Part shown: piece after piece, positions 1 through 56,332 of the stretch
Numbering within the stretch: position 1 is the stretch's first letter
How the letters are laid out: the number at the start of each line of letters is the position of its first letter
Assembly: GCA_002428325.1 (NCBI GenBank)
Contig: DIVR01000077.1
Coordinates: 1-56,332 of the forward strand
Length of the DNA stretch: 56,332 nucleotides
Origin: a bacterium UBP4_UBA6127
GTDB taxonomy: Bacteria > UBP4 > UBA4092
Direction of reading: 5' to 3'
Notes under the pieces: generated by a model
What the model was told of the DNA's origin: nothing
The model's database searches: none
What the model saw: the letters and a program-made list of their open reading frames with translations, nothing else
Program-made: the position numbers and the translations under genes

Positions 1-354
1 GCTCTGGGAATGACTGGGGAGGAAAGTGTAGTTCCATTATTAATGAACTGCACAAAATCTAATAACGAAATGACAAAAACCGCGGCTATTATCGCTTTAA
101 CAGAGAGATTTTGCGATTATCAATCTATTACACAAAAGAATATTCTTAAAACATTAATTTCTTTATCAGATGATAGTTCCTCCCAGGTGAGACAAGCTGT
201 TGCACAATCTTTGGGTAAATCAAAAGATAAGGAAGCTATTCCATATCTGGAAAAGATGTTGGAGGATTCCTATAGAATAAAACAATCACATGGTGATTAT
301 TATTATCCTGTAAGGGATATGGCACAGCATTCCTTAAGAGAAATCAGCCGATAA
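1..354 (+). CDS. HEAT-repeat (PBS-lyase-like) protein, copy A, 5'-truncated by window edge
   Basis: Frame 1 is open from nt 1 and stops with TAA at 352-354. The product is about 80% identical to the C-terminus of the 1223-2107 product. Nucleotides 1-~110 are identical to 1756-~1865. HEAT-like repeats of the form VRxxAAxALG...AIPxLxxML. Confidence 0.7.
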   Translation, partial: ALGMTGEESVVPLLMNCTKSNNEMTKTAAIIALTERFCDYQSITQKNILKTLISLSDDSSSQVRQAVAQSLGKSKDKEAIPYLEKMLEDSYRIKQSHGDYYYPVRDMAQHSLREISR

Positions 355-386
355 TGAGACTAATAATATATAAAATCAGCAGGATA

Positions 387-893
387 ATGACTTATTTCAT
401 TATCCTGCTGATTCTGGCTGGATTAGTTTTGATAGGGTTTTTATACCCTTATTATGTGAAATGGGAAGTAAAAGAGCGATCAAAGCCAGTTTATCATAGA
501 GCCAGGGAGGATGCTGTTCCTGAGATTGATATGCATCCTAAGTTCCGTGAAGATAATTTCTATAAAGGTAATTTAAGTTATAAAAAACCTTCAATTATAA
601 ACCAATTGTCTCCATCTTCTACTATCTTTATCCATAGTATCAGTTGGAATAAAACAACATCAGGGTATATTCATACTGTTGGAACGATGTACTATACTCC
701 AATTAGAGTCCGTGCTGAAAGAGTACATAAAACATTTATTGGATTAAGTTCATCTGATGTATATTCTACAATAGCGATTAGTAGCTCTTATTTATCACGA
801 TTTACCATTCAAACAGCTGAGTTCCATCCTCCTCTGGTTTTATCTGAAGGAACCAAGTTTAGTTTAAACTTTGATGAATGTTATTATAAATGA
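387..893 (+). CDS. small single-pass membrane protein, cassette copy A (unknown family)
   Basis: The ORF runs 354-893. The preferred start is ATG at 387 in the context caggataATG, the same context as copy B at 2137. It has an N-terminal TM helix. Motifs conserved with copy B: SSTIFIH, SGYIHTVG, YTPIxVRAERVH and FHPPLVLS. Confidence 0.6.
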   Translation: MTYFIILLILAGLVLIGFLYPYYVKWEVKERSKPVYHRAREDAVPEIDMHPKFREDNFYKGNLSYKKPSIINQLSPSSTIFIHSISWNKTTSGYIHTVGTMYYTPIRVRAERVHKTFIGLSSSDVYSTIAISSSYLSRFTIQTAEFHPPLVLSEGTKFSLNFDECYYK

Positions 894-939
894 ATAATAC
901 AAATATGATATTTTTAAAGCAAAAAATTAGTTGATTTAA

Positions 940-1140
940 TTATCCTGCTAATTTTAGCCAGATTAGTCTTACAAGTATTGTGTAAAAGAAGAGATAAAAC
1001 AGCAATCAAAACTAATATAATGAGGAGCTGGTTCCAGAAGTTGATATTCACCCGACACTTTTCATCGAAGATTTTTATGACCCTGAAGGACCCTACGCTG
1101 AAAAATATAAATCTAAAATTGAATATATTAAGAATCTAAA
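940..1140 (+). pseudogene. degenerate relic of the small membrane-protein gene (third cassette copy)
   Basis: DNA homology to copies A and B: attatcctgctaattttagccagattagt resembles attatcctgctgattctggctggattagt, and ...gaggagctggttccagaagttgatattcac...atcgaagatttttatga resembles EDLVPEIDRH..IEDFYEG of copy B. There is no continuous frame, and indels and a truncation are present. Confidence 0.55.
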
Positions 1141-1222
1141 ATAAAAAAGGTTATTTAACATACTGTTACCTGTGTCGCTGGGAATGCATATCATAGTGAG
1201 GATTGTCGATGAGGAAAATAAT

Positions 1223-2107
1223 ATGAGATTGTTTACTTTTGCAGGTGTTATGGTTTTGATTTTAAGTAGTTCGTTTGTTATGGCTCAACCCTATGATCTT
1301 GACAGCTTAACTGACCCCCTTAGCCCGAAATCATCCGAATATTTTAATATATTGCAAAAAAAGAAAGACCCAGCACTAACTAATGCCCTGTTATCTAAAA
1401 TGACTACTTCCAAAAATACGCAAGTACGAATACATTGTGCCAGAATCCTACTGGCAGCGGATAATACTCCTACGTTAAGGAAAAGTTATCTAGATGCCTT
1501 TAAATATGAGAAAGAAACCAGGGCAAAGACAATGCTGGCAATGACTATAGGCCATAGAAGAATTACCGAAGCTTTACCAGAATTGAAGAAATATGTACTA
1601 TCTGAAGGTAACAATGATTATATGATGTTTGAATCTAAAGGTGTTTGTATTCAGTCTCTGGGACAATTAGGCAAGGTCAGCACGCCGGTGCTAACTTCTT
1701 TTGCCGCAAATACCCAATTAATGAATTTGTATTCTACTCATATCATGTATGCTCTGGGAATGACTGGGGAGGAAAGTGTAGTTCCATTATTAATGAACTG
1801 CACAAAATCTAATAACGAAATGACAAAAACCGCGGCTATTATCGCTTTAACAGAGAGATTTTCTAATTATTCGCCCGCCACTCAAAAGAGTATTCTCAAC
1901 ACTTTAATTTTATTATCAGAAGATAGTTCTGCTCAGGTGAGGCAATCTGTTGCGCAATCATTGGGTCAATCTAAGGCAAAAGGAGCTATTCCCTATCTGG
2001 AAAAGATGTTGGAGGATTCCTATAGAATAAAACAATCACATGGAGATTATTATTATCCTGTCAGGGATATGGCAAAAAATGCATTGATAGAGATTAACAG
2101 ATTATAA
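1223..2107 (+). CDS. HEAT-repeat protein, copy B, secreted (signal peptide MRLFTFAGVMVLILSSSFVMAQ)
   Basis: The ORF runs 1172-2107. The preferred start is ATG at 1223, 8 nt after GAGGA at 1211-1215. It has a signal peptide and multiple HEAT-like repeats. Confidence 0.7.
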   Translation: MRLFTFAGVMVLILSSSFVMAQPYDLDSLTDPLSPKSSEYFNILQKKKDPALTNALLSKMTTSKNTQVRIHCARILLAADNTPTLRKSYLDAFKYEKETRAKTMLAMTIGHRRITEALPELKKYVLSEGNNDYMMFESKGVCIQSLGQLGKVSTPVLTSFAANTQLMNLYSTHIMYALGMTGEESVVPLLMNCTKSNNEMTKTAAIIALTERFSNYSPATQKSILNTLILLSEDSSAQVRQSVAQSLGQSKAKGAIPYLEKMLEDSYRIKQSHGDYYYPVRDMAKNALIEINRL

Positions 2108-2136
2108 AAACATTAATAACAAAAGTTAACAGGATA

Positions 2137-2643
2137 ATGATTTATATCATTATCCTGTTAACTTTTGCAGGGTTTATCTCTATAGCGTTTATCTATCCGT
2201 TATATGTGAAATGGGAGATAAAGCAACGCTCAATACCTATTATTTATGAGGCCAGAGAGGATTTGGTTCCAGAGATAGATAGACACACAAAACTATGCAT
2301 CGAAGATTTTTATGAAGGAGCCATGAGTTATAAAAACACAACTATTATTAATCAATTAACCCCATCATCAACTATTTTCATCCATAATATCAGCTGGGAT
2401 ACTACTTCTTCGGGATATATCCATACGGTGGGGAATATGCTTTATACACCGATTAAAGTTCGAGCTGAAAGAGTTCATGAAACTGGAATAATTTTCTCCT
2501 CTTCAGGAAAAAGTATAATGATTTCAATTGATAGTGTAGGTTTATCAAAATATACCGTTCATACAGCAACCTTTCATCCCCCTCTTGTTTTAAGCGATGC
2601 AACTACTTTTAGTTTGAGCTTATTTGAGTGTTATTTTAAGTGA
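2137..2643 (+). CDS. small single-pass membrane protein, cassette copy B
   Basis: About 55% identical to the 387-893 product. N-terminal TM helix. Start context caggataATG. Confidence 0.65.
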   Translation: MIYIIILLTFAGFISIAFIYPLYVKWEIKQRSIPIIYEAREDLVPEIDRHTKLCIEDFYEGAMSYKNTTIINQLTPSSTIFIHNISWDTTSSGYIHTVGNMLYTPIKVRAERVHETGIIFSSSGKSIMISIDSVGLSKYTVHTATFHPPLVLSDATTFSLSLFECYFK

Positions 2644-2855
2644 ATAAGGTAAAAAAACCATATTAAAAGATGCTTTTTATACAGGGAAACTCTCATAAAC
2701 ATACAGCTCTCCCTTAATCAAATACATCCCAATCCCATCCATCTGGTTTCGGGTTCTCCCCCCTTAATCTATAAGCCTTAATAAAACCAACCCTGGTTAT
2801 TTTCAATTAACTCAGAAGGGTATCATCAAAATCAGCCTCTCAACCAAACTTACCT

Positions 2856-2876
2856 TTTTGACTGCTGTCAAAAAAC
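2856..2876. repeat. palindromic element copy a (TTTTTGACtGCTGTCAAAAAA, one mismatch)
   Basis: Seen in the sequence, 166 nt upstream of the ECF sigma start codon. Confidence 0.8.
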
Positions 2877-3022
2877 AGAAGCTGGGGGGAGCTGCCGCCT
2901 TTACCCTTTGCTGTCATTATCCATCTTTAATACGCGGGGAAAATTGTCTCTATATTTATCTTATCGGCTCATGGGAAGATATTGGAACACTGGGCGTATT
3001 AACAATAGGTAAGAGGAAAAAA

Positions 3023-3628
3023 ATGGGTTTTGAAAAAACCGAGCGGACAGATGAGGATTTAATGAAGTCTTATCTGGCAGGAGATCTGGATGCTTTTGAG
3101 CATCTGGCTCTCCGCTATGAGAAACTGTTGGTCAATTATGCCTATTCATTTCTTCGCCGCCAATCCGTAAGCGAAGATATCGTACAGGATGTCTTTATGA
3201 AACTGGTGGAAAATAAAAAGAATTATGATACCAACCGGCCTTTTCGGCCCTGGATTTATCGGATTGCCCGAAACCGGATTTATGATGAACTGCGGAAAAT
3301 CCGCCGCTGGAATATATTTCATTTCCGGACAGATACCGAACCGGAAGCTCCTCAGCAAATCGGGGAAATACCGGACCCTCTCGGCTCACCCAGGGAGACT
3401 CTAAATCAGAGTGAGCTATGTGCCAGCCTTCAAAAAGGCCTTGGGAAACTGGATACCCGGTCCCGGGACTTGCTGGTCCTAAGATATTTACAGAGGCTCC
3501 CGGTCCGGGAGGTCTCAGAAATCATGGGAATCCCCGAAGGAACCGTTCATTCGGGTACCCATCGGGCTTTAAAATTACTGGAAAAGATATTAAACCAATA
3601 TGGAATCACTGGGGAGGACCTGCCATGA
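3023..3628 (+). CDS. ECF-type RNA polymerase sigma-70 factor
   Basis: The ORF 2858-3628 is over-extended. The real start is ATG at 3023, after AAGAGGA at 3011-3017. Region 2-like segment DIVQDVFMKL..RPFRPWIYRIARNRIYD. Region 4 helix-turn-helix LPVREVSEIMGIPEGTVHSGTHRALKLL. Confidence 0.8.
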   Translation: MGFEKTERTDEDLMKSYLAGDLDAFEHLALRYEKLLVNYAYSFLRRQSVSEDIVQDVFMKLVENKKNYDTNRPFRPWIYRIARNRIYDELRKIRRWNIFHFRTDTEPEAPQQIGEIPDPLGSPRETLNQSELCASLQKGLGKLDTRSRDLLVLRYLQRLPVREVSEIMGIPEGTVHSGTHRALKLLEKILNQYGITGEDLP

Positions 3629-4407
3629 CTGATAATACGGATAAACTGGCTACCCTTTTATCCCAAGTTACCTCCCGGGAAACTTCGCCTGAATTCCATA
3701 CCCGGTTAATGAAGAAAATTCATCAAGCCGAAAGCCTGGCAACCCTCGGTACTACCCTGGGAGCTGTCTATCTGGAACCCAAAAAAACCTCTGAACCTCG
3801 GATGGCCCAATCAGGCGAAGCATTATTCGCAGGAGACCGGATCCTGACCCGGAAGACGGGTAAAACCTATATCCTCTTCAAAGATGGGACTCAATTATGG
3901 TTAAATCAGGAATCGACTCTGGTCATTGGGGATACCCCTCGGCAACACCAGCTTCCCTTGGGGGAATTACTGGCTTTTGTTACCCGGGCTAAAACCCGTA
4001 AAGACCGGTTTATCCTGAAAACCCCCTCGGCTTTGGTGGAAGTATTAGGCACCGAATTTGATATTGCCATCACCACTGACCAGTCCAGTCTGCTGACAGT
4101 CCTCAGGGGGAGAGTCCAATTCCAGAATGACAAAGGGAGTTTACGGCTGAAATCCAAGTACCAATCCACGGCTAAACCTTCCCAAAAACCTTCCAGGCCC
4201 CAAAAGGTAAAGACTCTGGAGAAAATCCAATGGACTCAAGACTTAGCCCTCCAGGCTGCTAAAGAAGAAAATAATACCCTGCCGGAGACCCTGACCCAAC
4301 CCGAAAGGTTTAATAACACCTTCTCTCCGGGTAAGACCCTTCTAATCCTGGCATTCACCGGAATCTTGGGTTATCTCCTGGGGTACCTTTATGGAATGTG
4401 GCAATAA
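3625..4407 (+). CDS. FecR-domain anti-sigma factor with C-terminal TM anchor
   Basis: ATGA overlap with the sigma factor stop codon, suggesting translational coupling. FecR-like beta-sandwich segment GDRILTRKTGKTYILFKDGTQLWLNQESTLVIG...VEVLGTEFDI. The single TM helix LLILAFTGILGYLLGYLYGMW sits at the extreme C-terminus. Confidence 0.6.
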   Translation: MTDNTDKLATLLSQVTSRETSPEFHTRLMKKIHQAESLATLGTTLGAVYLEPKKTSEPRMAQSGEALFAGDRILTRKTGKTYILFKDGTQLWLNQESTLVIGDTPRQHQLPLGELLAFVTRAKTRKDRFILKTPSALVEVLGTEFDIAITTDQSSLLTVLRGRVQFQNDKGSLRLKSKYQSTAKPSQKPSRPQKVKTLEKIQWTQDLALQAAKEENNTLPETLTQPERFNNTFSPGKTLLILAFTGILGYLLGYLYGMWQ

Positions 4408-4430
4408 TCAACCTGGTTTTCTGTTCGAAT

Positions 4431-4496
4431 AAACGGGGTGAGACCCAGGCTGATGGTTACAGCCTGGGTCCCCCCGGCAAAATAAAATAAACCTAA
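4431..4496 (+). other. conserved hairpin-containing non-coding element, copy 1
   Basis: aaacgg ggtgaGACCCAGGCTgatggttacAGCCTGGGTCcccccggcaaaataaaataaa. It has a 10-bp perfect stem at 4442-4470. It is near-identical to the element at 25581-25660. Confidence 0.6.
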
Positions 4497-4512
4497 AAGG
4501 AGAAGGAATAAG

Positions 4513-5040
4513 ATGAGATACTCGAAATTTGTAGTTCTGGTCGGTGCTTTGGCAACCTTTGGCATGTGCTTCTACCTGGGATATCAACAGGTTCTGGCAG
4601 TCCGGAAAGACCCTGGAAAGAATCCAGCCGCTCAATCAGCCAACCTCGCATCCAAACCTTCAAAAGATATTTATGAGATTGCGCTGACATTACGGCTCAA
4701 ACCCGATAAGGAAATCCTGGTAGGAACCCTTCCTGAAAAGGGAATTTCTATCTATCTTCTCACCCATGTCCTGCCTGAATCCAATCCTAAGACTGTTGAG
4801 TTAAACTACCAGCTGAGAAGCAAGGACGGCAAAACCGTTCTCTCAGCTCCCAAGATTAAAACCTTCCTGGATTCAGAATGCCGCTTAGAAAACCGTTATC
4901 CGGACTCGCCGTCATCTAAGTCCCCCTCTTATTACCAGATAACTTCATTGGTCACCCAAGCTCCAAACAATACCTATCAGGCCAAAATCCATATTGTAAT
5001 GAGTAATGTTGCCATGGACACATCCTCTCAGCCAAAATAG
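4513..5040 (+). CDS. hypothetical N-terminally anchored or secreted protein, likely ECF-sigma target
   Basis: ORF with RBS aaaggagaagg. N-terminal hydrophobic segment FVVLVGALATFGMCFYLGY. Confidence 0.45.
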   Translation: MRYSKFVVLVGALATFGMCFYLGYQQVLAVRKDPGKNPAAQSANLASKPSKDIYEIALTLRLKPDKEILVGTLPEKGISIYLLTHVLPESNPKTVELNYQLRSKDGKTVLSAPKIKTFLDSECRLENRYPDSPSSKSPSYYQITSLVTQAPNNTYQAKIHIVMSNVAMDTSSQPK

Positions 5041-5102
5041 GAAATGGGTCATAAAAAGGAGTCCTCTCCGTACCCCCACCGTCTCCTTACCGCCGTGATT
5101 AT

Positions 5103-5130
5103 TTGACAACTGTCAAAAAAATCGTATAAT
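5103..5130 (+). promoter_or_regulatory. near-consensus sigma70 promoter (TTGACA, 16-nt spacer, TATAAT) overlapped by palindrome copy b
   Basis: -35 TTGACA at 5103-5108 and -10 TATAAT at 5125-5130. The palindrome TTTGACAaCTGTCAAA at 5102-5117 covers the -35 hexamer and the spacer. Confidence 0.6.
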
Positions 5131-5256
5131 GAGGAATAGTAGGGATGTATTCAGTTAACCCGGCCAGATAACAGTTCAAGCTGACCAATCCCGATCACTG
5201 GCCGTTGTGGAAAACTGAGGAGACGGTGGGGGTCTCCTTACCTAAGGGGGGTTCTT

Positions 5257-5382
5257 ATGAAGGGCCCCAAACCTATCAGGGATTTCACGTTGGTAGAATT
5301 ACTGATGGTCGTATCTATAATAGCAATCCTGGCAGCCATCACCCTCTCCCTGATATCCGGTGAAATAACCAGCTTTCGGTAA
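5257..5382 (+). CDS. 41-aa type IV pilin/pseudopilin N-terminal stub, possible pseudogene
   Basis: MKGPKPIRDFTLVELLMVVSIIAILAAITLSLISGEITSFR*. It has a class III signal-like N-terminus but D rather than G at the -1 position. There is no globular domain. It is not in the ORF track because it is shorter than 60 aa. It is preceded by the G-rich sequence aaggggggtt. Confidence 0.35.
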   Translation: MKGPKPIRDFTLVELLMVVSIIAILAAITLSLISGEITSFR

Positions 5383-5483
5383 AAACCAGCCAGGTAAGTA
5401 CCAGGATGAAAAACTCCATCGCTTTTTCAGAAGGTAGGGGGATATATGCTCATCCTTTTCTTTTTATAAACCCGCCCCTTGCC

Positions 5484-6755
5484 TTAAAACAAGGTTTTTA
5501 GAAGATGAAGCATCTTGTTATATAGCAGGCCCCGATTTTCCTTCCATAGATATTCAGGGCTGGTTTTGGCATCCCCCATTTTCCATTGATAGAAATATCT
5601 CTCATTATTCCAGTTGATGGAATAATAGACATATTGGGAATCGGGAGAAAATCTATGAAATTCAAGGAATTGGGAATCCGCCGGAAGCGGAATCTGAAGA
5701 TTTGATTTTTCGGTCAAGTCAGCGACAAACCCGGGAGAGACGTAAACATATCGGCCGTTCCTGGATAGTTCAAAATACTCAGGAGAAGATGAGACATCTT
5801 TTTCCCCTTTTTTTAAAGAGATTATATCGTCAGGTTTATTCAAGGCAGCATCCCATTGTCTCAGCAGATAATGGTCCTGGGTCTCCGTATTTTCTTTGAT
5901 TTCCCACCAAACCGGTTTGTTCAGCCAGGACTGCCTGATTATCACTGGAATAAAATCATATTTAGCCCAGGCAGCCTGAAGGTTTCTCATGGGGAAGCTC
6001 TCCAGCCGTTTCCCTTCATAATCAATTTTCAGAGTTGTCTGGATTTTTAAAAGTTCATCTCCCTCCGGCCAGGAGAAAGGGTCATACCCAGGAGAAGCCG
6101 AATCTATTGCCAGAGCCAGGATTTCCCGGGAATTCCTCAAACCAACCGATACATAATCAGGGTGGGATTGGATAGTATAAGGTTGAATAAATCCTGTTGT
6201 CCCGGACAGGAAGGTCTTTTTCCCATCCAGAGGATTCAAGGCATAAAGAGAGCCTGGATATTTTATGGAAAAGGTCCGGTTAAAAACTTTGAATCTCTCA
6301 AAAGAAGCATCTTCGGGAGGAATCGTAATCAATAAGGGTTTATTGGGGTCGATTTGAGAAAAGACCAGGACTTTATCAGACCGGGCAGGCCACCAGGCTT
6401 GATGATAGAGTTTAGTTTTCCAAAGAGACTTGTTGAAATGGCCGGTCGAATCATACAAAACAGTTTCATAATTCCGAAGTTTGAACCGGTAATAAGGGGA
6501 AAGAATTGAATCAGCGACTCCCTGGGGATACGCTTCAATATCCCGATAAGTCGCCAGGACCCAATGATGGTCCGGAGAATAATCAGCCGTAATCAATTGT
6601 CTGCCAGCCGGGGGGGGGATCCTCTGAATCATCCCATCCTCGCTAATGAGGACTATTTCATTCCCCTTCTGCCAGACAATGCCGCACACACCCTGATAAG
6701 GCAGGCAAGCCATCAGGCCGGCTGCTAATACCATGAGAAATAAAAATCTTCTCAT
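5484..6755 (-). CDS. hypothetical secreted protein (signal peptide; beta-propeller-like)
   Basis: 423-aa ORF. N-terminus MRRFLFLMVLAAGLMA. Rich in W, Y and D, resembling beta-propeller proteins. Confidence 0.45.
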   Translation of the reverse strand: MRRFLFLMVLAAGLMACLPYQGVCGIVWQKGNEIVLISEDGMIQRIPPPAGRQLITADYSPDHHWVLATYRDIEAYPQGVADSILSPYYRFKLRNYETVLYDSTGHFNKSLWKTKLYHQAWWPARSDKVLVFSQIDPNKPLLITIPPEDASFERFKVFNRTFSIKYPGSLYALNPLDGKKTFLSGTTGFIQPYTIQSHPDYVSVGLRNSREILALAIDSASPGYDPFSWPEGDELLKIQTTLKIDYEGKRLESFPMRNLQAAWAKYDFIPVIIRQSWLNKPVWWEIKENTETQDHYLLRQWDAALNKPDDIISLKKGEKDVSSSPEYFELSRNGRYVYVSPGFVADLTEKSNLQIPLPADSQFLEFHRFSPDSQYVYYSINWNNERYFYQWKMGDAKTSPEYLWKENRGLLYNKMLHLLKTLF

Positions 6756-6900
6756 AACCCTCCTCTTTCGTCTCCCTCAAGACTTAAAAACCTTTCGGTT
6801 TATAAGGAGTTATTTCTTTAATACTTTCTCTACAACTATTAAACTACTGTAACAGACATATCAACTCGCTAACATATAACATAATTAACTTTTATCAGTT

Positions 6901-8217
6901 CTATTTTTGCTTCCAATCAACCGTTTGGCAGGAATTCGGCAAGACCTGCAAGGTAGTGGATATAATATATGGTTTTTTAATAATTTTCAACTCATGGGTC
7001 CCTTCCAGGATATGGGACACGGAAGGTTTTTTTTGGTATCCATCCAGTAATATCAAGGCATCAGAAGGGATTTCTTCCAAGACAATCCGCCCCTCTCCCC
7101 GATGGAATAACTGGCTGTTTTGAATAATATACCTTCCGGTGAAGAATAAAGATATCAATATCATCAATACGGACGGGATGGAGGCATGAGGAATTTTCAT
7201 CAGCCAGTATCCTGCCAAGAGAGTGGCGGGAAATCCATAAAGGGCAAAAACAGTCCAGACCTGAGGATTGTTATCAGGATAATGGGTCAACATCAACCCC
7301 AGGGTTCCCAGGGTTGCCAACAATAGAAGGGGTACTTCCACAGGATTCCAGGCCTTTTGCCCATGGACCAGAGGAAGCAGCAGTAACAGGGGAATGGAAA
7401 AAAGGGAAATCCGGTATTGGAAATAAAGGATATTCCGCCAATAGGCCTTTCCCAAATAGGTATAATCCTCAGGCCTTCCCGGCTGGGGATGGAAACTCAT
7501 CCAATGGATATTCTCAAAGAAATCTCCTGAACCCCAGTTGAGCCAGGTAATTCCCACCATCAGAACAGCCAGAGGAATCAATCCCCACAGCCAGGTTTTT
7601 ATTTCATCCGTATGATGGCCCTTCAACCACCAGGCAAGGACCAGCACCGGAAAGTAAAACCCTACCTGCAGATGGCACCAGGCAGCCAGGCTGTAAGCCA
7701 AAGCCGGAGCCAGAGGAGAGTATTTCCCCTCACAATACCCAAACAGGTAATAAAAAAACATGGCGCTGGCCGCAATCACCAGGGCATAGGTTTCCAGAAA
7801 TCCATAAAATAGAACCGTGAACCCGGAACTCATAACCAAGCCAAAAGGGATCCACCCTTTGACTCCCCACCGTTCGCAGATTCGATAGAGGTAATACACA
7901 AAGATACTGCCTGCCAGACAGGCCACAAAATGCATGGCATATCGGCCATCCCAGCCCAGGAGATAACCGCCCGTCTTGTAACTCAGTTGATATAGAAAAA
8001 AGGAAAGCATCCTTCTTTTTCGAAACCAGACATCTCCCTCGACTTCTCTCAACCAGAGGTCAGCACTGCCTTCCCCTAATTGCACTGAACGGAAAAACCA
8101 GAAAACCAGGAAAAACACCCCGGACAGCAGCCAAGGTAAATATATTTCAATCCTGGAATTTCCAGAAAATGAAGAGAATTGAGATTGTTTCGGCAATCGG
8201 CTCATAGTCGGCAACAT
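6901..8217 (-). CDS. polytopic integral membrane protein, possibly GT-C-fold glycosyltransferase (DUF2723/PMT-like)
   Basis: 438 aa with at least 10 predicted TM helices. Acidic first-loop motif REVEGD. The family assignment is tentative. Confidence 0.3.
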   Translation of the reverse strand: MLPTMSRLPKQSQFSSFSGNSRIEIYLPWLLSGVFFLVFWFFRSVQLGEGSADLWLREVEGDVWFRKRRMLSFFLYQLSYKTGGYLLGWDGRYAMHFVACLAGSIFVYYLYRICERWGVKGWIPFGLVMSSGFTVLFYGFLETYALVIAASAMFFYYLFGYCEGKYSPLAPALAYSLAAWCHLQVGFYFPVLVLAWWLKGHHTDEIKTWLWGLIPLAVLMVGITWLNWGSGDFFENIHWMSFHPQPGRPEDYTYLGKAYWRNILYFQYRISLFSIPLLLLLPLVHGQKAWNPVEVPLLLLATLGTLGLMLTHYPDNNPQVWTVFALYGFPATLLAGYWLMKIPHASIPSVLMILISLFFTGRYIIQNSQLFHRGEGRIVLEEIPSDALILLDGYQKKPSVSHILEGTHELKIIKKPYIISTTLQVLPNSCQTVDWKQK

Positions 8218-8261
8218 ATTACCACACCCAACCGGATTTTTTCGACCCTCTTCTTGTCAAT

Positions 8262-8296
8262 AAAAAACCCGGATAAGAAATACTCTCATCCGGGTG
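8262..8296 (-). terminator. rho-independent terminator after pilQ
   Basis: Minus-strand RNA is cccggaugagaguauuucuuauccggguuuuuuua: a 7-bp stem followed by a U-tract. A TTGACA hexamer follows it on the minus strand. Confidence 0.6.
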
Positions 8297-8320
8297 GGTT
8301 AGCTCCTATTCAGAAAAAAT

Positions 8321-10303
8321 CTATTTCTTCATATCCGCCTCAGTGGGGGGAAGCACTAAATCATTCTTGGTTTTGGGAACCTGGATATTGCCGGAAGTCT
8401 TTTTCGGACTGGCAGAAATGGGCCGGGCTGTGGTATCCACACTTTCGATAACACCTGTCGGCCGGATATTTTCAGGGTTGGCATTTTCCACGGCATCCTC
8501 TTGTTTTGCCTTTTCTTCCATCAACATATCTACCAGTTCTTTTTTATTTTTTTTCTGGACCGAATCCGTGGTGGCATTACTGAGAGCTTTATAGAAATCA
8601 GGATAAAGCTGTTCAGATTCAATCCGTTTTCCGGTAACCATGTGGGGCGTCAGGAACAAAATCAAGTTTCGTTTATTATTGGATTTTGACCGGCTGCCAA
8701 AAAGGAGATGTCCGATAAAAGGAATATCTTCCAAAAGAGGAATCCCGGAACCGGATTCGGTTTTGTTTTTGGTCACCAAACCACCGATGACCACTGTCTC
8801 GTGGTTATGGACCTGGATATAAGTGCTGGCTTTGGCAGTAGTCGTCTTTACCCCGGAAAACTGGTTGCCAGTCCCTTCATTTAAGGTAACCGGGTCAGCG
8901 CTGGTATTCTCCAAAGATACTTTCATATCAATAACCCCATCGACATTGATGTGGGGTTTAACGGTCAGTTTCAACCCATATTCCTGGGAAGTCTGAGAAT
9001 AGTATTGCTGCTGATAACTCGAGCCTGACGCACTGGTAACCGGTTGAGTGTATAAGGTACTGTAAGGTTGGGTACCACCGATGGAGATCTGCCCTTCCTC
9101 ATCATTTTTTACCATGATTCGCGGACTGGCCAATAATTCAGTATTCGCTCCTAATTTACTGGCAGCCTTGGCCGTAGCACTAAAGTTTAAACTAAGCATT
9201 GAAGTCGAAGAATTGAAATAATCTCTAACTCCTTGTTGGAAATTATTTTTAAAAATATCGATGACAGCAGTGCTGGAAATGGAATACCCGGCGCCATAAG
9301 ACCAATCAATACCAAGGTCCAGGGATTTCTGGTAATCCATATCGACAATTTCAGCCTCGATATAAACCAACCGGTCAGGCTGGTCGAGGGCTTCAATGAA
9401 ACTCCGAATTTTGTCCATATGGCTGGGAATATCATCCACAATCACCCGGCTGTTTCGTTCATCAATCTTAATAATCCCTTTTTTGGTAACAATATCTTTG
9501 ATGGCCGCTTCAATATCCTTCGGTTTGGCATATTTCACTTCAAAGACTTCCAGTTGGGTTTCCACATCCAGGGATTCCACCAGCTTAGCGATTTTTTCAA
9601 CGGCGGAAGGGACATCCGTTACAATCAGGGAATTGGTCCGTTCATCGACCTGAATATCCCCTTTAGCAGTTTTAAGTTTATCCGCCTGGGTTTTGATATC
9701 CGAAGCAATGGCATATTTTATCGGGAAGATTTCAACTTCAATCAATACATCCAAAGTCTGGACAATCTGTTCAATCCGGGAAACGGATTCTGGAGTATCG
9801 GTTACCTGCAGGAGGTTGGTACGGTCATCCCGGATGATTTTTCCAGCTGTGGTCAGCATGGGGGTAATGGCGTTTTGCACATCCTGGGCATTGGTGTTGA
9901 GAATATAGAAGGATTTGGTAATGACCTGATCTTTCATATATTCATCATATTCAGCCTTGGTCATAATGGTGATGGTGTTTTCCACTCGAACCCAGACCCA
10001 TCCATTGGATTTGGTAATACTGTCCAGGGCTTGTTCCAGATTGGAATTATTCAGGGAAATATTGATATTCCCCGTGGCTCCTTTACTGGCAACCACTCCC
10101 ACCCCAAAGGTATCCCCCAATAGAGATAATACCTGGTTCAGGGGAGTATCGGTCAGGGACCCGGTAAAAGTCTTCTCCCCACCGGCCTGAGCATAAGCGG
10201 GAAAACTCCCGAAATTACTCAAGCAGAGCATGCTGGCAATTAATAATGCCATGAAAAGCCATTGGGCTGTTCCGGCCATAGTCAGTCTTTTAAATATTTT
10301 CAT
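8321..10303 (-). CDS. pilQ: type IV pilus / type II secretion secretin (PilQ/GspD family)
   Basis: 660 aa with a signal peptide, repeated N-domains and a C-terminal secretin domain ...GGLVTKNKTESGSGIPLLEDIPFIGHLLFGSRSKSNNKRNLILFLTPHMV. Confidence 0.85.
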   Translation of the reverse strand: MKIFKRLTMAGTAQWLFMALLIASMLCLSNFGSFPAYAQAGGEKTFTGSLTDTPLNQVLSLLGDTFGVGVVASKGATGNINISLNNSNLEQALDSITKSNGWVWVRVENTITIMTKAEYDEYMKDQVITKSFYILNTNAQDVQNAITPMLTTAGKIIRDDRTNLLQVTDTPESVSRIEQIVQTLDVLIEVEIFPIKYAIASDIKTQADKLKTAKGDIQVDERTNSLIVTDVPSAVEKIAKLVESLDVETQLEVFEVKYAKPKDIEAAIKDIVTKKGIIKIDERNSRVIVDDIPSHMDKIRSFIEALDQPDRLVYIEAEIVDMDYQKSLDLGIDWSYGAGYSISSTAVIDIFKNNFQQGVRDYFNSSTSMLSLNFSATAKAASKLGANTELLASPRIMVKNDEEGQISIGGTQPYSTLYTQPVTSASGSSYQQQYYSQTSQEYGLKLTVKPHINVDGVIDMKVSLENTSADPVTLNEGTGNQFSGVKTTTAKASTYIQVHNHETVVIGGLVTKNKTESGSGIPLLEDIPFIGHLLFGSRSKSNNKRNLILFLTPHMVTGKRIESEQLYPDFYKALSNATTDSVQKKNKKELVDMLMEEKAKQEDAVENANPENIRPTGVIESVDTTARPISASPKKTSGNIQVPKTKNDLVLPPTEADMKK

Positions 10304-10389
10304 TGAAAGAAACCTCCGTCCCGGGCAATCAATCTATCATAGGACCTGTAACATGTAATTTAGCAGTTTCATGGCTGGGATGATCCTTT

Positions 10390-11163
10390 CTAAGGAGTCA
10401 TCTCCATACTCATGGTGCCATATTCAAATACTACTTTATTTTGTAAAACCTGTTTCACGATGACATGCTGAAGGATATCGCCTTCTTTAACTTTATTATT
10501 TTTACCGTCACCGGTCAGGATAAAAGCTGTTTTTAAAGCCGGGATAGAACCTTTCAGTTTCCAGCCCCGGGTCAGTTCTTCAATCGGTTTCAGGGAGAAC
10601 CATTTAGATTCATCCGGATTATTTGCCAAAGCGACCTGAACTCGGTTCTGCATGGGTTCCACTGTTATTAGTTTCACTCCATCCAATACTTCCCCTACCC
10701 GAAGGTTATGGGAAAGAGCCCGGGTGTCCTGAACAATACATTCATCTTTGCCGATAATCTCCCATATCAGCCAATTCCGAGTCCGAACTTCAACCGTTTC
10801 ACGCGGCGGAGGAGGCGGCGGGGGAGGCGCAATCAACAGCCTGAACATATCCCGGCTGCCAATCCCTTTATAGGTTTCACCGCTGGCCAGGAAAGCTGTA
10901 GTATCAGAAGAAAATTGATGAAATTCATAAGGGGACTCATCTGCTACCATCGGTTTGGAAGCGGTCATGATCCCCAGGGGAATCCCGGTGGTGCTTTTCC
11001 CCAGCAAAGAAGCCGTATCCGCAGCCAGAGTCGCCGCAGTAACAGTCTTTTTGCGTTTTTTAGGTTTAATATCGCCGGAAGGGGTCGGCCAAAAATAATA
11101 ACCAGCCACTACCAATATAGCCACCAGGGCAAGGATTATGGTTGTCAGACGGTATTTCATCAT
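10390..11163 (-). CDS. PilP-like inner-membrane pilus assembly protein (TM helix, Pro8 linker, C-terminal beta domain)
   Basis: N-terminal TM helix, an eight-proline linker, then a beta-rich C-terminal domain. It sits between pilO and pilQ. Confidence 0.45.
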   Translation of the reverse strand: MMKYRLTTIILALVAILVVAGYYFWPTPSGDIKPKKRKKTVTAATLAADTASLLGKSTTGIPLGIMTASKPMVADESPYEFHQFSSDTTAFLASGETYKGIGSRDMFRLLIAPPPPPPPPRETVEVRTRNWLIWEIIGKDECIVQDTRALSHNLRVGEVLDGVKLITVEPMQNRVQVALANNPDESKWFSLKPIEELTRGWKLKGSIPALKTAFILTGDGKNNKVKEGDILQHVIVKQVLQNKVVFEYGTMSMEMTP

Positions 11164-11187
11164 CTTAGGTTATCCTGCCGAGGAGCC

Positions 11188-11763
11188 CTATTGGGGACCT
11201 CCGGCCTCCTCTTCTTTAGAAATGACTTTCCCGATTCGCAGGGTTGTCTGCAATATCGGATTTTGGGCTGATTTGGCTTTAGGGGTAATCTGAAGATATT
11301 CGATATAAAGGCCCCGTTCAACCATCCCCTGAAGGAATCGGCCCACAGTGGCTAAATTTCCCTCAAAGACTACTTGAATGGTATAGACCTGATAATCAGA
11401 CCGGGAGACTTTCCGTTTCCGGACAGGGTCCATTCGGTTGAACCGGACACCGGTTTCCCTCTGTAATTCATCGGTCTGCAACAGCAGAGTGTCTTCGGCC
11501 CGTTTCTGGGGGTCTTTCAATCGGATGATTTTCTGGTATTGTTCATAATCGGCCAGAATCTTTGATTCATTTTTCAGGAGCTGATTCACTTTTTTCAATT
11601 CAGCCTGTTTATTTGCAAGCCGGGTGGAGGTCCTGCTCCATTCATCCACCAGGGGATAAATAATCCAGTTAAACAGCAAAGCGCCGGCAATCACCGCGCA
11701 GGTTGCAAAAAAGATGGTTTTTTCCCGCCGGGTCTTAAAGAGTTTATCGAGGGATGAAATCAT
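11188..11763 (-). CDS. pilO: type IV pilus assembly protein PilO-like
   Basis: 191 aa with an N-terminal TM helix, coiled coil and C-terminal domain. Its start overlaps the pilMN stop at 11763. Confidence 0.6.
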   Translation of the reverse strand: MISSLDKLFKTRREKTIFFATCAVIAGALLFNWIIYPLVDEWSRTSTRLANKQAELKKVNQLLKNESKILADYEQYQKIIRLKDPQKRAEDTLLLQTDELQRETGVRFNRMDPVRKRKVSRSDYQVYTIQVVFEGNLATVGRFLQGMVERGLYIEYLQITPKAKSAQNPILQTTLRIGKVISKEEEAGGPQ

Positions 11764-13391
11764 TATTCTCTCCCCTCTTGGTTTTCGGCAGTACCGGTCT
11801 GGTCATCTTTCGCCGGTTTGATTTTACAAACCACATTAAATCGGACTACCTGCTTGGTTTCCATGGTATCGGTATTGGCATTCTGGATTTCTACCAGGGA
11901 GAAATGCCCGAGTTTTTCAACTTCAAACCGGAAATTAACGGCATCTTCCATACTCATGGCGACAGCGGTCAAAGTCAGGACCCGGTTACGTTCATAAACT
12001 ACTTTTTCCAGAGCCACCTGGCCGGGGATTAATTCACAATCCGTCAATCCGCTAAGGGTTTCCACACTGACATCGGTTTGAGAGACCATCTTCCGGATGG
12101 ATTCCAGCTGTTTCTGCATTTCCGCCAGTTTCTCGGTTTTAGGTTTTTTCATAACCAGGTCCCGGGATATCTTATTGATTTCATCCTGCATCCCGGCATA
12201 TTGCTGGTAGCCATAGACTCCGGCAGCAATAAAAAGAGCCGCCACCCCGATCCCAATTTGCCCAAAGAACCATTGGCGTTTCCGTTGAATCCGTTTTCTC
12301 AGGATTTCCGGGGGAAGCAGATTAACCGCCTCACCTCGGTCGGCATCCATCGCCCTTAAGGCAAGCCCGAAAGCTGTATTTAATTCAGGAAGAAGCTCAA
12401 CCGAGCCTCCACTATGTTCGGAAGTCACATAACTCACCGGTTTAACCGGTATCCCTAATTCTTTTTCCAGGTAATCTTTCAGGGTCGGAATCCGGGAAAG
12501 TCCACCGCTGAGGACAATCGAATCGATATGGCTGATACCGAATTCGTTAGAGAAATAATCAATCGACCGTTTAATTTCATTATCGACCCGTTCCTGCCAA
12601 CTGGCAACGGTATCCCGGAGGGTCTCTTTTTCATATGTACCCAACCCATAATCAGGTTGAGTAAAATCCATTTTCAGCAACATCTGCCGGGATTCTTCCT
12701 CAGAGACATTTAATCCTCTCTGGAAAGCCCTCATCAGCTGGGACCCCCCAATCGGGGTGGCACGGGTATATTTCAAAGCCTGGTTCTGCACCAGGAAAAG
12801 TTCCATGGAAGTGAATCCAAAATCCATTAACAGGAAGGTTTTATTGGGTTCTTTGAAAGCCGCCGAACGGGCCACTTTCAAACCCCGCATCAGGGCAAGA
12901 GCGCTGGAATCAATAGCATAAGGTTCCAGGTGCAAAGCTCTCAGCAGGTTTAACTGCTCTTCCACCGCATCCCGCCGGCAGACAGCCATCAGGACTTCGG
13001 ACCCGCCCAAATGGCTGGACCCGATCAATTCAAAATCAACAATATCTTCATCGGTATAGAAGGGCACATACTTAGCCGCTTCGAACCGGATCATCTGTTC
13101 TACTTCAGAAATGGAATTGGTAGGAAGTTTGATATAGCGGACGACAGCCGCCTGCTTGGAAACAGAAGTTACCAGGTGGGCGGGATGAATCTTCATCTCC
13201 GCCAGAAGCTTCTTAATCGCTTCAGCAGTCGGAGTTTTCTCCGGAGACGAAAAATCCACCACACCGACGGGAGCCTGAATCTCTATCATTCCCTGCGAAA
13301 TGATTTTGTAAGAATCTCCACGCCCGCGGCGTATCTGGACCAGCTTTACGCTGTCCGATCCAATATCTAATCCTGTAACAATAGGGGCCAT
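11763..13391 (-). CDS. PilM-PilN fusion protein (actin-like ATPase-fold PilM, then TM and PilN domain)
   Basis: N-terminus MAPIVTGLDIGSDSVKLVQI is PilM/FtsA-like. A central TM helix FFGQIGIGVAALFIAAGVYGY follows. The C-terminal half is PilN-like. Confidence 0.75.
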   Translation of the reverse strand: MAPIVTGLDIGSDSVKLVQIRRGRGDSYKIISQGMIEIQAPVGVVDFSSPEKTPTAEAIKKLLAEMKIHPAHLVTSVSKQAAVVRYIKLPTNSISEVEQMIRFEAAKYVPFYTDEDIVDFELIGSSHLGGSEVLMAVCRRDAVEEQLNLLRALHLEPYAIDSSALALMRGLKVARSAAFKEPNKTFLLMDFGFTSMELFLVQNQALKYTRATPIGGSQLMRAFQRGLNVSEEESRQMLLKMDFTQPDYGLGTYEKETLRDTVASWQERVDNEIKRSIDYFSNEFGISHIDSIVLSGGLSRIPTLKDYLEKELGIPVKPVSYVTSEHSGGSVELLPELNTAFGLALRAMDADRGEAVNLLPPEILRKRIQRKRQWFFGQIGIGVAALFIAAGVYGYQQYAGMQDEINKISRDLVMKKPKTEKLAEMQKQLESIRKMVSQTDVSVETLSGLTDCELIPGQVALEKVVYERNRVLTLTAVAMSMEDAVNFRFEVEKLGHFSLVEIQNANTDTMETKQVVRFNVVCKIKPAKDDQTGTAENQEGRE

Positions 13392-13558
13392 AAGCAGTTT
13401 TTAGTCTATTTTCCTAACTCATCTCAATAATTTGATTAAGAGGTAACATTATAACCTTATTTCCCTCTTTTTTCGATAAGCCCGGTTGCCAGAGGGAGAA
13501 GCTTAGCCGGTAATTTATCTATACTATCTCTTTATATAAAAGGACTACACAGCCTTGG

Positions 13559-14677
13559 TTAGAATTCCTGCCATTTCAAAATTTGGACTCGAACCCCTTC
13601 TTTAGCTCCCTTGAACTGGTTTTCCATCATTTCCATTTCCTCAGAGGTTAAGAGGGTAACGACCCATTCTCTCTTCACCAGGGCTTCCACCGTTGTTTTA
13701 GCTTTACCAATCTGGCCGGTACTCTGAATCCTGAATAAGTTGGAATCGGTACGAACTGTTCTAGAAAGCCGGGCTCCCAGCAAAGGATTTATCGGACCCA
13801 GTTCAGTTGCCACTTCTCCGGCATTGGTAAAAGGCTTATCATCCGAGGTCCCGGGTTCTCCATCCGACCCTAAAATCCTATCATTCAGGTTTTGAGCAAT
13901 GGAGATAGCATTTTCCACATCTTCATCAACCATACTTAAAATCATGGCTGTTAAGACTGGCAGTGGGGCCGTATTCACGTTTGTCATACCATCGCCTTCA
14001 ACAGTCAACAGGTCTATCAGGGAGACTTTCAAATCGGGATTACCATAAATACCCCGAGGCTCATAAAGCATTTCCGGCTTAAATCCCGGAACATTCAACA
14101 GTTCCACCGGGCTAACAAAGTCTTCATTCTTGAAATGTTCCTTGGCAAGCGTGGTATCTTTAGAACCGTAATAGAACTCCTCTTCGGTATAGGATGAATC
14201 TTGATTATAGTCACTGTCACCATCCCGATAATCGACGATGGCTGTGGCAAAATACTTAGCGTCATCCTCTTTATAGTCCAAGGCTTGGAATAAACCCTCA
14301 AACATTTTAACGGTAGCCTTGTTAATATTCATTTTACCCAGTTCATCCTGGATAACCACCGTATAAGTACCTTCCCCCAGGGGAATATCCTTATAGATTT
14401 TCTCGGTTTCCTCATTATTGGCCCAACAATCTCCAGGAGCGTCATAGATGGCATTCCGGGTTCGATGGTCTAAAATGGCATCATTCTTTAATTCCACCAA
14501 AGTACGTATCACACCGGCCCTTGCCAGGTAATAGGCTTGATGGGTATCCAATTGAGTCCTCGACATCCGGGCTTCTAATTGGAGTTCAATGGAGAAACCC
14601 AAGGCAATGACCGATAGAATCATCAATATCCAGAGGGTGGTTATCAGGATAACTCCCTGTTCTTTACCCAGCCTCAT
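13559..14677 (-). CDS. gspK: minor pseudopilin GspK-like
   Basis: 372 aa. N-terminus GVILITTLWILMILSVIALGFSIELQLEARM is typical of GspK. Confidence 0.7.
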   Translation of the reverse strand: MRLGKEQGVILITTLWILMILSVIALGFSIELQLEARMSRTQLDTHQAYYLARAGVIRTLVELKNDAILDHRTRNAIYDAPGDCWANNEETEKIYKDIPLGEGTYTVVIQDELGKMNINKATVKMFEGLFQALDYKEDDAKYFATAIVDYRDGDSDYNQDSSYTEEEFYYGSKDTTLAKEHFKNEDFVSPVELLNVPGFKPEMLYEPRGIYGNPDLKVSLIDLLTVEGDGMTNVNTAPLPVLTAMILSMVDEDVENAISIAQNLNDRILGSDGEPGTSDDKPFTNAGEVATELGPINPLLGARLSRTVRTDSNLFRIQSTGQIGKAKTTVEALVKREWVVTLLTSEEMEMMENQFKGAKEGVRVQILKWQEF

Positions 14678-15498
14678 TCGTTGGTTGCCTCTTTTACAAT
14701 GCTGGGCTTCGTGGAAGGAATCTCACAAAACCAGTCAAATTCTTCCCCTTCAGCTTTGGGGTTATCCGGGATTTCCAAGGTCATTTTGATGCGGACAGCA
14801 TCCGGCAAGTTATCAGGATACACACGGATGGCATCTTTCCGCTCCGGATCAAAAAGGGAGTCTTCCTCCTCAGCATCCTTGGGAGTCCGGTTGTCATCCA
14901 GCCGGGAATCCCATTTAGCAGCCCAAAACAGCTGCCCTGCTTTCTTATAGCCATAACTCAGCTCACAGGACTTGATGCCATGAACCAGGTCCTCATCCTC
15001 GGCAATGGTGCCTGTTTGTTCATCCACTTTCCGGTTTAACTTCTTATCTTCATAAGTATAAGTTATTTTAAAGATTCCCTGCCGTAGGACTTTCAACTTT
15101 CCCAGGGGAACGGACCCATAACTATAAAAAGTCATGGTGGTGGCATTCCCTACAAAATCATATTCAGCCTGAGAATAAGTAGTTTCATCCTGAATCCAGC
15201 TGGTATCTGTAGAATAATCAATATTTTGGGTGGTGTCCTTTTGGTAAGGTGCAATATCATAAGAAGTCTCATCAATCCCCAAGACACTTCTTAGGTCCCG
15301 CATTGTGATAGAGTGGAGGATTCGGGCCTCCTGAGAGAGTTCCCGCTGGCTGGTGCCTGCCTTATAAAGACCCAAAGCTGTCCTAAAGGTGCTGTAAACC
15401 GCCCCCATTATTAAGGTAAACAAAACAGCGGCAATCAATACTTCCAGAAGGGTAAAACCACTTTGGGCGGTTGAGGACTGTCGCCTGTTAATCCACAT
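14674..15498 (-). CDS. gspJ: minor pseudopilin GspJ-like (prepilin N-terminus GFTLLEVLIAAVLF)
   Basis: Prepilin-type N-terminal methylation motif. 4-nt overlap with gspK. Confidence 0.65.
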   Translation of the reverse strand: MWINRRQSSTAQSGFTLLEVLIAAVLFTLIMGAVYSTFRTALGLYKAGTSQRELSQEARILHSITMRDLRSVLGIDETSYDIAPYQKDTTQNIDYSTDTSWIQDETTYSQAEYDFVGNATTMTFYSYGSVPLGKLKVLRQGIFKITYTYEDKKLNRKVDEQTGTIAEDEDLVHGIKSCELSYGYKKAGQLFWAAKWDSRLDDNRTPKDAEEEDSLFDPERKDAIRVYPDNLPDAVRIKMTLEIPDNPKAEGEEFDWFCEIPSTKPSIVKEATNE

Positions 15499-15940
15499 AG
15501 GTAAGCCTCGAAGTCTCGTAGGTCACCAAGGTGATAGGGGTGATTGTCTGTCCTTTTTCCTCATAACTGACCGTCAGGGTGATTGTTTCGAATTTTTCCG
15601 GCTCCATGAGGATAGAGGAATCATCTATCAGGTATTCGGAAGATTCTTCTTCAACATCATAATCCCATTTAATATCAGGGTACTTATCCCCAAAATCCCC
15701 CCGGTCGCCCTCTTTCCGGTCTTCCTCAGGGGTATTCATAATCTCAAACATTTTCTGCTGGGCCAAGGTCAAGGCTAGTTGGTATTTCTGGCTGGTTTTG
15801 ATGATCTTGGTCGAGGTGGAAAAGGCCCCCAATACAGCCATCAGCCCCACCGTCATTACCATGACCGAGACCAATACTTCCAAAAGCATGAACCCTTTGG
15901 GGTTTTGATTATTAAGTATGAAGGATTTCATTGGATTCAA
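15488..15940 (-). CDS. minor pseudopilin GspI/GspH-like (KGFMLLEVLVSVMVM)
   Basis: Prepilin-type N-terminus. Overlaps the gspJ start. First gene of the operon. Confidence 0.6.
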   Translation of the reverse strand: MNPMKSFILNNQNPKGFMLLEVLVSVMVMTVGLMAVLGAFSTSTKIIKTSQKYQLALTLAQQKMFEIMNTPEEDRKEGDRGDFGDKYPDIKWDYDVEEESSEYLIDDSSILMEPEKFETITLTVSYEEKGQTITPITLVTYETSRLTYVD

Positions 15941-16076
15941 TTCATATTCCCTGGGAACCTGTACCTTATACTGTTTTGAAGGTAAAAGGCGTTGACTTAC
16001 ACCTCCGCAAAACCCACAGGATTTGTAGGAATTATATCATAAGAAAAGCCGGTTTCCCGGGTTCTCAAAGCTTCTG

Positions 16077-16421
16077 TTAGAGAATCAAGGGCGTGGCTTT
16101 CAAGAAGACCACAGTAACCCCTTCTCCCCCGGAATAAGTGCCTCCCGGGACAAATCGGCTGACCTGAGGATGATGAGAAAGATGTTCCCGAACCGCATTT
16201 CTGAGTTTACCGGTGCCATGGCCATGGACCAACCGAACCGGGGAGATTCCATAGACAAAGGCCTTATCCAGGTATTCATCCACTAAATCCAGGCTTTCAT
16301 CCACTCTTCTCCCATGAAGGTCCAGTTCTTCAGGTATATCACAGGCCCTGGTTCGCATACAAACCCGGATTTTCCCTGTCTTGGACTTTCTTTTTTTTGA
16401 GTTGGAATCTGGTCGTGGCAT
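16077..16421 (-). CDS. Smr (small MutS-related) domain protein
   Basis: Motif LDLHGRRVDESLDLVDEYLDKAFVYGISPVRLVHGHGTGKLRNAVREHL. Confidence 0.65.
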   Translation of the reverse strand: MPRPDSNSKKRKSKTGKIRVCMRTRACDIPEELDLHGRRVDESLDLVDEYLDKAFVYGISPVRLVHGHGTGKLRNAVREHLSHHPQVSRFVPGGTYSGGEGVTVVFLKATPLIL

Positions 16422-16753
16422 GAATTGGGTTATCGTTTTTCAATTTCAGTAAAAAAAGCCTGCCCTGAAGCTCTGGCAGGCATCTAACTAGATTACCATA
16501 GTTTGTTCATAGAGATAAAAAAAAGCCCGTATGGCAGGGGGGGTTCTGAATACCCCTAAACCTGAATAGAGTCCTCTCTTTTAATACCGATAGCTCCGGT
16601 CATCTTGACCGGTTCTGTCATATTATATTTTCATTAATCAATCTCTCAAAACCCACTTTCATACCTTATTTATATCTGTTAAAGTAATCCTGTTAATTTT
16701 TAATACATTAATTTTATTATAACTAATAAGAGGTTAACTGGAGGGACTATCCA

Positions 16754-19600
16754 ATGATTTTCTGTAAGAAGCTAATCGGTTTTATCATTTTCAACCTATT
16801 ATTGACCACCTTAACCTTAAGTGAGCCATTTTCATTACCGGAGGCGAAAGCTATCCGTTGGGATGGTCCAATAACGGTGGATGGGGATTTGTCGGAAGAT
16901 GGCTGGAAACAATCAGGATTTCCTTATCATTTAAACGATTATATTTCAGGTGAGGTCCCTGCAAATCCTACTGAATTTTCCATTTTATATAATAATGACA
17001 CCTTGTATTTTGGAATAATTTGCCATGAATCCAAAATGGATAAGACTCTTGGAAGCCACACGACAGATATGGATATTATCTATTTTGATGATGATATTGA
17101 AGTTTTCATTGTGCCATGGGAATCAACTCCGGAAGGTAAATTCCATCATTTTATGTTGAATATTGCCGGAGCCAGCGCCGCTGATTCATTGTCAAATTAT
17201 GGACATCCCGAAAGAGCCGACAGCCGAATGGTTCCCTGGGAAGGGAAAGTCCGGAAATATGCCGACCGATGGACGGCTGAATTTGCCATCCCTTTAAAGG
17301 TGCTTGTCCCGGCGATGGGTAATGAATCCTTTTGGCGGTTAAATATTGGCAGAAGTAATCCCTGGACCCATCAGTTTTCCAGTTGGTCCAAAACGACGGG
17401 CAGTTTTCATGACAGTCTGCGATATGGAAAATTGACTGGTATTGATTTTAATGGGAAATTCATCGGTTTTAAGACCGCGGTATCCCCTTTGATAAACACT
17501 ATCGCAACAGCTCCGGCAGTTTTCACCTTATCCACTGCAGCTTCTAAATATAAGCCGCCTGTCCAGATTATTCCTATTCCCTATCAGGTAAATTACAATC
17601 AACCGGATTTTGTTCTTAATACCGAAACCAAAATCCTTCTGGGAGAGAAAGCTCCGGAAGATAATTTGCAAGCAATTGATGACCTGAATCAGGAGTTGAA
17701 GGAATTATTCGGTTTTGAACTTCCGGTTCAACGTGTTAATGAAAATCAGATTGGCTTGATTAAAAATGCCATTATTCTGGGAGAGCCTGGGAAAAACCCT
17801 GTTTTGGATACCCTTCTTCAAAAAGAAAAGCTGAAAATCGATGCTGCTACTCCCGGACCAGAGGGATATATCCTCAAAACTTCTCCCCATAATGTTCTGG
17901 TAGCTGGCAGTGATGATGCAGGAACTTATTATGGAATTCAATCCCTCATTCAACTGCTCTATAAATCCTCTCGAGACGGCAAAATCCATGTCAAAGGGGT
18001 GAATGCCTGGGATAAGCCGGCATTCAAAGTTAGAATGGTTCATTTCTTCATTGATAAAGATTCTCCAGTCATTCATCGAAAAATGATCGAGAAAATCTTT
18101 GCCCGATATAAATATAATAATATTCTCATTGAAGCGGAGCATGGGGTTGCCTGGAAATCCCACTCCGAAATAACCTCTAAAAACGCCCTGGACCCTGAAG
18201 AAGTTACTAAACTGGTGAAATTTGCCAAGAGACATTACCTGACAGTGACACCTTTGATTCAATCCATGGGCCATGGTGCCTGGATGTTCCGATATGGGAA
18301 TAATCTGGATTTTGCGGAGGATTCCACTCGGCCGGACGTCTATTGTCCCCTGAATCCCAAATCCTATGATTTCCTCTTTGATATTATGGATGAGGCCATT
18401 GAGGTTTTTGACCATCCTGAATATATCCATATTGGTCATGATGAACATGACAACTATAATCCTTTCCCGGTACATCCTGAATGCAAAGCAGTGGGAGATG
18501 AACAGTTGTATTACATGGATACCATCCATATCTATCATCACCTCAAATCCAAGGGGATTAAATGTATGATGTGGACAGATGAGCTGGAAGGAAAATCATT
18601 CCATCCTTATCTGAATGCTTTACCCCGGAATATCCTGATGACTACCTGGAATTACCGGGACCTTAATGAATTCAGAAGCGTAGAATTTCTCCAGAAAAAA
18701 GGTTTCCAGGTGCTGGGATGCACTGCTCATCGGCCGATGAATATTGTTAATTTCAGTAAATGGGCAGAGAACCAAAAGGCTTTGGGGATGATGTTCACGA
18801 CCTGGGCCGGGTATGGCGACAACCGTACGGTGGTTGAGCGTGAATTCAAGCAAATCATGGCCTATATTATTCAGGCTGATTATGCCTGGAATCCCAACCA
18901 TAGATTCCCGGCTGAAAATGACAAGATAGGTACTCTTCCTTATTATCCCGGGCAGATTCTTCGGGAAATCTGGTATCCTGACTCTCGCAAACCTTTCTCA
19001 CGCTCAGGATTTGCCGTTAATTTAGCCTCTTATGCCAATACGCCTCTAGTGGATTCTGATAAGAAACCGGCTTTAGCAGGTTATGGAGTAGGCAATGATT
19101 TCTCCGCTCTGGCAGCGCAGGCAAAGAATGGCAATCTGCCTTTTATGGATAATAAATATTATCAACTGTCCTTTGCCAAGGGTATTCCTGTGGGGATTAT
19201 GCTGAAAGGACCCGGTTCAGCTAAATCTTTTCCTGATAAAGTAACCCATATCAAGATTGATCAGTATGCTTCCGAACTGAATTTTCTGCATACCCTCTTG
19301 CATCCGACAAAGAAAAATTTAAAAATCGGCCTTTATCGTATTCATTATGATGATGGAACGTTCCAAGAAATCTCCCTGATAAATTTTCAAAATATCACGG
19401 CCTGGACTGATTGGGAAACTTATTTCTATGGGGATATGGCATGGATAGGGGAATTGAAATCCAACGAATCTGTCATGCTCAGAGCTTATTGTTGGGTGAA
19501 CCCTTATCCCAGCAAGAAAATCCAATCCATTGATTTTGAAAGTGTGAACGGCGTTTCTTCTCCATTATTGTTAGCTATTTCAGGGGTATCTCCCCAATAA
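16754..19600 (+). CDS. secreted GH20-like glycoside hydrolase (beta-hexosaminidase-related/DUF4838-like) with N-terminal CBM9-like domain
   Basis: 948 aa with a signal peptide. GH20 domain-2-like segment ...GYILKTSPHNVLVAGSDDAGTYYGIQSLIQLL. TIM-barrel region containing ...HIGHDEH. CBM9-like N-terminus. Confidence 0.5.
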   Translation: MIFCKKLIGFIIFNLLLTTLTLSEPFSLPEAKAIRWDGPITVDGDLSEDGWKQSGFPYHLNDYISGEVPANPTEFSILYNNDTLYFGIICHESKMDKTLGSHTTDMDIIYFDDDIEVFIVPWESTPEGKFHHFMLNIAGASAADSLSNYGHPERADSRMVPWEGKVRKYADRWTAEFAIPLKVLVPAMGNESFWRLNIGRSNPWTHQFSSWSKTTGSFHDSLRYGKLTGIDFNGKFIGFKTAVSPLINTIATAPAVFTLSTAASKYKPPVQIIPIPYQVNYNQPDFVLNTETKILLGEKAPEDNLQAIDDLNQELKELFGFELPVQRVNENQIGLIKNAIILGEPGKNPVLDTLLQKEKLKIDAATPGPEGYILKTSPHNVLVAGSDDAGTYYGIQSLIQLLYKSSRDGKIHVKGVNAWDKPAFKVRMVHFFIDKDSPVIHRKMIEKIFARYKYNNILIEAEHGVAWKSHSEITSKNALDPEEVTKLVKFAKRHYLTVTPLIQSMGHGAWMFRYGNNLDFAEDSTRPDVYCPLNPKSYDFLFDIMDEAIEVFDHPEYIHIGHDEHDNYNPFPVHPECKAVGDEQLYYMDTIHIYHHLKSKGIKCMMWTDELEGKSFHPYLNALPRNILMTTWNYRDLNEFRSVEFLQKKGFQVLGCTAHRPMNIVNFSKWAENQKALGMMFTTWAGYGDNRTVVEREFKQIMAYIIQADYAWNPNHRFPAENDKIGTLPYYPGQILREIWYPDSRKPFSRSGFAVNLASYANTPLVDSDKKPALAGYGVGNDFSALAAQAKNGNLPFMDNKYYQLSFAKGIPVGIMLKGPGSAKSFPDKVTHIKIDQYASELNFLHTLLHPTKKNLKIGLYRIHYDDGTFQEISLINFQNITAWTDWETYFYGDMAWIGELKSNESVMLRAYCWVNPYPSKKIQSIDFESVNGVSSPLLLAISGVSPQ

Positions 19601-19625
19601 GATAAATTTCTCTATCCAATATTCC

Positions 19626-19659
19626 AGGAAGGGGCCTCAAGCCCCTTCCTGTTTTTTTA
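19626..19659 (+). terminator. rho-independent terminator after the GH20-like gene
   Basis: aggaaggggccucaagccccuuccuguuuuuuu. Confidence 0.7.
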
Positions 19660-19821
19660 TGTCTGTATTTTGAGCTATATCATCACTGGGGGTGAAGCTG
19701 TTTTGTAGAAATGCTTCATTCATAACGGGTGAGTCCGATGTTTTACCATTCATTCAGGAGTTAGGATTGCTGTTGCTGATGAACTAGTGTGTGCAATCAG
19801 GCAGGTAATAATACTAAAAAG

Positions 19822-19863
19822 AAAACCTCCTTTTCAAAGAGATAAATTCTAAAAAGGAGGTTT
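19822..19863 (-). terminator. rho-independent terminator after cysK
   Basis: Minus-strand stem aaaccuccuuuu...aaaaggagguuu followed by ucuuuuu. Confidence 0.55.
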
Positions 19864-19887
19864 AGATGCTTTTGAAAATGGATATCT

Positions 19888-20874
19888 TTATTCTTTAGCA
19901 AATTGCTGAATAACAGCCGGTTCATCACTGTCACCGGAAATATCGGCAAAAACCCAGGAGGAAAGGTATCTTTCCGCCATGGAGGGGATAATCACCACAA
20001 TGGTTTTATTCTTGTTTTCCGGCCGTTTTCCTGCCTGGATAGCGGCCCAGACAGCAGCTCCGCTGGAGATGCCGATGGGAATACCTTCTTGCCGAGCGAC
20101 TTTTTTTACCATCATCCCGGCATCGTCATCATTGACCTGAATGATCTCATCGATGATTTTTGTATCCAGGATTTTGGGGACAAAACCAGCACCGATACCT
20201 GCCAGTTTATGCAGGCCCGGTTTGCCACCGGATAAGACCGGTGAATTAGCCGGTTCCACTGCAATGGCTTTGAAAGAAGCCTTACGTTCTTTGATGACTT
20301 GGGAGATTCCGGTAATAGTTCCCCCGGTGCCGACTCCTGATACCAGGATATCCACCTTGCCATCGGTATCCTGCCAGATTTCTTCCGCCGTAGATTTTCG
20401 ATGGGCTTCAGGATTAGCCGGGTTTTCAAACTGCTGAGGAATGAAGGCATCCGGGATTCGTTTTGCCAGTTCCTCGGCTTTGTCCACAGCGCCCCGCATT
20501 CCTTTAGCTCCATCGGTCAGGACCACATAAGCTCCCAGGACTTTGAGAAGTTTTTTCCGTTCCAGGCTCATTGTCTCCGGCATTGTCAGGATGATTTTAT
20601 ATCCCTTGGCAGAAGCGGCAAAGGCCAATCCAATCCCGGTATTGCCGGAAGTAGGCTCAATCAGAACCGTTTTCCCAGGGGTGATTTTACCTTCCCTTTC
20701 CGCCGTTTCCAGCATGAATAAACCAATTCGGTCCTTGACAGAATTCAGGGGATTAAAAAACTCCAGTTTCAGGAGAATATCTGCCACCACTCCATATTCT
20801 TTGGGTATCCGGGTCATCCGGACCAGGGGTGTCTTTCCGATAGTTTCAGTGATATTGTTAAAGATTCTTGCCAT
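19888..20874 (-). CDS. cysK: cysteine synthase / O-acetylserine sulfhydrylase (PLP-dependent, CysK/CysM family)
   Basis: [18 protein letters not shown] Lys-PLP region and glycine-rich loops. RBS gagagg. Confidence 0.8.
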
Positions 20875-20971
20875 TATGCTTACCTCTCTGTTCTTTAGAG
20901 TTCGAAGCAGGGTTTCTATGCTTCAATCATCTTATCGCCAATTATCTTTATTGCCAAACCTAGAGGATTTA

Positions 20972-22102
20972 TTATCCCAGGGCTTGTTCTAAATCTTTCT
21001 TTAAATCATCCAGATGCTCAATGCCGATGGATAACCGAAGCAGGTTATCCTGAATCCCTCGATGTTTTCTCTCTTCTGCTGAAAGGGAAGCGTGGGTCAT
21101 TTCCGGGGGATAACACACCAGGGATTCCACTCCCCCTAAACTTTCTGCCAGTAGAAAAATTTTAAAACGGGAGATTACTTTTTCGGTTGCCGGGAACCCC
21201 CCTTTGACCTCAAAACTGACCATTCCCCCGAATCCTCTCATCTGTTTATGGGCTACCTCATAATCAGGAGAATCTTTCAATCCCGGATAATAGACTCGTT
21301 CCACCTTGGGATGGGATTGTAGGAATTCCGCCAGGGCCTGGGCATTTTTCTCATGCTCCCGCATCCGGACAGAAAGGGTTTTGACACCTCTTAAGGTCAG
21401 CCAGCAATCCCAGGGAGCCGGGACCCCTCCAGCGGCATTCTGGATAAATTTCACTCTCTCATAATAATCAGGATTGGAAGTAATCACCGCTCCGCCAATC
21501 ACATCACTATGGCCTCCCAGATATTTAGTGGTGCTGTGGACGACAATATCCGCTCCCAGCCCCAAGGGATTCTGGAAATATGGTGAAGCAAAGGTATTAT
21601 CCACGGCCAGAATAACTTTTTCTTCATGGCAGATTTCCGCTACCTTCTGAATATCCATCACATGCAGCAAGGGGTTGGTGGGTGACTCTATCCAGACCAT
21701 CCGGGTACTGGGATTGATTTTCTTATTCAAATCAGCGATATCTTTAAAATAGTCGGTTTGGAGTCCCCAGGGTTTAAAGACTTTTTCCAGGAGCCGGAAA
21801 GTCCCCCCATACAGGTCTTCTCCGGCCAGCACCTGGTCGCCGGGTTTCAGGAGCCGAAGCACAGCATCCGTAGCCGCCAACCCGGAAGCAAAAGCCAATC
21901 CATAAGCTCCGCCCTCCAGAGAAGCCAGGGCTTCTTCAAGAGCGCTCCGAGTCGGATTCCCAGTCCGGGAATACTCATATCCTTTATGTTTTCCAATGGC
22001 TTCCTGCTGATAGGTAGTGGTTTGATAGACAGGAACAATCACCGCTCCGGTGGTGAACTCCGGTTCTTGTCCCTCATGAATTGCTCTGGTTTCAAATTTC
22101 AT
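20972..22102 (-). CDS. cystathionine gamma-synthase/beta-lyase family PLP enzyme (transsulfuration)
   Basis: Cys/Met-metabolism PLP fold. Preferred start MKFETRAIHEG at 22102 with RBS aaggag. Confidence 0.8.
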   Translation of the reverse strand: MKFETRAIHEGQEPEFTTGAVIVPVYQTTTYQQEAIGKHKGYEYSRTGNPTRSALEEALASLEGGAYGLAFASGLAATDAVLRLLKPGDQVLAGEDLYGGTFRLLEKVFKPWGLQTDYFKDIADLNKKINPSTRMVWIESPTNPLLHVMDIQKVAEICHEEKVILAVDNTFASPYFQNPLGLGADIVVHSTTKYLGGHSDVIGGAVITSNPDYYERVKFIQNAAGGVPAPWDCWLTLRGVKTLSVRMREHEKNAQALAEFLQSHPKVERVYYPGLKDSPDYEVAHKQMRGFGGMVSFEVKGGFPATEKVISRFKIFLLAESLGGVESLVCYPPEMTHASLSAEERKHRGIQDNLLRLSIGIEHLDDLKKDLEQALG

Positions 22103-22366
22103 TTTCTTGGTACTCCTTTTTCTGATAGACCCGAGAATCAATCAGGTCCCTTTGGGTTAATTACACCCCCAAGTCTGTTATCTTCTTTTACCATGATACC
22201 CGAAGCCCCTGAAAAAAGGATATGGTAAGTTTTATTTGAATTTGTGGCCGTTTCCCTTAAAGATAAAAGTATCTCCCGGTAGGAAACAGGCTAATCCAGT
22301 TCAATTTCATTATCTGGATATTTCCAGGCTGATTGCCGCTTCTCTGTTTTTGCTCCGGAGCCTGGT

Positions 22367-23680
<1,314 letters not shown>

Positions 23681-23744
23681 TTATCTAATACGGTTAATGA
23701 AAATGGATGGGGAGTTTCCACTTCTCGGGAGAACTCCCCATTGA

Positions 23745-24602
23745 TTAAAATTGGATTTGAGCGCTGAGGACGAAACCATCTCCCAGTCCTACTTTGCTGT
23801 TGGAATTCTCATCTCCGGCATTAATATAGGCCCCTATCAAGGAGATGTTCTGATTCGGGAAGAATATAAGATGAGCATCCCAGTAGTCAGCGTTTTTGAA
23901 AGAATCAAACCGGGCACCCTGGCGGTATTCCACACCCGCAGCGACTTTTTCATGTAAAACCACATCCAGATTGGCAAAACCCACCAGATCCCGGTCATTA
24001 TCATAACCAAAAACACCCAGGGTTCTTCCATCCGTGGATAAGATTCCCCCGGAAAGAAGTAAGGGTTTGGGAGTTTCTTTAATGAGTTTGGTGGTTACCA
24101 GGTAGAAGTCACTTCCTGTATCATCGACACCGTCTTGAGTATTATCAGTCTTTTTCAGGATAGCGCCGACCGCTAGAGCGGGAATAAAATTCTTATCCCA
24201 CTGATTTTCTTTGATGAGCAATGCTTTGACACCAAGGTTATCTTTCCTAATATGGGTACCGCCGGAAGGAGAAATAATCTCATGCGCATAAGAGATTTCC
24301 ACTCGATCAAAAAGGGTTTCAGCGATACTGATGCTGTTCCAGTCAACATCCACATCCCCTAAATTGACATACCAGGTCCCAATTTGGGGTTTGTTGAATA
24401 TTTGTGAAAAATCCAGTTGCTTCTCGGTAGGGGGTTCCTCTTTATCTCCCCAGGGGGTGCCTGCTGTATAAGCAAAAGGATTAAGGGCCGCTCCTCCTGG
24501 ACCTTCTACTGAATTAAAGGGTAATCCTGCATAACTTGAGGTGGCTCCCAGGAGAGCCAGGGTGATTAATAAGGACCGATAGGTCCATTTGTGTGCTTCC
24601 AT
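23745..24602 (-). CDS. outer-membrane beta-barrel protein (putative porin/channel, signal peptide, C-terminal F)
   Basis: 285 aa with a signal peptide. Alternating beta pattern. Terminal ...LSAQIQF. Confidence 0.5.
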   Translation of the reverse strand: MEAHKWTYRSLLITLALLGATSSYAGLPFNSVEGPGGAALNPFAYTAGTPWGDKEEPPTEKQLDFSQIFNKPQIGTWYVNLGDVDVDWNSISIAETLFDRVEISYAHEIISPSGGTHIRKDNLGVKALLIKENQWDKNFIPALAVGAILKKTDNTQDGVDDTGSDFYLVTTKLIKETPKPLLLSGGILSTDGRTLGVFGYDNDRDLVGFANLDVVLHEKVAAGVEYRQGARFDSFKNADYWDAHLIFFPNQNISLIGAYINAGDENSNSKVGLGDGFVLSAQIQF

Positions 24603-24986
24603 GATTTGTTTTTCCTTTTAATTTTCCAATGGGTTTTGGGTGAAAGGTATGGGAAAGACTTGATTTCCTGTTAAGGCAACAGCGGTTTTTCCCGATTCCG
24701 GGATTCAGGTTTCCTGTTTCAGTATTACAGCCTGCTCCCTTCCCTGTTTTATTCATGGCAGGGTCCATTAGCTCATTCGACAACAATATCTCATCTCTGG
24801 CTTCTCCTTTCTTTCGGCTTTCACTCCCGCCGACTCCTGTTGTTCGAGCCGGATTTCCCCTGTCTCTCCTGGGTAACACCGCTTCTCCCGGTACGGGCCG
24901 CCGAATTTCTCTTTTATTAAAGTAACTACTGTAAGTCTATGGTATTAGTATGGAATGCTTTTCAAAAAAAAGCCCTTACTTCTAAC

Positions 24987-25436
24987 TCAAATAAAATAAA
25001 CATCCGGATTTGATTCATCCATCTTTGCCGGAGTTCCGGTAACATCTGCCAGAGTGGTATTATCCAGAATATCGGAGACGGCTTCTCGGACCCTTCGCAT
25101 GATTATCTGAAAACGGCAAAAGGTTTCCTCTGTGCAGGGCTGATATTGTTTGACACTTACACAGCCGATAGGTGACAGGCTCCCCTCAAATACCCGGATG
25201 ACTTCGCCAAAGGTAATCTTATCCGGGGACCGGGAGAGGGTATATCCCCCGTTTTGCCCTGATTTGGCCGTTATTATCCCGGCATTCTTCAGCTCTCTTA
25301 ATATCTGTTCCAAGAATTTCTCGGGAATGGAATGATTCTGGGATATTTCTTTGGTTTGGACTAACCGCTGGTTATAATTCATCGATAAATCCATTAATGC
25401 CCTCAGAGCATAATCCCCTTTTGCTGATAACTTCAT
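24987..25436 (-). CDS. Rrf2-family transcriptional regulator with three-Cys motif (IscR/NsrR-like)
   Basis: MKLSAKGDYALRALMDLS winged helix. C-x9-C-x5-C (GCVSVKQYQPCTEETFC). Confidence 0.75.
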   Translation of the reverse strand: MKLSAKGDYALRALMDLSMNYNQRLVQTKEISQNHSIPEKFLEQILRELKNAGIITAKSGQNGGYTLSRSPDKITFGEVIRVFEGSLSPIGCVSVKQYQPCTEETFCRFQIIMRRVREAVSDILDNTTLADVTGTPAKMDESNPDVYFI

Positions 25437-25518
25437 TCCGTCTTTTCCCTTCTCTCTGACTCGATTTCTTTTATATTATTTCCATTCTATAGTTTCCCTA
25501 TATACTTTGTCAACATAC

Positions 25519-25544
25519 TGACCGAAAAAAAAGTTCTTCGGTCA
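25519..25544. promoter_or_regulatory. perfect 8-bp inverted repeat TGACCGAA-N10-TTCGGTCA in the Rrf2/LVIVD divergent intergenic region (candidate operator)
   Basis: Seen in the sequence. It resembles the TGACA..TGTCA palindrome family. Confidence 0.35.
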
Positions 25545-25580
25545 AAAAAGGGGGAAAACAGCCAAGTAAATACGGAGGAG

Positions 25581-25660
25581 AAACGGAGAGGGACCCAGGC
25601 TGATGGCAACAGGCTGGGTCAAACCCCGGGAAAGGAAAAAATAAAATATTTAAATAAAAA
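25581..25660 (+). other. conserved hairpin-containing non-coding element, copy 2
   Basis: aaacggagagGGACCCAGGCTgatggcaacAGgCTGGGTCaaaccccgggaaagg aaaaaataaaata. It aligns with copy 1 across its whole length. Confidence 0.6.
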
Positions 25661-25753
25661 AAATATTTTGTAAGGTTTAGGCGAGAGAACCCCTCTAATA
25701 GGATAGAAACAAGGAATCAATAAATTATAAATAATCAATCAAGAGGAGAGGTT

Positions 25754-28288
25754 ATGCCGATGAAAGAGCAGACTGTTTTTAAGAAGGCCCGATATTGGCT
25801 GACCGGAATCGGAATCTCCGGTTTAGTGCTATTCATCCTGACGGGATTTGGGTATCAGTCGGGAGAGGGAGAATTAAAACAACTAGGACAAATTCCGGGA
25901 TATTGCCAGTATGTGGTCCTTGAAGGGAATTATGCCTATCAGGCGGATGGAGCTGGACTTAGTATTGTCGATATCAGCGACCCGGAGAATCCTGTCAAAA
26001 AAGGGAGCCTGAACTTATCAGAAAGGCCTGTTTCTCTGGAAATCAGCGGTAATTATGCCTATATTGCCAATGGCCGGACGGGGATGAAAGTGATAGATAT
26101 TTCCAATCCCGAAGCTCCGGTTGAGAAAGCCACCCTGGATACTCCCGGTTTCTTGAATCAGGTCAAAATCAGGGGAAGCTACGCTTATCTGGCTGATGAT
26201 GTCCAAGGATTGGAAGTAGCCAACATCTCAGACCCTCTGAATCCATCCATTCTCACCACCTGCAACACTCCGGGACAGGCTCGGAGAATTGCCTTCAGGG
26301 ATAATTATCTGGTTCTATCGGATTACAGGGGTGGAATGAGGCTTTTTGACATCACGACAGCATCTTCCCCTTTGGAAGTTTCTTCCCTGGTTACTACCAG
26401 GGCCCTCCTGAATACCGCTATCTCGGGAAGATGGGCTTATTTAGCCTGGGATAATGATGAATTATGGGTAGTGGACCTTGAGAATCCCCTCAGTCCGATA
26501 GTTACCAACACAACAATCACCCCTAATATTGTGGATGACTTACAAGTGGTAGGAAATCGGCTCTATACGGTAGGCGGAGAAGGGGAATTCCGGCAGTTTG
26601 ATATTTCTACTCCAGCCGATCCCCAGGAACTCAGCTGCCTGGAAATAGGCGGAAAAATGGCCTGCCTATCCATGAATGGGACCCTTGCCGGGATTGCTAA
26701 CCTGGACCATGGGCTGCAACTGGTCAGCTTGGAAAACCCAGCTCTGCCTGCTATCAAAGGCTTTTATAATATGGCTCGTTATATCTGGGATGTGAAATCC
26801 AATGAAGATTATGCCTTTGTTTCAGACCTCTTTCATCATTTCCGGATTTTTGACATTCGAAATCCCGATAAGCCGGTTCAAGTTTCCGCATTGAAACTTG
26901 AAAGTATACCTTTAAAAATGGCATACCAGGGACAGTATGTTTACCTCTGTAATAATGAAAGCGGGTTGAGAATTATCGATGTCTCCCGGCCGGAAAATCC
27001 ATGGATTGTTGGGAATTATATACCCTCTGCTGAAACGTGCCGAGCTTCTCAATTCTATGATGTGGCTCTCTATGGAAATAAGGCCCTGATATCCGATATG
27101 AATTATGGATTAAGGATTCTTGATGTCAGCAACCCGGCCCAGCCCCAGGAATTGGGCCATTACGCTGATAATTCCTCTAAGGGTTTCAGAGGCATTGCTG
27201 TCAAAGACTCTTATGCTCTGGTAGCAGACTATCCTAATGGATTAAAAATATTTGATATTTCCACCGCTTCTCAGCCCGTGCTGGTGGGAAAATGGGGTGC
27301 CAGGACCACGGTCCAATACTACGGGTCGAACAATATGGCTATGGATGTGGCAGTGAAAGGTAATTTTGCTTACCTGGCCAGTAGAAACTTAGGAATCTCT
27401 GTCTTGAACATTATTGACCCCACCCAACCTCAGCTGGTCAGTATTTATACCAGTTACTCACGGTTGACTGCTATATCGATAGAAATCGATGGGAATTATG
27501 CGTATGTCGGTATGGGAGATAATGGTCTCATGATATTGGATATTACCAATCCGGCCAATCTGAAAGAAGTGGCAACTGCTCCTACTTCCGGATTCCTGCG
27601 GAATGGATTCATCAATGCTTACAAGAACTTCTTAACCGCTGAAGGTCTGGGGGGAATGCGTATTTTCCAATATCAGCCAACTGATTTTGTGGCAACGCCC
27701 TCTAATCTGGTTTGTTATTCTCCTTCCTCTACCGAGAACCAGCTTTATTGGAAAGATAATGCGGATAATGAATCCCATTTTATTCTGGAGAGCCATAATG
27801 GGGATGGTAATTTTCAAGGGATAGCCCAGATACCGGCTAATTCTACCTCTTTCCGAATTACCGGGCTGACAACAGGACTTCCTTATTACTATCGTCTTTA
27901 TGCCCGCAACAGCAGTTATCTATCCGGGTATTCCAATACAGCCGCCTCCGTCCCGGGAGCTCCCAAAGCGCCGACAGAGCTTTATGCCCTCTCCCTGGAC
28001 AGCGGGTCCTATCATCTTTATTGGACGGATAATTCCAATAATGAAACGGGATTTGAACTGGAAGTCCAGCTCGACAGGGGAGAATGGAAATCATTAATGG
28101 TTCTTCCTGCCAATAAGACAGATTATACATTCTATAACCTGGCGAAATGCCATACCTATGCTTTCAGGGTAAAGTCAGTGAATACCCTGGGAACCTCAGA
28201 ACCCAGTAATGAAGTCTTGCTCTATGTAGCAGAAGGAATTACCGGAGTGCCTGAGGCCCATTGGAGATATCTGAATAATCCTGAATAG
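25754..28288 (+). CDS. LVIVD-repeat beta-propeller protein with C-terminal fibronectin type III domains
   Basis: Repeats of the form YAYxADxxxGLxIxDIS(N/D)PxxP. C-terminal FN3-like segments. N-terminal anchor. Confidence 0.7.
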   Translation: MPMKEQTVFKKARYWLTGIGISGLVLFILTGFGYQSGEGELKQLGQIPGYCQYVVLEGNYAYQADGAGLSIVDISDPENPVKKGSLNLSERPVSLEISGNYAYIANGRTGMKVIDISNPEAPVEKATLDTPGFLNQVKIRGSYAYLADDVQGLEVANISDPLNPSILTTCNTPGQARRIAFRDNYLVLSDYRGGMRLFDITTASSPLEVSSLVTTRALLNTAISGRWAYLAWDNDELWVVDLENPLSPIVTNTTITPNIVDDLQVVGNRLYTVGGEGEFRQFDISTPADPQELSCLEIGGKMACLSMNGTLAGIANLDHGLQLVSLENPALPAIKGFYNMARYIWDVKSNEDYAFVSDLFHHFRIFDIRNPDKPVQVSALKLESIPLKMAYQGQYVYLCNNESGLRIIDVSRPENPWIVGNYIPSAETCRASQFYDVALYGNKALISDMNYGLRILDVSNPAQPQELGHYADNSSKGFRGIAVKDSYALVADYPNGLKIFDISTASQPVLVGKWGARTTVQYYGSNNMAMDVAVKGNFAYLASRNLGISVLNIIDPTQPQLVSIYTSYSRLTAISIEIDGNYAYVGMGDNGLMILDITNPANLKEVATAPTSGFLRNGFINAYKNFLTAEGLGGMRIFQYQPTDFVATPSNLVCYSPSSTENQLYWKDNADNESHFILESHNGDGNFQGIAQIPANSTSFRITGLTTGLPYYYRLYARNSSYLSGYSNTAASVPGAPKAPTELYALSLDSGSYHLYWTDNSNNETGFELEVQLDRGEWKSLMVLPANKTDYTFYNLAKCHTYAFRVKSVNTLGTSEPSNEVLLYVAEGITGVPEAHWRYLNNPE

Positions 28289-28339
28289 ATAACTTCGGGG
28301 ATGAATAATCCCCGAAACAATTAGCCCCCCTCCCAAGCC

Positions 28340-28385
28340 GGGTGTATCGAGCAAGTCCGACACCCGGCTTTTCCTGTTTTTCCCT
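28340..28385 (+). terminator. rho-independent terminator after the LVIVD gene
   Basis: agccgggugu...acacccggcu followed by uuuccuguuuuu. Confidence 0.55.
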
Positions 28386-28512
28386 ATTTTGGATTAACCT
28401 GGACACCTTGTTTGACAGATTGTCATCCCTGTATTACCTTAATCTGGTATGTTTTAGCGATGCGTTATTCCTGTTTCATCTAAATTGAATCCATTGATTG
28501 GAGAGGTTTATC

Positions 28513-31500
28513 ATGAAAAAGCAGCCATTGCTCCTCATCTTTATTTCCTTGCTTCCCATTCTGTTTTTTACCCATGGAATATTGGCGCAATCCTTACCCA
28601 ATCGACCCTCTACTGCCAAGTCTGTTTACAGATATCCCCAAATCTCTATCTATCCTCAGCCTCTTATCAACCCCACCCACCCCATTGAACAGCTTAAAGA
28701 GATTTGTTCCCAGGAGACCACTAGCCAAGACCCCTGGCTGGAACTGATTCAGGCCTACCTTCTCAGAAGGGATTATCAAAATGCCCTCGATACCTGGCAA
28801 AGATTAAACTCCTGGTGCCAGGACTCCTCCTCTCTTTATTTACTGAGGGGAGAAATTGCCACTGCCATGAACAATAAAACAGAGGCGAAGGATTGGTTTG
28901 AGAAAGCCATTCAGGTTGATCCTGGGAAAGCCTACAGCTACCTTAAGTTGGGGATGGCCTGGCGGGATGAGAATCCTCAGCAGGCTATATCTTTAATGGA
29001 GAGAGCCACCTCCCTGCCCTCCGCTGAACCCTGGATGTTTCATACCCTGGGACAGCAATACGAAAAGGCAAACCAGCCGGGAAAGATAATCCCACTGATT
29101 AATCGGATGCATCGAACCCTGCCGGAATCCATGGACCTTCTGATGGTTTCCGGATACCTTTATGAGATGGCCGGCAAACAAAACCTCGCCAAACCTTATT
29201 TTTATCAGGTCATTTCCCAGGATAAGGATAGAACACCTTTTACCCAGCAAGCGATTTCATATCTTATCAGTTGTGAAAAGGAAAAAAACCTGCCTCGTTT
29301 TTTTGAATCTTTCATTAAACAATATCCGGGAGATACAGTGCTGGCCCAGTTATCCTGGCAGGCACTTCAATCCAATTTTTACCTAAACTCTACGATTCAA
29401 CTGGAGAGTCTGGTTAAAATCCAGTCGCTCCTGTCACAAAAAGTACCGGAAGGTGAATTTAAGAATTATATGCTTACCACCCTGGTGAGCAATTCGCTGT
29501 ATCGTAATCAGGGGCAGGTCATGATTCAACTTTTGGAAGCCCGGATAAAAAAGAATCCCCAGGATAAGGATGCTCTTTATATGCTGGGGTCTCTCTACCG
29601 GTCCACTAACCAGAAGGAGAAGACCCTGGAATATTCTCTGGCCGCTTTGAAGTTAACCCCGGAGAATCGATATTTTATGGAAATTGCAGCCGATACCCGT
29701 GAAGCCCTGGGGCAATATGCCGAGTCTATTGCTTTACGTAAAGCTATCATGGAAATCAATGATTCTCCCGGGTGGAGGATGAACCGGGGATTACGCCTGG
29801 TCCGAACAATTCAGATGGCAGGGAAACCTGATGAAGCGGATGCTTTAATAAACCAACTGAAGGATGAACTGGGCGGCAATAGCAATGAATGGGTTACCAA
29901 CCTGGGCCAGTATTATGAAAGTATTGGCCAGAAAGCAAAGGCCCTGGAGGTCTATCAGCAGTATGCCGCAGTTACCCAGGTCAACGCCTATACCCGGCAT
30001 AACATGGCACGGCTGCTGAATAATCTCGGCCGCCGGGAAGAAGCGTTCCGGGAATATCAAAAAATACTGGCGGATAAAAAGGATACCAGTTATGCCAGTT
30101 CCGCTTCTGATGGCATCATCAACTATTACCAGGAGACTCGTAAACCCGAAGAACTCTGGTCTTTCTTTACCTCCTTCTCATCACAGCATAAAGGAGAATG
30201 GCCCTATGATAATTTTACCTGGCGGCTTCCTTCTGCCTACCAGGATATGGGACAGACCCATTTCCTCATTGAGAAACTGGAAACCCTATATAAAAATAAG
30301 ACCCTGACTGTCAAAGAAGGAACTATCCTGGTGAATGCTTATAATCAGTCCAGCCGATATGAAGAGGGACTTCCCGTTTATGAATATCTCCATACCTTAG
30401 ATGCCACGAACCAGAATGTTATTTCTCAGCTGATTAACCGATACCAGCAAAAGGCTCAATGGGATAAGATTATCAAGCTGGGTGAAGAGACTCTCAGCCG
30501 GGATTCTTCATCCATTACCCAATTCGCGCCCACAATGGGAAAAGCCTACCTGCAATCTGGCAGAATGCAGGATTTGGAATCTCTTATCCGTATCTTGAAA
30601 GATAAGGCCGAATCACAACCGGCAACCCTGCGAGTATTGGCAGAAGTTTACAAGAATATTGGAAGGCTGGATTTAGCAATCGACACCTATGAGCAAGTTC
30701 CTATACCGGTGAGTGATAATCCCTCTCAACAGGAAAACCTGTTTTATGAAAGAACCTTTTATCTGGGCCAGCTTTACAGCCAGGCTTCCCAATATCAAAA
30801 AGCCATCCGGCTGTATGAGGATTACCTGAAAAAGACAACGGCTCCTCTGTCGAGAAATAACACCGCTGCCTACCAGAACCTGATTAACTGTAACCTCAAT
30901 GCCGGAAACATCAAAAAGGCTACCTACTGGATAAAGAAACTTAATCAGCTGGAGCCTTCTCCCTGGGGGAACCATTATCCATTCTATTATAATAATTTCC
31001 TCACTCAGATAAGCCAGCAGGGAGATACCCAAAAAGCCTGGAAGTTGATTGAGGCTTATTATACTGAATTCAAGAAAACCAATCCTGATTTATCCCCCTG
31101 GGAAGCTGCCCAAAAGATGACCTCGCAGGGAAATATCCTTCCTTGGGAGAATCGGTTGAAATGGATCCCGGTACTGGAACCCCTGGTGAAAAGAAAATCT
31201 AGAAATCCAATGGTCTATATTTGCCTCAAGGAAGCTTATCAGCAGGACTGGAATATCTATCGGGCCAGAGGGGTCGATTTCTGGCAGACCGCCATTAAGT
31301 TATTCCCTAAAGAACCAGCGCCTTATGAATATCTGGGAGAACTGGCAACCAATGCTATGAATAATAAGGCTATGGGAATCCCGGCTTATGAGAAAGCTCT
31401 CAGGCTTTATGAAGCAAAGAAAAACGATCCCAAGATAGCCAATATGTTGAGTCTTTTGAGTATCCATTATTTCAATAACAAACAAACTGATAAGGCCCAG

Positions 31501-32070
31501 GATTGTATCCTGAAATATCAAGCTTATCTTGAGAAGAATAATCCCTATTTCAGCTGGATGCAGATGGGGAACATCTATGACCAGATACAGGAGCCTGCTC
31601 AGGCTCTAGTTGCTTACCAGAAGGTTCTGGATATCGCTTTAACTAAACAGGAACAATCCAATCAGCTGGGACAGATTAAGATGTCCATGAGCCGATGTTA
31701 CCTCCAATTGAAACAGTATGATAAAGCTGAAGAAACCCTCCAGCCCCTCTTAAAAGACACGGTCTTTATGAAACAGAATGAATATCTTTATGACCAGCTG
31801 GCGAGGGTCTATGACGGGCAGGGACTCTATGAGAAAGAACTGCAAACTCTCCTGCAGCTGATAGAAGCAAATCCCAAGAGATTTGAATACAGTTCCCCCC
31901 TCCAGGAATTATTGAACTATGGTGATCCCAACAATCGAACCCGATTGGAAAAATTGGCTCAGATTTGCGAGAAACGATTAAAGGAACATCCAGATGACTG
32001 GGTCACTCAAGGTATCCGGTCAGGACTCTGGCTAAGGCTGGGGAAGTTATCTGATGATAAAACAAATTAA
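28513..32070 (+). CDS. large secreted tetratricopeptide-repeat (TPR) protein
   Basis: The ORF begins at 28498. Preferred start MKKQPLLL at 28513, after ggagagg. Signal peptide. TPR-like helical repeats throughout. Confidence 0.65.
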   Translation: MKKQPLLLIFISLLPILFFTHGILAQSLPNRPSTAKSVYRYPQISIYPQPLINPTHPIEQLKEICSQETTSQDPWLELIQAYLLRRDYQNALDTWQRLNSWCQDSSSLYLLRGEIATAMNNKTEAKDWFEKAIQVDPGKAYSYLKLGMAWRDENPQQAISLMERATSLPSAEPWMFHTLGQQYEKANQPGKIIPLINRMHRTLPESMDLLMVSGYLYEMAGKQNLAKPYFYQVISQDKDRTPFTQQAISYLISCEKEKNLPRFFESFIKQYPGDTVLAQLSWQALQSNFYLNSTIQLESLVKIQSLLSQKVPEGEFKNYMLTTLVSNSLYRNQGQVMIQLLEARIKKNPQDKDALYMLGSLYRSTNQKEKTLEYSLAALKLTPENRYFMEIAADTREALGQYAESIALRKAIMEINDSPGWRMNRGLRLVRTIQMAGKPDEADALINQLKDELGGNSNEWVTNLGQYYESIGQKAKALEVYQQYAAVTQVNAYTRHNMARLLNNLGRREEAFREYQKILADKKDTSYASSASDGIINYYQETRKPEELWSFFTSFSSQHKGEWPYDNFTWRLPSAYQDMGQTHFLIEKLETLYKNKTLTVKEGTILVNAYNQSSRYEEGLPVYEYLHTLDATNQNVISQLINRYQQKAQWDKIIKLGEETLSRDSSSITQFAPTMGKAYLQSGRMQDLESLIRILKDKAESQPATLRVLAEVYKNIGRLDLAIDTYEQVPIPVSDNPSQQENLFYERTFYLGQLYSQASQYQKAIRLYEDYLKKTTAPLSRNNTAAYQNLINCNLNAGNIKKATYWIKKLNQLEPSPWGNHYPFYYNNFLTQISQQGDTQKAWKLIEAYYTEFKKTNPDLSPWEAAQKMTSQGNILPWENRLKWIPVLEPLVKRKSRNPMVYICLKEAYQQDWNIYRARGVDFWQTAIKLFPKEPAPYEYLGELATNAMNNKAMGIPAYEKALRLYEAKKNDPKIANMLSLLSIHYFNNKQTDKAQDCILKYQAYLEKNNPYFSWMQMGNIYDQIQEPAQALVAYQKVLDIALTKQEQSNQLGQIKMSMSRCYLQLKQYDKAEETLQPLLKDTVFMKQNEYLYDQLARVYDGQGLYEKELQTLLQLIEANPKRFEYSSPLQELLNYGDPNNRTRLEKLAQICEKRLKEHPDDWVTQGIRSGLWLRLGKLSDDKTN

Positions 32071-32080
32071 AGCCGTCAAC

Positions 32081-32110
32081 CGGAAACGGAGATCAGGGTC
32101 TCCGTTTCCG
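32081..32110 (+). terminator. 12-bp perfect stem-loop after the TPR gene (no U-tract)
   Basis: CGGAAACGGAGAtcagggTCTCCGTTTCCG. Confidence 0.4.
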
Positions 32111-32248
32111 ACTGACTCATGACATCAGAAAGGGTCCTTAAAAAAAATACGGAACTGTTAGATTAATAAAGCTATCTTATTCCGGGTCCTTCTTTTGACA
32201 AAGAAGGCTACCTTAAAAAATAACTTAAATAATCTCAATGGTTTAATC

Positions 32249-32266
32249 TTTTGACAGCTGTCAAAA
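32249..32266. repeat. palindromic element copy c, perfect TTTTGACAGCTGTCAAAA, between convergent gene ends
   Basis: Seen in the sequence. Confidence 0.85.
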
Positions 32267-32335
32267 GACACCTGTTTTAGTAGTCCAACCTGTCTAACCA
32301 GGAGAACCTGTCAGAGCAATCCGACTGATTATACC

Positions 32336-33298
32336 TCAAGATTGGGGCGGAGGTGTTATATCCTTCCCGATAGTTCCTTTGGATAGCATTGCGGCTGTCA
32401 TTTCCATTATCTGGGTAGGATACAGAACAACGGTATTGGAGGATGAAGGTCCTAACCCATCAATAGTCTGGAGAGAACGCAGCTGCATGGCCCCAGGGGA
32501 GGTAGCCATAATCCGAGCCGCTTCTGCCAAGTTCACCGCAGCCATTTTATCGCCTTCCGCTTTGGTAATGGTGGCGCGTTTTTCTCTTTCAGCCGAGGCC
32601 TGCCGGGACATCATCTTCTTAAGATCTTCAGGGAGATCAATATCCTGGAGGCGAATGGAATCCACATGCATTCCCCATTCCTTGATACGTTCTTCAACAA
32701 TAATCCCGATTTGCTTCTGGATATGTTCTCTTTCGGTCAATAAATCATCCAGAGAAAGGCCTCCGACCACATCTCTAAGGGCAGCCTGGGCATATTGGGC
32801 CACAGCAAATCGGAAATCTTGGATTTTGGTAATGGCCTTTTCCGGGTCCATGACCATAAAAAAGAGAACACTGTCAATTTCCGCCGGGACATTATCCCTG
32901 GTAATCACTTTCTGGCGGGGAATATTCAAAGCCAGGGTCCTGGTATCGATAAAATACACATAATCAATAATGGGAATGATATAGAGGATTCCCGGTCCTT
33001 TGACATCCTGGAACTTACCCAAACGCAGGACCACACCTCTTTCCCACTGGGCCGCCACCCGAATCCCTGAGACAACAATCATTATCAAAAAGGCACTGAT
33101 AACGGTGGCTGGAATCCAGAACACCTTTCCCTGGAACATCATATAAAACAGAACCCCAAGGATTAAGGCAGGAATTACCCAAATCACAAATCTCAAGGCC
33201 TGCCCCAGGGAGACATGCCCCTGGATAGGTTCGGCATATTGCCGATTAGAAGGTGTACTCTTTTGAATCTGACCGGAGACAAAATCTTTTAAATCCAT
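32336..33298 (-). CDS. SPFH/band-7 (stomatin-like) protein
   Basis: TM helix, then ...QWERGVVLRLGKFQDVKGPGILYIIPIID...VITRDNVPAEIDSVLFF... Confidence 0.8.
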   Translation of the reverse strand: MDLKDFVSGQIQKSTPSNRQYAEPIQGHVSLGQALRFVIWVIPALILGVLFYMMFQGKVFWIPATVISAFLIMIVVSGIRVAAQWERGVVLRLGKFQDVKGPGILYIIPIIDYVYFIDTRTLALNIPRQKVITRDNVPAEIDSVLFFMVMDPEKAITKIQDFRFAVAQYAQAALRDVVGGLSLDDLLTEREHIQKQIGIIVEERIKEWGMHVDSIRLQDIDLPEDLKKMMSRQASAEREKRATITKAEGDKMAAVNLAEAARIMATSPGAMQLRSLQTIDGLGPSSSNTVVLYPTQIMEMTAAMLSKGTIGKDITPPPQS

Positions 33299-33338
33299 GG
33301 TTGTGACCCTCCCGGGTTAACATTAAATATAAAATCCT

Positions 33339-33833
33339 TTATTTATTCTCTGGCAGGCCTGCTTCCCTGACTTTCCGGATGAGGCCCAAAATACCGCTAG
33401 GCGCTAATACCAGCAGTCCCCCCAATAGGACTTTCAAAAACGGGGTAATAAGCCCCGAATAAAGATTAGAAACAGGATATAAATTCTGGGATTTTATCAT
33501 GAATATCTGGACCAGGCTGGAAATCAATTGGGGAAGGCTGGTAGCCAGAATGTAGATACCCATCAATATCAGGACGGTGGTTTGGGCTTCATTCAGAGTG
33601 ATAGAAGAAGAAAACTGGCTCTCCCCATCCCCCAGAAACAGGTAATCAGAAATAATCTCCGCACCAAACCATAATCCCACGCTGACGGAGAGAAACAAAA
33701 GTCCAGGAAGAAGGATTGAGGAGATAGCCATTCTCAAGGACATCGTAAACTGGCTCAGAAAAATCAGGGCTGTTATAAAATTTAAAATCCCCATAATCCT
33801 GCAAGCCATAAATCCAATTTGTTTCTGTGTCAT
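33339..33833 (-). CDS. hypothetical 4-TM membrane protein upstream of the SPFH gene (no NfeD OB domain)
   Basis: RBS aagggggtt. All-helical hydrophobic sequence. Confidence 0.45.
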   Translation of the reverse strand: MTQKQIGFMACRIMGILNFITALIFLSQFTMSLRMAISSILLPGLLFLSVSVGLWFGAEIISDYLFLGDGESQFSSSITLNEAQTTVLILMGIYILATSLPQLISSLVQIFMIKSQNLYPVSNLYSGLITPFLKVLLGGLLVLAPSGILGLIRKVREAGLPENK

Positions 33834-33992
33834 TAAGTAACCCCCTTATTGGAGATAACTTCATTTACTTGACTCATCCTATCGCAGGAAGGACCTGATA
33901 GTCAAAGAAATACAAACATGGGAATGCTACATTGACAGCCATATTACATTTTGTATATGCTAACTTAGCACAGCCAATCTAAGGAGATAAAT

Positions 33993-36002
33993 ATGCCATA
34001 TCCGACCGGGAAAAATATTTTCATTATATTATTTATCACTCTATTGACCCTTATATCCAGCCAGACCTTGGCTCTGGGAGTAGATACTGCATCTTTAAAG
34101 GAACCTAAGGTCTATTCAGCCTTCCAAGCACCTCTATTGGTAAATGACTTCAGCCTGGAGACAGGGTATCGTCAGGTCAGGGTAAGCTGGACAAATTCCA
34201 CTGTTCCCGAATATGTTGCCACCCGGATTATGAGAAAAGAGGGCAGTGCATCAAGCTCTACCACGGATGGAGTTCTGTTATATGAAGGGAATGGGACCTA
34301 TTGTGTGGACAGTAATTTGGCCAATGGGATAACTTATTATTATACGGCCTACCTCCGGGATACGAGCCAATACTATGCAGAGGGAACCAGCCTGAGGGTT
34401 ACCCTTTCCCCGGCGCCAGTCAACCAGTTTACCGCCATGCCTAAAGGAACCTCCGTGATATTAAGCTGGAACAATCCCCACCAGGAGGATTATCTGGCAA
34501 CATTGGTTGTGCGAAGGACGGATCGATATCCTGCCAGCCCGACTGATGGGGAAGTTGTCTATTGGTATAACGGGAATTCCTGTGAAGATAAAAATAAGGT
34601 CATGGGCCAGACTTATTACTATGCCGCTTATGCCCATGACACCCAATACATATTTGCTCCTTCAGCAAAAGACCAGATAACTTTTGGGGATACCATTCCC
34701 CCTGATTCAGTGACCGTTCTTTCTGTTTTACCAGGCGATCAAAAAGTAAATTTGGCGTGGACTCCCCCGGAGGATATCGATTATGTATCCACCTTGATTT
34801 GCCGAAGGGATGACCGATATTCTTTTTATCCGGGAGATGGGGATGTCGCATACTGGTATAACGGGACGCAATATACAGACCAGCCGTTAGTTAATGGGAA
34901 AACTTATTACTATACTTTCTATGCCCAGGACAAAAATATGAATTTTTCGTCAGGATGGCAGGAATCTGTTTATCTGGACAGCTGGCAGAATCGAATGAGT
35001 GATTTTGATGTGGCTGCCGATACATCCAACTGGGCCTATGAACCGGTTGAAGGAATTACCGGGATGCCGGGTGTGTCCTGGAACTCTCTTTATGCTGAGC
35101 ATACCGGCTTAATGAAAATAAGCTTCTCAGGAGAAACAGAAGGAATCAAAATGACCGGGTTGGGAAGAGTAAACTCCAATTATTCAACTGGTTGGGTCAA
35201 TCTGAAGATAACCTTTAGGGAAGATTCGACTAATGATAACATGGAAATCCTGCCGGTGGGGTTGTTTTTCAGCAATCCAACCAGTTGGGAACTTAGAGGG
35301 GTCGGGGCCTCCTGGACAGGAGAAAATCAGAGTTTAAAAGGGAGCTGGCATACATGGGAAACCTGGATGGAATCAAGAAACTATTTAACTCAGCCTCAAC
35401 TGATTCTGAAAAACAACGGACATCCGGGAACCCTCTATATTGATTCTGTGGAATTGAACCATGTCCCGGCTCCGGCATTCTCCATAGCCACTTCTTATTC
35501 CTATGAATATGGGGATTTCTCTCCAGCAGAGGATACGGCCCAATGGGGGTTTGAAACCCTGGATGAAACCACTGGCGGTATGCCGGAGATATCCATTATC
35601 AATACCAATGACCATCGATCTTATGATGCGCTTCTTTTAACCTTTACCGGTCCCGATCAGGGGTTGAAGATGACCAGCAAGACCCTTTTTGATACCCAGC
35701 CATCCGCTCCTCTATATTTATACTACATGGCAAAAACAACAGTCGAGGATACCACCTATTTCGGACTAGATATCGGTGGATTTCTTTATTCTGAGGACAG
35801 TAGTGACCCGGAGCTTTATGAAATCGGGGGAAGATATGATATTGGATTTTCCGGTACCGGCTGGGACGAACGAATGATCTATCTGAATCCATTGGCAGGG
35901 CACACCCAGGGCCGGATTCAAATGATCATCCGAAATCATGATTATTACCCTTTCCAGGTATTACTGGATAATTTCAGTTTCCATTCTTTAGCAGAGAATT
36001 AA
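33993..36002 (+). CDS. secreted protein with three FN3-like modules and a C-terminal beta-rich region
   Basis: Signal peptide. Module ends GITYYYTAYLRD, GQTYYYAAYAHD and GKTYYYTFYAQD. Confidence 0.55.
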   Translation: MPYPTGKNIFIILFITLLTLISSQTLALGVDTASLKEPKVYSAFQAPLLVNDFSLETGYRQVRVSWTNSTVPEYVATRIMRKEGSASSSTTDGVLLYEGNGTYCVDSNLANGITYYYTAYLRDTSQYYAEGTSLRVTLSPAPVNQFTAMPKGTSVILSWNNPHQEDYLATLVVRRTDRYPASPTDGEVVYWYNGNSCEDKNKVMGQTYYYAAYAHDTQYIFAPSAKDQITFGDTIPPDSVTVLSVLPGDQKVNLAWTPPEDIDYVSTLICRRDDRYSFYPGDGDVAYWYNGTQYTDQPLVNGKTYYYTFYAQDKNMNFSSGWQESVYLDSWQNRMSDFDVAADTSNWAYEPVEGITGMPGVSWNSLYAEHTGLMKISFSGETEGIKMTGLGRVNSNYSTGWVNLKITFREDSTNDNMEILPVGLFFSNPTSWELRGVGASWTGENQSLKGSWHTWETWMESRNYLTQPQLILKNNGHPGTLYIDSVELNHVPAPAFSIATSYSYEYGDFSPAEDTAQWGFETLDETTGGMPEISIINTNDHRSYDALLLTFTGPDQGLKMTSKTLFDTQPSAPLYLYYMAKTTVEDTTYFGLDIGGFLYSEDSSDPELYEIGGRYDIGFSGTGWDERMIYLNPLAGHTQGRIQMIIRNHDYYPFQVLLDNFSFHSLAEN

Positions 36003-36036
36003 CAAAACCGATTGGATATCGAAAGAAAACAGAAAA

Positions 36037-36068
36037 GAGAACTTCGATAAGAAGTTCTCTTTTTCTTG
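36037..36068. terminator. bidirectional terminator between the FN3 protein gene and the GT2 gene
   Basis: aaaagagaacuucgauaagaaguucucuuuuu is palindromic with U-runs on both strands. Confidence 0.55.
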
Positions 36069-36078
36069 GCAGGGTTCA

Positions 36079-36795
36079 TTAATCAAAATAGTGATGGTCC
36101 CGATAAAAATAGCTGTCATCTTTGGAGTGGAGCATAGTATTGGCAAACATTTTTATCATCTTCCAATACCCCAGTTTCTGGAATCTCCGGTTATCCGTCG
36201 CAAAATAACGGGATAGTACGCCAAAATGTTTTCTGGCGACTTGTTTTGAAAGGAAATAATCTTCTGAGAAATGGACTTTTTCATTAAATCCGCCGAGTTC
36301 TTCAAATCGGGCTCTTTCAAAAAACATAAAAGCACCGACTGAAAAAGGGCTGATATACCTGGAACACCGGATAATCAGATTGGTCAGGCAATAGAGGCAA
36401 TGGTCTTTCCAGTTACCTTCATTACAATAGAGTTTCGCCGTCAGGCAATGGAGATTCCGAGCTTTCATCTTTTCCAGCCCCTTACGAATCATATCCTTAT
36501 CAATCAATTCAATATCCGCATCACAGAATAGAAGATACCGGCTGGAAGCCAGTTTTGCCCCCCGGTTTCGGCTGATGGAGGGAAGCCCTCCATGGATTAC
36601 TTCCACCGGGATTCGGTCGGCATAAGACAAAAAGACTTCCCGGGTCTGGTCCGTGGAATCCGCATCCCCCAGAATAACTTTGGTCTGGTGAATCTGTTTA
36701 TAATCCTGCCGGAGGATACTCTCCATTAAGATGGGAATATTAATTTCTTCATTTTTTGCCGGGATTATAATAGTCAGTTCATCGTTAAGTGCCAT
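36079..36795 (-). CDS. family 2 glycosyltransferase
   Basis: LTIIIPAKNEEINI...CDADIEL (DxD). Confidence 0.7.
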   Translation of the reverse strand: MALNDELTIIIPAKNEEINIPILMESILRQDYKQIHQTKVILGDADSTDQTREVFLSYADRIPVEVIHGGLPSISRNRGAKLASSRYLLFCDADIELIDKDMIRKGLEKMKARNLHCLTAKLYCNEGNWKDHCLYCLTNLIIRCSRYISPFSVGAFMFFERARFEELGGFNEKVHFSEDYFLSKQVARKHFGVLSRYFATDNRRFQKLGYWKMIKMFANTMLHSKDDSYFYRDHHYFD

Positions 36796-36911
36796 ACTAT
36801 GAAAAATAACATAGCTTGCATAATTGATATAGCCCCTTCCATCTCAGATGAAAGGGGCTGTCAATTAAAACTTGTTCTTTTTCTCTTGAGGAGGGTAAAT
36901 CAGAAGGCTTT

Positions 36912-37934
36912 TTATTTTGGGGAAGGCTGGTTACGCCATCGTTTGTGAAACCAAAAATACTGGTCGGGAGCTTTATGGATATAGGCTTCCAGGGATTGGT
37001 TGGTTGCCTGGGTCAGCCGGAGGATTTCCTCTTCTTCGGGTTGGGTAAGGTCTGGATAAAGAGGTTTTTGCAGGAAGACCTCATAGCTGCCCGGAGTATT
37101 TCCCCTGAGAATATAAACAGGTAAAATCGGGCTGCCTGATTTCACAGCGCAATAAGCAGGACCCAAAAAGGTGCTGGCCGGCTTACCCAGAAAAGGGATA
37201 TAAGTGCCTCGGACCCCGGCATCCTGGTCAATCAGGAATCCCACCACTGCATTATTTTGCAGGGCTTCCAGAACCGGACGGATGGAATATTTGGTATGGA
37301 TCATCTTAATATGATGGGCGCCCCGGATATCATTGACCCAGGCATCTACCGATTTATCATGAAGCGGCCGGGAATAGGCATAACTTTCATATCCCTGATA
37401 AGCAATCAAGGCTGTGGCAATTTCCCAGTTTCCCAGGTGGCCAGAGGTGAAGACCAGTCCTTTCCCTTCCTTCATGAGCTGCTGGAATATCTCGATATCA
37501 TGAATCTTAACCATCCGGTTTAATTCCGCTTCATCCTGTTTAGCCATCCTGATAAACTCAAATATCATTAAGGCAAAATGCTGATAGGTCTTCCGGGCAA
37601 TGGTCTTCAACTGGATATCTGAATATTGGGACCCGAAACAATTCTGAAGATTCTCTTCCACCACTCTTCGGCGCAGTTTCAAGATGGAATAACACAGAAA
37701 GGCTATTCCCTGAGCCAGAACCCGGCAGACGCAATAAGGAATAATCTGTATGAAAAAGGCAAAAATCCGAACAATGATACCAACCATGCCCAATAATTTA
37801 ACACAGGAGACTCTGATACTGAAATGAGGCTGCTTTGAGGTAATATCAAAGGGGTTCCAATCAAGAATTTGAATCTTTTGGAAAAGAGTTTCCGGTAAAC
37901 CATGCTTATCCCGGGATTTCTTACCCTTCCCCAA
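36912..37934 (-). CDS. lipid A biosynthesis (KDO2)-lipid IVA acyltransferase family (LpxL/HtrB-like)
   Basis: HX4E motif SGHLGNWE. N-terminal TM helix. LPLAT family. Confidence 0.65.
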   Translation of the reverse strand: MGKGKKSRDKHGLPETLFQKIQILDWNPFDITSKQPHFSIRVSCVKLLGMVGIIVRIFAFFIQIIPYCVCRVLAQGIAFLCYSILKLRRRVVEENLQNCFGSQYSDIQLKTIARKTYQHFALMIFEFIRMAKQDEAELNRMVKIHDIEIFQQLMKEGKGLVFTSGHLGNWEIATALIAYQGYESYAYSRPLHDKSVDAWVNDIRGAHHIKMIHTKYSIRPVLEALQNNAVVGFLIDQDAGVRGTYIPFLGKPASTFLGPAYCAVKSGSPILPVYILRGNTPGSYEVFLQKPLYPDLTQPEEEEILRLTQATNQSLEAYIHKAPDQYFWFHKRWRNQPSPK

Positions 37935-38184
37935 TACCTAACCTCTTTAATTAGAGTTATTGAGGATATTTACCTGGGAAGTTACCTTGAGATTCCCCGG
38001 GGGCTATGTTAATATTTTAAACTGGTTCTTTAGGGTTTTATAGGGCTTAGGAACCCTGATTATTATGGTTTAGAACGATGATGAGGGCCAGAGGAATACC
38101 TCCAGAACGAGTAGTTCGCTCTAAAAAACCTCTCATAATGTAATACCAATCCTATTTAATTATATATATAAAAAGGAGAACTTT

Positions 38185-40389
38185 ATGCGTTATGAAGTAC
38201 TATCTGGCATCATAGCCCTGCTTTCGCTGGGATATGTCGCCTACCTGGTTATCTGGCTGAAAAAGCAGGATACAGGTACGGAAAAAATGAAAGAGATCGC
38301 CAGTGCGATCCGTGAAGGCGCGAACGCTTTCGTCAAACGTCAGTACACCACCATTGCCATCCTGGCAGTAGTGGCAGGTGCCGCGATTTTACTTGCCTAC
38401 GGCATCTTTAAAAAAGATGGGGGTTGGAACATCGGATTATACATCTCGATTTCCTTCTGGTTTGGCGCTCTTTGTTCCGGAATTGCCGGTATTGTCGGCA
38501 TGTTAACAGCCGTCCGTTCCAATATTCGGACAGCTTCCGCTGCCAGCCGTGGAATGTCCCCGGCCTTAGTTACCGCATTACGCGGGGGTGCCATTTCCGG
38601 GGTCACCGTGGTTTCCATGAGTTTACTGGGAATTTCTTTCTTATATTACGTCTGTGATGTGATTTTACTGGTTCCTGCAGAGAATATTCCTTCCTTGATT
38701 ATCGGTTACGGTTTCGGCGCCAGCTTTGTGGCTTTATTTGCCCAATTAGGCGGCGGTATCTTCACCAAAGCGGCTGATGTTGGCGCTGACTTGGTAGGAA
38801 AAGTCGAAGCCGGTATCCCGGAAGATGACCCCCGGAACCCGGCGGTCATCGCTGACCTGGTCGGTGATAACGTGGGTGACTGCGCTGGCCGTGGGGCTGA
38901 CCTTTTCGAATCTACTGCTGCTGAAAATATCGGTGCCATGATTCTCGGTGCCGGGATTTACGCCATCCTGACCAAAATCGATCCGACGGCTACTTCAACC
39001 AAATATATCGCCTGGATTGTTTTCCCGTTGGTTGCCCGTGCTTTCGGTCTGATTGCCTCCATCATCGGGATTGAATCGGTTCGTCCCAGAGAAAGCGCAA
39101 AAGACCCAATGCAATCTCTGAACTTTGGTTATTATGTAACAGCCATTTTCGGCGCTATTGGCTTCTTTATTGCCACCAAATGGCTTTTGGCTCCTTCCAT
39201 GGCTCCCGGCGCTTATATTTACCTCTTCTACGCCGGAATGGTCGGTATTCTGCTGAGTGTTGTGTTCCTTTTCATTACCCAGTATTACACTGAAATCAAA
39301 TATCGCCCAGTACAGGAAATTGTTGAAGGGTCCAAGACTGGCCACGGCACTAACATTATTGCCGGACTCGGTGTTGCTTATGAATGCACCGCTGTCCCCA
39401 TTATTGCTATTGCTGCCGCTCTTGGCACTTCTTACTGGCTGGGAATCAAGGCGAATGTTGTTACCTCCGATATGTTTGCCCAGGCTCAGGCCACCGGGCT
39501 TATGTCTGCGACACTTCCTGTCAATTTCAATCTTTACATAAATGGTATTTTTGGAACCGCCATCGCCACCATGGGTATGCTGGCCACCTGCGGCTACATT
39601 CTTGCCATGGATACCTTCGGCCCGATTACAGATAACGCCGGTGGTATTGTGGAAATGTCCGGCGCTCCGGAAGAAATTCGGAAAAACACCGATCGGTTGG
39701 ATGCAGTCGGTAATACCACCAAGGCCCTGACCAAAGGTTATGCCGTTGGTTCTGCTGCTTTAGCTGCCTTCCTGCTCTTCTCCGCTTACATTGAAGATAC
39801 CAATAAACTTCTGGAAGCGGCTGGCAAGGAAGTTATCCATTCGGTCAATATGAATAACATCACCACCTTTATCGGCGCCATGCTGGGTGCCATGCTGGTT
39901 TTCCTCTTCAGCGCTTTTGCTATCCGTGCTGTCGGTAAAGCGGCTCAGACCATCATTCAGAATGTCCGGGAACAGTTCAAAAATAACCCGGGTATCATGA
40001 AAGGCACTTCCAAACCGGATTATGCAGCTTGCGTTAACGTTGCGACCAAAGGTGCCCTGAAACAGATGATCAAACCCGGACTTATTGTTATCGTGGTTCC
40101 TATCCTTATCGGCTACTTCCTGAAAGCGGAAGCAGTGGCTGCCATGTTAATGGTCGGTACCATTACCGGTGTCCTCATGGGCCTGGTTATGAATAACGGC
40201 GGCGGCGCCTGGGACAATGCCAAGAAATACTTTGAAATCAATGGCATGAAGGGTACTGAAGCCCACAAAGCAGCGGTAACCGGTGATACGGTCGGCGATC
40301 CTTTCAAGGATACCGCGGGTCCGTCTCTCCACGTCTTTGTGAAGCTTCTGGCTACACTGACTCTGGCTCTCGCAGCCCTGTTTATCTAA
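38185..40389 (+). CDS. hppA: membrane-bound proton-translocating pyrophosphatase, K+-independent type (GNTTKA)
   Basis: Motifs GDNVGDCAGRGADLFES, DNAGGIVEM and GNTTKALTKG. 16 TM helices. Confidence 0.9.
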   Translation: MRYEVLSGIIALLSLGYVAYLVIWLKKQDTGTEKMKEIASAIREGANAFVKRQYTTIAILAVVAGAAILLAYGIFKKDGGWNIGLYISISFWFGALCSGIAGIVGMLTAVRSNIRTASAASRGMSPALVTALRGGAISGVTVVSMSLLGISFLYYVCDVILLVPAENIPSLIIGYGFGASFVALFAQLGGGIFTKAADVGADLVGKVEAGIPEDDPRNPAVIADLVGDNVGDCAGRGADLFESTAAENIGAMILGAGIYAILTKIDPTATSTKYIAWIVFPLVARAFGLIASIIGIESVRPRESAKDPMQSLNFGYYVTAIFGAIGFFIATKWLLAPSMAPGAYIYLFYAGMVGILLSVVFLFITQYYTEIKYRPVQEIVEGSKTGHGTNIIAGLGVAYECTAVPIIAIAAALGTSYWLGIKANVVTSDMFAQAQATGLMSATLPVNFNLYINGIFGTAIATMGMLATCGYILAMDTFGPITDNAGGIVEMSGAPEEIRKNTDRLDAVGNTTKALTKGYAVGSAALAAFLLFSAYIEDTNKLLEAAGKEVIHSVNMNNITTFIGAMLGAMLVFLFSAFAIRAVGKAAQTIIQNVREQFKNNPGIMKGTSKPDYAACVNVATKGALKQMIKPGLIVIVVPILIGYFLKAEAVAAMLMVGTITGVLMGLVMNNGGGAWDNAKKYFEINGMKGTEAHKAAVTGDTVGDPFKDTAGPSLHVFVKLLATLTLALAALFI

Positions 40390-40424
40390 TTCAAATTAAA
40401 TAAACAGACGTTTTAGAAACCCCA

Positions 40425-40464
40425 CAGGGGATACGGTTTAACGGCCGTATCCCCTGTTTTTTTT
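40425..40464 (+). terminator. strong rho-independent terminator after hppA
   Basis: 12-bp stem caggggauacgg/ccguauccccug followed by a U8 tract. Confidence 0.8.
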
Positions 40465-40573
40465 GTTATTGATAGCTTAACTTTGGATAGTCATTAGGAT
40501 AAATAATAAAGGGAGAGTAATTGAACTATCTTATTATTGACTTTCTTTATGAGACCTGTTTCCGGAAGGGAAT

Positions 40574-41791
40574 TTATTTCTTAATATATGCGTTCTGTGT
40601 ACTTTGCATCCAAATATAAAGCCGAACCATCCTCATATTAAAGATGTATTCACCTTTAGAATCTCCGGGACGGATGACTTTCAAACCTTTCATTTTTCTG
40701 AAGAAGTTATCCACCTTTTTCTTTTCTCTTTCAGTTAACCCTGAAGAAATTTCGGACCTATTAAAAGACATAATATCAGGTCCCATTTTAGCGATTTTAT
40801 TAAGGATAGATTTGTAATCCTCGCTTCGTAAGGCTTTATAGACCTGCTGATCAACATATTTTTTCCCGACTTCTTCCGCCGCAGTAAAAATGGCCCTGAA
40901 AGCATCATCTTTATCTATTTCACCATCGGTATCAAGCCAATATGCACAATCTCCAACTAAATGCATGATTTTGGGAAATCCCGCTGAAAAATGGGTAAGC
41001 AAATCCATCGCTTCTTTAGTGACTGTCATTTTTTCTGAGTTAAAAGATCGGGTAAAGAATTCCTCCATTTCATCGCTATTCATTGAATCAATCTGAATGA
41101 CATCGAAAATCCGGTCAATAGGTTGATGCTTTTGAATCATCTCGCGTCTTTTTTCTTCGACCCCACATAACATTAAGAGTAAAGGAACTGGTTTTTGTGA
41201 AAGGGCATTTTGATCGACTAATCCTTTGATGAAATGGGAAAATTGAGGACTTGAAGTAATTCCATTTATCTCGTCTAAAACCAGGAAAATCCCTTTTATT
41301 CCAGAATCTTTAAGCCGGTTATAGGTTTCACCCAGGAATTCCAGCATTTGATGGGGTGTAGAAAGTTGGACTGAATCTTGTTTGATTTTTTCTAAGTTAA
41401 TCTTGATACCAAAAAGTTCCTGCTGGCCAACATATTTAGCCAGCCAATTTCTGATTTTTTCCGAACGATTTGGATCATAAACACCTGCCCGTAGGGTAGC
41501 GCTGACAATGCTGGTAGCCAGACCAGAAAGGCCCTCCACCCCACCCAGGGGAGCATAGATACCTAATAATCCTTGTTTTAATTCGGCGACTGACTGAACA
41601 AACCCAGCAATAGAACTTTTTCCTATCCCATACTCACCTTGAATGAAAATAGAAACAGGTTTCCCGTTAGCAACTTGGGCTACACCCCGCTGTAAGATAC
41701 GGTTAATTTGTTCTGAACGCCCAACGAAAAACTCAACAGGCACTGGTTGACCAGGATAGAAAGGGCTTTTGGCTTTTAACTGGGTGGACAT
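40574..41791 (-). CDS. P-loop ATPase, archaeal-type AAA (Arch_ATPase/DUF234-like)
   Basis: Walker A GEYGIGKSS. Walker B IFLVLDEI. Likely winged-helix C-terminus. Confidence 0.6.
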   Translation of the reverse strand: MSTQLKAKSPFYPGQPVPVEFFVGRSEQINRILQRGVAQVANGKPVSIFIQGEYGIGKSSIAGFVQSVAELKQGLLGIYAPLGGVEGLSGLATSIVSATLRAGVYDPNRSEKIRNWLAKYVGQQELFGIKINLEKIKQDSVQLSTPHQMLEFLGETYNRLKDSGIKGIFLVLDEINGITSSPQFSHFIKGLVDQNALSQKPVPLLLMLCGVEEKRREMIQKHQPIDRIFDVIQIDSMNSDEMEEFFTRSFNSEKMTVTKEAMDLLTHFSAGFPKIMHLVGDCAYWLDTDGEIDKDDAFRAIFTAAEEVGKKYVDQQVYKALRSEDYKSILNKIAKMGPDIMSFNRSEISSGLTEREKKKVDNFFRKMKGLKVIRPGDSKGEYIFNMRMVRLYIWMQSTQNAYIKK

Positions 41792-41861
41792 AACCTGACT
41801 ACCTCTATTCTAGTTTTTATTAGTATAAAGCTTACATCCAAAAAGAGTAAAGCCTGATTAG

Positions 41862-43109
41862 TTAATTTCCACCCTTGATTTCCCAATCCTGGGGGATATG
41901 GATGACAGCTTCATCTCCCGGGCTGCCCAGAGAAACAAAGATGGAATATTGGCAGGCATGATAGTCGTAGGCGGTTTCTTCAGTGATAGGGTCTCGATAG
42001 ATGCCGGGGGATAAGAGGTATTTCCCCTGTTGCAGAGTGAACTGGGGGTAATGGACCCGCCAACGGCCTTTACCCTGGACAGTACCTGTTTCTATTTTTC
42101 GTATCTGGGTATTGGACCCATTCAGGTAGATGCCGTCTTCATTAGCCCAGCCCAGCCCAAAGATGGGATTTTCCACCGGTTGCGAGGCTTCATATTCTAT
42201 CTCAATGGTCAGAGGGTCCCCCGGGTCAAAGAGGTATTTTTCTTCGCCCTTACCATTCAGGATACGGACCTGGGTGATTTTGATTTCTCCGGTTCCGCTT
42301 CGATATCCCACTTTCCGGGTCGGGATAATCTGGACTTCAGCGTATTGCCGGGCCAGCGCCATTCGCTGTTCCATGATTTTCTCATAATAGACTTTGACTG
42401 TGGCTTTGGCTTTGTCATCTATCAGGATATGCCCGTTTTTAATCAGGATAGCCCGTTGGCAGGTTTTCTCCACCATCCCCAAATCATGGGAGACCAGGAT
42501 AATGGTTTTCCCTTCCCGCTGGAATTCTTTGATTTTCTCAATGCATTTTTGCTGGAAAGCGCCATCTCCCACCGCCAGGACTTCATCCACTAGCAGCACC
42601 TCCGGCTCGATATGGACAGCGATAGAGAACCCCAGCCTTACAAACATCCCGGAGGAATAATGTTTGATAGGGCTGTCGATAAAAGGCCTTAATTCGGCAA
42701 AATCGATTATCTCCTCCATCTTTTCATCCAAAACTTTCTGGGAGATGCCCAAGATGGAACCATTGAGGTAGATATTTTCTCTTCCGGTCAGGTCAGGATG
42801 GAACCCGGCTCCCAGTTCAAGAAGGGCTGCGATCTTGCCATTGACTTTGATTTCCCCGGTGGTAGGCGGGGTAATCCCCAATATCAGTTTTAAAAGGGTG
42901 CTTTTCCCGGAGCCATTATCCCCGATAATGCCAAGGGTCTGGCCTTTGGGAATTTCAAAAGAGATATCATCCAAAGCCACCAGGGATTTGGTTTTCATCC
43001 TCTTCCAAAAAAAAAGGCTTTTCAGGAAAAGTTCCCGAATAGTGGAATAATGCTCCTCTTGGAGATTAAAGGCTTTGGTTACATGTTGGACACTGACAGC
43101 AGAATTCAT
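41862..43109 (-). CDS. ABC transporter ATP-binding protein, Wzt/TagH polysaccharide-export type with C-terminal substrate-binding domain; no adjacent permease
   Basis: GDNGSGKST, LSGGM-like YSSGMFVRLG, DEVLAVGD, and a C-terminal extension of about 170 aa. Confidence 0.7.
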   Translation of the reverse strand: MNSAVSVQHVTKAFNLQEEHYSTIRELFLKSLFFWKRMKTKSLVALDDISFEIPKGQTLGIIGDNGSGKSTLLKLILGITPPTTGEIKVNGKIAALLELGAGFHPDLTGRENIYLNGSILGISQKVLDEKMEEIIDFAELRPFIDSPIKHYSSGMFVRLGFSIAVHIEPEVLLVDEVLAVGDGAFQQKCIEKIKEFQREGKTIILVSHDLGMVEKTCQRAILIKNGHILIDDKAKATVKVYYEKIMEQRMALARQYAEVQIIPTRKVGYRSGTGEIKITQVRILNGKGEEKYLFDPGDPLTIEIEYEASQPVENPIFGLGWANEDGIYLNGSNTQIRKIETGTVQGKGRWRVHYPQFTLQQGKYLLSPGIYRDPITEETAYDYHACQYSIFVSLGSPGDEAVIHIPQDWEIKGGN

Positions 43110-43155
43110 GGAATTATTATACTTCAGAAAAGGGAATCAAGCCCGGGACGAAGTG

Positions 43156-44235
43156 TTATTTCCCGTCGGGTGTTTGCAGGTTACGGCAGCCGATGCATTC
43201 TTTGGGATAATGCCCCGCCCGGATATTTTCCCGGAAAAGCTGATAGGCCATCCCATTCCATATCTGGGAGAAGGATTGTTCATTCACATTTCCCATCTTC
43301 CGGATGGTATGGCAGCAGGGATGGATATCTCCATTCCAGTTGACCCAGTAGTTTCGCCAAGGTTCATGGCAGACTTTCCCTGGCCCGGGATTTACAAAAA
43401 GGGATTCTGACATTTTATTGAGGATGGGGTCATTGAGTTCCCGGACAACATAATCCTCGGCAATCTTGACTTCCGACTGGGGAGGCAAATCCACTATGAT
43501 TCCCAGCTCATGCCCTAATTGGGCTGCTTTCTCAAATTCTTCTTTCATCAGCTGGGGATACATAAACATGCTTTCCTGCCGGGTGGCTTCTCCGAAAATC
43601 CAGATATGCCGGACTCCTACATAGTTAATCCCAAACCGATGGGCAACCCGGATATAATCTCCCAGCTCATGGATATTGGATTTCATTAAGACAAATTCCA
43701 GGGTGATTTCCGGCAGGGTCGCTCCCATCTGTTCCCGGGTTTTAACCAGTCTCTCAATATTTCCCATCACATGGTCCCAGTTGGACTTGCGGCGGATTTT
43801 CTCATAGGTCTCTCTGGTTCCGGCATCCAGGGAGACCATGACGGTCCGAATCTTGTTTCTTACCAAAGCCTCGGCATGCCGCTGAGGCATGATCGTCCCG
43901 TTGGTCGCAAACCGTATGCCATCGGTATGTTGGGAAGCTAATTCCAGCATCTCCAGAAAATGGGGATTCACAAAAGGTTCGCCGCTGCCCTGCAATACCA
44001 CCGATTCGCAGTAATCCATCAATGGCAGCAGTTTCTTGAAGGTTTCCAACGGCATGTCCCCAAAGGCATTATGAAAAGCAAACTGCCTCCAGCACATGAC
44101 ACAATCAATATTGCATCGGCTGGTAACATCCACAAACATATGAATAGGACGGGTTCGGCATGCCGGCGGCATTAGCCTGTCTTCAATTCGTTTAATGCCC
44201 CGGTTTACCCGGCGGCGTTGTGGAGTTGTGAGCAT
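43156..44235 (-). CDS. radical SAM protein with SPASM-like C-terminal Cys cluster
   Basis: CNIDCVMC (Cx3Cx2C). C-terminal C..HPCCH..CIGC. Confidence 0.7.
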   Translation of the reverse strand: MLTTPQRRRVNRGIKRIEDRLMPPACRTRPIHMFVDVTSRCNIDCVMCWRQFAFHNAFGDMPLETFKKLLPLMDYCESVVLQGSGEPFVNPHFLEMLELASQHTDGIRFATNGTIMPQRHAEALVRNKIRTVMVSLDAGTRETYEKIRRKSNWDHVMGNIERLVKTREQMGATLPEITLEFVLMKSNIHELGDYIRVAHRFGINYVGVRHIWIFGEATRQESMFMYPQLMKEEFEKAAQLGHELGIIVDLPPQSEVKIAEDYVVRELNDPILNKMSESLFVNPGPGKVCHEPWRNYWVNWNGDIHPCCHTIRKMGNVNEQSFSQIWNGMAYQLFRENIRAGHYPKECIGCRNLQTPDGK

Positions 44236-44429
44236 TCCAATTTCCCTTTCAATCCTATACTAATGGTTGCCTTATGGGTTAGATTTTATCATATTCCTTC
44301 TCTTATTCCGGGGATATTTACCCTCGGTTAATTATTTATTTCGGCTACTAAATTCTTTGTTATCAAAATTTAAGGGAAAATTTCACAGGTTTTGTTAAAA
44401 TAGTAGCCAGGGATTTTAGCTCTTTTTTC

Positions 44430-44458
44430 TTGACAAAAGACAAGGCTGTTAATAAACT
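44430..44458 (+). promoter_or_regulatory. sigma70-like promoter of the pilin gene (TTGACA, 17-nt spacer, TAAACT)
   Basis: Seen in the sequence. The leader is about 90 nt. Confidence 0.5.
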
Positions 44459-44548
44459 TAGTTTTTTATAAAGATGTATCGCCGGGAGGACTGTTTTTTT
44501 ATAGTCCGATTGTACCGGTTCACTCAGAGGGCAAGGAGGTGACTTTAT

Positions 44549-45199
44549 ATGATGTTTAACTCCCCCAAAAAAGGTTTTACCCTGATTGAATTGCTAATTG
44601 TTGTGGCGATTATTGCGATTCTGGCGGCCATTGCCATTCCCAACTTCCTGCAAGCCCAGGTTCGGGCCCGTGTCTCCAGTGTGAAATCGGGCATGCATAC
44701 TACGGCAACCGGTTTGGAATCTTACTATGTGGATAACAACGATTATCCGCCGACAATATATTCTGGAGATCAATTTAACTACCATATTCCTAATGAGGTT
44801 ACCACTCCAGTTGCCTATTTGACCAGCTGGCCGAAAGACCCCTTTGAAACCTATGCAGGAACCGGCGCAGGCTGGCTGCCTTTGAAATACCAACGGCCGG
44901 GTTTCGCCTATTACAATGGAGCTCTCACAAATTGGTACCTCCAAGTGCCGGGCACCTATCCGATTGACGATGGAACAGCAACCCTGTATCGGTTTTATGG
45001 TCCGGGAAATCCGGCTAATGATGCCGGATGTCCTGGTAGCGCAGTTAATATCCGATGGGCTGTTTTCAGTGTCGGTCCGGATAAAGAATTCGAGACCGCT
45101 CAGCCTATCCCCATGCGCACCTGGTATGACCCGACCAATGGTGTTGTCTCCAATGGAAATATTGTCAGAATCTCTGATGGTAATGGGAATTATAAATAA
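44549..45199 (+). CDS. GspG/PilA-like major pilin (prepilin N-terminus KGFTLIELLIVVAIIAILAAIAIPNF)
   Basis: Canonical G-1/F+1/E+5. C-terminal ..FSVGPDKEFE...TWYDPTNGVVSNGNI is GspG-like. RBS aaggagg. Confidence 0.8.
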   Translation: MMFNSPKKGFTLIELLIVVAIIAILAAIAIPNFLQAQVRARVSSVKSGMHTTATGLESYYVDNNDYPPTIYSGDQFNYHIPNEVTTPVAYLTSWPKDPFETYAGTGAGWLPLKYQRPGFAYYNGALTNWYLQVPGTYPIDDGTATLYRFYGPGNPANDAGCPGSAVNIRWAVFSVGPDKEFETAQPIPMRTWYDPTNGVVSNGNIVRISDGNGNYK

Positions 45200-45215
45200 T
45201 ATGTGATTTTGTGTG

Positions 45216-45250
45216 AAAAACAGCCAGCCTTGGTTTCTGGCTGTTTTTCA
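45216..45250 (+). terminator. rho-independent terminator after the pilin gene
   Basis: cagccagccuugguuucuggcuguuuuu. Confidence 0.75.
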
Positions 45251-45354
45251 CCGATTTTACATAAAAACCAAATTGGTGTAATCTTTTTAAAGTATTCTTT
45301 ATATTGAGTTTCTTATAGAAATTAAATCTAATTAGAAAAGGAGTAATAAGTAAA

Positions 45355-46104
45355 ATGAAAAAAGTATTGGCTTTATTTTCTTTAACACTATTGACGGCAG
45401 CCTTCTCTTTTGCCCAAATCACTCCCATCAATGCCACCCTTAAAGCAGTCGATGCCAATGGGTATGCAATCAACACCGGTATTACTTACACTATTGTGGG
45501 TGTCAATGTGACCCCCCTTAATTATGATCCCACCCGCTTACAACGTTACATTGTTGATACAGCTACCGGTTGGGGCATGATGATTGATAAGTCGGGTGGA
45601 TTTGCTACTAATCCTGCCTATAATGTTGGTGACCTTATGAAAGTAACCGGAACAATTACCATGTACAATGGTTTGATGGAATTTACCCCCACCGATACAA
45701 CTGAAAATTTGGGGTCTGGTTATGCTGTTTCTACCGCAGTGATTCCCTCAATTGCTTCTTGCACTGCTTTTGATCAAACGTTGGCTTCTGGTGGGGAATT
45801 TTATGAAAGCCGTTTAGTCCGCTTGAATAATGTATCTATTTCGGGTGGAGATGCCTGGCCTGCAGCTGGTATTAATGCTAATGTCAACATTACGGATGCT
45901 TCCGGTGCTACCATGATTTTACGTATTGATAAAGATACCGATGTGGATGGATCTACTCAACCAACAGGTTCATTTAATGTAATAGGTGTTATTACTCAAT
46001 ATGATAACTCTTCTCCTTTTAATACTGGGTATCAGATTATGCCGACCCAATTATCCGATATTGGAGCTGCCGCTGTTGCCGACTGGTCAGTAATGGCTAA
46101 ATAA
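45355..46104 (+). CDS. secreted protein with ExeM/NucH-N-like OB modules (paralogous to C-terminal half of next gene)
   Basis: Signal peptide. Repeats V(T/E)G(T/V)(I/V)T.YNGL(M/L)E(F/L) and G..QYD.SSP....YQIMP shared with the 46324-48111 product. Confidence 0.5.
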   Translation: MKKVLALFSLTLLTAAFSFAQITPINATLKAVDANGYAINTGITYTIVGVNVTPLNYDPTRLQRYIVDTATGWGMMIDKSGGFATNPAYNVGDLMKVTGTITMYNGLMEFTPTDTTENLGSGYAVSTAVIPSIASCTAFDQTLASGGEFYESRLVRLNNVSISGGDAWPAAGINANVNITDASGATMILRIDKDTDVDGSTQPTGSFNVIGVITQYDNSSPFNTGYQIMPTQLSDIGAAAVADWSVMAK

Positions 46105-46120
46105 TCAAGCGGTTTTTTGA

Positions 46121-46170
46121 TAATTTAAGAAAAGATAATCAACCCTCCTGTAAGAAGCACAAACCTTGCA
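46121..46170 (+). terminator. rho-independent terminator
   Basis: cccuccuguaag...cuugcaggaggg followed by uuuuuuuu. Confidence 0.6.
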
Positions 46171-46323
46171 GGAGGGTTTTTTTTACTGGAAACAGGCAGG
46201 TTCCTTGTTTCTGAATAATGAGCATTAATCAAGGTTTGCTTAATTTTTGAAAAAGCATTATATTATGAAAATAGCCCCTCCTAAAAAATGGGGTTAAACA
46301 ACAAAATGGAGGGAGGGTTTTTG

Positions 46324-48111
46324 ATGAAAAGTAAGAAAATATTTTTTGCAATGATGATTTTAGTATTAATCCTGGTGCCTATTCTGGCGGGGGCGGTTTC
46401 CACCACCCTGGTTATCAGCGAGTTTAAGACCAGAGGTCTGAATGCCAGCGATGAATTTATCGAAGTCCGCAATATCAGCGCCTCACCGATTGACCTGGGG
46501 GATTATAAGATTGATTATGCATCTTCCAGCGGTTCTATCAGCAACCGGGTTACTTTTACATCCGGGACCTATCTTCCGGCCGGGAAGACTATCCTGGCAG
46601 TCAATGCAGCCTCTTCAAGCTATTTAACAATGGCGGATGCCACTTATGGCAGCGGGATTGCTGACAGCGGCCAATTGGCTGTTCGTAAAACCAGTGATGA
46701 TTCCGTGGTAGATGCGGTGGCCTGGGGAACTGGGATTACCTTTGCTTTTGGGAATACGGATACAACCTTGGGATATACTTCATCTGATACAACCAGCAGC
46801 CGGGAACGGAAACCTGCCGGGGTGAATACCACCGATACCGACAGTAACCTGAATGATTTTATGGTTCAGGCAAGTCCCAGCCCTACCTCTCTGGGTATCC
46901 CCAAACTGATGAATCTGGTTCAGTCTCCCTTTGTGCCTAATGCGTCCCAGGCTTGCAATCTTACCGTAACAGCCTATGGAACCGGCGGCAATACCCTCAG
47001 TAAACTGACAGTTTCCTGGTCGGTTGGGACCGTTGCCCAGGCTTCCATTGAAATGACGGCCGGCGCCAGCAGCAGTTATACGGCAGCTTTAGCCGGACAA
47101 GCCAATGGAGCGGCCGTTCGTTATAATATTACGGCTTATGATAATGCCGGAAATACCGTTGCCCTCGAAAAAGGCTATGTGGTGGGAACGACCCAGATTG
47201 CCACCTTACGGGAATCCGATGCTTATGGAACTTCGTTAGTGGAAGGTCTGGCCGCCCGGGCAGCCGGAATTGTAACGGTTGATGCGGGAGTCTTTGCCAG
47301 CGGCAGTTTATCCGTTTATATGCAGGATAACAGCGGTCCCCAGGGTTGGAGCGGGTTGAATGTTTATTCACCTCTTTCCACTTATGGGAATGTCTCCGCC
47401 GGAAATTCAGCGGTGGTCGAGGGTGTGGTTACCCTCTATAACGGATTATTGGAATTAGCGGTCGGCCCAACCTATGGCGGCGGTACCGTCGATATAACGG
47501 GCGGCCCTTATCCGTTGCCAGCCGCTGTGATTCTCCCCAGCCTGGATGGCAGCCTGGAAGATTATGAAGGCATCCTGGTGGTAATACCGGATTTCTATTC
47601 CACCTTTACAGCCTCCACTACCGGCAGCCAGAATTATGATGGTTGGAGAAGCGGCGATCCCAATGATAAAGTTACCCTTCGGCTTTGGAGTCCTACCGGA
47701 CTTTCAGCTACGCCTCCTGCCGGTTATCCTATCGGCCTGAAAGGTATCCTGGGCCAGTATGATTACAGCAGCCCCTATCTGGACAGCTATCAGATTATGC
47801 CTCGGATGACGGCTGATTTCGGCAGCACTTTGGTTTTAACACCCCCGGAATCCAAGGCAGTGAAACCTAATCAGGTGGTTAGTTTCAGTGTCTCTGGCGG
47901 AACCGGACCTTATACCTGGTCGGTTGTATCTTCAGGCGGAGCCTCTGGCAACCTGGATTCTACCACCGGTAGCACCGTTAACCTGACAGTCGGTCCTAAT
48001 AACGGGATTCTTTATCTGGTGGTTTATGATAGTGGCAGTGTTTACGGAGCCTCGGGTCTTTTGACTGTTACCCCGACTTCTGCCCCTTTATTCTGGGGTT
48101 TGACTGAATAA
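46324..48111 (+). CDS. secreted lamin-tail-domain (LTD) protein with ExeM/NucH-N-like OB modules, no nuclease domain
   Basis: LTD segment LVISEFKTRGLNASDEFIEVRNISASPIDLGDYKIDY...FTSGTYLPAGKTILAV. Start at 46324 after ggagggagg. Confidence 0.6.
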   Translation: MKSKKIFFAMMILVLILVPILAGAVSTTLVISEFKTRGLNASDEFIEVRNISASPIDLGDYKIDYASSSGSISNRVTFTSGTYLPAGKTILAVNAASSSYLTMADATYGSGIADSGQLAVRKTSDDSVVDAVAWGTGITFAFGNTDTTLGYTSSDTTSSRERKPAGVNTTDTDSNLNDFMVQASPSPTSLGIPKLMNLVQSPFVPNASQACNLTVTAYGTGGNTLSKLTVSWSVGTVAQASIEMTAGASSSYTAALAGQANGAAVRYNITAYDNAGNTVALEKGYVVGTTQIATLRESDAYGTSLVEGLAARAAGIVTVDAGVFASGSLSVYMQDNSGPQGWSGLNVYSPLSTYGNVSAGNSAVVEGVVTLYNGLLELAVGPTYGGGTVDITGGPYPLPAAVILPSLDGSLEDYEGILVVIPDFYSTFTASTTGSQNYDGWRSGDPNDKVTLRLWSPTGLSATPPAGYPIGLKGILGQYDYSSPYLDSYQIMPRMTADFGSTLVLTPPESKAVKPNQVVSFSVSGGTGPYTWSVVSSGGASGNLDSTTGSTVNLTVGPNNGILYLVVYDSGSVYGASGLLTVTPTSAPLFWGLTE

Positions 48112-48142
48112 CTGCGGTTTATTTCAATTTAACTTTCTTACC

Positions 48143-48180
48143 GGGGTTCTCTCCATCAAGAGAACCCCTTCTTTTATTTC
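48143..48180 (+). terminator. rho-independent terminator
   Basis: gggguucucuccaucaagagaaccccuucuuuuauuu. Confidence 0.6.
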
Positions 48181-48201
48181 CTTATCAATAGAGTCTCACC
48201 T

Positions 48202-48759
48202 TTGGGAAAAGTGTTTCTAAGACCGGGATTTTCCCCTGTCTTTATGGAAAATACGACAGTTTTATCCTCTTTTATTAAAAAAAACTTGGATTTTATTCAG
48301 ACCTGTCATACAATCACTTCCATTATGGAACATACCTACATCTTTTCTGAGGGGCACTGGGTTGCCCATGGCACCTATTTTGGCATGGATGGCAAACCGG
48401 TTCCCTTGGAGGGAATATCCAGAATCATTCATTCTGCCACACTCTGGCGTAATGACAGCACGATGAAAATTCTCCATCCCTCACCGGTGGAGTATCTGAA
48501 TGTCTATGAGATCCAGCCTTTCCATAATAAGGATTGGACGACCTGGCGTTCCCATCATCCGGCCCTGGGTTATCTCAAAGGGAAATTTATGGTGGTAGGC
48601 GAATGTATCCTTTCCGGGTATTCCTCCGAAAATGGCCTCTATTCCGGGACCGAAACCCTGATTCAAATCAGTCCCTCTCAATATCGCAGCTGGGGGATGT
48701 CTTTTAAATCCGGTGACAAATTATCATCCTGGATGTCCATTCTTACCAAAAAATCCTGA
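48202..48759 (+). CDS. hypothetical protein (beta-barrel-like; start uncertain, may be 48244 or 48322)
   Basis: The ORF has a TTG start in the track. Protein-like composition. No clear RBS. Confidence 0.35.
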   Translation: MGKVFLRPGFSPVFMENTTVLSSFIKKNLDFIQTCHTITSIMEHTYIFSEGHWVAHGTYFGMDGKPVPLEGISRIIHSATLWRNDSTMKILHPSPVEYLNVYEIQPFHNKDWTTWRSHHPALGYLKGKFMVVGECILSGYSSENGLYSGTETLIQISPSQYRSWGMSFKSGDKLSSWMSILTKKS

Positions 48760-48760
48760 G

Positions 48761-48780
48761 TTTTTGACAGCTGTCAAAAA
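48761..48780. repeat. palindromic element copy d, perfect TTTTTGACAGCTGTCAAAAA, 1 nt after the stop codon
   Basis: Seen in the sequence. Confidence 0.85.
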
Positions 48781-49233
48781 CTTCTTTCTGTAAAACCTTT
48801 CTCGGAAGATGCTCTCTTCCTTTTTTCCCCTTAATCAGGAATGATTCTTATTATTCCTGAGAGTTTTCACTGTTTCATATCCCTTCCCCTTCAGATTTGA
48901 TTCGGACTCTTAACGGAGTGCCTCTGAGATGCTCCGTTACTGATCCCTTACCTCTCAGGAAAACTTTTAGGGTGATTTTCGGAATGATTATTAAGATGGG
49001 AAAAATCTCTTTGGGAATCCGATGAAGGGGATTTATAAGAAAAACAGGGGTGGATTGCCCCAAGTTGGGGAAAATTAAAGTTCCCAGCCAGCCCATCCAA
49101 GTCAACAAAACCCTCCTTTAAACCAATATCTTTGTGTGTGGTATGATAAGAGGTCGTTTCCGGAATGCCTGGGATTTATCCGCAGAAGAAACGGTTCCGT
49201 ATTGAATTTGTTCAGGGTTAGGAGAATATAATC

Positions 49234-51525
49234 ATGATGCCATATTACAAACGATTTTTAAAAGGGATTCTTCCTTTTCTAAAAGGGATTCTTCCTTTGG
49301 CCTTGGGTCTGGTGATGGTTGGAAGTGTTTGGGGGGTTGAGAAAATCAGTTCTCCAACGACAGATAATTTACCTGTCCAAAGTCTTCCCTATACCGGTCC
49401 CATTGAGACCCCTTCCTTTTTGGAATTTGATGCTCAATGGGAATTCCTGCCCTATGATATCTCCTACGATAAAGTAACCTCAAATGCATATAAGGGCCAA
49501 TGGGGGACTGTCCCGGTTCCCGGATATTGGACAGAAGCCAAGATGGCTCCCGGCTCCAAGAAAGTCTGGCCGGGTCCGGCCGAGTTTTCCAAAGGCACCT
49601 CCGGAATGGGGGCGGCTTATTCGACTGCTTTTGCCTGGTACCGGAAAAAGTTTGATACCCCCAAAGAGTTAAAGCCTTTTGATGCCCGGATATTACTTTC
49701 CGGGGTGAAATGGAACAGCCAGGTCTGGCTGAATGGCCATTATTTAGGGTTCCATAAGGGGGGGTATTCTCCTTTTGAATATGATATTTCCAAATATTTT
49801 AAAGCCGGAGAAGAAAATGAGCTGTTAGTCCGATTGGGATCTTATCGAACCATTCCCCGGGGAGACAAAGGGCTTCCAGCCATGATGGTGGGGGATTTAA
49901 AGACCCTGCCAACCCGGGCGGCGGGTATTACCGAACCGGTGCTTCTGCGTTTTTACCGCAGAGCGGCCATCAAATCGGTTTTTGCCATTCCAAACGCTAA
50001 AAATAAGACGGTAACCGTTCGGATTACCCTGGATAATTATGACCAGCTGAAACCGGATGATAAATTGGATATCTATTTAAGCACTAATGATTCCATGGTC
50101 CCTCTCCATGAGGTGAGCATGGAAATTGAAAGGGATACCACCAATCGGATGGCCGGCAATGAAGTAACCATGGCTATTCCAGACTCGAAACTCTGGTGGC
50201 CTTGGAGACCCTTCCTATATAAGGTGGTGGTCTTGCTGAGAGATAAGAATAATCAGGCTTTGGATATTGAACCGGCCACTTTCGGGCTTCGGGATACTGA
50301 AGTCAGAGACGGCCATTACTACCTCAATGGGCAGCGGTTCCAACTGCGGGGATTCACCTTCCCGGAAGGAGCTGAAAGAATCCTGGGAGCGGAGCAGTCC
50401 ACAGATACGGCGTTCCTGAAGAAATTCCTTTATGAACTGCCGCGAAAAGGTAATTTCAATTCGATCCGAGTTCCTAACGGGCCTGTCTCTCAAAACCTGT
50501 TGAATCTTTTTGACCAGATGGGGATGCTGGTTATCCAGGAATTCCCGGTAACCCGGTACAGTAACCAGTGGGAAGATACCACCTTTGGAGTCTTTGCCCT
50601 GAAAGAATACCAGGATACCCTGCCTTTGTATTGGAACCATCCTTCCATAGCGATGTGGTCTCTTTCCAACCAGTCCTGGGATTCGGTGAAACGAAGTGTG
50701 GAATTGGCCTATGTCTATCCGACTTTAAAACGGCTGGACCCCAGCCGGCCTATTCTTCGGGGAGCCGATGAAACCCCGGAGGTGGTGGATATTTTCATGA
50801 ATGACGGCATGGCCAACCTTTCCCTCTCCGAATTCAGGAAGAAGGCGGAATCCCTCAATGAATATCGGAAAACCCAGGCGAAATTCTCTTCGGGGTATCT
50901 GGATAATCCATCCAAACCCGATGGTACCTGGAAAGATGATAAATTGGTGAAACTCCATTTTGGCGATAAAGCCACCCCGGCGGAGATGAGTTATCAGCAT
51001 GCCGAGATTGCCGCCCAACAGACAGAAATTTTACGGATGAACCAGTTTGATGGCATTTTCCCGGCTCAATACAGCGATTGGAGCCGGATGAAAGAATGGG
51101 ATTCGACTAAAAATAAGGAGAAGTTCCCGGGACCGAAACTGACCTATCAGGCATTAAAAAATGCTATGTCGCCGGTGGCGGCCTGCATGGACCTGCGGTC
51201 TCAGCAGTTCAAAGTCGGCCAGACCCTCAGTTTGCCGGTCAAAGCCGTCAATAGTACCCCGGGTGAATATCCCATTAAACTGGAAATATTCCTTTTGAAA
51301 GATAATCCAAATTTCGATTCCCGGAAGGCTAAGGATTTGGCAGGGAAAAACCTGTTCTACAACTCCAGCACAGCCCAGATCACGGGTTATACCATTGCGG
51401 AAGGAACGGTCCCGATTGCCCTTGATAAGAAAATGGCAGGCACCTGTTACCTGGTGTTCCTGGTAACTCAAACCGATACCGGAGAAGCGACCCTCAGCCA
51501 ACGGCGTATCCAGGTTCTGAAATAG
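49234..51525 (+). CDS. secreted glycoside hydrolase family 2-like (beta-mannosidase/beta-galactosidase-type)
   Basis: GH2 sugar-binding domain ...SQVWLNGHYLGFHKGGYSPFEYDISKYF...ENELLVRL. TIM-barrel segment ...YYLNGQRFQLRGFTF... Confidence 0.65.
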   Translation: MMPYYKRFLKGILPFLKGILPLALGLVMVGSVWGVEKISSPTTDNLPVQSLPYTGPIETPSFLEFDAQWEFLPYDISYDKVTSNAYKGQWGTVPVPGYWTEAKMAPGSKKVWPGPAEFSKGTSGMGAAYSTAFAWYRKKFDTPKELKPFDARILLSGVKWNSQVWLNGHYLGFHKGGYSPFEYDISKYFKAGEENELLVRLGSYRTIPRGDKGLPAMMVGDLKTLPTRAAGITEPVLLRFYRRAAIKSVFAIPNAKNKTVTVRITLDNYDQLKPDDKLDIYLSTNDSMVPLHEVSMEIERDTTNRMAGNEVTMAIPDSKLWWPWRPFLYKVVVLLRDKNNQALDIEPATFGLRDTEVRDGHYYLNGQRFQLRGFTFPEGAERILGAEQSTDTAFLKKFLYELPRKGNFNSIRVPNGPVSQNLLNLFDQMGMLVIQEFPVTRYSNQWEDTTFGVFALKEYQDTLPLYWNHPSIAMWSLSNQSWDSVKRSVELAYVYPTLKRLDPSRPILRGADETPEVVDIFMNDGMANLSLSEFRKKAESLNEYRKTQAKFSSGYLDNPSKPDGTWKDDKLVKLHFGDKATPAEMSYQHAEIAAQQTEILRMNQFDGIFPAQYSDWSRMKEWDSTKNKEKFPGPKLTYQALKNAMSPVAACMDLRSQQFKVGQTLSLPVKAVNSTPGEYPIKLEIFLLKDNPNFDSRKAKDLAGKNLFYNSSTAQITGYTIAEGTVPIALDKKMAGTCYLVFLVTQTDTGEATLSQRRIQVLK

Positions 51526-51635
51526 TTTCCACCAAAATAAAAGTGGAACTAAACCGGAAAATCTTAAACAGCCGGGGAGTCCCCGGCCACAACGGAAGGA
51601 CTCTCTGGATTTGAAGCTGAAAGCTCTGGTCTGGC

Positions 51636-52103
51636 CTAGCGGTGGCCTGCCGAGTCTTTTGGAGAGAGCTGAAAAACATCAATCAACTGGGCATCAAGGG
51701 AGAATCTTCCCGGCCCGGTCAGTAACAGGGTAACCGCCACGGTCCAATAGGCCAAAGGCAGTTCATATGAAGGCCCTTGCCCGGTACCAATCCAGGGATG
51801 TCCGGAAGGAATATGAACCATCAACAAGGCCACTGTCATGGTGGAGAGTATTCCCAGCAATGCTAAGGGAGTAACCAATCCAAAAGTGATGGCCAGCCCG
51901 CCCCCGAATTCTGATAACGCTGCCAGGAATTGGAAAAATCCCGGGACCGGAGCATCGGGGCCCATCCAGCTGAAAGGTGTCTGGATTTTCCCCCAGCCAT
52001 GCTGGACAAAAGCCAACCCTACAATCACCCGAAGCAACAACAGTCCGGTGGACTTTCGGCAATCCGGAAAACTTCCATAACTTTTCAATATCAAATTTTT
52101 CAT
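51636..52103 (-). CDS. DoxX-family membrane protein
   Basis: LLLRVIVGLAFVQHGWGKI. Start at 52103 after ggagga. Confidence 0.65.
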   Translation of the reverse strand: MKNLILKSYGSFPDCRKSTGLLLLRVIVGLAFVQHGWGKIQTPFSWMGPDAPVPGFFQFLAALSEFGGGLAITFGLVTPLALLGILSTMTVALLMVHIPSGHPWIGTGQGPSYELPLAYWTVAVTLLLTGPGRFSLDAQLIDVFQLSPKDSAGHR

Positions 52104-52221
52104 GAGAGTTCCTCCATAGTGAAGCATATCTCTATAAACATAAGTATATATCTGATAAGTTCCTTGGTAAAAGAGAGGGGCAGATGGAAGATGGTATAAT
52201 CAAATTTCATGGAGGTCTTAG

Positions 52222-52758
52222 ATGATGGATGAATCCTTAGGACGAATATTTATAGAGAATTCCCTTTTCAGGTTCAGGGCATTGAAAGACCTGGGGGAGA
52301 AGGCGATTGGAGAGTTGGATGACGGAGAGCTGACCCTGTCGCCTGATTCAGAATCCAATTCAGTGGCGGTCATCTGCCAGCATCTTCATGGGAATATGTT
52401 TTCCCGGTGGACTCAGTTTCTTACTACGGATGGAGAAAAGGAGACCCGGGACCGGGATGCTGAATTTACCCCGCCGGGCTCTCTATCCAGATCTGAATTG
52501 ATGGAACGTTGGAATGAAGGCTGGGCAGCTGTTTTTACGGCTTTGGAAACCCTGGAGCCGGTGGACCTGCTGAAAATTATCACCATCCGGGGCCAGGGTT
52601 TAACCGTAATGGATGCCATTCTTCGGCAAATCTCCCATTATGGGTATCATGTGGGACAGATTGTCTATCTGGCTAAACAGCTCAGGGGTTCCCAGTGGAA
52701 GACCCTCTCTATTCCCCGGGGAAAATCCAGGGAATACCGTCCCCAAAAAAGGGATTAA
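52222..52758 (+). CDS. DinB/YfiT-like (DinB_2) metal-dependent helix-bundle protein
   Basis: Histidines ICQHLHGNMF ... ISHYGYHVGQIVYLAK. RBS ggagg. Confidence 0.55.
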   Translation: MMDESLGRIFIENSLFRFRALKDLGEKAIGELDDGELTLSPDSESNSVAVICQHLHGNMFSRWTQFLTTDGEKETRDRDAEFTPPGSLSRSELMERWNEGWAAVFTALETLEPVDLLKIITIRGQGLTVMDAILRQISHYGYHVGQIVYLAKQLRGSQWKTLSIPRGKSREYRPQKRD

Positions 52759-52824
52759 TACCTTTGTGTTTCTATCAAGTGATGTAAAATAGGGTTAGAA
52801 CCATAACCAGGGGAGGTGAGGCTG

Positions 52825-53073
52825 ATGTTAAGAGAACATCCACCTTGTCCAAAATGCGGTTCCCGGAAGGTGGCCCAGATTGTTTATGGGCTGATTAATG
52901 TAACAGACGAATTCAAGAAGTTTCTAGACCGGGGCGATGTCCTCCTGGGAGGGTGTTGTGTGGATTCTGATTCCCCTTCCTGGCATTGCCATCAATGCCA
53001 GCATGATTGGGGTAATTGGGCTGATGATGAGCAGGAACCTCCCTCCTGGGACCGAAAAGAAAATTTGATTTGA
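52825..53073 (+). CDS. small zinc-ribbon protein (CPKC ... CHQC)
   Basis: RBS gggaggtgagg. Two CxxC pairs. Confidence 0.5.
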   Translation: MLREHPPCPKCGSRKVAQIVYGLINVTDEFKKFLDRGDVLLGGCCVDSDSPSWHCHQCQHDWGNWADDEQEPPSWDRKENLI

Positions 53074-53296
53074 TTCAAGGTTTCTGATGGTTGAAAAACG
53101 GCGGCCTCTTCAGGAAGCTTTTCAGTGAAAAGGTTAGGATTGGCTTGTGTGTTAGGGGATGATTCCCGGATACTATTGTTTCGTGGCTCAGAGACCTTCC
53201 TTCGAAAAACTCTGCCTGAGCCCACTTGGGAAATTAATAATCATTCTGAAGATGGAGAGCCGCTTAATTTAAAGGTTATTGATTTCAAAAGACTTA

Positions 53297-53421
53297 TTTT
53301 TTGACAGCTGTCAAAAGGCAACCCTATGATTATCAGCCTTATATGTTTTTGACGCCTGTCAAAAAGGTACTATATCTATAGCCAGAATCTCTATTTTGAC
53401 ACCTGTACTTACCTTTAATAC
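53297..53421 (+). repeat. three phased tandem units (~45 bp) each with palindrome/-35 TTGAC(A/G) and a -10-like hexamer
   Basis: Unit 1: TTGACA at 53301-53306, 18-nt spacer, TATGAT at 53325-53330. Unit 2: TTGACG at 53349-53354, 16-nt spacer, TATATC. Unit 3: TTGACA at 53396-53401, 14-nt spacer, TAATAC. The palindromes degrade progressively from unit 1 to unit 3. Confidence 0.6.
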
Positions 53422-53715
53422 CCCTATTTTGGGATAGCCATGAATAAGTATCTGTTAATGGGTTCTAAGAGTCCTTGAATAGTTTATATGCCAGACTGGA
53501 AATAGCATAACCTCTATATTATCAATAATTAACCTGTTAATTACCTAGCTTAATCTTTTATTTAAATAAAATTATTTTATTTTTTTTAAAAATAAATGTC
53601 GGAAAATGGGCTTCTCATGTCTCTGTATATATTGAAGTTATATAGCTCCTTATATATTAGGAAACAAACTAGGAATAATTCTTAATTTACAGATAACAAG
53701 AAGAGGTATGAACCG

Positions 53716-55053
53716 ATGAAAAGAGTGATAGGACTGGCAATACTGTTAATAAGTCTACTGGGAATATCGCAGGGAGTTACGATAGAGCGGGATGAAAATG
53801 GCCTGTTGAAAGTATACCGGCTGCAGCTGGGAGCCTATCCTGAAGAGAGCACCGCTTTAGTGATAAAGTCCCAGGCTCTTGAATCGGGATTCACTCCTGT
53901 GAATATCGTGAATGAAAACGGTTATTACAAGGTCCAAGCCGGGGAGTATCCGGATTATCTGACCGTCAAAGAAACCCAATCCCTTCATACGACGGACTGG
54001 AAGGGATGTTTTGTGGTTATAAAAGAGATATCCGAGACCGAGAAGGTCTCTTTGGGAATAGAAGAGAAAAATCATCTATATGAAGAAGATATGGAGCGGG
54101 CTGTCCAAAGGCGAAGCGAGGGGCCGGATGAATTATGGGAAAAAGGGTTATTGGCTTGGAAGAGCGCCGAAACTGTTGATGATGCCATTGAGTGTTTTGC
54201 CTGCCTAGCCCAGAAATATCCTGCTCATGAGAAAAGTCAGAAAGCCAGGGTCAATCTAGGGAACCTTTATGCATCCAGAGCTTACCGGATGAAGATAAAA
54301 GGAACCGGAGATCTCCAAAGCCAATATCGGAATTTACTAAGTTCCGCATGTTTAATGAAGGAATATCTTAAGAATAATCCGAATGCTTCTGATGTATCGG
54401 CTGTTCAAGCTCGATTAGGGGATGTTTTATACGCTCTTTCCCGATACCGTGGGGCATCGAGGCAGAATATCAAGGAAGCTATTACCCAGATAGATCTCGC
54501 TCTTGGGAATGAACTCAGTTCAGAAACATCCACCCATCTCCGGATGGAAAGGACAGCCTATCTGTTAGAGCTGGCGCGAAATCATCAAGTTTCCTACGAT
54601 ACGGTCATAACTGAAATCAACCGGGCAGAGAAAACATCTTCCGGGGCTCAGGATAAAGACAAGGCCCGGTTGCAGCTGATGAGGGCGGAAGTTTATGTGG
54701 AAACAAATAATATGGATTTAGCGGAATATGTGGCCGATAACCTGGTCAGCCGTTATACGACCTTGAATTCTGAGAGGGCTACGGCCCAGTTTATCCAAGG
54801 ATACTGCATCATGCAGAGCCAGCATTTCCGGATGGCCCTTCCTGTGTTTGCCTCTGTTTTAAAGGATTATGATTCCCAGGAAGACCCATTAATAAAACTG
54901 ACCCAACGTGAGGCTCTTTTATGCAAGGGGATATGCGAATACAAAATAGGCGAAGAAGACCAGTCAAAAGAGACGTTCAAATCTGTGATAGAGAAGTATC
55001 CGGGAATGGAAGAATCCGCCGTTGCTCAACGTTATTTAGGGCAGATGGAATAG
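53716..55053 (+). CDS. SPOR-domain (peptidoglycan-binding) plus TPR-like protein
   Basis: SPOR-like segment VYRLQLGAYPEESTALVIKSQALESGFTPVNIVNENGYYKVQAGEY. TPR-like helical C-terminal part. Confidence 0.55.
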   Translation: MKRVIGLAILLISLLGISQGVTIERDENGLLKVYRLQLGAYPEESTALVIKSQALESGFTPVNIVNENGYYKVQAGEYPDYLTVKETQSLHTTDWKGCFVVIKEISETEKVSLGIEEKNHLYEEDMERAVQRRSEGPDELWEKGLLAWKSAETVDDAIECFACLAQKYPAHEKSQKARVNLGNLYASRAYRMKIKGTGDLQSQYRNLLSSACLMKEYLKNNPNASDVSAVQARLGDVLYALSRYRGASRQNIKEAITQIDLALGNELSSETSTHLRMERTAYLLELARNHQVSYDTVITEINRAEKTSSGAQDKDKARLQLMRAEVYVETNNMDLAEYVADNLVSRYTTLNSERATAQFIQGYCIMQSQHFRMALPVFASVLKDYDSQEDPLIKLTQREALLCKGICEYKIGEEDQSKETFKSVIEKYPGMEESAVAQRYLGQME

Positions 55054-55086
55054 AGGGGGACTGAGTATATGCAGGAGATAATTCAA

Positions 55087-56332
55087 ATGAATCCAATGAA
55101 AAGACATATCCAATCCACAATAAATTTACTGGCCATGGTTACTTTGTTACTATTGGTTGCCAATTCTTTGGCCGGCCCCCAATATTATTATAAAGATTTC
55201 CCTCCCGATTCATATTATAATCCTATGATTGATGGCCGTTGCCTATGCAATGAGGATGGGAAACCCACCGAAAAAGGTTCGGTTGTCGATATGACCAATG
55301 GGCAGGTGACCCTAGAGGATTTCTTCCCTGTCTATCCAACTGTTGGGGAACCCATCACTTTAATACGGCGGCATTTATCTTATGCGAATCCCGCCAAGAC
55401 CGAGTCCTATTCGAGTGCTTCAATTGCTACTGGCGCTGGCGGTGGGCTTACCAGTACCGTTTATACCTCAGATGTGTCTCCTCTACCCAATTTTGGGAAA
55501 GGGGCTATCTGGAGTTATTACGAATATATCCGAGAACCCGCTTTAGCTATTGCCAACAGCGGGAGCGGTCAATCAGGGAGTGGGACTTTATATGCTATGT
55601 CCACCGGGAATAAATATCTGACCCTGTATAAAGGGAATCATATGGTATTGGTATATCGGCAGAGCTCAACCAATCCCAATTTATTCTACCCGCTGGAAGG
55701 CGTGAAAGATAAGATCATTATGGAAGACACCATTTTCCGAAGAATTACTGAAGATGGGATAACCTTCGGTTATGAACGCGAGAGAGCTTTAAGCGCTACA
55801 GAAGGAAAACTTCTATACGTACAAGAACAGCATGGGCATCGCATCAATATATCTTATGGGATTCCTATTATAAGAATAACGGATGCTTCGGGAAATGGTT
55901 TTGATTTACATTATGTAACTTATAACGATACCCAATATATATCAAGGGTAGAGGTAGGAGATCGGTCATGGACTTATACCTATGATTATAGTGAAGGGAA
56001 TCTCACGGCTGTTTCTGATAATACCTTAGGGCGAACCACCCGTTATAGTTATGATACCTCTCATCGGATAAAATCAGTTTCATACAGTTGGAGTCCTATC
56101 AGCACTGCTTATGTCTATGATACTTATGGAAAATGCACCCAAAGGACTGAAGTCAACCGGGAGACCAGTCAAACCAAGACCTGGTATTATGCCTACGACA
56201 GCGCAAATTTCAAAGCAACAGCGATAGATCCTTCAGGTGTTGCCACTTATTATGAATATACAGCTCAAACCTGGCAACTCTCCAAAGTGACCCGCGGGGG
56301 AAAGGTACTGGTCCAGCTTACTCATGATGCGC
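55087..56332 (+). CDS. YD-repeat/Rhs-family protein, N-terminal part (runs off window end)
   Basis: Read by hand; it is not in the ORF track because no stop is reached. RBS aggag, 10 nt before the ATG. Signal peptide. YD repeats ..YTYDYSEGNLTAV..RYSYDTSHRIKSV..YVYDTYGKCT..YYEYTAQTWQLSKVT. Confidence 0.65.
   Translation, partial: MNPMKRHIQSTINLLAMVTLLLLVANSLAGPQYYYKDFPPDSYYNPMIDGRCLCNEDGKPTEKGSVVDMTNGQVTLEDFFPVYPTVGEPITLIRRHLSYANPAKTESYSSASIATGAGGGLTSTVYTSDVSPLPNFGKGAIWSYYEYIREPALAIANSGSGQSGSGTLYAMSTGNKYLTLYKGNHMVLVYRQSSTNPNLFYPLEGVKDKIIMEDTIFRRITEDGITFGYERERALSATEGKLLYVQEQHGHRINISYGIPIIRITDASGNGFDLHYVTYNDTQYISRVEVGDRSWTYTYDYSEGNLTAVSDNTLGRTTRYSYDTSHRIKSVSYSWSPISTAYVYDTYGKCTQRTEVNRETSQTKTWYYAYDSANFKATAIDPSGVATYYEYTAQTWQLSKVTRGGKVLVQLTHDA

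Follow-up and report, generated by a model that had tools for sequence, protein, structure and literature searches.

The window, by which we mean the whole 56,332-nt stretch of DNA analysed here, opens with a tandem array of a two-gene cassette in which a gene for an exported HEAT-repeat protein is followed by a gene for a single-pass membrane protein. The interpretation we favour, at a probability of roughly 55%, is that this is a lineage-restricted HEAT–membrane operon that underwent an old tandem duplication, has since been pruned and shuffled by gene conversion, and encodes what would be a coupled envelope pair. The HEAT product would be a Sec-exported α-solenoid binding protein, and its partner a single-pass membrane protein with a domain of about 140 residues. 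Pruning of the ancient duplication has comprised a 268-nt deletion in a HEAT gene, reduction of a membrane gene to a ~220-nt relic and loss of a whole unit in some strains, while non-reciprocal recombination copies patches both ways between the surviving copies.

The array was followed upstream in L001, a 116-kb ENA contig identical to the window, and L001 was compared over 4,124 nt with L002, a second, independent assembly (a 53.5-kb JGI contig). The extension, which the first-pass annotation had suggested as a way to count units, upheld the tandem array and reduced its size: L001 holds two units and the relic only, with no further unit upstream. The two units are offset by exactly 1750 nt and are 77% identical over 1,089 nt aligned without gaps. 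HEAT-A in full begins 330 nt ahead of the window, at L001 position 7534, and the 134-nt repeat stretch at the 5' end of the units lies at L001 positions 7534–7667 and 9016–9149. HEAT-A keeps its promoter-proximal region and signal peptide and then suffers the 268-nt, frameshifting deletion. The pseudogene status of HEAT-A, the upstream end of the array and 110 nt of the near-identical tract all lie past the window edge and are not visible within it. Table 1 lists the features inside the window. The open reading frames and the frameshifted relic are where the first-pass annotation had placed them, and its description of the locus as a decaying array of a two-gene cassette is borne out by the HEAT-A deletion, the membrane-gene relic and unit loss in strains. 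The exact identities that it reported between the copies are real, with positions off by up to 4–5 nt: 1–112 equals 1751–1862 (given as 1 to ~110 and 1756 to ~1865), and the 50-nt block 244–293 equals 1994–2043 (given as 247–293 and 1993–2039).

Table 1. Features of the cassette array, in window coordinates.
Feature	Positions	Strand	Basis and remarks
HEAT-repeat copy A, 3' part, pseudogene	1..354	+	ORF fragment 10-354, frame open from base 1; tblastn 84% identity to HEAT-B residues 177-293
Hairpin A	374..413	+	inverted repeat; 17-bp perfect stem 374-390 / 397-413
Membrane protein A	387..893	+	intact; 168 aa; 354-893 if the upstream ATG is used (179 aa)
Relic of a third membrane-gene copy	923..1144	+	repeat matches and tblastn E = 7e-4
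5' end of repeat unit (HEAT-B upstream region, Shine-Dalgarno, signal-peptide codons)	1152..1285	+	96% identical to the unit A equivalent
HEAT-repeat protein B, intact, 294 aa	1223..2107	+	ATG with GAGGA Shine-Dalgarno; ORF open from GTG 1172
Main gene-conversion tract common to copy A	1640..1862	+	223 nt, 3 mismatches (1686, 1691, 1750)
Second exact block, 50 nt, equal to 244-293	1994..2043	+	encodes YLEKMLEDSYRIKQSHG
Hairpin B	2120..2167	+	inverted repeat; 22-bp perfect stem 2120-2141 / 2146-2167, 4-nt loop
Membrane protein B, intact, 168 aa	2137..2643	+	62% identical to membrane protein A

At 931–969 the relic resembles the beginning of the membrane genes (72–77% identity), and at 1022–1080 it matches positions 2257–2315 (80%). 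It has neither a start codon nor a ribosome-binding site, is frameshifted between its two homologous pieces and ends at a stop codon at 1142–1144. What it retains is a remnant of the outer part of the hairpin, part of the sequence coding for the transmembrane helix and the EELVPEVDIHP..EDFY segment; its hairpin region does not fold stably (z = −1.4). A lineage that is ~6% diverged, represented by L005 and L007, has both decay features: the relic is conserved in the two contigs, and L007 also has the 268-nt deletion.

HEAT-B belongs to the HEAT / PBS-lyase HEAT-like repeat superfamily, as judged from Pfam scores above the gathering cut-offs (HEAT_2, 55.0 bits against 27.7; HEAT, 37.3 against 23.5; HEAT_EZ, 33.2 against 27; HEAT_PBS, 28.9 against 20.9) and from an AlphaFold2 (AF2) model, which predicts an α-solenoid of ~16 helices with a moderate mean pLDDT of 67. 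Its N-terminus, read directly from the sequence, is a Sec-type signal peptide, MRLFTFAGVMVLILSSSFVMA, followed by QP, and the protein is thus probably periplasmic. The repeat matches, signal peptide and predicted solenoid together agree with its first-pass description as a secreted HEAT-repeat protein. Foldseek matched the model to alphaRep (TM 0.61), designed armadillo proteins, PP2A and YibA, and alphaRep proteins are also its best sequence matches in the PDB. HEAT-B shares the Pfam matches and the all-α solenoid with PBS-lyase-type HEAT-like proteins (PF13646, PF03130; E. coli YibA, PDB 1OYZ; alphaRep). It differs from YibA, NblB, CpcE and CpeY of the same superfamily in its Sec signal peptide, in its gene partner encoding a membrane protein, in having no relative outside its own lineage in our sequence search, and in scoring far below the NCBIfam equivalog cut-offs of these named families: 38.7 bits against 300 for NblB, 25.7 against 275 for PRK09687/YibA and 16.3 against 330 for CpcE, and likewise for the CpeY model.

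Membrane protein A consists of an N-terminal transmembrane helix followed by a ~140-aa domain that is probably β-rich, is studded with histidines and belongs to no known family. The motifs quoted in the first-pass annotation (SSTIFIH, SG[YF]IHTVG, YTPI.x.RAERVH and FHPPLVLS) are conserved in all family members, except for FHPPLVLS, which is absent from the divergent homologue P0004. The conserved histidines are His50, His83, His96 and His114, together with His147 in every member other than P0004, which is truncated. Comparison of the protein with Pfam, NCBIfam, PHROGs and PADLOC returned nothing significant (best hits Herpes_ORF11, E = 0.0098, at 15 bits where the cut-off is 27, and phrog_26107, E = 0.035), and the family profile had no match among PDB sequences at E <= 10. 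The family amounts to four protein clusters among 5.8 billion, and an exhaustive HMM search of 1.84 billion cluster representatives recovered only these and two spurious extras. These extras, P0007 and P0008, were rejected as translations of tandem-repeat DNA with scores summed over 9–11 repeats. The profile found no relative among GTDB species representatives or viral contigs, nor among JGI metagenome contigs, in a scan that also missed the known L002, L003 and L006. In all these collections, then, the membrane partner can be assigned to no described family, as the first-pass annotation had held. The structure prediction it had suggested for the 168-aa protein yielded an AF2 model with a pLDDT of 44.7, in which the transmembrane helix alone is confident.

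Both membrane genes begin inside a strong hairpin. Hairpin A encloses the Shine-Dalgarno sequence AGGA at 381–384 and the ATG at 387 (−33.0 kcal/mol, z = −7.7), and hairpin B, which starts 12 nt past the HEAT-B stop codon, encloses AGGA at 2131–2134 and the ATG at 2137 (−32.6 kcal/mol, z = −9.7; 200 shuffled sequences were all less stable). The two stems have 17 pairs in common, three of which are compensatory with both sides changed, a covariation that comes from a single comparison of A-type with B-type, since conversion has given the other copies the A-type hairpin. Both hairpins are terminator-like solely on the minus strand, a strand with no evident transcription, and lack a U-run on the plus strand. 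A stem-loop over the Shine-Dalgarno sequence and start codon, with compensatory changes, is the structural hallmark of a gene pair coupled through an occluded ribosome-binding site. Because the ribosome-binding site and start codon lie within a strong, conserved hairpin that follows the HEAT stop codon, translation of the membrane gene is probably switched on by ribosomes completing the HEAT gene, and the arrangement suggests translational coupling of the two. Classic cases of coupling through such hairpins are the coat and replicase genes of phage MS2 and hok/mok. As in these systems, a stable stem buries the downstream Shine-Dalgarno sequence and AUG, and the upstream frame either stops 12 nt short of that stem (unit B) or overlaps with an upstream ATG that is in frame (A-type units; in unit A, ATG 354, which begins the 179-aa form of membrane protein A, shares bases with the stop codon of HEAT-A). 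The cassette differs in that its downstream product, a bitopic protein of 168 aa, is neither a small toxin nor a phage protein; the coupling is a prediction, and no antisense RNA partner is known for the cassette.

Coupling would fix the ratio of HEAT to membrane protein, and a fixed ratio suggests that the two act together as an envelope complex. In such a complex the solenoid would serve in the periplasm as the binding or adaptor subunit, with the bitopic protein as its anchor or partner in the membrane. Three findings speak against the complex being obligate: membrane protein A is still under purifying selection despite the dead HEAT-A upstream of it; the HEAT-B gene of one strain has a nonsense codon; and L006, a 1.3-kb contig, has a membrane homologue on its own, which has an ordinary Shine-Dalgarno sequence and lacks the hairpin, and the 170 nt ahead of it contain no HEAT coding sequence. 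The charge patterns around the helix also conflict on topology. In the 168-aa forms positive charges occur solely after the helix, an arrangement in favour of a C-terminal domain in the cytoplasm, whereas in the 179-aa forms and in L006 they also precede it; the HEAT and membrane proteins may therefore occupy different compartments.

The near-identity of the two HEAT copies is the product of gene conversion, recurrent and ongoing. The tract covers 223 nt, is exact over its last 112 nt and is interrupted by the window edge; when the match/mismatch string was shuffled 3,000 times, the longest exact run averaged 23 nt and reached at most 61. Within the tract dS is 0.06, compared with 0.49 and 0.82 in its flanks. 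L001 and L002 differ at three of the 4,124 nt compared, which are the three mismatched sites of the tract, and at each the HEAT-B of L002 carries the copy-A base; the chance that three random SNPs would all match the paralogue is ~1e-5. Recent conversion between paralogues, as first proposed from the exact blocks, is thus seen both in the low dS and directly as changes to the A base between strains. All B units outside the window have A-type sequence over ~1960–2215. The A units of lineage 2 have B-type sequence over ~1597–1960, and at least four distinct conversion mosaics occur among strains 90–99.9% identical, with the qualification that the lineage-2 mosaics derive partly from short contigs that break at repeats, some of which may be chimeric assemblies. 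Ectopic conversion between bacterial paralogues is exemplified by tufA/tufB. The cassette resembles that system in its patchy identity tracts within diverged duplicates and in having paralogues within a genome closer than orthologues between genomes, and a defective copy joins the exchange. It differs in that conversion is seen at population scale, three conversion SNPs being the sole differences between two strains, and in that it accompanies the loss of array members rather than the upkeep of two essential copies.

Synonymous sites between the copies are saturated, so the duplication is old. Every intact gene is under purifying selection: ω is 0.12 between paralogues and 0.19–0.31 between orthologues, with P from 5e-12 to 9e-4 against neutrality. 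For membrane protein A and its L007 orthologue ω is 0.26 (P = 9e-4), for membrane protein B and its L004 orthologue 0.19, for HEAT-B 0.22 and for the exchanged HEAT region 0.09–0.26. These values contradict the first-pass view of the gene pairs as diversifying. Between strains the surrounding islet varies in gene content and copy number. One contig (L094) spans rpoB to the sigma gene with one unit, and another (L092) joins an A-type membrane gene to the downstream flank of B. A single-copy state within the lineage, which had been named as speaking against the array, therefore exists in part, in at least one strain.

The cassette sits in a low-GC islet upstream of an ECF sigma factor/FecR pair. 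GC3 is 0.20–0.35 in the islet (0.24–0.33 in the cassette) and 0.46–0.53 in the flanking genes (0.49–0.52 in those for sigma and FecR), and the operon was probably acquired horizontally, as its composition would suggest. Neither tRNA genes nor flanking direct repeats, which would mark an integrated element, are present; the window has no Rfam matches, and the small hydrophobic ORFs of the islet show no significant similarity to each other. An unlikely but not negligible alternative is that the cassette is an accessory of the adjacent sigma/FecR-type anti-sigma module, as an envelope sensor or modulator or as a regulated output. The sigma-proximal unit lies ~380 nt upstream of sigma–FecR–orf175, on the same strand, in every strain with a long enough contig, the single-unit strain included, and we found no convincing terminator after membrane protein B. 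Against this, the sharp shift in GC3 indicates different histories for the cassette and the sigma/FecR genes, the divergent homologue in L006 is not beside a sigma gene, no ECF-type promoter motif with canonical spacing was seen by eye upstream of the HEAT genes, and the membrane protein is unrelated to the neighbouring single-pass orf175 (0.1% probability in a profile comparison). The best matches of the sigma factor among GTDB species representatives are 38–40% identical and come from Patescibacteria MAGs, and our literature search for a link between ECF sigma factors and HEAT repeats turned up nothing relevant.

We consider it improbable that the array is an orphan immunity islet in which competitors' toxins acting in the periplasm or on the membrane are neutralised by the exported HEAT proteins and possibly by the membrane proteins too, even though there is precedent. 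Imm-HEAT is a recognised immunity class, linked to Tox-REase-7 and Ntox34 in a survey that also described poly-immunity loci (Zhang et al. 2012, PMC3482391), and in Salmonella Paratyphi C the gene for a YibA-type (PRK09687) HEAT protein neighbours one with a PAAR-like domain, in an islet described as putatively serving T6SS immunity (PMC7400221). The cassette shares with Imm-HEAT poly-immunity loci a tandem, partly degenerate HEAT array in a variable islet, here of low GC and with strain-variable gene content and copy number. It differs in having exported products, units that are paralogues under purifying selection rather than mixed unrelated families, and no toxin, Rhs, PAAR, VgrG, CdiA or secretion-system gene in ~20 kb around the array (~8–10 kb upstream, 12 kb downstream) or in the scan of the larger window ORFs. 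PADLOC returned just a 15-bit HEAT-ARM match on the locus, and the scores of HEAT-B against YibA, NblB and CpcE fall far short, as given above. Tox-REase-7 is, judging by its name, a nuclease that acts inside the cell, and HEAT-B has a signal peptide. The first-pass annotation had linked the array to immunity, effector or phase-variable systems; with no toxin, secretion or invertase gene, no PADLOC match of substance and no relative on viral contigs, that link is not supported.

Still less probable is programmed variation, in which the truncated HEAT-A would serve as a silent donor that rewrites the C-terminal repeats of HEAT-B and the membrane helix, as pilS does for pilE. One intact, expressed-type copy does stand beside one 5'-defective copy, the conversion mosaics described above occur among closely related strains, and two near-identical strains differ by just three SNPs, each of them a conversion into HEAT-B. 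In pilE/pilS and vlsE loci, several partial, silent cassettes feed one expression site in one direction, and the hypervariable segments are under diversifying selection; here there is a single, partial donor, exchange runs in both directions, with lineage-2 A copies overwritten by B, and the exchanged segments, which are not hypervariable, are under purifying selection. Copy A also still has a promoter-proximal region of its own. We found neither a recombinase nor a specialised initiating sequence, nor any phase-variation machinery or invertase gene within ~10 kb upstream or in the window, and ordinary homologous recombination between 1.75-kb tandem repeats accounts for all observations. That HEAT-A has been kept as a donor, with conversion selected to vary the exported binding protein and its partner's helix within populations, is very doubtful; if true, the locus would be a minimal one-donor analogue of pilE/pilS-type variation acting on an orphan envelope complex. 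An assembly artefact from collapsed or chimeric metagenome repeats is extremely improbable: related contigs (L004, L005, L007 and L090) do end inside repeats and Logan contigs are built with short k-mers, but the same arrangement appears independently in the ENA and JGI contigs, the assembly path is unambiguous, as the ENA contig name implies k = 141 and the longest exact repeat measures only 112 nt, and the single-unit junction in L094 joins sequences that share no repeat in L001.

As a lineage-restricted operon that was duplicated, pruned and shuffled by conversion, the cassette illustrates gene-family turnover cleanly, and as a case of it is ordinary. The locus gives an unusually good record of the erosion of an array by deletion, pseudogenisation and unit loss alongside gene conversion, visible between strains only three bases apart. 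It also draws attention to a membrane domain for which 1.84 billion cluster representatives include no detectable relative, and to the hairpin, itself well supported, that covers the ribosome-binding site of its gene. These findings do not overturn current understanding; they are useful as a worked example and in pointing to an orphan envelope module.

We interpret the locus, with a probability of about 0.85, as an orphan two-gene operon, probably acquired, that was duplicated in tandem long ago; the duplication was followed by pseudogenisation, relic formation, loss of a unit and continuing bidirectional conversion. The two units, A and B, each pair a HEAT-repeat gene with a membrane-protein gene, align in register when shifted by exactly 1750 nt and share 77% identity over 1,089 nt of gap-free alignment. 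The computed ORF map agrees with the first-pass annotation, whose structural description proved correct in essentials. The membrane-B protein is also encoded on a 116-kb ENA contig (L001), which matches the window without differences over the shared 12,643 nt and adds 7,864 nt upstream. HEAT-A starts there, 330 nt upstream of the window edge, and copies A and B are 96% identical from the upstream region through the Shine-Dalgarno sequence to the signal peptide. A 268-nt deletion after the signal-peptide region shifts the frame; HEAT-A is a pseudogene, since only a 48-codon stub and a C-terminal frame devoid of a start are left. The deletion ends (L001 7664-7668 / 9146-9418) carry GGC microhomology (ATGGC/T ... 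TAGGC/C), which suggests slippage or illegitimate recombination.

Coordinates of the cassette genes, hairpins and neighbouring genes
Feature	Position	Strand	Remarks
Upstream flank: rpoB, PNPOx-type oxidase, Endonuclease_1 protein			beyond the islet
HEAT fragment (copy A, 3' part)	up to 354	+	ORF map
Hairpin A	374-390 / 397-413	+	perfect 17-bp stem around membrane A Shine-Dalgarno and start; -33.0 kcal/mol, z = -7.7
Membrane A, 168 aa	387-893 (354-893 if the start is the ATG overlapping the HEAT stop codon)	+	ORF map
HEAT-B, 294 aa	1223-2107	+	ORF map
Hairpin B	2120-2141 / 2146-2167	+	perfect 22-bp inverted repeat, 4-nt loop; encloses membrane B AGGA and ATG
Membrane B, 168 aa	2137-2643	+	ORF map
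ECF sigma factor	3023-3628		downstream of the islet
FecR-type protein	3625-4407		downstream of the islet
Secretin/PilM cluster	5484-15940	-	downstream flank

Between the units, two pieces (931-969 and 1022-1080) divided by a frameshift are 72-80% identical to the 5' portion of the membrane genes and are recovered by tblastn (E = 7e-4), confirming the proposed relic of a third membrane-gene copy, which has neither a ribosome-binding site nor a start codon. No further homologous sequence was found upstream of HEAT-A, nor any other copy across the available 64 kb. The upstream extension that had been suggested for counting units therefore gives an array of two units and a relic.

Comparison of the units bears out the gene conversion proposed earlier. 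Nucleotides 1-112 equal 1751-1862 with no mismatch and 244-293 equal 1994-2043; the identity of both blocks stands as first described, with their second coordinates corrected by 4-5 nt. The longest exact run is 112 nt, whereas 3,000 shuffles gave 23 on average and never more than 61. The full near-identical tract spans 1640-1862 in unit B (223 nt, three mismatches), its unit-A partner crossing the window edge, and dS in the HEAT gene is 0.06 within the tract (76 codons) versus 0.49 before and 0.82 after it. An independent 53.5-kb JGI assembly of the same lineage (L002) differs from L001 at 3 of 4,124 aligned bases, all in HEAT-B (1686, 1691 and 1750), and has the copy-A base at each; random SNPs would equal the paralogue base at all three sites with a probability of about 1e-5.

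We also scored every available unit as A-type or B-type at 275 informative sites. Every B unit outside the window lineage is A-type over roughly 1960-2215, a stretch reaching from the 3' end of HEAT through the intergenic hairpin to the membrane helix, and three of them are A-type already from about 1876. Conversely, the A units of a second lineage (lineage 2) are B-type over roughly 1597-1960. Six substitutions in the tract are common to lineage-2 A and B and occur in neither unit of the window lineage, the signature of concerted evolution. Taken together, the L001/L002 differences, the mosaics and the lineage-shared substitutions indicate that exchange is recurrent, recent and bidirectional. 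Some lineage-2 mosaics could be chimeric, as several contigs are short and end inside repeats, but this concern does not extend to the window lineage, in which the longest exact repeat (112 nt) falls short of the k-mer of 141 that the L001 contig name implies. An assembly artefact is excluded for this lineage by two independent long contigs.

With the HEAT-A pseudogene, the relic and a strain holding a single unit, the earlier term "decaying array" is accurate. The lineage-2 contig L007 (MAG GCA_002382585.1) has the HEAT-A deletion and the relic as in the window, and is devoid of the RDD gene and the small islet ORF orf144. The single-unit strain is represented by L094 (Logan SRR33693428), a 14.7-kb contig that spans rpoB to FecR; its HEAT gene (293 aa) is intact, orf111 is disrupted and the RDD gene is missing. 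Also absent from this contig is the segment corresponding to L001 7257-8990 (1,734 nt), that is, unit A and most of the relic, and its junction (7934-8104) lies in non-repeated sequence with TAA microhomology. Since the A/B split is ancient, loss of a unit here is more parsimonious than gain elsewhere. A single-copy array in the same lineage, which the first-pass annotation would have counted against its reading, is thus seen in L094 but not in L001 or L007. In a further strain (L092, 1-560), the sigma-proximal membrane gene is wholly A-type and fused to the downstream flank of unit B, an arrangement that may have arisen by a long conversion or by unequal crossing-over that collapsed the array. 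A lineage-2 metagenome assembly (L004) carries a TAT-to-TAG nonsense codon in HEAT-B (538-540, window 1748-1750), falling at one of the three L001/L002 differing sites; the gene may be truly inactivated there, or the codon may be a sequencing error. HEAT-B is intact in L090, another lineage-2 B unit.

Membrane A and membrane B differ with pS 0.71 (saturated), dN 0.28 and an omega of about 0.12. This saturation of synonymous sites places the duplication far before the strain split (dS about 0.15). Against orthologues in a lineage that has diverged by about 6-10%, the genes of the window lineage give omega values of 0.26-0.31 (membrane A), 0.19 (membrane B) and 0.22 (N-terminal half of HEAT-B), and all departures from neutrality are significant (P = 5e-12 to 9e-4). 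Judged by these substitution patterns, the three are real genes under constraint. Neither paralogue nor orthologue comparisons gave any sign of diversifying selection, and the description of the genes as "diversifying" is not supported by the omega values of 0.12-0.31.

Each membrane-gene start is enclosed by a hairpin. Hairpin B starts 12 nt past the HEAT-B stop codon and folds as RNA at -32.6 kcal/mol (z = -9.7). Between hairpins A and B, three stem pairs are changed on both sides with pairing kept, and the right arm encodes different amino acids in the two units; since conversion has given the other copies the A-type hairpin, this covariation counts as a single independent comparison. In the relic the inner stem is gone, as are the ribosome-binding site and start codon. 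Neither hairpin is followed by a U-tract on the coding strand. On the simplest reading, the hairpin would occlude the ribosome-binding site, making membrane-protein synthesis dependent on ribosomes terminating at the HEAT gene. A-type units also have an in-frame ATG overlapping the HEAT stop codon (TAATG).

Four Pfam HEAT models match HEAT-B above their gathering thresholds, and its scores lie far below the cut-offs of all functional equivalog models. Its predicted model is an all-alpha solenoid of about 16 helices (pLDDT 67), with alphaRep, designed armadillo proteins and E. coli YibA as structural neighbours; the best solved-structure matches are alphaRep proteins. Its N-terminus, MRLFTFAGVMVLILSSSFVMA/QP, resembles a Sec signal peptide, and no relatives beyond its own lineage were found in the 5.8-billion-cluster database.

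The membrane protein combines an N-terminal helix, confident in the AF2 model, with a domain of ~140 aa, mostly beta strands in a low-confidence model, which holds the conserved blocks noted earlier and five conserved histidines. Positive charges lie only after the helix in the 168-aa forms, and also before it in the 179-aa forms and the divergent homologue. Searches against Pfam, NCBIfam, PHROGs, PADLOC and PDB sequences returned no match and the family comprises only four clusters in the 5.8-billion database, in keeping with the earlier failure to assign the domain. When 1.84 billion representatives were searched exhaustively with a profile, the only additions were two proteins, P0007 and P0008 (E = 5e-19 and 7e-5), which we rejected as artefactual translations of long tandem DNA repeats. 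Their scores are inflated by summing weak matches over 9-11 repeats, and such multi-stretch matches call for careful reading. Scans of GTDB representatives and JGI metagenome contigs did not return the lineage itself, though an exact protein look-up does retrieve JGI contigs with the cassette genes; these collections seem either to lack the lineage or to mask it, which makes their "no relatives" result weaker than it appears. By these sequence searches the family is a true orphan. Its distant homologue in a different sample (L006, 171-719) stands alone, with a core 75-83% identical, higher GC, a normal Shine-Dalgarno sequence, no hairpin, an N-terminal extension and an unrelated acidic C-terminus in place of FHPPLVLS. 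A small HTH_23 / transposase-type HTH gene lies near it (1041-1247).

The cassette sits in an islet of ~6 kb (approximately L001 4600-10700, to about 2850 in the window) with 26-38% GC against 45-50% on either side, and GC3 of 0.20-0.35 against 0.46-0.53 in flanking genes. An RDD-family gene also lies in the islet, as do three minus-strand ORFs, small and hydrophobic, that have no assignable family match; the set of islet genes varies from strain to strain. Its flanks are ordinary chromosomal genes, and no tRNA gene, integrase or flanking repeat was found around it that would point to a mobile element. Downstream, 4 nt (ATGA, 3625-3628) are shared by the ECF sigma and FecR-type genes, which are followed, in the 3023-5040 region, by a 175-aa single-pass protein of no known family that is unrelated to the cassette's membrane protein. 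A small ORF (5257-5382) with a prepilin-type N-terminal motif (FTLVELLMVVSIIAILAAI) adjoins the secretin/PilM cluster. The presence of a secretin points to an organism with an outer membrane. JGI records labelled TOLCLC and NAPDCCLC presumably derive from hydrocarbon-degrading cultures, judging from the labels only. Elsewhere, a 405-aa protein (40574-41791, minus strand) matches AAA_16 and, weakly, BrxC/BrxD-like ATPases, and is possibly a defence-related ATPase.

We considered that the cassette is an accessory or output of the neighbouring ECF sigma/FecR module; their adjacency is invariable, but their base composition is discordant. We also considered an orphan immunity islet, given that Imm-HEAT proteins are known (PMC3482391). 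However, the locus has no toxin or delivery gene, the HEAT protein has a predicted signal peptide for export, and the units are constrained paralogues. The immunity, effector or phase-variable role initially suggested is not supported. The data can be explained without programmed variation in which HEAT-A would be the donor.

Under the preferred reading of duplication and decay, it is possible, if rather doubtful, that the cassette encodes an envelope complex, in which the exported alpha-solenoid protein would serve as adaptor and the membrane protein as its partner, with synthesis translationally coupled to the HEAT gene. An obligate partnership is weakened by three observations: membrane A is constrained although its neighbouring HEAT gene is dead, L006 is a solo homologue, and HEAT-B has a nonsense codon in one strain. 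In summary, the locus adds one more example to a known type of event and does not define a new kind of system, and its wider curiosity is confined to the orphan membrane domain and the hairpin.

Follow-up and report, generated by a model that had tools for sequence, protein, structure and literature searches.

A short intergenic palindrome of a UBP4 bacterium, tentatively placed among dispersed repeats of the REP and dRS3/NIME kind

Known repeat families and the palindrome of this window

Classical REPs, which are RAYT-associated, are imperfect, GC-rich palindromes of 20-40 nt, which carry a GTAG or CGTC tag and have a defined orientation. In E. coli, IS elements insert into REPs and rearrangements occur at them, a likeness to the palindrome described here. 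REPs and BIMEs are extragenic, lie between co-directional and convergent genes, are often clustered, and form species-specific families (PMC3733652). The dRS3/NIME arrays of Neisseria have inverted arms with a variable centre and variable spacers; they are dynamic among strains, are sites of mobile-element integration, and lie near variable genes (PMC1797815).

The palindrome TTTTGACAGCTGTCAAAA (18 bp) is present seven times, six times in full and once truncated, in the 56-kb window, i.e., the whole stretch of 56,332 nucleotides analysed (contig DIVR01000077.1 of the uncultured bacterium UBP4_UBA6127), which is chromosomal, with rpoB 10 kb to the left. At a probability of about 0.4, we read this family as lineage-specific repeats, short, palindromic, and dispersed, of the REP or dRS3/NIME kind, in which each copy would be a symmetric recognition site and a hot spot of recombination and insertion. 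As in dRS3/NIME, conserved arms enclose a variable centre (TTTTGAC-N4-GTCAAAA here, ATTCCC-N8-GGGAAT in dRS3), the copies are dispersed between genes, the arrays have unrelated spacers and vary among strains, mobile elements enter the repeat, and arrays adjoin variable surface- or toxin-type genes (PMC1797815). The likeness is one of analogy and not of homology, the sequence and host lineage being unrelated; the spacers are 28-31 bp here compared with 50-150 bp in NIME, the arrays have at most three units, and, unlike for dRS3/NIME, no integrating phage or recombinase was identified for this palindrome. Compared with classical REPs, it is only 18 bp long, has perfect symmetry and AT-rich ends, and carries no tag. 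The sequence seen of this species (about 91 kb in total) yielded no RAYT, recombinase, or ParB gene.

Sequence rules, placement and arrays of the copies

At three or fewer mismatches, the window contains six matches to TTTTGACAGCTGTCAAAA against 0.06 expected, and none of 100 shuffles reached six, confirming the dispersed palindrome noticed in the initial annotation. Three copies are perfect (M3, 32249-32266; M4, 48762-48779; M5, 53299-53316), one has a single mismatch (M1, 2856-2873), and two have two mismatches each (M2, 5101-5118; M6, 53347-53364); none is assigned a strand. The ranges first given for them were correct to within 1-2 nt, while M2 and M6 had been taken for one-mismatch copies. 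The copy described as half-degenerate is also real (M7, 53394-53411, likewise without strand), reading TTTTGACACCTGT followed by ACTTA and intact through nt 13 only. Three looser relatives that had been listed are not family members, because the one at 28411 has another arm spacing and a broken arm, and those at 32188-32207 and 25519-25544 are unrelated hairpins.

Constraint falls on the unit TTGAC-N4-GTCAA with T/A flanks; the full arms are TTTTGAC and GTCAAAA, the strict core is TTGAC...GTCAA, and the four bases between the arms vary freely (AGCT, TGCT, AACT, GCCT, GGCC, GGCT, AGTT, and GCTT were seen). The arms are all-or-none, matching at 10/10 positions in every copy of the window, of other strains, of a relative with 75% protein identity, and of contigs L012 and L023, and arm sites with one mismatch occur at chance-level frequency, mostly in coding DNA. 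Solitary half-sites of the palindrome showed no enrichment. Because the copy-bearing intergenic regions compared share no similarity past about 20 nt, the element is the palindrome alone. No further copies were found in roughly 35 kb of the same species outside the window.

All copies are intergenic, as had been claimed (P about 3e-5, counting 5 independent loci and taking about 13% of the DNA as non-coding), and several lie in 3' or convergent DNA. Of nine copy-bearing intergenic regions, none is divergent and four or five are convergent; the six divergent intergenic regions have no copy. The convergent bias has a P of 0.005-0.07, varying with the null and with an unannotated 41-aa ORF (see below), and weakens to P 0.03-0.07 when this ORF is counted. 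The same distribution over intergenic classes was reported for REPs (PMC3733652).

M1 (TTTTGACTGCTGTCAAAA; one central mismatch, arms intact) has its centre ~158 bp upstream of an ECF sigma start (3023) and lies 213 bp past the stop of the preceding gene; its counterpart in strain L171 is a perfect TTTTGACAGCTGTCAAAA. M3 is flanked by convergent TPR (stop 32070) and Band_7 (stop 32336) genes and is abutted by a partial copy, GACACCTGT (32267-32275, + strand), a 9-mer whose only other occurrence in the window is inside M7. M4 starts 3 nt past the stop codon of a 185-aa gene, and a canonical terminator (48804-48820 and a T run) follows 25 nt beyond it; M4 is thus probably in a 3' UTR. The reported placements of one copy after a stop codon (48762) and another between convergent genes (32249) were therefore both seen.

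M5 is the first unit of an array, with M6 (TTTTGACGCCTGTCAAAA) 48 bp after M5 and M7 47 bp after M6. The DNA directly 3' of M5-M7 is AT-rich. Copies are either single or in arrays, which were seen in four lineages with a start-to-start spacing of 46-49 bp (48/47 in the window, 48/46 in L031, 49 in L023, and 47 in L012), and the spacers, mutually unrelated, are not conserved. This architecture recurs in the 75% relative and two other contigs. The 75% relative also has a palindrome array 3' of its homologue of the 185-aa gene, and this site retention may just as well reflect a function selected at this locus.

Unrelated spacers of 28-31 bp, the degenerate 3' end of M7, a strain difference in one spacer, and an array followed by an AT-rich stretch would fit CRISPR-like mini-arrays, with an 18-bp repeat, spacers of roughly 30 bp, and a degenerate terminal repeat. 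However, three units are the array maximum and most loci have single copies, no cas gene is present in the window or related loci, phage and plasmid collections gave no match to the array region, and viral contigs are without the 18-mer. To our knowledge, every described CRISPR repeat is longer than 18 bp, and we find this reading scarcely credible.

Promoter-like sites, hairpins and candidate binding proteins

The left arm of M2 (ATTTGACAACTGTCAAAA), which is kept in strains L170-L172, supplies the -35 hexamer of a promoter that matches the consensus perfectly. The fusions to -10 hexamers first described were borne out in both cases: M2 and its flank form a sigma-70-type promoter-like site at 5103-5130 (+ strand; TTGACA-16-TATAAT, 12/12 to consensus), and M5 and its flank form one at 53301-53330 (+ strand; TTGACA-18-TATGAT, 11/12). 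The 41-aa ORF (5257-5382, + strand), preceded by AGGGGGG, has a prepilin-type N-terminal motif (RDFTLVELLMVVSIIAILAAI) and an identical amino-acid sequence in three other strains. This ORF is a possible target of the M2 promoter-like site. Such strong promoter-like sites at M2 and M5, the former preceding a conserved small ORF, count against a REP-like reading.

They agree with an operator, recognised by a dimeric HTH regulator with a global role (CRP/FNR-type, with an HcpR-like box), which would overlap or replace the -35 and repress or activate adjacent promoters, and the ECF sigma/FecR operon downstream of M1 points the same way. The half-sites are one helical turn apart with a free centre, which is typical of an HTH dimer. 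While the initial annotation could match the palindrome to no operator family, it fits the predicted HcpR1 box wyTTGACnnnnGTCAArw (HcpR/FNR type, TTGA-N6-TCAA) exactly and with the same half-site geometry (PMC1274295), and it also matches FnrL ChIP sites, e.g., TTGACagctGTCAA (PMC2908626). However, a -10-like hexamer lies at 16-18 nt in 4 of 30 arm directions, which is not above the background of 9.9%, and the positions relative to genes misfit, with convergent but no divergent regions bearing copies and M4 placed between a stop codon and a terminator. Graded weak sites are absent, five loci in 56 kb is a density far exceeding that of an HcpR-type regulon, neither a CRP/FNR gene nor an hcp-type target is present in the window, and at 4.5 helical turns the array spacing is unsuited to class I/II geometry. 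A repressor operator occluding the -35, one of the roles first proposed, is not supported as a general role, on the promoter count and on the positions of M3 and M4. We consider the operator reading improbable for the family, while an operator or -35 role is plausible for M2, upstream of the pilin-like ORF, and for M5 with its good -10.

M3 and M4 are probably transcribed, because each has a stop codon on one side and a canonical terminator on the other, and the palindrome could instead act as RNA in the classical REP role, as a 3'-UTR hairpin that stabilises the upstream mRNA or attenuates or terminates transcription. Both copies scored as terminator-like on both strands in a terminator scan, and hairpin folding beats shuffles (z -2 to -4). 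On the other hand, the AT-rich stems are weak (-5 to -11 kcal/mol, which also counts against the REP-like reading), ordinary GC-rich terminators stand directly beside copies, M5-M7 lie past a likely terminator, the arms are invariant with compensatory changes never seen, and an RNA hairpin needs no perfect two-fold symmetry. We consider a role as RNA quite remote.

Another reading takes the palindromes as high-affinity sites at which a lineage-specific ParB-family protein (Noc- or KorB-like), with its gene elsewhere in the genome, would bind or load, so that the copies would be a chromosomal centromere-like or silencing/organising array and not a mobile repeat. The KorB OB sites of IncP plasmids, which are perfect palindromes, are scattered between the genes of a 60-kb replicon and in some cases overlap -35 hexamers. 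Site conservation is typically all-or-none in parS and KorB operators, as it is here. The 14-nt core TTGACAGCTGTCAA is identical to that of the experimentally used parS (GTTGACAGCTGTCAAC) of the repABC (RepB) plasmid pAMI4, and the pAMI4 parS is also found in a three-site cluster (PMC9040568). Contig L012 encodes a ParB_N/HTH protein (Pfam 1e-12; best PDB match Caulobacter ParB, 4e-10) with the motif on both sides: there are sites upstream of its gene, within the 3' end of the gene, and, downstream, as two copies spaced by 47 bp, and orthologues with 79% and 49% identity have palindromes at the same positions. The tetranucleotide correlation of the L012 lineage with the window is 0.925, compared with 0.94 for proven relatives and at most 0.86 for unrelated loci. 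Of about 150 loci, 5 have a ParB-like gene close to the 18-mer, but there is none within about 91 kb of this species, and the L158 sites are confined to the vicinity of the ParB gene, undispersed. The window here is chromosomal, and strict intergenic restriction with IS and junction association would not be expected if the copies were parS or Noc sites of a chromosome. This family does not keep the central GC of repABC parS, the flanks are G/C in pAMI4 and T/A here, and there is no sign of a nearby origin, with a DnaA-box cluster and canonical parS both absent from the window. On balance, we regard the ParB reading as doubtful.

Strain-level changes and a proposed mode of action

Strain L030 aligns with 96.6% identity over 14 kb, and this alignment stops exactly at the right edge of M5, past which unrelated helicase genes follow. 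M3 is split between 32253 and 32254 by foreign DNA in two independent assemblies (ERZ27315034 and ERZ922797), where it reads TTTTGACAGCTGT joined to GGGATGGGGG, and both contigs end about 230 bp on. The inserted DNA encodes a C-terminus resembling an IS256-variant transposase (weak match, E = 0.048), and the insertion is probably an IS. In strain L035, the M6-M7 spacer and about 22 nt 3' of M7 are replaced, with flanks about 96% identical. Copies account for about 2% of intergenic DNA and for two of the seven structural breakpoints (P about 0.008, on a small count).

We favour the REP-like reading because of the intergenic restriction, the 3' and convergent positions, the arrays, the all-or-none arms, and the strain breakpoints and insertion at copies; of the roles first put forward, that of a REP-like repeat is the one that fits the intergenic placement, arrays, and breakpoints. 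On this reading, the palindrome would act at the DNA level as a symmetric site recognised by a dimeric, site-specific protein whose gene lies elsewhere, presumably of the recombinase/transposase or ParB type, and formation of a small cruciform may assist its recognition. Copies would persist solely in non-coding DNA, mainly downstream of genes, and the TTGACA in the arms would be a by-product, giving a credible promoter only where a -10 falls 16-18 nt away (5103-5130 and 53301-53330). As favoured points of breakage, insertion, and exchange, copies would receive IS elements on the dyad of the palindrome, and recombination between them would swap the DNA between or beside them. We infer that the family is spread genome-wide.

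Copies of the palindrome and their location

A pattern search of the window with TTTTGACAGCTGTCAAAA, allowing three or fewer mismatches, identified six sites where 0.06 were expected, and none of the shuffled sequences reached six. These are M1 (2856-2873; one mismatch), M2 (5101-5118; two mismatches), the perfect copies M3 (32249-32266), M4 (48762-48779), and M5 (53299-53316), and M6 (53347-53364; two mismatches). A seventh copy, M7 (53394-53411), is intact through nucleotide 13 only (TTTTGACACCTGT, then ACTTA). Every copy is intergenic in a window that is ~87% coding (P ~3e-5 for five independent loci), and judging from these counts we have no doubt that the recurrent palindrome described in the initial annotation is real. 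The looser relatives proposed there at 28411, 32188, and 25519 do not belong to it, as their arm spacing differs or they are unrelated hairpins. The five loci all lie within the 56-kb window, while ~35 kb of the same species outside it carries no copy (~91 kb in total).

The similarity shared by the copy-bearing intergenic regions stops at ~20 nt, indicating that the element is the palindrome alone; a longer repeat, MITE, or gene cassette was rejected on this ground and because the flanking proteins are not paralogous. A DNA uptake sequence was also rejected, since solitary half-sites are neither enriched in the window nor in excess in coding DNA. The window contains just two occurrences of the 9-nt sequence GACACCTGT (32267-32275 and 53398-53406), both abutting or within a palindrome copy, and strain contig L030 carries GACAGGTG 16 nt past its M5; both may be partial copies or remnants of earlier insertions.

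The window is chromosomal, because the 116-kb ENA contig ERZ27315036 has rpoB 10 kb leftward, and several assemblies from ENA, Logan, JGI, and NCBI contain the same uncultured species at 93-100% DNA identity. The genes of the window include a type II secretion operon, prepilin-type proteins, HEAT and TPR proteins, an ECF sigma/FecR pair, glycosidases, an H+-pyrophosphatase, and an Rrf2 regulator. None of the nine copy-bearing intergenic regions is divergent; four or five are convergent and four or five tandem, depending on whether an unannotated 41-aa ORF is counted (convergent bias, P 0.005 to 0.07), and none of the six divergent regions of the window has a copy. M4 lies 3 nt past a stop codon and 25 nt ahead of a canonical terminator, and M3 is flanked by convergent genes, with a strong bidirectional hairpin downstream. 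An 18-pair GC-rich hairpin directly after the stop of the TPR gene (32075-32116) is likely to be a bidirectional terminator serving the convergent TPR and Band_7 genes.

Invariant arms and a free centre

With scoring restricted to the arms (TTGAC-N4-GTCAA), every copy scored 10/10 in the window, in the strains of its species, in L031 (from a relative with a 75% identical GH2 protein), and in the genome-scan contigs L012 and L023. Sites with one arm mismatch occur at chance frequency, mainly in coding DNA. The four central bases vary, taking at least eight forms (AGCT, TGCT, AACT, GCCT, GGCC, GGCT, AGTT, and GCTT), and L031 shows relaxed outer T/A flanks. Copies are single or arrayed in two to three units with spacers unrelated to each other, yet the start-to-start spacing is similar: 48 and 47 bp in the window, 48 and 46 bp in L031, 49 bp in L023, and 47 bp in L012. 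When the four arrays were aligned, conservation was limited to the palindromes and their spacing, and no conserved RNA was found downstream.

Because the arms are invariant and one helical turn apart, while the centre is free and compensatory changes are missing, we argue that a symmetric protein probably recognises the palindrome sequence-specifically in double-stranded DNA. The same features argue against a purely structural hairpin, and the predicted RNA hairpins are weak (-5 to -11 kcal/mol) with AT-rich stems. An intrinsic terminator was rejected, as the stems are AT-rich rather than GC-rich and separate canonical terminators lie close by. A known RNA or tRNA was ruled out for the window, where Rfam gave no match at the gathering score and one chance-level match in E-value mode, and the tRNA scan gave none.

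Each arm contains TTGACA, and one candidate role given in the initial annotation is that a global repressor binds the palindrome as an operator over the -35 hexamer. This role holds for at most two copies. M2 with its flank forms a perfect consensus promoter (TTGACA-16-TATAAT, 5103-5130), and M5 with its flank forms TTGACA-18-TATGAT (53301-53330), the only two promoter-like sites that are convincing. It does not hold generally: a -10-like hexamer at 16-18 nt was found for 4 of 30 arms (15 copies, both directions) vs. 9.9% of random intergenic positions, divergent regions lack copies, and the positions of M3 and M4 do not suit it. A promoter role of M2 is plausible from the sequence, because the 41-aa ORF (5257-5382, plus strand) downstream of it has a strong ribosome-binding site and is conserved, its amino-acid sequence being identical in three further strains. 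Its N-terminal motif is of the prepilin type, and the ORF may represent a mini-pilin or a truncated pseudopilin gene. The 423-aa neighbor of M2 is an orphan for which the homologue search gave none.

The whole motif also matches the predicted box of the FNR-like regulator HcpR, wyTTGACnnnnGTCAArw (PMC1274295), and the palindrome fits FnrL ChIP sites (PMC2908626). A CRP/FNR operator would be expected to show graded site strength and promoter-compatible positions, but no weak sites were found, the copies are convergent or 3' of genes, and M1 has no -10 hexamer at class II distance.

Strain differences at the copies

Strain contig L030 is 96.6% identical to the window over 14 kb, and the alignment stops precisely at the right edge of M5, past which a DEAD/MZB helicase gene and a 1051-aa gene replace M6, M7, and the SPOR/TPR gene. 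In L035, another strain, the array is retained, while the M6-M7 spacer and ~22 nt past M7 are replaced by other sequence between flanks that are ~96% identical; synteny is lost 84 bp further, where a region of YD-toxin cassettes begins. Rightward of the array lies a hypervariable island (window 53317-56332; L030 14084-22292; L035 10240-18270), in which several assemblies end. Its content is the SPOR/TPR gene in the window, the defence-like helicase and 1051-aa genes in L030, and a YD-shell toxin with repeated cassette-like segments in L035.

M3 is interrupted after nucleotide 13 in two independent assemblies, ERZ27315034 and ERZ922797 (contigs L165 and L166), where the sequence reads TTTTGACAGCTGT and then, in foreign DNA, GGGATGGGGG. 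The foreign DNA (L165 8952-9186; L166 4460-4680) encodes a C-terminus that contains a NTNNCMEAYAKMLRKK motif and weakly resembles an IS256-variant transposase (E = 0.048 to NCBIfam NF048019), and both contigs terminate ~230 bp into it, as expected of a repeated IS. The protein is a probable IS256-variant transposase. Judging from the one junction recovered, an 8-bp staggered cut at this point would span the dyad symmetrically (ACAGCTGT). The truncation of M7 falls at the position at which M3 is interrupted.

L031, the 75% relative, has its GH2 gene in inverted orientation with respect to the 185-aa gene, yet the motif, here a three-copy array, is again found directly after the 3' end of the 185-aa homologue. 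Two of ~7 structural breakpoints fall on copies, which make up ~2% of intergenic DNA (P ~0.008, small sample). Small as these numbers are, they all run in one direction and point to the copies as preferred insertion and exchange sites.

Other differences were seen elsewhere in the species. A HEAT-repeat gene and a 168/179-aa gene are tandemly duplicated at window 10-2643 with 62% amino-acid identity, and L171 is without one copy. The 669-aa protein without a Pfam domain (window 33993-36002) is replaced or expanded in other strains by a 1219-aa SBBP-repeat protein (L161 5651-9310), and the product of this locus seems to be a surface-type protein that varies. In L170 (12282-15089; GCA_002382585.1), the ECF sigma/FecR operon is missing beside the 175-aa gene, and genes for a Mrp/ParA-like ATPase, a FeS_assembly_P protein, and LpxB are found instead; the break, at window ~4433, is away from the palindromes.

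Kinship, candidate partners, and significance

The initial annotation had also offered a REP-like structural repeat, and this part stands with respect to distribution: the copies are intergenic, with 0/9 divergent and 4-5/9 convergent regions, as described for REPs and BIMEs, which are extragenic and prefer unidirectional and convergent ORFs (PMC3733652). By sequence the likeness ends, as a classical REP is an imperfect palindrome of 20-40 nt that carries GTAG or CGTC as a terminal tag on one side (PMC3733652), whereas the element here is a perfect, untagged 18-bp palindrome with TTTT/AAAA ends. REPs of the RAYT-associated kind also come in many copies throughout a genome that has a cognate RAYT (Y1 transposase) gene; the Pfam matches for the window and related loci include no RAYT.

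The dRS3/NIME elements of Neisseria have conserved inverted arms with variable centres and spacers, strain-dynamic arrays, mobile-element integration, and nearby variable genes (PMC1797815). The palindrome likewise has short invariant inverted arms around a variable centre and forms arrays with unrelated spacers, which are shorter than the NIME RS units, and its arrays are dynamic, with integration or recombination at copies (L030, L035, L165/L166; a small sample). The Neisseria repeat is ATTCCC-N8-GGGAAT, unlike the palindrome in sequence and in lineage, so that it is an analogue only. The most economical reading is that the palindrome represents a putative new repeat family, short, palindromic, and dispersed between genes, that is analogous to REP/BIME, with dRS3/NIME as the closest analogue. 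By its sequence it belongs to neither. As a feature it is well documented yet of an ordinary kind, and the role assigned to it is putative.

Among the matches listed in the genome and metagenome scans for the motif, most were unrelated single ones, including a Bacteroidales family of 22-bp repeats, a conserved gammaproteobacterial site, a repeat confined to a single large project, and the satellite of L148; none of these was related to the window. In gut Bacteroidales contigs (L053, L054, L078, L082, L094, L132, and others), the 18-mer lies within a run of ~22-bp repeats (AAAGCTTTTTGACAACTATGGA...), and L007 and L095, from the same group, have a ParB-like gene ~5.3 kb off; this may represent the iteron or partition region of some mobile element. 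The low-GC satellite at L148 1700-2900 consists of ~22-24-bp units (TTTTGACAGCTGTTCGCAAA) that switch orientation, with the 18-mer palindrome at the switch point. In eight JAAUYG... contigs (L051, L058, L061, L080, L091, L100, L107, and L145), the 18-mer is centred in a longer repeat with conserved ~45-nt flanks, found in many contigs of one metagenome project and unrelated to the window. A CRISPR-like array was rejected, as the array region has no phage or plasmid match and the 18-mer is absent from viral contigs.

The most interesting possibility left concerns the partner protein. The 14-nt core of the palindrome has the same sequence as parS of pAMI4, a repABC plasmid with a three-site cluster (PMC9040568), and an orphan ParB-family protein might bind or load at the chromosomal copies and, like KorB or Noc, organise or silence flanking DNA. 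Such a protein would be of the P0017/P0025 family, which is found next to the motif in a lineage of similar composition, with GERR changed to GYRR and no ParA partner. It would nucleate on arrays at gene ends and island borders and organise or silence flanking DNA that is often newly acquired, and nucleation would also turn the palindromes into favoured insertion and exchange points. In L012, the motif flanks a ParB_N/HTH gene, being present upstream, within the 3' end of the gene, and again past it as a pair spaced by 47 bp; its product (Pfam E-value 1e-12) has the GYRR change and Caulobacter ParB as its closest solved relative, and its orthologues (79% and 49% identity) have palindromes at the same positions. 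The tetranucleotide correlation of this lineage with the window is 0.925, compared with 0.94 for proven relatives and lower values for all unrelated loci. However, no ParB-like gene was found in the ~91 kb seen of the window's species, the sites of L158 are local rather than dispersed, and the window has neither a DnaA-box cluster nor a canonical, TGTTTCACGTGAAACA-like parS, the ground on which a replication origin or canonical parS was rejected there. We regard a ParB-type partner as unlikely on this balance. L012 (1147-3017) and L158 (8968-11020 and 10982-11380) have two tandem ParB_N genes without a ParA gene, one with the GERR to GYRR change, and TTGAC-N(1,4,5)-GTCAA palindromes on either side; in L158, a palindrome heads a ~110-bp unit duplicated 288 bp apart.

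Since a proven ParB-family site and a predicted FNR-family box share this sequence, predicting regulons or parS sites from motifs would mis-assign the palindrome. If the repeat-family reading is true, this uncultured lineage owns a family of short palindromic intergenic repeats that mark strain differences, namely island borders, IS insertion, and spacer exchange. The repeats would then help to type strains and to predict where assemblies break and which loci vary in metagenome bins, and would indicate a further sequence-specific protein. If that partner were an orphan ParB-like protein, the system would be a chromosomal counterpart of the plasmid KorB-type systems.

Follow-up and report, generated by a model that had tools for sequence, protein, structure and literature searches.

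Results

Genetic context of the two elements

The window (the whole stretch of 56,332 nt analysed here, from a bacterium of the UBP4 lineage) carries two copies of a short inverted repeat, each preceding a gene for a secreted or membrane-anchored protein (Table 1). At the first locus the genes for an ECF sigma factor and its FecR-type anti-sigma factor overlap by 4 nt and are followed by copy 1 and by a gene for a 175-aa protein, in which an N-terminal hydrophobic helix precedes a GYQ motif and no known domain was found. Two homologs of this protein were recovered: a 97% identical twin by a word-based search, and a 43% identical ortholog, located by synteny, in a distant relative (hereafter R). 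Upstream of the sigma gene an ECF-type motif reads GGAAG-N16-CGTA at 2974-2998; it is found in the window, in R and in L067, and is the likely source of a transcript containing copy 1. Between the FecR stop codon and the next start codon no promoter-like site was seen in either genome, and in distant homologs of this locus a gap of 54-104 nt separates FecR from the cargo genes immediately after it. With no local promoter, an ECF motif upstream and the cargo gene directly after FecR, copy 1 would therefore almost certainly lie inside the operon mRNA, and the sigma/FecR transcription unit (3023..4407) most likely runs through it.

Table 1. Genes and sequence features at the two loci (. = no single strand).
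Feature	Position	Strand	Basis or remark
ECF-type promoter-like motif GGGAAG-N16-CGTATTAA	2972..3003	+	Upstream of sigma gene, conserved in R
ECF sigma factor gene	3023-3628	+	Gene calls and Pfam
FecR-type anti-sigma factor gene	3625-4407	+	Gene calls and Pfam
Copy 1, two-tier inverted repeat	4434..4476	+	Perfect inner helix; ortholog arms identical
A-rich spacer and ribosome-binding site GGAG (4499-4502)	4477..4512	+	36 nt here, 32 nt in R
175-aa protein gene, downstream of copy 1	4513..5040	+	43% identical to same-position gene in R
Rrf2-family regulator gene, divergent from copy-2 region	24987..25436	-	
Conserved island, back-to-back sigma-70-like sites	25479..25513	.	Both sites also in L060
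Copy 2, two-tier inverted repeat as copy 1	25584..25628	+	Fold; ortholog arms identical
Conserved two-block island, ATTTTGTAAnGTTTnGGC, ~10 variable nt, CTCTAnnnnGATAGAnACA	25665..25711	+	44 nt downstream of copy 2
LVIVD-repeat / fibronectin-III protein gene, 844 aa, downstream of copy 2	25754..28288	+	

Copy 2 lies between the divergent genes for an Rrf2-family regulator and an LVIVD-repeat protein, an order kept in both genomes. The Rrf2 protein is 85% identical between them, its winged helix being nearly invariant, and its gene is the first of a Cys/Met-metabolism operon with a conserved promoter island of its own that contains no palindrome. That island holds TTGACA-18-TAGAAT on the minus strand, for the Rrf2 gene, and TTTCCA-16-TATACT on the plus strand, directed toward copy 2 and the LVIVD gene and situated ~85 nt upstream of copy 2 in both genomes. 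A second island, in two blocks, follows copy 2 at a spacing kept between the genomes and is a candidate second promoter or leader element. The LVIVD protein begins with an N-terminus of the same type as the 175-aa protein (..LTGFGYQS); outside the adjacent secretion-machinery cluster, these are the only two complete genes of the 56-kb window that encode a hydrophobic helix followed by a G-Y/F-Q motif.

Architecture of the element

The initial annotation had reported two copies of a 65-nt hairpin with a 10-bp stem and a 9-nt loop. Both copies are indeed where it placed them: over the whole window, the arm pattern GACCCAGGCTG-N9-AGCCTGGGTC (up to three mismatches) matches 4442-4470 and 25592-25620 only, and it has no match in 100 dinucleotide-preserving shuffles, so that none is expected by chance. 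Its distances to the neighbouring genes are also correct (FecR ends with its stop codon at 4407, and the two downstream genes start at 4513 and 25754). The stem itself needed revision: it has 11 bp and closes a 7-nt loop (GACCCAGGCTG / CAGCCTGGGTC), and AGCCTGGGTC, which had been attributed to both copies, is replaced in copy 2 by CAGGCTGGGTC, creating a G:G mismatch (G25599:G25613) and a weaker fold. The element is ~45 nt long with a 29-nt core. In copy 1, an outer helix (C4434-G4438 / C4472-G4476) encloses an inner helix in which all 11 bp are paired (4442-4452 / 4460-4470) and the loop ATGGTTA (4453-4459); in copy 2 the outer arms are CGGAG (25584-25588) and CCCCG (25624-25628), the inner arms occupy 25592-25602 and 25610-25620, and the loop is ATGGCAA.

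An end-to-end alignment of the two copies had also been proposed. It holds for the first 40 nt, of which 34 are identical, but the tails align only with gaps. Likewise, AAACGG, CCCCGG and AAAATAAAATA do occur in both window copies, but they are not kept in the orthologous elements of R, and the distance from the stem to AAAATAAAATA is 8 nt in one window copy versus 17 nt in the other. Since these flanking motifs are not conserved, the functional unit is delimited to the 29-nt core and the short outer helix (4434-4476, 25584-25628).

The arms are invariant in a distant relative

R is well diverged from the window: amino-acid identity is 64% for FecR, 62% for the LVIVD protein and lowest for the 175-aa cargo protein, 4-fold degenerate sites are saturated (35-49% identical), and the intergenic DNA around the elements is not alignable. 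Both elements nevertheless have orthologs, at L062:10832-10876 (copy 1) and L060:9832-9876 (copy 2), in which 22/22 arm bases are identical at each locus, down to the C-to-G change specific to copy 2 and hence the same mismatch, while loops and flanks diverge. The distance from element to start codon is kept (36 vs 32 nt at the copy 1 locus, 125 vs ~125 nt at the copy 2 locus); the distance of copy 1 from the upstream stop codon varies (26 nt vs 48 nt in R). This comparison demonstrates, at the level of sequence, that selection has acted on the element at both loci across saturated divergence. Because the arms are identical at both loci in so distant a relative, it is almost certain that the element is a genuine signal in gene control; its general kind, a leader hairpin or an operator, is an ordinary one.

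Two observations had been named beforehand as capable of overturning the element. One, a position inside a coding frame in related genomes, is contradicted, the element being present and non-coding at both orthologous loci in both genomes. The other, restriction to two loci without covariation, is largely what we see within the searched DNA, and yet the orthologous conservation shows that the element is functional. Of the identities suggested for it, a protein-binding RNA or DNA hairpin is still the best description, with the binder a putative one.

The loops evolve differently: both have changed in parallel in each lineage (AT..A in the window, AA..T in R), and they are more alike within one genome than between orthologs. 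A leader peptide starting in the loop (ATG GTT ACA...) would have a start codon in the window only and was rejected because this ATG reads AAG in R. Sequestration of a ribosome-binding site by CUCC in the outer stem was likewise discarded, the complementarity not being kept.

Base-pairing and the DNA operator alternative

All four instances (4/4) fold into the same two-tier hairpin, with energies of -23 to -37 kcal/mol and z from -3.4 to -7.9; copy 1 reaches -34.3 kcal/mol (z about -5.7 to -5.9) and copy 2 -22.8 kcal/mol (z = -3.6). With AAGGUUU as the sequence of both loops in R, the inner helix there gains two A-U pairs, giving a 13-3-13 arrangement. Within the inner 11-bp stem the four instances show no change at all, thus neither covariation nor a G.U change. 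Together with the lack of an Rfam match, this gives no support to a riboswitch-like RNA whose structure covaries, one form that the cis-regulatory RNA of the initial annotation could have taken. The outer stem does vary, and because the MAFFT alignment misplaced the gap in copy 1 its pairs were tabulated by hand. Besides a single swap from G-C to A-U, they comprise a single G.U and a single A.C; the number of sequences is too small for statistics. The swap is a double change, from CGGGG/CCCCG in copy 1 to CGGAG/CUCCG in its ortholog, whereas the ortholog of copy 2 pairs through the G.U; in copy 1, a 2-nt deletion leaves an internal loop of 3/1 rather than 3/3 nt with the outer pairing retained. 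These changes mark the outer tier as helix-like in its behaviour, unlike a symmetric protein site. The single compensatory pair is anecdotal, since two lineages, that is one evolutionary split, are being compared.

The main alternative is that the inverted repeat (11-7-11, or 13-3-13 in R) serves in duplex DNA as the binding site of a dimeric transcription factor, which would repress the two downstream genes by roadblock or activate them; the hairpin in the RNA would then arise as a by-product, like that of CIRCE, or add a second layer of control. The binder could possibly be the Rrf2-family regulator, which stands divergent to the LVIVD gene in both genomes and is strongly conserved, above all in its winged helix. 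Arms invariant in eight half-sites save for one ortholog-shared change, around a variable spacer, are what an operator would show, as are the lack of covariation and the tolerance of a conserved mismatch, and the parallel loop change of each lineage is explicable by co-evolution with one trans-acting factor. Indeed, the frozen inner helix and the conserved, unrepaired G:G are no less compatible with a symmetric dimer recognising duplex DNA than with a reading as RNA. Full-length Rrf2 sites are characterised by inverted repeats with 11-bp arms, which the element matches; in the class 1 '11-3-11' operators of RsrR such arms lie between the rrf2 gene and its divergent gene, the main RsrR target, and a second site is found elsewhere in the genome (PMC5015018).

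Several features nonetheless sit poorly with an operator. In neither genome is there a promoter close enough to be controlled from copy 1, and copy 2 is ~90 nt from each candidate promoter, that of the rrf2 gene included; the outer tier of copy 1 is asymmetric about the dyad (3 vs 1 nt) and yet complementary. Known Rrf2 sites have spacers of 1-3 bp, whereas that of the element has 7 bp in this genome, and its G+C-rich half-site is unlike the known IscR, NsrR and CymR motifs. Moreover, this Rrf2 gene heads a Cys/Met-metabolism operon and its own conserved promoter island is devoid of a palindrome. On balance we regard an operator as a possibility of some weight, if a rather unlikely one. A point on the operator side is that the island at 25665-25711 could be the real promoter, which would leave copy 2 untranscribed.

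Searches for further copies

No third copy was found in the window by nhmmer, a weak match at 34377-34402 (E = 0.2-0.55) being rejected as it lies within an ORF, and none in about 110 kb of lineage DNA, which includes ~66 kb of this genome and ~43 kb of the relative. Arm scans listed at least 50 matches in GTDB genomes, four in JGI metagenomes and none in IMG/VR; the GTDB and JGI matches listed have unrelated flanks and loops and resemble ordinary terminators or coding palindromes. The best look-alike among them, L012 from an Anaerolineae MAG, which also has GAGAAACGG, falls within a 700-aa ORF and was dismissed. As the scanned collections did not return even the source contigs, they do not contain the lineage and absence from them says little. 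Blastn of the 65-mer against plasmids and phages gave no match, Rfam at gathering score gave 0 matches over the whole window and in E-value mode only noise at both loci (E ~1 or more, miRNA models), and a literature search for the arm sequence returned eukaryotic PCR primers only.

These searches bear on whether the element is a dispersed palindrome of the REP/BIME or MITE type, selfish or structural, with no gene-specific role apart from what any hairpin does to an mRNA. Counting flanks, the copies have about 55-65 nt in common, suggestive of an origin by duplication, the similarity of the loops within each genome resembles concerted evolution, and the assemblies L052, L053 and L067 break exactly within the hairpin. 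We nevertheless consider this very unlikely: the ~66 kb and ~43 kb of lineage DNA contain no extra copy, the matches listed from the GTDB, JGI-metagenome, IMG/VR, plasmid and phage collections are chance hairpins with no homologous copy among them, and across a deep split both copies keep their orthologous position and an invariant sequence. Neither the 5' GTAG head of RAYT-associated repeats beside any copy nor a transposase-like gene among the scanned window ORFs was seen, and the flanks show no TIR or TSD at an element that occupies both orthologous sites in both genomes. REPs between divergent genes are atypical, and copy 2 has just such a position.

The 11-bp arms, the 7-bp asymmetric spacer and the direct orientation of two sites 21 kb apart also recall the core site of a tyrosine recombinase, of the lox or dif kind (dif is 11-6-11 and loxP 13-8-13). 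The 11-7-11 layout fits that class and the two spacers of R are identical; but those of the window differ (ATGGTTA vs ATGGCAA), no recombinase gene occurs among the scanned window ORFs, the genes flanking each site on either side keep their order in the two genomes, and the two sites of R are not on one 131-kb contig. There is next to no chance that recombination is its role.

Termination and promoter activity

A very stable G+C-rich hairpin 26 nt past the FecR stop codon might be expected to act as an intrinsic terminator or attenuator that ends the sigma/FecR transcript at copy 1, with a similar one at copy 2, and copy 1, read on the minus strand, has UUUAUU after its extended hairpin. We give this a slender chance. 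On the plus strand the tails are rich in A: a U-tract is missing from 3/4 instances and, in the fourth, from the 13 nt next to the stem, and none of the four is called as a terminator by a consensus scan, whereas canonical U-tract terminators are present elsewhere in the window (19627-19665, 28340-28385, 46141-46190). This bears out the earlier view that a simple terminator is unlikely. In addition, copy 2, between divergent genes, has no upstream gene on its own strand to terminate; the tails on the minus strand show no conservation (AUUAAAUU, UUUCUCCU, UAUUAAAA); at copy 1 it is the distance to the next start codon that is kept, and not the distance to the stop codon; and a terminator has no need of 22 invariant bases.

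On the model of FecI and fecA, the element common to both loci might instead carry the -35 and -10 boxes from which the adjacent ECF sigma factor would transcribe both target genes; it stands directly downstream of the sigma/anti-sigma pair and upstream of a putative target gene, and is the sole sequence common to both upstream regions. ECF promoters have GGAAC-like -35 and CGT-like -10 boxes spaced by 16-17 nt, which the autoregulated sigma promoter would share. However, the conserved motif of the sigma gene has nothing similar at either copy: GGAAG-N16-CGTA is absent from both, and its four matches in the window are at chance level, with none near the element. AAAC(GG) is not kept (R has AATC and AATA), and the perfect self-complementarity over 11 bp would go unexplained. 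The ECF-sigma promoter context proposed initially thus appears scarcely credible. Sigma-54 and Bacteroidetes-type promoters in the loop or tail gave no consistent match by inspection and were set aside.

Discussion

We tentatively favour, at somewhat less than even confidence, the reading of the element as a transcribed stem-loop, located in a leader or between cistrons and read sequence-specifically. Copy 1 would lie in the intercistronic gap of an mRNA for the ECF sigma factor, FecR and the 175-aa protein, and copy 2 in the long leader of the LVIVD mRNA. In the predicted RNA fold, a small internal loop separates an outer helix (3-5 bp) from a G+C-rich inner helix of 11 bp closed by a loop of 7 nt (or 3 nt), with AU-rich single-stranded RNA on both sides. 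The element would act after transcription has started, as a shared tag that decides the fate of the downstream message, for example as a barrier affecting processing or stability, or as a factor-dependent point of pausing or read-through. The invariant sequence of the inner helix could be read by a sequence-specific trans-acting factor, and the outcome may be that expression of two genes of one cargo family is both uncoupled and co-ordinated. We infer the transcription of the element, its function at the RNA level, the binding of a factor and the direction of the effect alike.

Among known systems, CIRCE and its repressor HrcA are close: highly conserved arms flank a variable spacer whose size is similar (9-N9-9), about two operons per genome carry the site, and it lies in a leader that is transcribed, where a dimeric repressor binds it (PMC7760821). 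Only the principle of action is comparable. The element differs from it in sequence (GACCCAGGCTG-N7-CAGCCTGGGTC, as against TTAGCACTC-N9-GAGTGCTAA), in the genes downstream, which are not chaperones such as those of groE/dnaK behind CIRCE, in that no HrcA gene was seen, in its second, apparently covarying outer helix and in its confinement to one narrow uncultured lineage. CIRCE also works as an mRNA-level element. Stabiliser hairpins, such as the REP in malE-malF and the ompA 5' stem-loop, can set differential stability of mRNA segments; like them, the element is very stable, lacks a U-tract, sits within an operon or leader and has AU-rich flanks. But such hairpins are not known to be sequence-invariant between distant species while the stem here is frozen, and REPs number in the hundreds where we see two copies. 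Processive antitermination, as with lambda boxB/nut and the leader hairpins associated with LoaP, relies on a short, sequence-specific RNA hairpin and a dedicated protein, and similarly places a hairpin in the leader of few operons; the stem of the element is much longer, however, and no NusG paralog or N-like gene was identified, nor any downstream terminator that would have to be bypassed.

A lineage-restricted leader hairpin or operator is by itself an ordinary feature that would not surprise a specialist. If our reading is correct, the element is the mark of a small regulon, in an uncultured bacterium from anaerobic consortia that degrade hydrocarbons and chlorinated solvents, and this regulon would join an ECF sigma/FecR pair, a secretin cluster similar to type II secretion systems or type IV pili and proteins that share an unusual N-terminal signal. 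The frozen inner stem and the apparently covarying outer helix also make it a clean test case for telling DNA-level from RNA-level reading of an inverted repeat in a transcribed leader. Going further, the hairpin might be the recognition tag of a dedicated sequence-specific factor that ties the cargo family to the ECF-sigma/FecR module and to the adjacent secretin/pseudopilin machine, a more specific proposal that we consider unlikely. The cargo would be marked by its N-terminal hydrophobic helix, then GF(Y)xGY(Q/R/K), a family that is undescribed, and the frozen stem would be read directly as double-stranded RNA, or as extruded or duplex DNA. The element would then belong to a novel nucleic-acid/protein recognition system, working at the scale of a regulon, in an uncultured diderm lineage.

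At the distant FecR loci L064, L065 and L068 (41-44% identity) no homologous element was found. L065 has two mini-hairpins, CTGGCT-GTC-AGCCGG and CAGGCT-AAT-AGCCTG (z = -2.8), which share the CAGGCT/AGCCTG core, an ambiguous resemblance.

A hairpin-forming inverted repeat at two loci

The core of the element, an inverted repeat, consists of 11-bp arms around a 7-nt loop and is perfect in copy 1 and interrupted in copy 2 by a single G:G mismatch (G25599 opposite G25613). The initial annotation had rightly placed a hairpin at both sites, but with a 10-bp stem and a 9-nt loop. Allowing up to three mismatches, the arm pattern matches only these two copies in the window (0 matches in 100 shuffles), and nhmmer finds no third window copy with a two-copy or a four-copy profile; a REP/MITE-like repeat is unlikely. 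A weak match at 34377 was rejected as a third copy, lying within an ORF. Both copies are predicted to fold stably as RNA (copy 1, -34.3 kcal/mol, z = -5.9; copy 2, -22.8 kcal/mol, z = -3.6). Folding of the palindrome is just as favourable on the opposite strand, the flanks are A/T-rich on both sides and the only orientation cue within the element is the central GG of the loop. Three independent assemblies are broken inside the copy-1 hairpin (contigs L052 and L053 start there, L067:1705-1738 ends there), which fits coverage or assembly trouble at a very stable palindrome and is no evidence of a repeat.

The contig belongs to an uncultured diderm bacterium from anaerobic toluene- and chlorinated-methane-degrading enrichment cultures, and a secretin/PilM/pseudopilin cluster is located between the two copies.

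Positions and sequences of the features discussed (W, window genome; R, relative's genome; 1 and 2, copy-1 and copy-2 loci)
Feature	Position	Strand	Detail
Copy 1	4431-4489		aaaCGGGGtgaGACCCAGGCTGatggttaCAGCCTGGGTCcCCCCGgcaaaataaaata
Copy 2	25581-25649		aaaCGGAGaggGACCCAGGCTGatggcaaCAGGCTGGGTCaaaCCCCGggaaaggaaaaaataaaata
ECF sigma gene	3023-3628		5' of copy 1
FecR-type anti-sigma gene	3625-4407		5' of copy 1
175-aa gene	4513-5040		3' of copy 1; no known domain
Rrf2 regulator gene	24987-25436	minus	one side of copy 2
844-aa LVIVD/fn3 gene	25754-28288		other side of copy 2
Shared N-terminal signal, loci	4513-4600, 25754-25870; L062:10909-11409; L060:10001-12529; L064:8292-15190; L065:3032-9869		
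ECF-type promoter-like motif	2972-3003; L062:9350-9385; L067:222-255		GGGAAG-N16-CGTATTAA; upstream of sigma gene; block conserved across W, R and L067
Overlapping back-to-back sigma-70-like promoters	25479-25513; L060:9738-9772	both	minus TTGACA-18-TAGAAT; plus TTTCCA-16-TATACT
Two-block island	25665-25711; L060:9913-9958		ATTTTGTAAnGTTTnGGC, ~10 variable nt, CTCTAnnnnGATAGAnACA; between copy 2 and LVIVD start codon
Outer helix W1			CGGGG / CCCCG
Outer helix R1			CGGAG / CUCCG; G-C to A-U double change vs W1
Outer helix W2			CGGAG / CCCCG; one A.C
Outer helix R2			GGAGA / UCUUC; one G.U

Conservation in a second genome

Among the matches listed, arm scans of large collections gave unrelated chance hairpins and not even the source contigs; the GTDB genome scan has at least 50 matching loci (L001-L050 listed), so that true GTDB hits, and with them the lineage, may lie beyond those listed. 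The orthologous elements were reached through protein homologs. For the LVIVD protein there is a single true ortholog (P0003, 62% identity). Its JGI contigs preserve the divergent Rrf2/LVIVD order, and the intergenic region there carries GACCCAGGCTG-AAGGTTT-CAGGCTGGGTC (L060:9840-9868). From the same sample set comes a FecR ortholog (P0124, 64% identity) with a 166-aa gene behind it that shares 43% identity with the 175-aa gene, and the gap holds GACCCAGGCTG-AAGGTTT-CAGCCTGGGTC (L062:10840-10868; also in L063 and L067). Since the orthologs at both loci carry the element, both are orthologously conserved in the relative R.

Neutral sites between W and R are essentially saturated: only 35-49% of 4-fold degenerate codon sites are identical, and no alignment is possible for the intergenic DNA flanking the element, while the arm positions are identical in 22 of 22 cases at both loci. 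The R orthologs show the C-vs-G difference between copies 1 and 2 as well, so that this difference predates the W/R split and has been retained since. Judged from these comparisons, the element is under strong purifying selection at the sequence level and is clearly functional. In a 97%-identical strain (L055) it is identical.

Around the core, the conserved feature is a short outer helix; the AAACGG, CCCCGG and AAAATAAAATA motifs that the initial annotation had noted in both copies are not kept in R. The helix is present in all four minimum-energy folds, also in W1, where a 2-nt deletion gives a 3/1 internal loop instead of 3/3; with pairing thus kept, the outer tier resembles a base-paired helix and not symmetric half-sites. 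A recombinase site is unlikely. The loop is lineage-specific, not locus-specific (ATGGTTA and ATGGCAA in W, AAGGTTT in both R copies), and the R loop contributes two extra A-U pairs.

Probable transcription of the element

A promoter context for the ECF sigma factor, proposed at first, finds no backing: the sigma gene's own conserved upstream motif, which suggests that the sigma/FecR operon is autoregulated, is absent at both copies, and an ECF promoter is unlikely despite the neighbouring sigma gene. Neither in W nor in R was a sigma-70-like site found in the gap from the FecR stop to the start codon that follows, and in distant homologous loci cargo genes follow FecR directly, so that copy 1 is most likely transcribed within the sigma/FecR/cargo mRNA.

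At copy 2, the W/R intergenic alignment shows three conserved islands: a promoter island, the element and the two-block island. The promoter island, a block of about 40 nt, is almost identical between W and R, spacer included; in both genomes its minus-strand site serves the Rrf2 side and its plus-strand site is aimed at copy 2, about 85 nt off. The two-block island lies 44-45 nt downstream of copy 2 at a fixed spacing to the element and has a promoter-like architecture without sigma-70 consensus; in RNAalifold its CUCU block pairs with AGAGG directly 5' of the hairpin. A small extra hairpin in the stretch from the Rrf2 promoter to copy 2 (GACCGAA-N10-TTCGGTC, 25520-25543) is missing in R.

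The stem-loop could recall a plain terminator, which is unlikely: three of the four instances have no U-tract and the fourth has none within 13 nt of the stem, whereas ordinary terminators of the W genome have one. The distance from element to start codon is kept per locus (36 vs 32 nt; 125 vs ~125 nt); that from the upstream stop codon varies (26 vs 48 nt).

The frozen 22-nt stem with its tolerated mismatch argues for sequence-specific reading, and the covarying, indel-tolerant outer helix, the conserved start-codon spacing and the lack of a promoter at copy 1 speak for an element that is folded and transcribed. We tentatively regard it as a transcribed stem-loop, in a leader or between cistrons, with sequence-specific reading, an explanation to which we give a little under an even chance; the stem-loop would then set processing, stability or read-through of both cargo mRNAs. 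The main rival, in our view rather doubtful, is a CIRCE-like DNA operator, CIRCE being a conserved inverted repeat of 9 bp to which the HrcA dimer binds (PMC7760821). The lack of covariation is not decisive against RNA, because over one evolutionary split the absence of compensatory changes among 22 strongly selected pairs is not very unlikely. The best candidate reader of an operator is the adjacent Rrf2 protein. Four points favour it: an identity of 85% between W and R, a nearly invariant winged helix, three Cys in C-X9-C-X5-C spacing (possibly an Fe-S site), and its nearest relatives of solved structure, namely an uncharacterised BadM/Rrf2-family regulator (4cic) and CymR (2y75), IscR and NsrR being more distant. 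Full-length Rrf2 sites are described as characteristically having 11-bp inverted arms, and RsrR acts mainly on the divergent gene (PMC5015018). The gene of the adjacent Rrf2 protein heads a Cys/Met-metabolism operon (also DUF3034, O-acetylhomoserine sulfhydrylase, a Cys_Met enzyme and a PALP enzyme), a sulfur amino-acid arrangement found in both W and R; in some gene calls the start is 14 codons further in and the protein has 135 aa.

Neither Rfam nor the literature nor annotated records gave a match to the element, which is a new, lineage-restricted case of a familiar type, the conserved hairpin-forming inverted repeat in gene leaders. Its interest comes mostly from the link to the ECF/FecR module and an unusual N-terminal signal family.

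Cargo genes and a second palindrome family

The 175-aa and LVIVD proteins share an N-terminal plan with their R orthologs, in which a short basic head leads into a hydrophobic helix some 18 residues long and this into G-(Y/F)-Q (for example ..FGMCFYLGYQQ and ..LTGFGYQSG). At two distant FecR loci (L064, L065) the sigma/FecR pair is followed by 9-10 tandem genes, adjoining pseudopilin (N_methyl) genes; nearly all start MKRxIIIVLVLVVIGVGFYFGY(Q/R/K/H) and encode otherwise unrelated proteins. The signal GF(Y)xGY(Q/R/K/H) after the helix occurs on otherwise unrelated proteins with Ank, Big_5, CarboxypepD_reg, Lcl_C and LVIVD domains; no NCBIfam model for the motif was found, and the shared N-terminus may represent a dedicated sorting signal or a cargo family. 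In a loose-pattern scan of the window, the only other proteins with such an N-terminus are machinery components of the secretin cluster. The element precedes exactly the window's two cargo-type genes, an association noticed post hoc. The FecR-to-cargo gap of L065 (FecR 41% identity; 2955-3000, z = -2.8) has two mini-hairpins, CTGGCT-GTC-AGCCGG and CAGGCT-AAT-AGCCTG, which have the CAGGCT/AGCCTG core in common with the element and could be a remote relative or chance.

A second palindrome family occurs at 374-413 and 2120-2167, as perfect inverted repeats of 17 bp and 22 bp with the common core CAGGATAATGA / TCATTATCCTG. The 5' arm holds the RBS (AGGA) and ATG of two paralogous small membrane-protein genes and the 3' arm their codons 5-8 (I-I-I-L); the outer parts differ yet are complementary (TCAG/CTGA vs GTTAA/TTAAC), and the whole looks like a start-codon-sequestering hairpin.

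Follow-up and report, generated by a model that had tools for sequence, protein, structure and literature searches.

Seven ORFs on the minus strand (positions 8321-15940), arranged in the order I-J-K and then MN-O-C-D, form the cassette described here; the window, i.e. the whole stretch of DNA that was analysed, is 56,332 nucleotides long. All seven ORFs lie where an earlier reading, made from the letters and ORF translations (the sequence-only reading), had placed them, and the operon limits it proposed were correct: a terminator follows the secretin gene, and the Smr-domain gene is present upstream of the operon. The intrinsic terminator, claimed at 8262-8296, is real and was located on the minus strand at 8295-8267, with a stem of 13 pairs (6 G-C), a loop of 3 nt and a T-run (tail TTTTTATT). 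It closes the operon 26 nt past the secretin stop and has the longest stem among the terminator-like sites of the scan. The suggestion that two genes further downstream (423-aa and 438-aa products; 5484-8217) encode accessory components was not borne out, as they are not conserved neighbours and lie beyond the terminator.

The J gene shares 11 nt with the I gene and 4 nt with the K gene, and the start of the GspM/PilO-like gene overlaps the fusion-gene stop by 1 nt. I-J-K and MN-O-C-D are separated by an intergenic gap of 167 nt (13392-13558, minus strand), which contains a promoter-like site (13476-13448, TCGAAA-17-TATAAT). This site is a weak lead, because promoter-like sites were no commoner in the real sequence than in shuffled sequence.

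The first gene (15488-15940, minus strand) encodes a GspI/PilV-like minor pseudopilin of 150 aa from a TTG start, with an alternative ATG at 15931; the shorter JGI gene model (133 aa) would leave out the leader. Its class III signal (...NPKG/FMLLE) has Glu at +5. Three NCBIfam models matched below their cutoffs: PilV (3.9e-8), XpsI (2.5e-6, along almost the full model) and GspI (3.8e-6). At two related loci (L004 and L005) the orthologues share 50-52% identity with this protein and keep G-F-x-L-L-E unchanged. The GspJ-like protein (14674-15498, minus strand, 274 aa) has the leader ...QSG/FTLLE, also with Glu at +5, and an N_methyl match over the Pfam cutoff (7.5e-7). The T2SSJ match (1.7e-5, just under the cutoff) aligns residues 87-242 with positions 3-131 of the 140-position model, the NCBIfam models gspH and gspJ gave 1.3e-5 and 3.7e-4, and a faint T2SSJ match was also seen in the orthologues of L005 and L006. 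The assignments of I and J rest on prepilin motifs, size, gene order and sub-threshold family matches.

The third protein (13559-14677, minus strand, 372 aa) is a GspK-type tip pseudopilin, and its leader (...EQG/VILITTL) has no Glu at +5. It scored above the cutoff for T2SSK_1st (32.7 vs 26.2 bits), a family that its orthologues in L005, L018 and L019 also match, and it matched T2SSK at 5e-4. In the NCBIfam T2SS_GspK model, residues 6-337 cover positions 1-297 of 307 (1.1e-23), at a score below the cutoff (84 vs 130 bits). K homologues are described as having no Glu at +5, and the GspK alpha-domain as comprising about 180 aa (PMC13533445). The protein studied here has the alpha-domain, no Glu at +5, and a position adjoining I and J, and the HMM searches upheld its earlier assignment as GspK.

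The single-chain PilM-PilN protein and its envelope partners

The gene at 11763-13391 (minus strand) encodes a single-chain PilM-PilN protein of 542 aa, in which an actin-like PilM domain (residues 1-347) is followed by an NLLP motif (357-360), a transmembrane helix (about 374-394), a coiled coil (to about 435) and a ferredoxin-like domain (459-524). The HMM searches agreed with the earlier PilM/PilN assignment, with matches to PilM_2 (1.3e-41, residues 7-347), TIGR01175 pilM (176 bits, exceeding the cutoff of 133) and PilN (1.3e-4, residues 454-524). Sequence matches in the PDB comprised PilM of 3jc8 (6e-54), the 5EOU PilM:PilN(1-12) chimera, and PilN (0.003). The structure prediction that the sequence-only reading had proposed gave a PilM fold: with the AF2 model (pLDDT 79), the best Foldseek matches were 5eou and 2ych (TM 0.80-0.82).

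The protein keeps the ATPase-fold motifs DIG, DxG and GG, and NLLP at the junction does not vary among 10 homologues. The natural junction reads GLALR-(8 aa)-VNLLP, and the engineered 5EOU chimera lines up with it residue by residue. The two T4aP hallmarks, a PilM actin-like protein and the PilM-binding INLLP motif of PilN, are both present but in one chain, and the PilM domain would be expected to bind nucleotide and the NLLP peptide as in T4aP.

GspL was absent from the PDB sequence and fold matches of this protein, the T2SSL Pfam family did not match it, and TIGR01709 gspL gave only E=0.007 over its C-terminal half (residues 340-509); membership of this L-slot protein in the GspL family was therefore rejected. 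The 542-aa protein is GspL-like in architecture, and PilM/PilN by sequence and fold. The view that a PilM-PilN single polypeptide is uncommon had to be given up, since the fusion is common: of the 150 clusters (50% identity) that matched best, 126 are at least 450 aa long.

The next gene (11188-11763, minus strand) encodes a probable GspM/PilO-like bitopic protein of 191 aa with a transmembrane segment at residues 16-40. The matches to T2SSM (1.6e-4; 22 bits vs a cutoff of 27.8) and PilO (0.011) were both sub-cutoff, and PilO of M. xanthus (3jc8_O) aligned with residues 15-154 at E=0.01. Weak T2SSM matches were found in all three orthologues searched.

The GspC/PilP-like connector (10390-11163, minus strand, 257 aa) had no sequence-family match and was assigned by its fold and N-terminal transmembrane helix. 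This helix is followed by a disordered Pro-rich linker containing PPPPPPPPP, and by a pair of beta domains in tandem, each spanning about 65 aa (residues about 125-190 and 200-257), for which the nearest fold is the GspC HR domain. There is no Cys lipobox, and the connector is not a lipoprotein. The protein earlier labelled 'PilP-like' does contain a PilP-fold domain; it has a transmembrane anchor and is nearest in fold to GspC HR. The combination of N-terminal anchor and HR domain is that of GspC, and binding to the secretin N0 domain would be expected.

The last gene (8321-10303, minus strand) encodes a secretin of 660 aa with a signal peptide, an STN/N0 domain (1e-7), three Secretin_N stretches (N1-N3; 1.3e-38), and a secretin core (residues 387-556; 1.8e-37); at the C-terminus, roughly 100 aa form a tail that the secretin-domain match does not cover. 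In NCBIfam, the models for GspD (TIGR02517) and PilQ score equally at 243 bits, both sub-cutoff (351 for TIGR02517), but residues 43-336 align solely with GspD N0-N3 structures (5zdh, 3ezj). The secretin is also nearer to the GspD of a contiguous T2SS operon (L013, see below; 2.6e-33) than to an Akkermansia-like secretin (2e-9), and no AMIN domain was matched. N0-N1-N2-N3 followed by a secretin core is the arrangement of GspD, and the earlier assignment as PilQ was not sustained. A PilQ-type secretin with a PilP lipoprotein was ruled out by the missing AMIN domain, the GspD-like N-terminal region and the transmembrane-anchored connector. A secretin of the MshL type (TIGR02519, MSHA pilus) was also rejected, its score (133.7 bits vs a cutoff of 250.2) being under those of GspD and PilQ.

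Motor genes and related loci

The sequence-only reading was right that motor, platform and peptidase genes are missing from the operon: in the 56-kb window, the main ORFs with 100 aa or more contain no domain of a T2SSE/PilB/PilT ATPase, GspF/PilC platform protein or A24 peptidase. Two ORFs (51636-52127, 163 aa; 52222-52758, 178 aa) were left out of the domain scan; both are shorter than ATPase, platform or peptidase proteins usually run. The missing parts might also have lain just outside the window, as the earlier reading had considered, and on the left side none of the three was found in about 25 kb beyond its end. A gene for the major pseudopilin GspG is likewise absent from the window and from this flank.

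At four related loci the cassette is complete, or complete as far as the contig extends. The fifth (L007) has only MN-O-C-D, with I-J-K detached from it, indicating that the cassette is modular. No ATPase, platform or peptidase gene was found within 10 kb at five or six related loci, and no PilY1-like gene within the cassette or next to it, either in the window or in L004, L005 and L018. In several lineages the cassette stays intact at 34-87% identity, its ORFs keeping their order, their length and invariant functional motifs, and it is therefore under selection. The closest named RpoB relatives of the host lineage are Sumerlaeota (about 55% identity).

Two further loci were informative. The metagenomic contig L013 carries a complete, contiguous T2SS operon (D-E-F-G-..-H-I-J-K-[PilM_2 protein]-M), in which the L slot between gspK and gspM is occupied by a PilM_2-type protein of 528 aa. 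Among the distant homologues, the Akkermansia-like locus L012 has the layout MN-O-x-secretin.

Interpretation of the cassette

According to reviews, PilM plus PilN corresponds to GspL, PilO to GspM, and PilP to the GspC HR domain (PMC10191384, PMC4471445); a fused PilMN beside GspI/J/K therefore has T2SS architecture. Judged by architecture only, the locus probably encodes the non-motor half of a T2SS-like type IV filament machine. The T2SS gene order, GspD-like secretin, HR connector, common occurrence of the fusion and the L013 operon do not support the earlier description of a mix of T2SS and T4P, and what looks like a mixture of two systems comes from the way the genes are named.

In the proposed mechanism, a prepilin peptidase encoded elsewhere would cut I, J and K after the conserved Gly, and I-J-K would build a tip complex initiating a short pseudopilus with K at its apex. 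A PilY1-type adhesin would not be needed, because K would supply its own last beta-strand. The cytoplasmic PilM domain would bind nucleotide and its own NLLP segment in cis and would recruit the assembly ATPase, as GspL does for GspE, while the periplasmic PilN-like domain would pair with the GspM/PilO-like protein. The HR domains of the connector would bind secretin N0, coupling the inner and outer membranes. The ATPase, platform, major (pseudo)pilin, GspH and peptidase would be encoded at another locus; since I, J and K need a peptidase and the locus has none, there must be partner genes in another place. In Legionella and Acinetobacter, T2SS loci are known to be split. The output is likely to be secretion of folded exoproteins, and it may be speculated that the neighbouring GH20 and GH2 glycosidases are among the substrates.

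It is somewhat unlikely that the cassette is instead the alignment, secretin and priming half of a surface pilus, i.e. a T4aP variant or a system like Amuc_1098-1102, with PilB/PilC and possibly PilT elsewhere. Such a pilus would agree with the PilM_2 and TIGR01175 scores above curated cutoffs, with T4aP PilM and PilM:PilN complexes as the best PDB sequence and fold matches while GspL is missing, and with the retained NLLP motif of PilN. The T2SS-like reading is also weakened by the family matches of I, J and M, all under curated cutoffs, and by the tie between the GspD and PilQ models. Against a pilus, the secretin has N0-N3 and no AMIN domain, and the connector is transmembrane-anchored and nearest GspC HR rather than a PilP lipoprotein. 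T4aP genes are usually scattered across several loci (PMC6668835), which would account for a separate motor locus, and certain competence T4aP also have no PilY1, their K proteins giving the strand in cis (PMC13533445). Against this, K bears the GspK alpha-domain with no PilY1/PilC gene beside the minor pilins, and I-J-K immediately precede the L-M equivalents, an arrangement known from T2SS operons. The MN-O-x-secretin layout is shared by L012, and the NCBIfam Amuc_1101 model (NF045709) matches at 1e-37, but its score (130 bits vs a cutoff of 650), like those of the Amuc_1098 (NF042912; 54 vs 750 bits) and MshL models, is far under the cutoff. A motor-less accessory or remnant cassette, which borrows ATPase, platform and pilins from another complete filament system of the same cell or is decaying, would fit the absence of motor genes from the window, the 25 kb to its left and the 10 kb around related loci, as well as the modularity seen in L007, but is highly improbable, as seven intact ORFs kept in order and length at such divergence argue against decay, and a shared motor, though possible, is unsupported, with no second system seen.

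Within the T2SS-like reading, the locus is a clean natural case of the fusion that reviews invoke for GspL, with both halves still recognisable. It is unlikely, and is raised tentatively, that the cassette family is a living intermediate of the T4aP-to-T2SS transition, a secretion-type machine (GspK tip, GspC-like connector, GspD-type secretin, T2SS gene order) whose 'GspL' remains a PilM that binds nucleotide and is joined to PilN by an intact NLLP segment. If this were true, the origin of GspL by PilM-PilN fusion would become directly testable, and PilM-type L proteins may be widespread in T2SS outside Proteobacteria. The locus also illustrates that HMM names alone (PilM, PilN, GspK) can disguise one coherent machine as a hybrid. 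It further flags a conserved seven-gene module in a deep-branching uncultured lineage. The practical gain is that the secretion capacity of uncultured polysaccharide degraders can be annotated better.

Comparison with known systems

The Amuc_1098-1102 cluster of Akkermansia muciniphila resembles the cassette in having a long PilM-like protein, two small envelope proteins and then a secretin, and clusters of this type, with the same MN-O-x-secretin layout, have been termed pilus-like (PMC10688800). Unlike that cluster, the cassette has I-J-K pseudopilins and a secretin with no TPR extension. Membership in this family was ruled out, as its models scored far under their cutoffs and the 191-aa O-slot protein had no Amuc_1100 Pfam match.

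With T4aP PilMNOPQ (P. aeruginosa, M. xanthus, T. thermophilus), the cassette shares the PilM domain, NLLP, a secretin, a domain of the PilP fold, and periplasmic domains that are PilN-like and probably PilO-like. It differs in that PilM and PilN are one polypeptide, the connector is no lipoprotein, the secretin has three N domains and no AMIN, and the minor pilins are adjacent, with K of the GspK type.

The L013 operon holds all of D-E-F-G-H-I-J-K-L-M-N together, whereas the cassette in the window is split from its motor genes; in L013 the junction motif has changed to FNLRR and, by position, the last gene of that operon is not HR-like. The PilM domain of L013 is 23% identical to that of the window protein (E=1.4e-15).

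In contrast to the canonical T2SS (Gsp/Pul/Xcp), the L-slot protein keeps DIG, DxG, GG and NLLP and does not match the GspL models, the connector carries a second HR domain but lacks a PDZ domain, the locus contains none of E, F, G, H and O, and no S-domain or pilotin was identified for the cassette. The likenesses are the gene order I-J-K-L-M with C adjoining D, a K protein with an alpha-domain and no Glu at +5, a putative M-like partner, no PilY1-like gene in or next to the cassette, an HR-fold connector on a transmembrane anchor and an N0-N3 secretin. In the L slot, too, an actin-like domain on the cytoplasmic side is followed by one transmembrane helix and a ferredoxin-like domain in the periplasm. 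Overall, the locus departs only modestly from a known machine and is not a new kind of system.

Composition of the cassette

All seven ORFs are intact on the minus strand of 8321-15940, where the sequence-only reading had placed them, and its layout and gene assignments were borne out by the ORF coordinates and by Pfam/NCBIfam matches. The genes for the predicted minor pseudopilins I (15488..15940) and J (14674..15498) overlap by 11 nt and those for J and K (13559..14677) by 4 nt. The K gene is separated by 167 nt from the gene for the 542-aa fusion (11763..13391), which shares 1 nt with that for the 191-aa protein (11188..11763). Between the latter and the secretin gene (8321..10303) lie gaps of 24 and 86 nt. 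At 8295-8267, 26 nt past the secretin gene, is the terminator-like hairpin with the longest stem in the region. The operon was also correctly described as lacking an ATPase, a platform protein and a peptidase, and no domain of these occurs in the main window ORFs that were scanned (100 aa or longer, all but the 163- and 178-aa ORFs at 51636-52758).

The K protein scored above the T2SSK_1st cutoff and matched the NCBIfam GspK model over its whole length (1e-23). Matches of the I protein (PilV/XpsI/GspI), the J protein (T2SSJ) and the 191-aa protein (T2SSM/PilO) were all sub-threshold, and agree with their sizes, positions and prepilin motifs, which were KG/FMLLE for I, SG/FTLLE for J and QG/VILIT, without Glu at +5, for K. 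The public gene call for I (133 aa; 7503-7904 of the close relative L001) begins at Met18, so that the prepilin leader and cleavage site are lost; an upstream start, TTG (15940) or ATG (15931), makes better sense for this gene.

No family match was obtained for the 257-aa protein (10390..11163) by any sequence method, and its non-identical homologues numbered only five. It was resolved only by fold comparison, residues 125-257 of the AF2 model being confident (pLDDT ~90) and forming two small beta domains. Neither sequence nor profile searches of the PDB gave a meaningful match for the 257-aa protein or for I, J or K.

Pfam gives the 660-aa secretin an STN domain, three Secretin_N domains and a secretin core, and the same scan found no AMIN domain. 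The GspD and PilQ models scored level at 243 bits, while residues 43-336 aligned only to GspD N0-N3 structures. The protein is nearer to the GspD of L013, a distant complete T2SS operon (2.6e-33 over 581 aa); the Akkermansia-like cluster L012 has a more remote secretin (2e-9).

The PilM-PilN fusion

The fusion exceeded PilM cutoffs (PilM_2 1e-41; TIGR01175 176 bits vs 133), and a Pfam PilN match covers residues 454-524. In the PDB profile search it matched PilM of M. xanthus (6e-54), P. aeruginosa and T. thermophilus, and PilN at 0.003 over residues 353-484, with no match to GspL. The AF2 model (pLDDT 79) shows an actin-like domain, two short strands (352-355), a long helix (361-435), inside which the hydrophobic segment 374-394 falls, and a ferredoxin-like domain (459-524). 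The best Foldseek matches of this model were 5EOU, a PilM:PilN(1-12) chimera, and 2YCH, a PilM-PilN complex (TM 0.80-0.82), followed by FtsA; GspL was not among the top 50. In sequence as well as predicted fold, residues 1-347 are PilM.

The phmmer alignment with 5EOU spans the junction (fusion GLALRAMDADRGEAVNLLP, chimera GLALRSFDSSGMARINLLP). Invariant in ten homologues (34-87% identity) are N357-L-L-P360 and three motifs of the actin fold, D9-I-G11, D190-x-G192 and G296-G297. We infer that the NLLP segment would dock in cis, and that the fusion would bind nucleotide.

A single-chain PilM-PilN had been called uncommon, a view that did not hold. In a profile search with the fusion against 1.84 billion cluster representatives, 28,992 matches had E<=1e-3 and 2,512 of them E<=1e-30. 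Among the 150 best clusters, 126 were at least 450 aa long, 70 carried NLLP after residue 250, and in 94 a transmembrane segment came after an N-x-x-[P/R/K] motif. The fusion is thus common in metagenomes, although the literature that was searched does not discuss it, the phrase "PilM-PilN fusion" for a natural protein being absent there.

Related loci, neighbouring genes and host

An identical locus is present both in a metagenome contig from JGI and in a Logan assembly. The seven-gene order is kept in L004/L008 (55% identity), L005/L009 (35%) and L018 (34%), and L019 (60%) begins within J, at a contig end. In L007 (55%; 10001-14992) the block from the fusion to the secretin stands alone beside a divergent H+-pyrophosphatase gene, with I-J-K missing, which shows the cassette to be made of two modules that can be separated. 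Flanking genes differ in each case, and an ATPase, platform protein or peptidase was never found within 10 kb of the related cassettes.

The downstream 438-aa membrane and 423-aa secreted proteins, previously proposed as accessory components, lie past the terminator, had no family match and are not conserved beside the relatives' cassettes: no homologues flank L004, L007 or L013, and unrelated genes flank L005, L018 and L019. Smr was likewise rejected as an operon member, being nearby only in the close relatives L001 and L004 and absent from L005, L007 and L018. The missing components were not just beyond the left side of the window: a 116-kb contig and two NCBI MAG contigs, reaching ~25 kb, carry unrelated genes only (HEAT, RDD, endonuclease I, PNPOx, rpoB, rpoC, TPR, HAD, SGL, PMT_2 and ACT). 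A look-up of the rightmost window gene gave no record.

The rpoB and rpoC genes lie ~7-20 kb left of the window (L011 1-2542; L015 5291-13976). For the N-terminal 847 aa of RpoB, on the adjoining contig, close relatives showed 68-92% identity and the best named relatives, Candidatus Sumerlaeota, only ~55%; the host therefore belongs to a deep lineage that is poorly described. The window encodes a lipid A acyltransferase, and L019 encodes BamA, Skp, LpxD and LpxC, which indicates a diderm envelope.

The 330 nt between smr and the gene upstream contain a promoter-like site close to consensus (TTGAGA-16-TATAAT, 16649-16622) and, after it, two hairpins, each with a T-run. This minus-strand element (16440-16650; RNA fold z-score -2.1) may be a small RNA or leader; it matched no Rfam family, and Rfam and tRNA scans of the whole window gave no match. 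On the plus strand, 44549-48111 holds an orphan gene of prepilin type (216 aa; N_methyl 5.5e-10, weak GspG/PilA matches), followed by genes for a DUF5689 protein and a Lamin-tail-domain protein; these may be a paralogous pseudopilin and secreted proteins that go with it. About 4 kb past the secretin gene, downstream of the cassette, is a plus-strand pair of ECF sigma and FecR genes (2858-4407). Possible secretion substrates are a 948-aa GH20 hexosaminidase (16754-19600, plus strand, divergent from smr), a GH2 glycosidase (49234-51525) and an LVIVD/fn3 protein of the window.

Secretion system or surface pilus

Because partner genes were not found in the window or the ~25 kb left flank, the choice between secretion and a pilus has to be read from architecture alone. 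Reviews equate PilM plus PilN with GspL, PilO with GspM, and PilP with the GspC HR domain (PMC10191384; PMC4471445). The cassette can therefore be read as GspI-J-K, equivalents of L, M and C, and D, which is the T2SS order, and the "mix" of T2SS and T4P parts noted earlier is nominal. K, with an alpha-domain and without Glu at +5, and the lack of a PilY1 gene with the cassette fit the self-sufficient T2SS-type tip complex described elsewhere (PMC13533445).

That the cassette instead serves a surface pilus appears rather unlikely. In its favour, the protein in the L slot is PilM-type in sequence, T4aP genes are habitually multi-locus (PMC6668835), and there is similarity to the Amuc_1101 family (1e-37), far below the cutoff. 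The Akkermansia-type cluster among the distant homologues (L012 9375-16216, on a 383-kb metagenome contig) encodes a 190-aa protein, a 536-aa PilM-like protein with NLLP, an Amuc_1100-domain protein, a 307-aa protein and a 905-aa TPR-secretin.

For the type II secretion reading, split organisations have precedents in Legionella and Acinetobacter. The main interest of the locus is evolutionary, its GspL-like protein being still recognisable as PilM plus PilN. The distant homologue in L013 belongs to a contiguous operon, D-E-F-G-G'-x-H-I-J-K-[528-aa PilM_2 protein]-M-N. PilM-type proteins thus fill the GspL slot in otherwise standard T2SS operons. The present locus represents a known machine in a new, modestly altered form.

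What the first reader, a model, noticed from the sequence alone, without database searches (positions are those of the whole stretch)
53297..53715. Phased array of three palindrome/promoter units followed by an AT-rich 300-nt leader
Three units of about 45 bp have 45-46-bp phasing, roughly four helical turns. Each unit has a TTGAC(A/G) hexamer and a TA-rich hexamer 14-18 nt downstream. Unit 1 is near consensus (TTGACA-18-TATGAT). The palindrome quality decays from unit 1 to unit 3. Downstream, 53400-53715 is markedly AT-rich compared with the rest of the window and precedes the SPOR-TPR gene at 53716. Tandem promoters with cooperative operator spacing are one reading; a small RNA gene is another.
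Basis: seen in the sequence. Interest (0 to 1): 0.55.

Follow-up and report, generated by a model that had tools for sequence, protein, structure and literature searches.

The report
Dispersed palindrome repeat marking genome mosaic junctions
The three "promoter units" are copies of an 18-base palindrome that recurs between genes across this uncultured bacterium's genome, and related strains differ in gene order exactly at these copies, so they look like recombination-prone repeat elements rather than a gene-specific set of promoters.

Summary
The units are TTTTGACAGCTGTCAAAA (53299-53316), TTTTGACGCCTGTCAAAA (53347-53364) and a left half only (53394-53406). Spacing is 48 and 47 bp, not 45-46.

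The palindrome is not local. The core TTGAC-N4-GTCAA occurs 6 times exactly in the window (0.06 expected), at 5 loci that are all intergenic. It also occurs in every close relative fetched.

About half of 12 independent loci lie between convergent gene ends, where no promoter belongs. Arrays of 2-3 copies with 46-49 bp periods recur at three unrelated loci, with unrelated spacer sequences.

Homology between strains starts or stops at a palindrome edge:
- L036 (96.6% identical over 14 kb) stops at 53316, then carries a Druantia-type defence gene.
- L003 starts at 53299.
- L040 starts at unit 2.
- L048 has a different spacer-2 allele.

Best reading (about 0.45): a lineage-specific interspersed palindromic repeat, closest to Neisseria dRS3/NIME arrays and REP clusters, acting as a protein-bound recombination or insertion hotspot. 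Unit 1 is also a credible sigma-70 promoter (TTGACA-18-TATGAT); units 2 and 3 are not. An operator array for a CRP/FNR-type regulator remains a live rival. There is no support for a small RNA, an origin or a centromere.

The parts
53299..53316 (.). Unit 1: perfect 18-bp palindrome TTTTGACAGCTGTCAAAA.
   Evidence: The L036 alignment to the window ends at 53316 and the L003 alignment starts at 53299.
53301..53330 (+). Predicted sigma-70-type promoter TTGACA-18-TATGAT, with its -35 inside unit 1. The inferred start is about 53337.
   Evidence: 11 of 12 matches. It is conserved in L048. The spacer is 19 nt in L003. The -10 is lost in L036 and the unit is absent in L040. No transcript data.
53317..53346 (.). 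Spacer 1 (30 nt), nearly identical in the window, L048 and L003.
   Evidence: Alignment A2. The block unit 1-spacer 1-unit 2 is about 95% identical to L003, against 83% for the flanks (my count).
53347..53364 (.). Unit 2: TTTTGACGCCTGTCAAAA, with perfect 7-bp arms and a variable centre.
   Evidence: In L040/L041/L043, homology to the window begins at this unit, downstream of aspS.
53365..53393 (.). Spacer 2 (29 nt): two alleles of equal length, about 45% identical.
   Evidence: The window allele is shared with L040. The other allele is shared by L048 and L003. This distribution disagrees with the flanking similarity.
53394..53406 (.). Unit 3: left arm and centre only (TTTTGACACCTGT).
   Evidence: It is conserved with point changes in L048, L003 and L040.
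53407..53715 (+). AT-rich non-coding stretch (53400-53715 is 28.5% GC) before the SPOR-TPR gene. It holds a block at 53588-53632 conserved in all relatives. The window lacks about 170-190 nt at 53494|53495 that relatives carry.
   Evidence: No DnaA-box cluster. No structured RNA.
2856..2873 (.). Family copy TTTTGACTGCTGTCAAAA, 152 nt upstream of an ECF sigma / FecR-like gene pair.
5101..5118 (.). Family copy ATTTGACAACTGTCAAAA. It forms TTGACA-16-TATAAT ahead of an unannotated 41-aa pilin-like ORF (5257-5382).
32249..32266 (.). Family copy identical to unit 1, between the convergent ends of a TPR gene and an SPFH gene.
   Evidence: A copy also lies downstream of the SPFH orthologue in L047, in an otherwise unalignable spacer.
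48762..48779 (.). Family copy identical to unit 1, starting 3 nt after the stop of ORF 48202-48759 and about 455 nt upstream of the GH2 gene.
   Evidence: In L037 the GH2 segment is inverted relative to that ORF, with a three-unit array (48 and 46 bp) at the pivot.
53716..55053 (+). SPOR-TPR gene (445 aa) downstream of the array.

Best explanation
The units are copies of a lineage-specific interspersed palindromic repeat. The core is TTGAC-N4-GTCAA; in this species it is TTTTGAC-N4-GTCAAAA.

Copies sit between genes, singly or in short arrays of 2-3 with a period of about 48 bp.

Inferred mechanism: each palindrome is bound by a dimeric protein and acts as a preferred crossover or insertion point. 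The protein is unidentified (a recombinase, a transposase or a nucleoid protein). Alternatively, the copies serve as portable micro-homology when foreign DNA is taken up. Exchange between copies then shuffles the segments on either side.

That exchange would build arrays of palindromes separated by unrelated short spacers. It would also place variable genes, such as defence islands, next to them.

As a by-product, every copy carries a consensus -35 hexamer on both strands. Where the flank supplies a -10, as at unit 1 and at copy 5101, it probably fires as a promoter.

Shown: the family, its intergenic placement, the fixed period and the junctions at copy edges. Inferred: protein binding, recombination as the cause, and promoter activity.
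For: Over-representation:
- 6 exact cores in the window against 0.06 expected.
- All 5 window loci are intergenic although intergenic DNA is 13% of the window (p about 4e-5).
- 4 of the 5 longest intergenic regions carry a copy.
- By my count, 16 independent exact copies were found across the window and relatives. None was found in the 20 kb of the distant relative L039.

Not a promoter family:
- 6 of 12 independent loci lie between convergent gene ends.

Junctions at copy edges:
- L036 is 96.6% identical over 14,090 bp and stops at 53316. It then carries DruE (PADLOC E = 2.6e-185).
- L003 homology starts at 53299, with unrelated genes upstream.
- L040, L041 and L043, three separate assemblies, join aspS to unit 2.
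- L048 carries a different spacer-2 allele in a 96%-identical background.
- L037 has GH2 inverted relative to the window, with an array at the pivot.
- One L047 copy has a 22-nt hairpin inserted at the palindrome centre.
- The chance of three ends falling within 2 nt of a palindrome edge is about 1e-4.

Fixed period with unrelated spacers at three loci:
- This locus: 48/47 bp, with orthologues at 48/47, 49/47 and 47.
- L026: 49 bp.
- L037: 48/46 bp.

Other support:
- In L026 the pair borders an AT-rich island with a PDC-S08 candidate and a SIR2-like gene.
- The NIME literature describes the same pattern in Neisseria and proposes the same two mechanisms (PMC1797815).
Against: - No recombinase, transposase or RAYT gene was seen in the window or near any copy.
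- Copy number per genome could not be measured. Only about 170 kb of this clade was available.
- The core matches a known regulator consensus (HcpR/FNR type, PMC1274295).
- The conserved period is just as well explained by cooperative regulator binding.
- The block unit 1-spacer 1-unit 2 is more conserved than its flanks, which hints at a local function such as a promoter plus operators.
- -10-like hexamers are enriched on one side of copies: 4 of 20 against 3.3% background, p = 0.004.
- The L003 configuration rests on a single metagenome contig.
- An 18-22 bp repeat is short for RecA-dependent exchange.
Confidence: 0.45

Rival explanations
1. The units are an operator array for a dimeric helix-turn-helix regulator, of the CRP/FNR family (HcpR-type) or a TetR-like repressor. 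The palindromes are binding sites of a global regulator. Neighbouring dimers 46-49 bp apart bind cooperatively. At this locus they would repress or activate the unit 1 promoter, with unit 1 over the -35 and unit 2 at about +10 to +27.
For: - The core equals the published consensus wyTTGACnnnnGTCAArw for HcpR-type FNR-like regulators (PMC1274295).
- The core is kept across species even where the T4/A4 flanks are not (L037, L047).
- The period is conserved with free spacer sequence.
- Unit 1-spacer 1-unit 2 is more conserved than its flanks.
- From my own knowledge, not tested here: tandem CRP sites about 50 bp apart are known from E. coli class III and CytR-regulated promoters.
Against: - Half of the loci lie between convergent gene ends.
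- Copies are near-identical rather than degenerate.
- Homology breaks at copy edges and defence islands abut them. A regulon does not predict either.
- No CRP/FNR gene and no hcp-type target is in the window.
- The neighbouring genes share no theme.
Confidence: 0.25
2. One reading: three tandem sigma-70 promoters feed a long leader of the SPOR-TPR gene.
For: - Unit 1 matches 11 of 12 consensus positions.
- Other TTGACA/TAnnnT promoters in the window suggest the organism uses this consensus.
- Copy 5101 forms a perfect TTGACA-16-TATAAT ahead of a small ORF.
Against: - Unit 2 has TTGACG and TATATC, with no final T.
- Unit 3 has no -10 at 16-19 nt.
- Unit 1 is missing in L040, and its -10 is replaced in L036.
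- The leader would be 380-570 nt long.
- In L001 another gene sits between the conserved leader and the SPOR-TPR gene.
- A proximal block (53588-53632) conserved in all relatives is a better candidate for the gene's own promoter.
Confidence: 0.1
3. The units are centromere-like (parS- or sopC-like) sites: arrays of palindromes bound by a ParB-family protein for DNA segregation or chromosome organisation.
For: - The central 14 bp equal the repABC parS of plasmid pAMI4, GTTGACAGCTGTCAAC (PMC9040568).
- Copies are near-perfect, and arrays have a fixed period.
- From my own knowledge: the F plasmid sopC has 43-bp units that each hold a palindrome.
Against: - The outer G and C of the repABC consensus are not matched.
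- No par or rep genes and no canonical parS are in the window.
- Copies are scattered about one per 10 kb in ordinary chromosomal contexts and in several species. They are strictly intergenic, which parS sites need not be.
Confidence: 0.05
4. The region is a small RNA gene, or a replication origin (repeats plus an AT-rich unwinding region).
For: - A promoter-like unit 1 is followed by conserved non-coding sequence.
- The AT-rich stretch lies next to the repeats.
- The cumulative GC skew minimum falls at 44-49 kb.
- gidB lies about 1.7 kb from the array in L003.
Against: - No Rfam hit.
- Folding z-score -0.05 and no covariation.
- No DnaA-box cluster, and at best 2-mismatch boxes in 53000-53800.
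- The left flank differs in every lineage.
- The palindrome occurs at many loci.
Confidence: 0.03

Closest known systems
Neisseria dRS3 repeats and NIME arrays (PMC1797815)
   Same: - A short inverted repeat with conserved arms and a variable centre, strictly intergenic.
- It occurs singly or in arrays separated by unrelated short spacers.
- Arrays differ between strains in unit number.
- Recombination end points fall at the arrays.
- Neighbouring genes are variable.
   Different: - The sequence differs: ATTCCC-N8-GGGAAT against TTTTGAC-N4-GTCAAAA.
- The host is an unrelated uncultured lineage.
- Spacers here are 28-31 bp with a fixed period, against 19-214 bp in Neisseria.
- No cognate phage transposase or integrating phage is known here.
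- Arrays seen so far have at most 3 units.
REP / BIME / REPIN elements of proteobacteria (PMC3116915)
   Same: - Extragenic palindromic repeats, often at gene 3' ends and between convergent genes.
- Copies are near-identical.
- Doublets and clusters occur at preferred distances.
   Different: - Here the palindrome is perfect, AT-flanked and only 18-22 bp.
- Its RNA hairpins are weak: -4.7 to -11.4 kcal/mol.
- There is no conserved 5' GTAG-type tetranucleotide.
- No RAYT gene was found.
- Each copy is its own inverse, so a doublet does not form a REPIN-type long hairpin.
FNR/HcpR-type operator TTGAC-N4-GTCAA (PMC1274295)
   Same: The 14-bp core and its flanking preference (wy...rw) are identical.
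   Different: - Known sites sit upstream of hcp/frdX-type genes, near the regulator gene, in small numbers.
- Here copies are frequent and near-identical. Half are in non-promoter positions, and they sit at mosaic junctions.
repABC parS of pAMI4, GTTGACAGCTGTCAAC (PMC9040568)
   Same: The central 14 bp are identical, and clustered copies (3parS) exist on that plasmid.
   Different: - That system belongs to alphaproteobacterial plasmids with repABC genes.
- The outer consensus bases are not matched here.
- No partition genes are present.

Membership tests
Sigma-70-type promoter | -35 TTGACA and -10 TATAAT hexamers 16-19 nt apart | tested here: met
   Met for unit 1 only: TTGACA-18-TATGAT, 11 of 12. 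Unit 2 is TTGACG-16-TATATC without the final T. Unit 3 has none.
Sigma-70-type promoter | A transcription start 5-9 nt after the -10 | not testable with these tools
   No transcript data were available.
REP / REPIN | Over-represented extragenic palindromic repeat | tested here: met
   6 exact cores against 0.06 expected, all intergenic. The genome-wide copy number is unknown.
REP / REPIN | A RAYT (REP-associated tyrosine transposase) gene flanked by copies, and a conserved 5' GTAG-type tetranucleotide | tested here: not met
   No transposase domain in any window ORF scanned. No conserved tetranucleotide beside the copies. The rest of the genome was not available.
REP / REPIN | Doublets at a preferred distance that fold into a long hairpin | tested here: inconclusive
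   A preferred distance of 46-49 bp is met at three loci. The spacers are not self-complementary, and each copy is its own inverse.
NIME / dRS3 | The sequence ATTCCC-N8-GGGAAT in a Neisseria genome | tested here: not met
   The sequence and the host are different.
NIME / dRS3 | Arrays of inverted repeats separated by unrelated spacers, variable between strains, with recombination ends at the repeats | tested here: met
NIME / dRS3 | A cognate recombinase or integrating phage that uses the repeat | not testable with these tools
   None was found in the available DNA. There were 0 hits for the 18-mer in viral contigs.
CRP/FNR (HcpR-type) operator | 14-bp palindrome TTGAC-N4-GTCAA | tested here: met
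CRP/FNR (HcpR-type) operator | Position upstream of regulated genes, with the regulator gene present | tested here: not met
   6 of 12 loci lie between convergent ends. No CRP/FNR-family gene is in the window. The rest of the genome was not seen.
repABC parS | GTTNNCNGCNGNNAAC next to repABC genes | tested here: not met
   14 of 16 positions match, but the outer G and C are T and A (my comparison with the consensus). No rep or par genes are in the window.
Integron attC | R''/R' cores RYYYAAC and GTTRRRY, with an integron integrase nearby | tested here: not met
   The arms are GAC/GTC rather than AAC/GTT (sequence). The attC consensus is recalled from my own knowledge. No integrase was found. 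Only the layout of two simple sites 30 nt apart is similar.
Known RNA family (Rfam) | Match at the gathering score | tested here: not met
oriC | A DnaA-box cluster beside an AT-rich unwinding element | tested here: not met
   No box with at most 1 mismatch in 53000-53800.

The most novel reading that the evidence does not exclude
The palindrome is the crossover or target site of a dedicated, still unidentified recombinase. If so, this would be a NIME-like system in a lineage unrelated to Neisseria. It would exchange intergenic cassettes, build arrays with a 48-bp period, and capture defence islands (Druantia-type, SIR2-like) and variable surface or toxin loci next to the repeats.
Probability: 0.2. 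Interest if true: 0.7.

Novelty: new variant of a known kind. Interest (0 to 1): 0.45.

Why it matters
NIME-type arrays were reported as not observed outside Neisseria (PMC1797815). A comparable system in an uncultured anaerobe from hydrocarbon- and organohalide-degrading consortia would suggest that short palindromic repeats as recombination hotspots are a more general way to mobilise neighbouring genes. Those genes here include anti-phage defence islands.

Practically, the repeat explains strain-level contig breaks and mosaic junctions in metagenome assemblies of this clade. It also gives a simple sequence tag for finding variable loci. In addition, it shows that a repeat can seed near-consensus promoters, because its arms contain TTGACA.

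Tried and rejected
- Scan of genome contigs for the exact 18-mer. Only L026 was relevant.
- Metagenome scan for tandem pairs. It returned only unrelated hits: L033/L034, which carry telomere-like repeats, and L035, a large palindrome.
- Viral contigs: 0 hits. Plasmid and phage collections: nothing relevant.
- Intrinsic terminator. The hairpins are weak and flanked 5'-U / 3'-A, so no 3' U-tract follows. The terminator scan did not flag them.
- Small RNA.
- Sigma-54 promoter, IHF site, LexA box and Rrf2/IscR site. I inspected the sequence by eye against consensus sequences recalled from my own knowledge. The spacing or the bases do not fit.
- Origin of replication and canonical parS.
- Cognate protein among neighbours. 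The ORF ending 3 nt before copy 48762, and other unknown ORFs beside copies, have no DNA-binding or recombinase signature.
- Longer shared element. In this species nothing beyond 18-25 bp is shared between copies. In the L047 species an 88-nt unit is shared.
- Taxonomy. Accession searches in the literature were uninformative. The phylum remains undetermined.

Full report
**1. What is there**

The sequence at 53297-53410 holds three units that share TTTTGAC-NN-CTGT.
- Unit 1 (53299-53316) is the perfect palindrome TTTTGACAGCTGTCAAAA.
- Unit 2 (53347-53364) is TTTTGACGCCTGTCAAAA.
- Unit 3 (53394-53406) keeps only the left arm and the centre.

Start-to-start spacing is 48 and 47 bp, about 4.5 helical turns, not 45-46 bp.

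The promoter scan reports one + strand site in 52700-54000: unit 1, TTGACA-18-TATGAT, 11 of 12. Unit 2 has TTGACG and TATATC at 16 nt. Unit 3 has no -10 at 16-19 nt.

The stretch 53400-53715 has 28.5% GC. That is low, but it lies within the 27-49% range of intergenic regions in this window.

Two other assemblies of the same strain carry the identical array: L044 (100% identical) and L045 (99.9%).

**2. The units belong to a dispersed family**

The core TTGAC-N4-GTCAA occurs six times exactly in the window: 2858, 5103, 32251, 48764, 53301 and 53349.
- Base composition predicts 0.06 exact copies.
- Counting copies with up to one mismatch gives 9, against 1.5 in shuffles.

With the T4/A4 flanks, copies have either 0-1 mismatch or a chance-level 2-3 mismatches.

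All five loci are intergenic, although intergenic DNA is 13% of the window. Four of the five longest intergenic regions carry a copy.

Within this species nothing beyond 18-25 bp is shared between copies.

**3. Relatives**

The SPOR-TPR protein has only close homologues. Through it, the GH2 protein and the SPFH protein, I fetched contigs at several distances. Copies occur in all relatives down to about 75% protein identity. None occurs in the 20 kb of a 46% relative, L039.

In the L037/L047 species the flanks are not T4/A4, but the core is kept. There the repeat can be part of an 88-nt unit present four times in a 1.8-kb gene-free stretch.

**4. Position relative to genes**

Of 12 independent loci, six lie between convergent gene ends:
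- window 32251
- L026
- L037 6458
- L037 12380-12474
- L041 421
- L036 14068

A seventh candidate, window 5103, lies in an annotated convergent region but is followed by an unannotated 41-aa pilin-like ORF. Convergent regions are 14% of intergenic regions by number and 19% by length, giving p = 0.003-0.015. This does not fit an element whose general job is to start transcription.

The RNA hairpins are weak (-4.7 to -11.4 kcal/mol) and have no 3' U-tract, so they are not intrinsic terminators either.

**5. Homology breaks at the palindromes**

- L036 aligns to the window over 14,090 bp at 96.6% and stops at 53316, the last base of unit 1. Beyond it lie a DruE-type helicase (PADLOC E = 2.6e-185) and a 1051-aa unknown.
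- L003 shares nothing with the window to the left of 53299, the first base of unit 1. Its upstream genes are a lipoprotein, a DJ-1-family gene and gidB.
- L040, L041 and L043 are three separate assemblies. All have aspS upstream, and their homology to the window begins at unit 2. Unit 1 and spacer 1 are absent.
- L048 is 96% identical to the window overall and has all three units. Its spacer 2 is the L003-type allele: the same length, but about 45% identical to the window's. The window's allele is shared with L040.
- In L037 the GH2 gene is inverted relative to the ORF that ends at copy 48762. A three-unit array (48 and 46 bp) sits at the pivot.
- In L026 a pair 49 bp apart separates rnc from an AT-rich stretch that holds a PDC-S08 candidate and a SIR2-like gene.

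The chance that three alignment ends fall within 2 nt of a palindrome edge in this 642-nt spacer is about 1e-4.

Caveat: the L003 arrangement rests on one contig. A repeat of 18-22 bp is too short to cause mis-joins at the k-mer sizes these assemblies used.

**6. Conserved period, free spacers**

The period is:
- 48/47 bp in the window and L048
- 49/47 bp in L003
- 47 bp in L040
- 49 bp in L026
- 48/46 bp in L037

The spacers are unrelated in sequence or exist as divergent alleles of equal length. This points to a constraint on geometry, most simply proteins bound to neighbouring palindromes. The block unit 1-spacer 1-unit 2 is about 95% identical between the window and L003, against 83% for the flanks.

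**7. Promoter content**

The arms contain TTGACA on both strands. Other intergenic sites (25508 on the minus strand, 33932, 44430) show TTGACA-16/18-TAnnnT, so the organism appears to use this consensus.

A -10 with at least 5 of 6 matches follows the hexamer at 16-19 nt in 4 of 20 copies on one side and 0 of 20 on the other, against a background of 3.3% (p = 0.004).

So some copies probably act as promoters, including unit 1 and copy 5101 (a perfect TTGACA-16-TATAAT). This property is not conserved with the palindrome: the -10 is lost in L036 and unit 1 is absent in L040.

**8. Other readings tested**

- No Rfam family matches.
- The folding z-score is -0.05, and four homologues show no covariation.
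- There is no DnaA-box cluster and no canonical parS.
- The 18-mer has no hits in viral contigs, and the region has nothing relevant in plasmids or phages.
- The literature gives two sequence matches. One is the HcpR/FNR-type consensus wyTTGACnnnnGTCAArw (PMC1274295). The other is the repABC parS GTTGACAGCTGTCAAC (PMC9040568).
- The window has no CRP/FNR, Rep or Par gene.

**9. Conclusion**

The best-supported account is a lineage-specific interspersed palindromic repeat that behaves like Neisseria dRS3/NIME arrays and, more loosely, like REP clusters. It is intergenic, near-identical between copies and arranged in short arrays with unrelated spacers. It varies between strains and sits exactly at recombination junctions and next to variable genes (PMC1797815; PMC3116915).

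Still inferred: that a protein binds the palindrome, and that recombination is enzyme-driven rather than micro-homology-driven.

The main rival is an operator array for an FNR/HcpR-like regulator. It is kept alive by the consensus match and the conserved period.

The small-RNA idea has no support.

Noticed in passing
window 4442-4475 and 25592-25625; L003 about 6775-6810: A second dispersed repeat: a GC-rich hairpin, GACCCAGGCTGATGG..ACAGSCTGGGTC. It sits in intergenic DNA after gene ends and looks terminator-like.
   Followed up: partly
window 53494|53495: The window lacks about 170-190 nt that L003, L040 and L001 carry in the AT-rich leader. L048 carries part of it. In L048 an RHS-related rearrangement starts inside this extra segment.
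   Followed up: partly
L001 330-1760: An AT-rich 361-aa ORF with no Pfam match is inserted between the conserved leader block (window 53588-53632) and the SPOR-TPR start.
   Followed up: no
window 5257-5382: An unannotated 41-aa ORF with a pilin-type N-terminal methylation motif (weak Pfam hit, E = 0.0011). It lies about 120 nt downstream of the consensus promoter formed by copy 5101.
   Followed up: partly
L036 14439-22264: A Druantia-like defence island directly right of unit 1 in a strain 96.6% identical to the window. It holds a DruE-type helicase (E = 2.6e-185) and a 1051-aa unknown.
   Followed up: partly
window 32270, 32288, 32306: Three ACCTGT motifs with an 18-nt period lie immediately after palindrome 32249-32266. 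Unit 3 and unit 2 also contain CCTGT.
   Followed up: no
L047 6600-8410: A gene-free 1.8-kb stretch downstream of the SPFH orthologue. It holds four copies of an 88-nt repeat that begins in the palindrome, plus CACGAAA-type repeats. One copy has a 22-nt hairpin inserted in the palindrome centre.
   Followed up: partly
L040 4942-13139; L048 10391-16793; window 55100-56332: A polymorphic RHS / YD-shell toxin locus lies downstream of the SPOR-TPR gene. It has differing N-terminal content and a series of small ORFs. In L048 the SPOR-TPR gene and most of the RHS gene are missing.
   Followed up: no
L004, L010, L023, L024 (Parabacteroides contigs): The identical 18-mer occurs several times in Parabacteroides faecalis and a related MAG. 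There it is embedded in local arrays with AAAGCTTT motifs. This looks like an unrelated repeat system.
   Followed up: no
window 44236-44548 and the whole window: The cumulative GC skew has its minimum at about 44-49 kb, where gene orientation switches. The only perfect DnaA box is at 44728. The window is too short to call an origin.
   Followed up: no
window 48912-48942; L047 about 6955-6990: A shared hairpin, AACGGAGTGCCTCTGA...CTCCGTT, lies about 150-170 nt downstream of a palindrome copy at two non-orthologous loci in two species.
   Followed up: no
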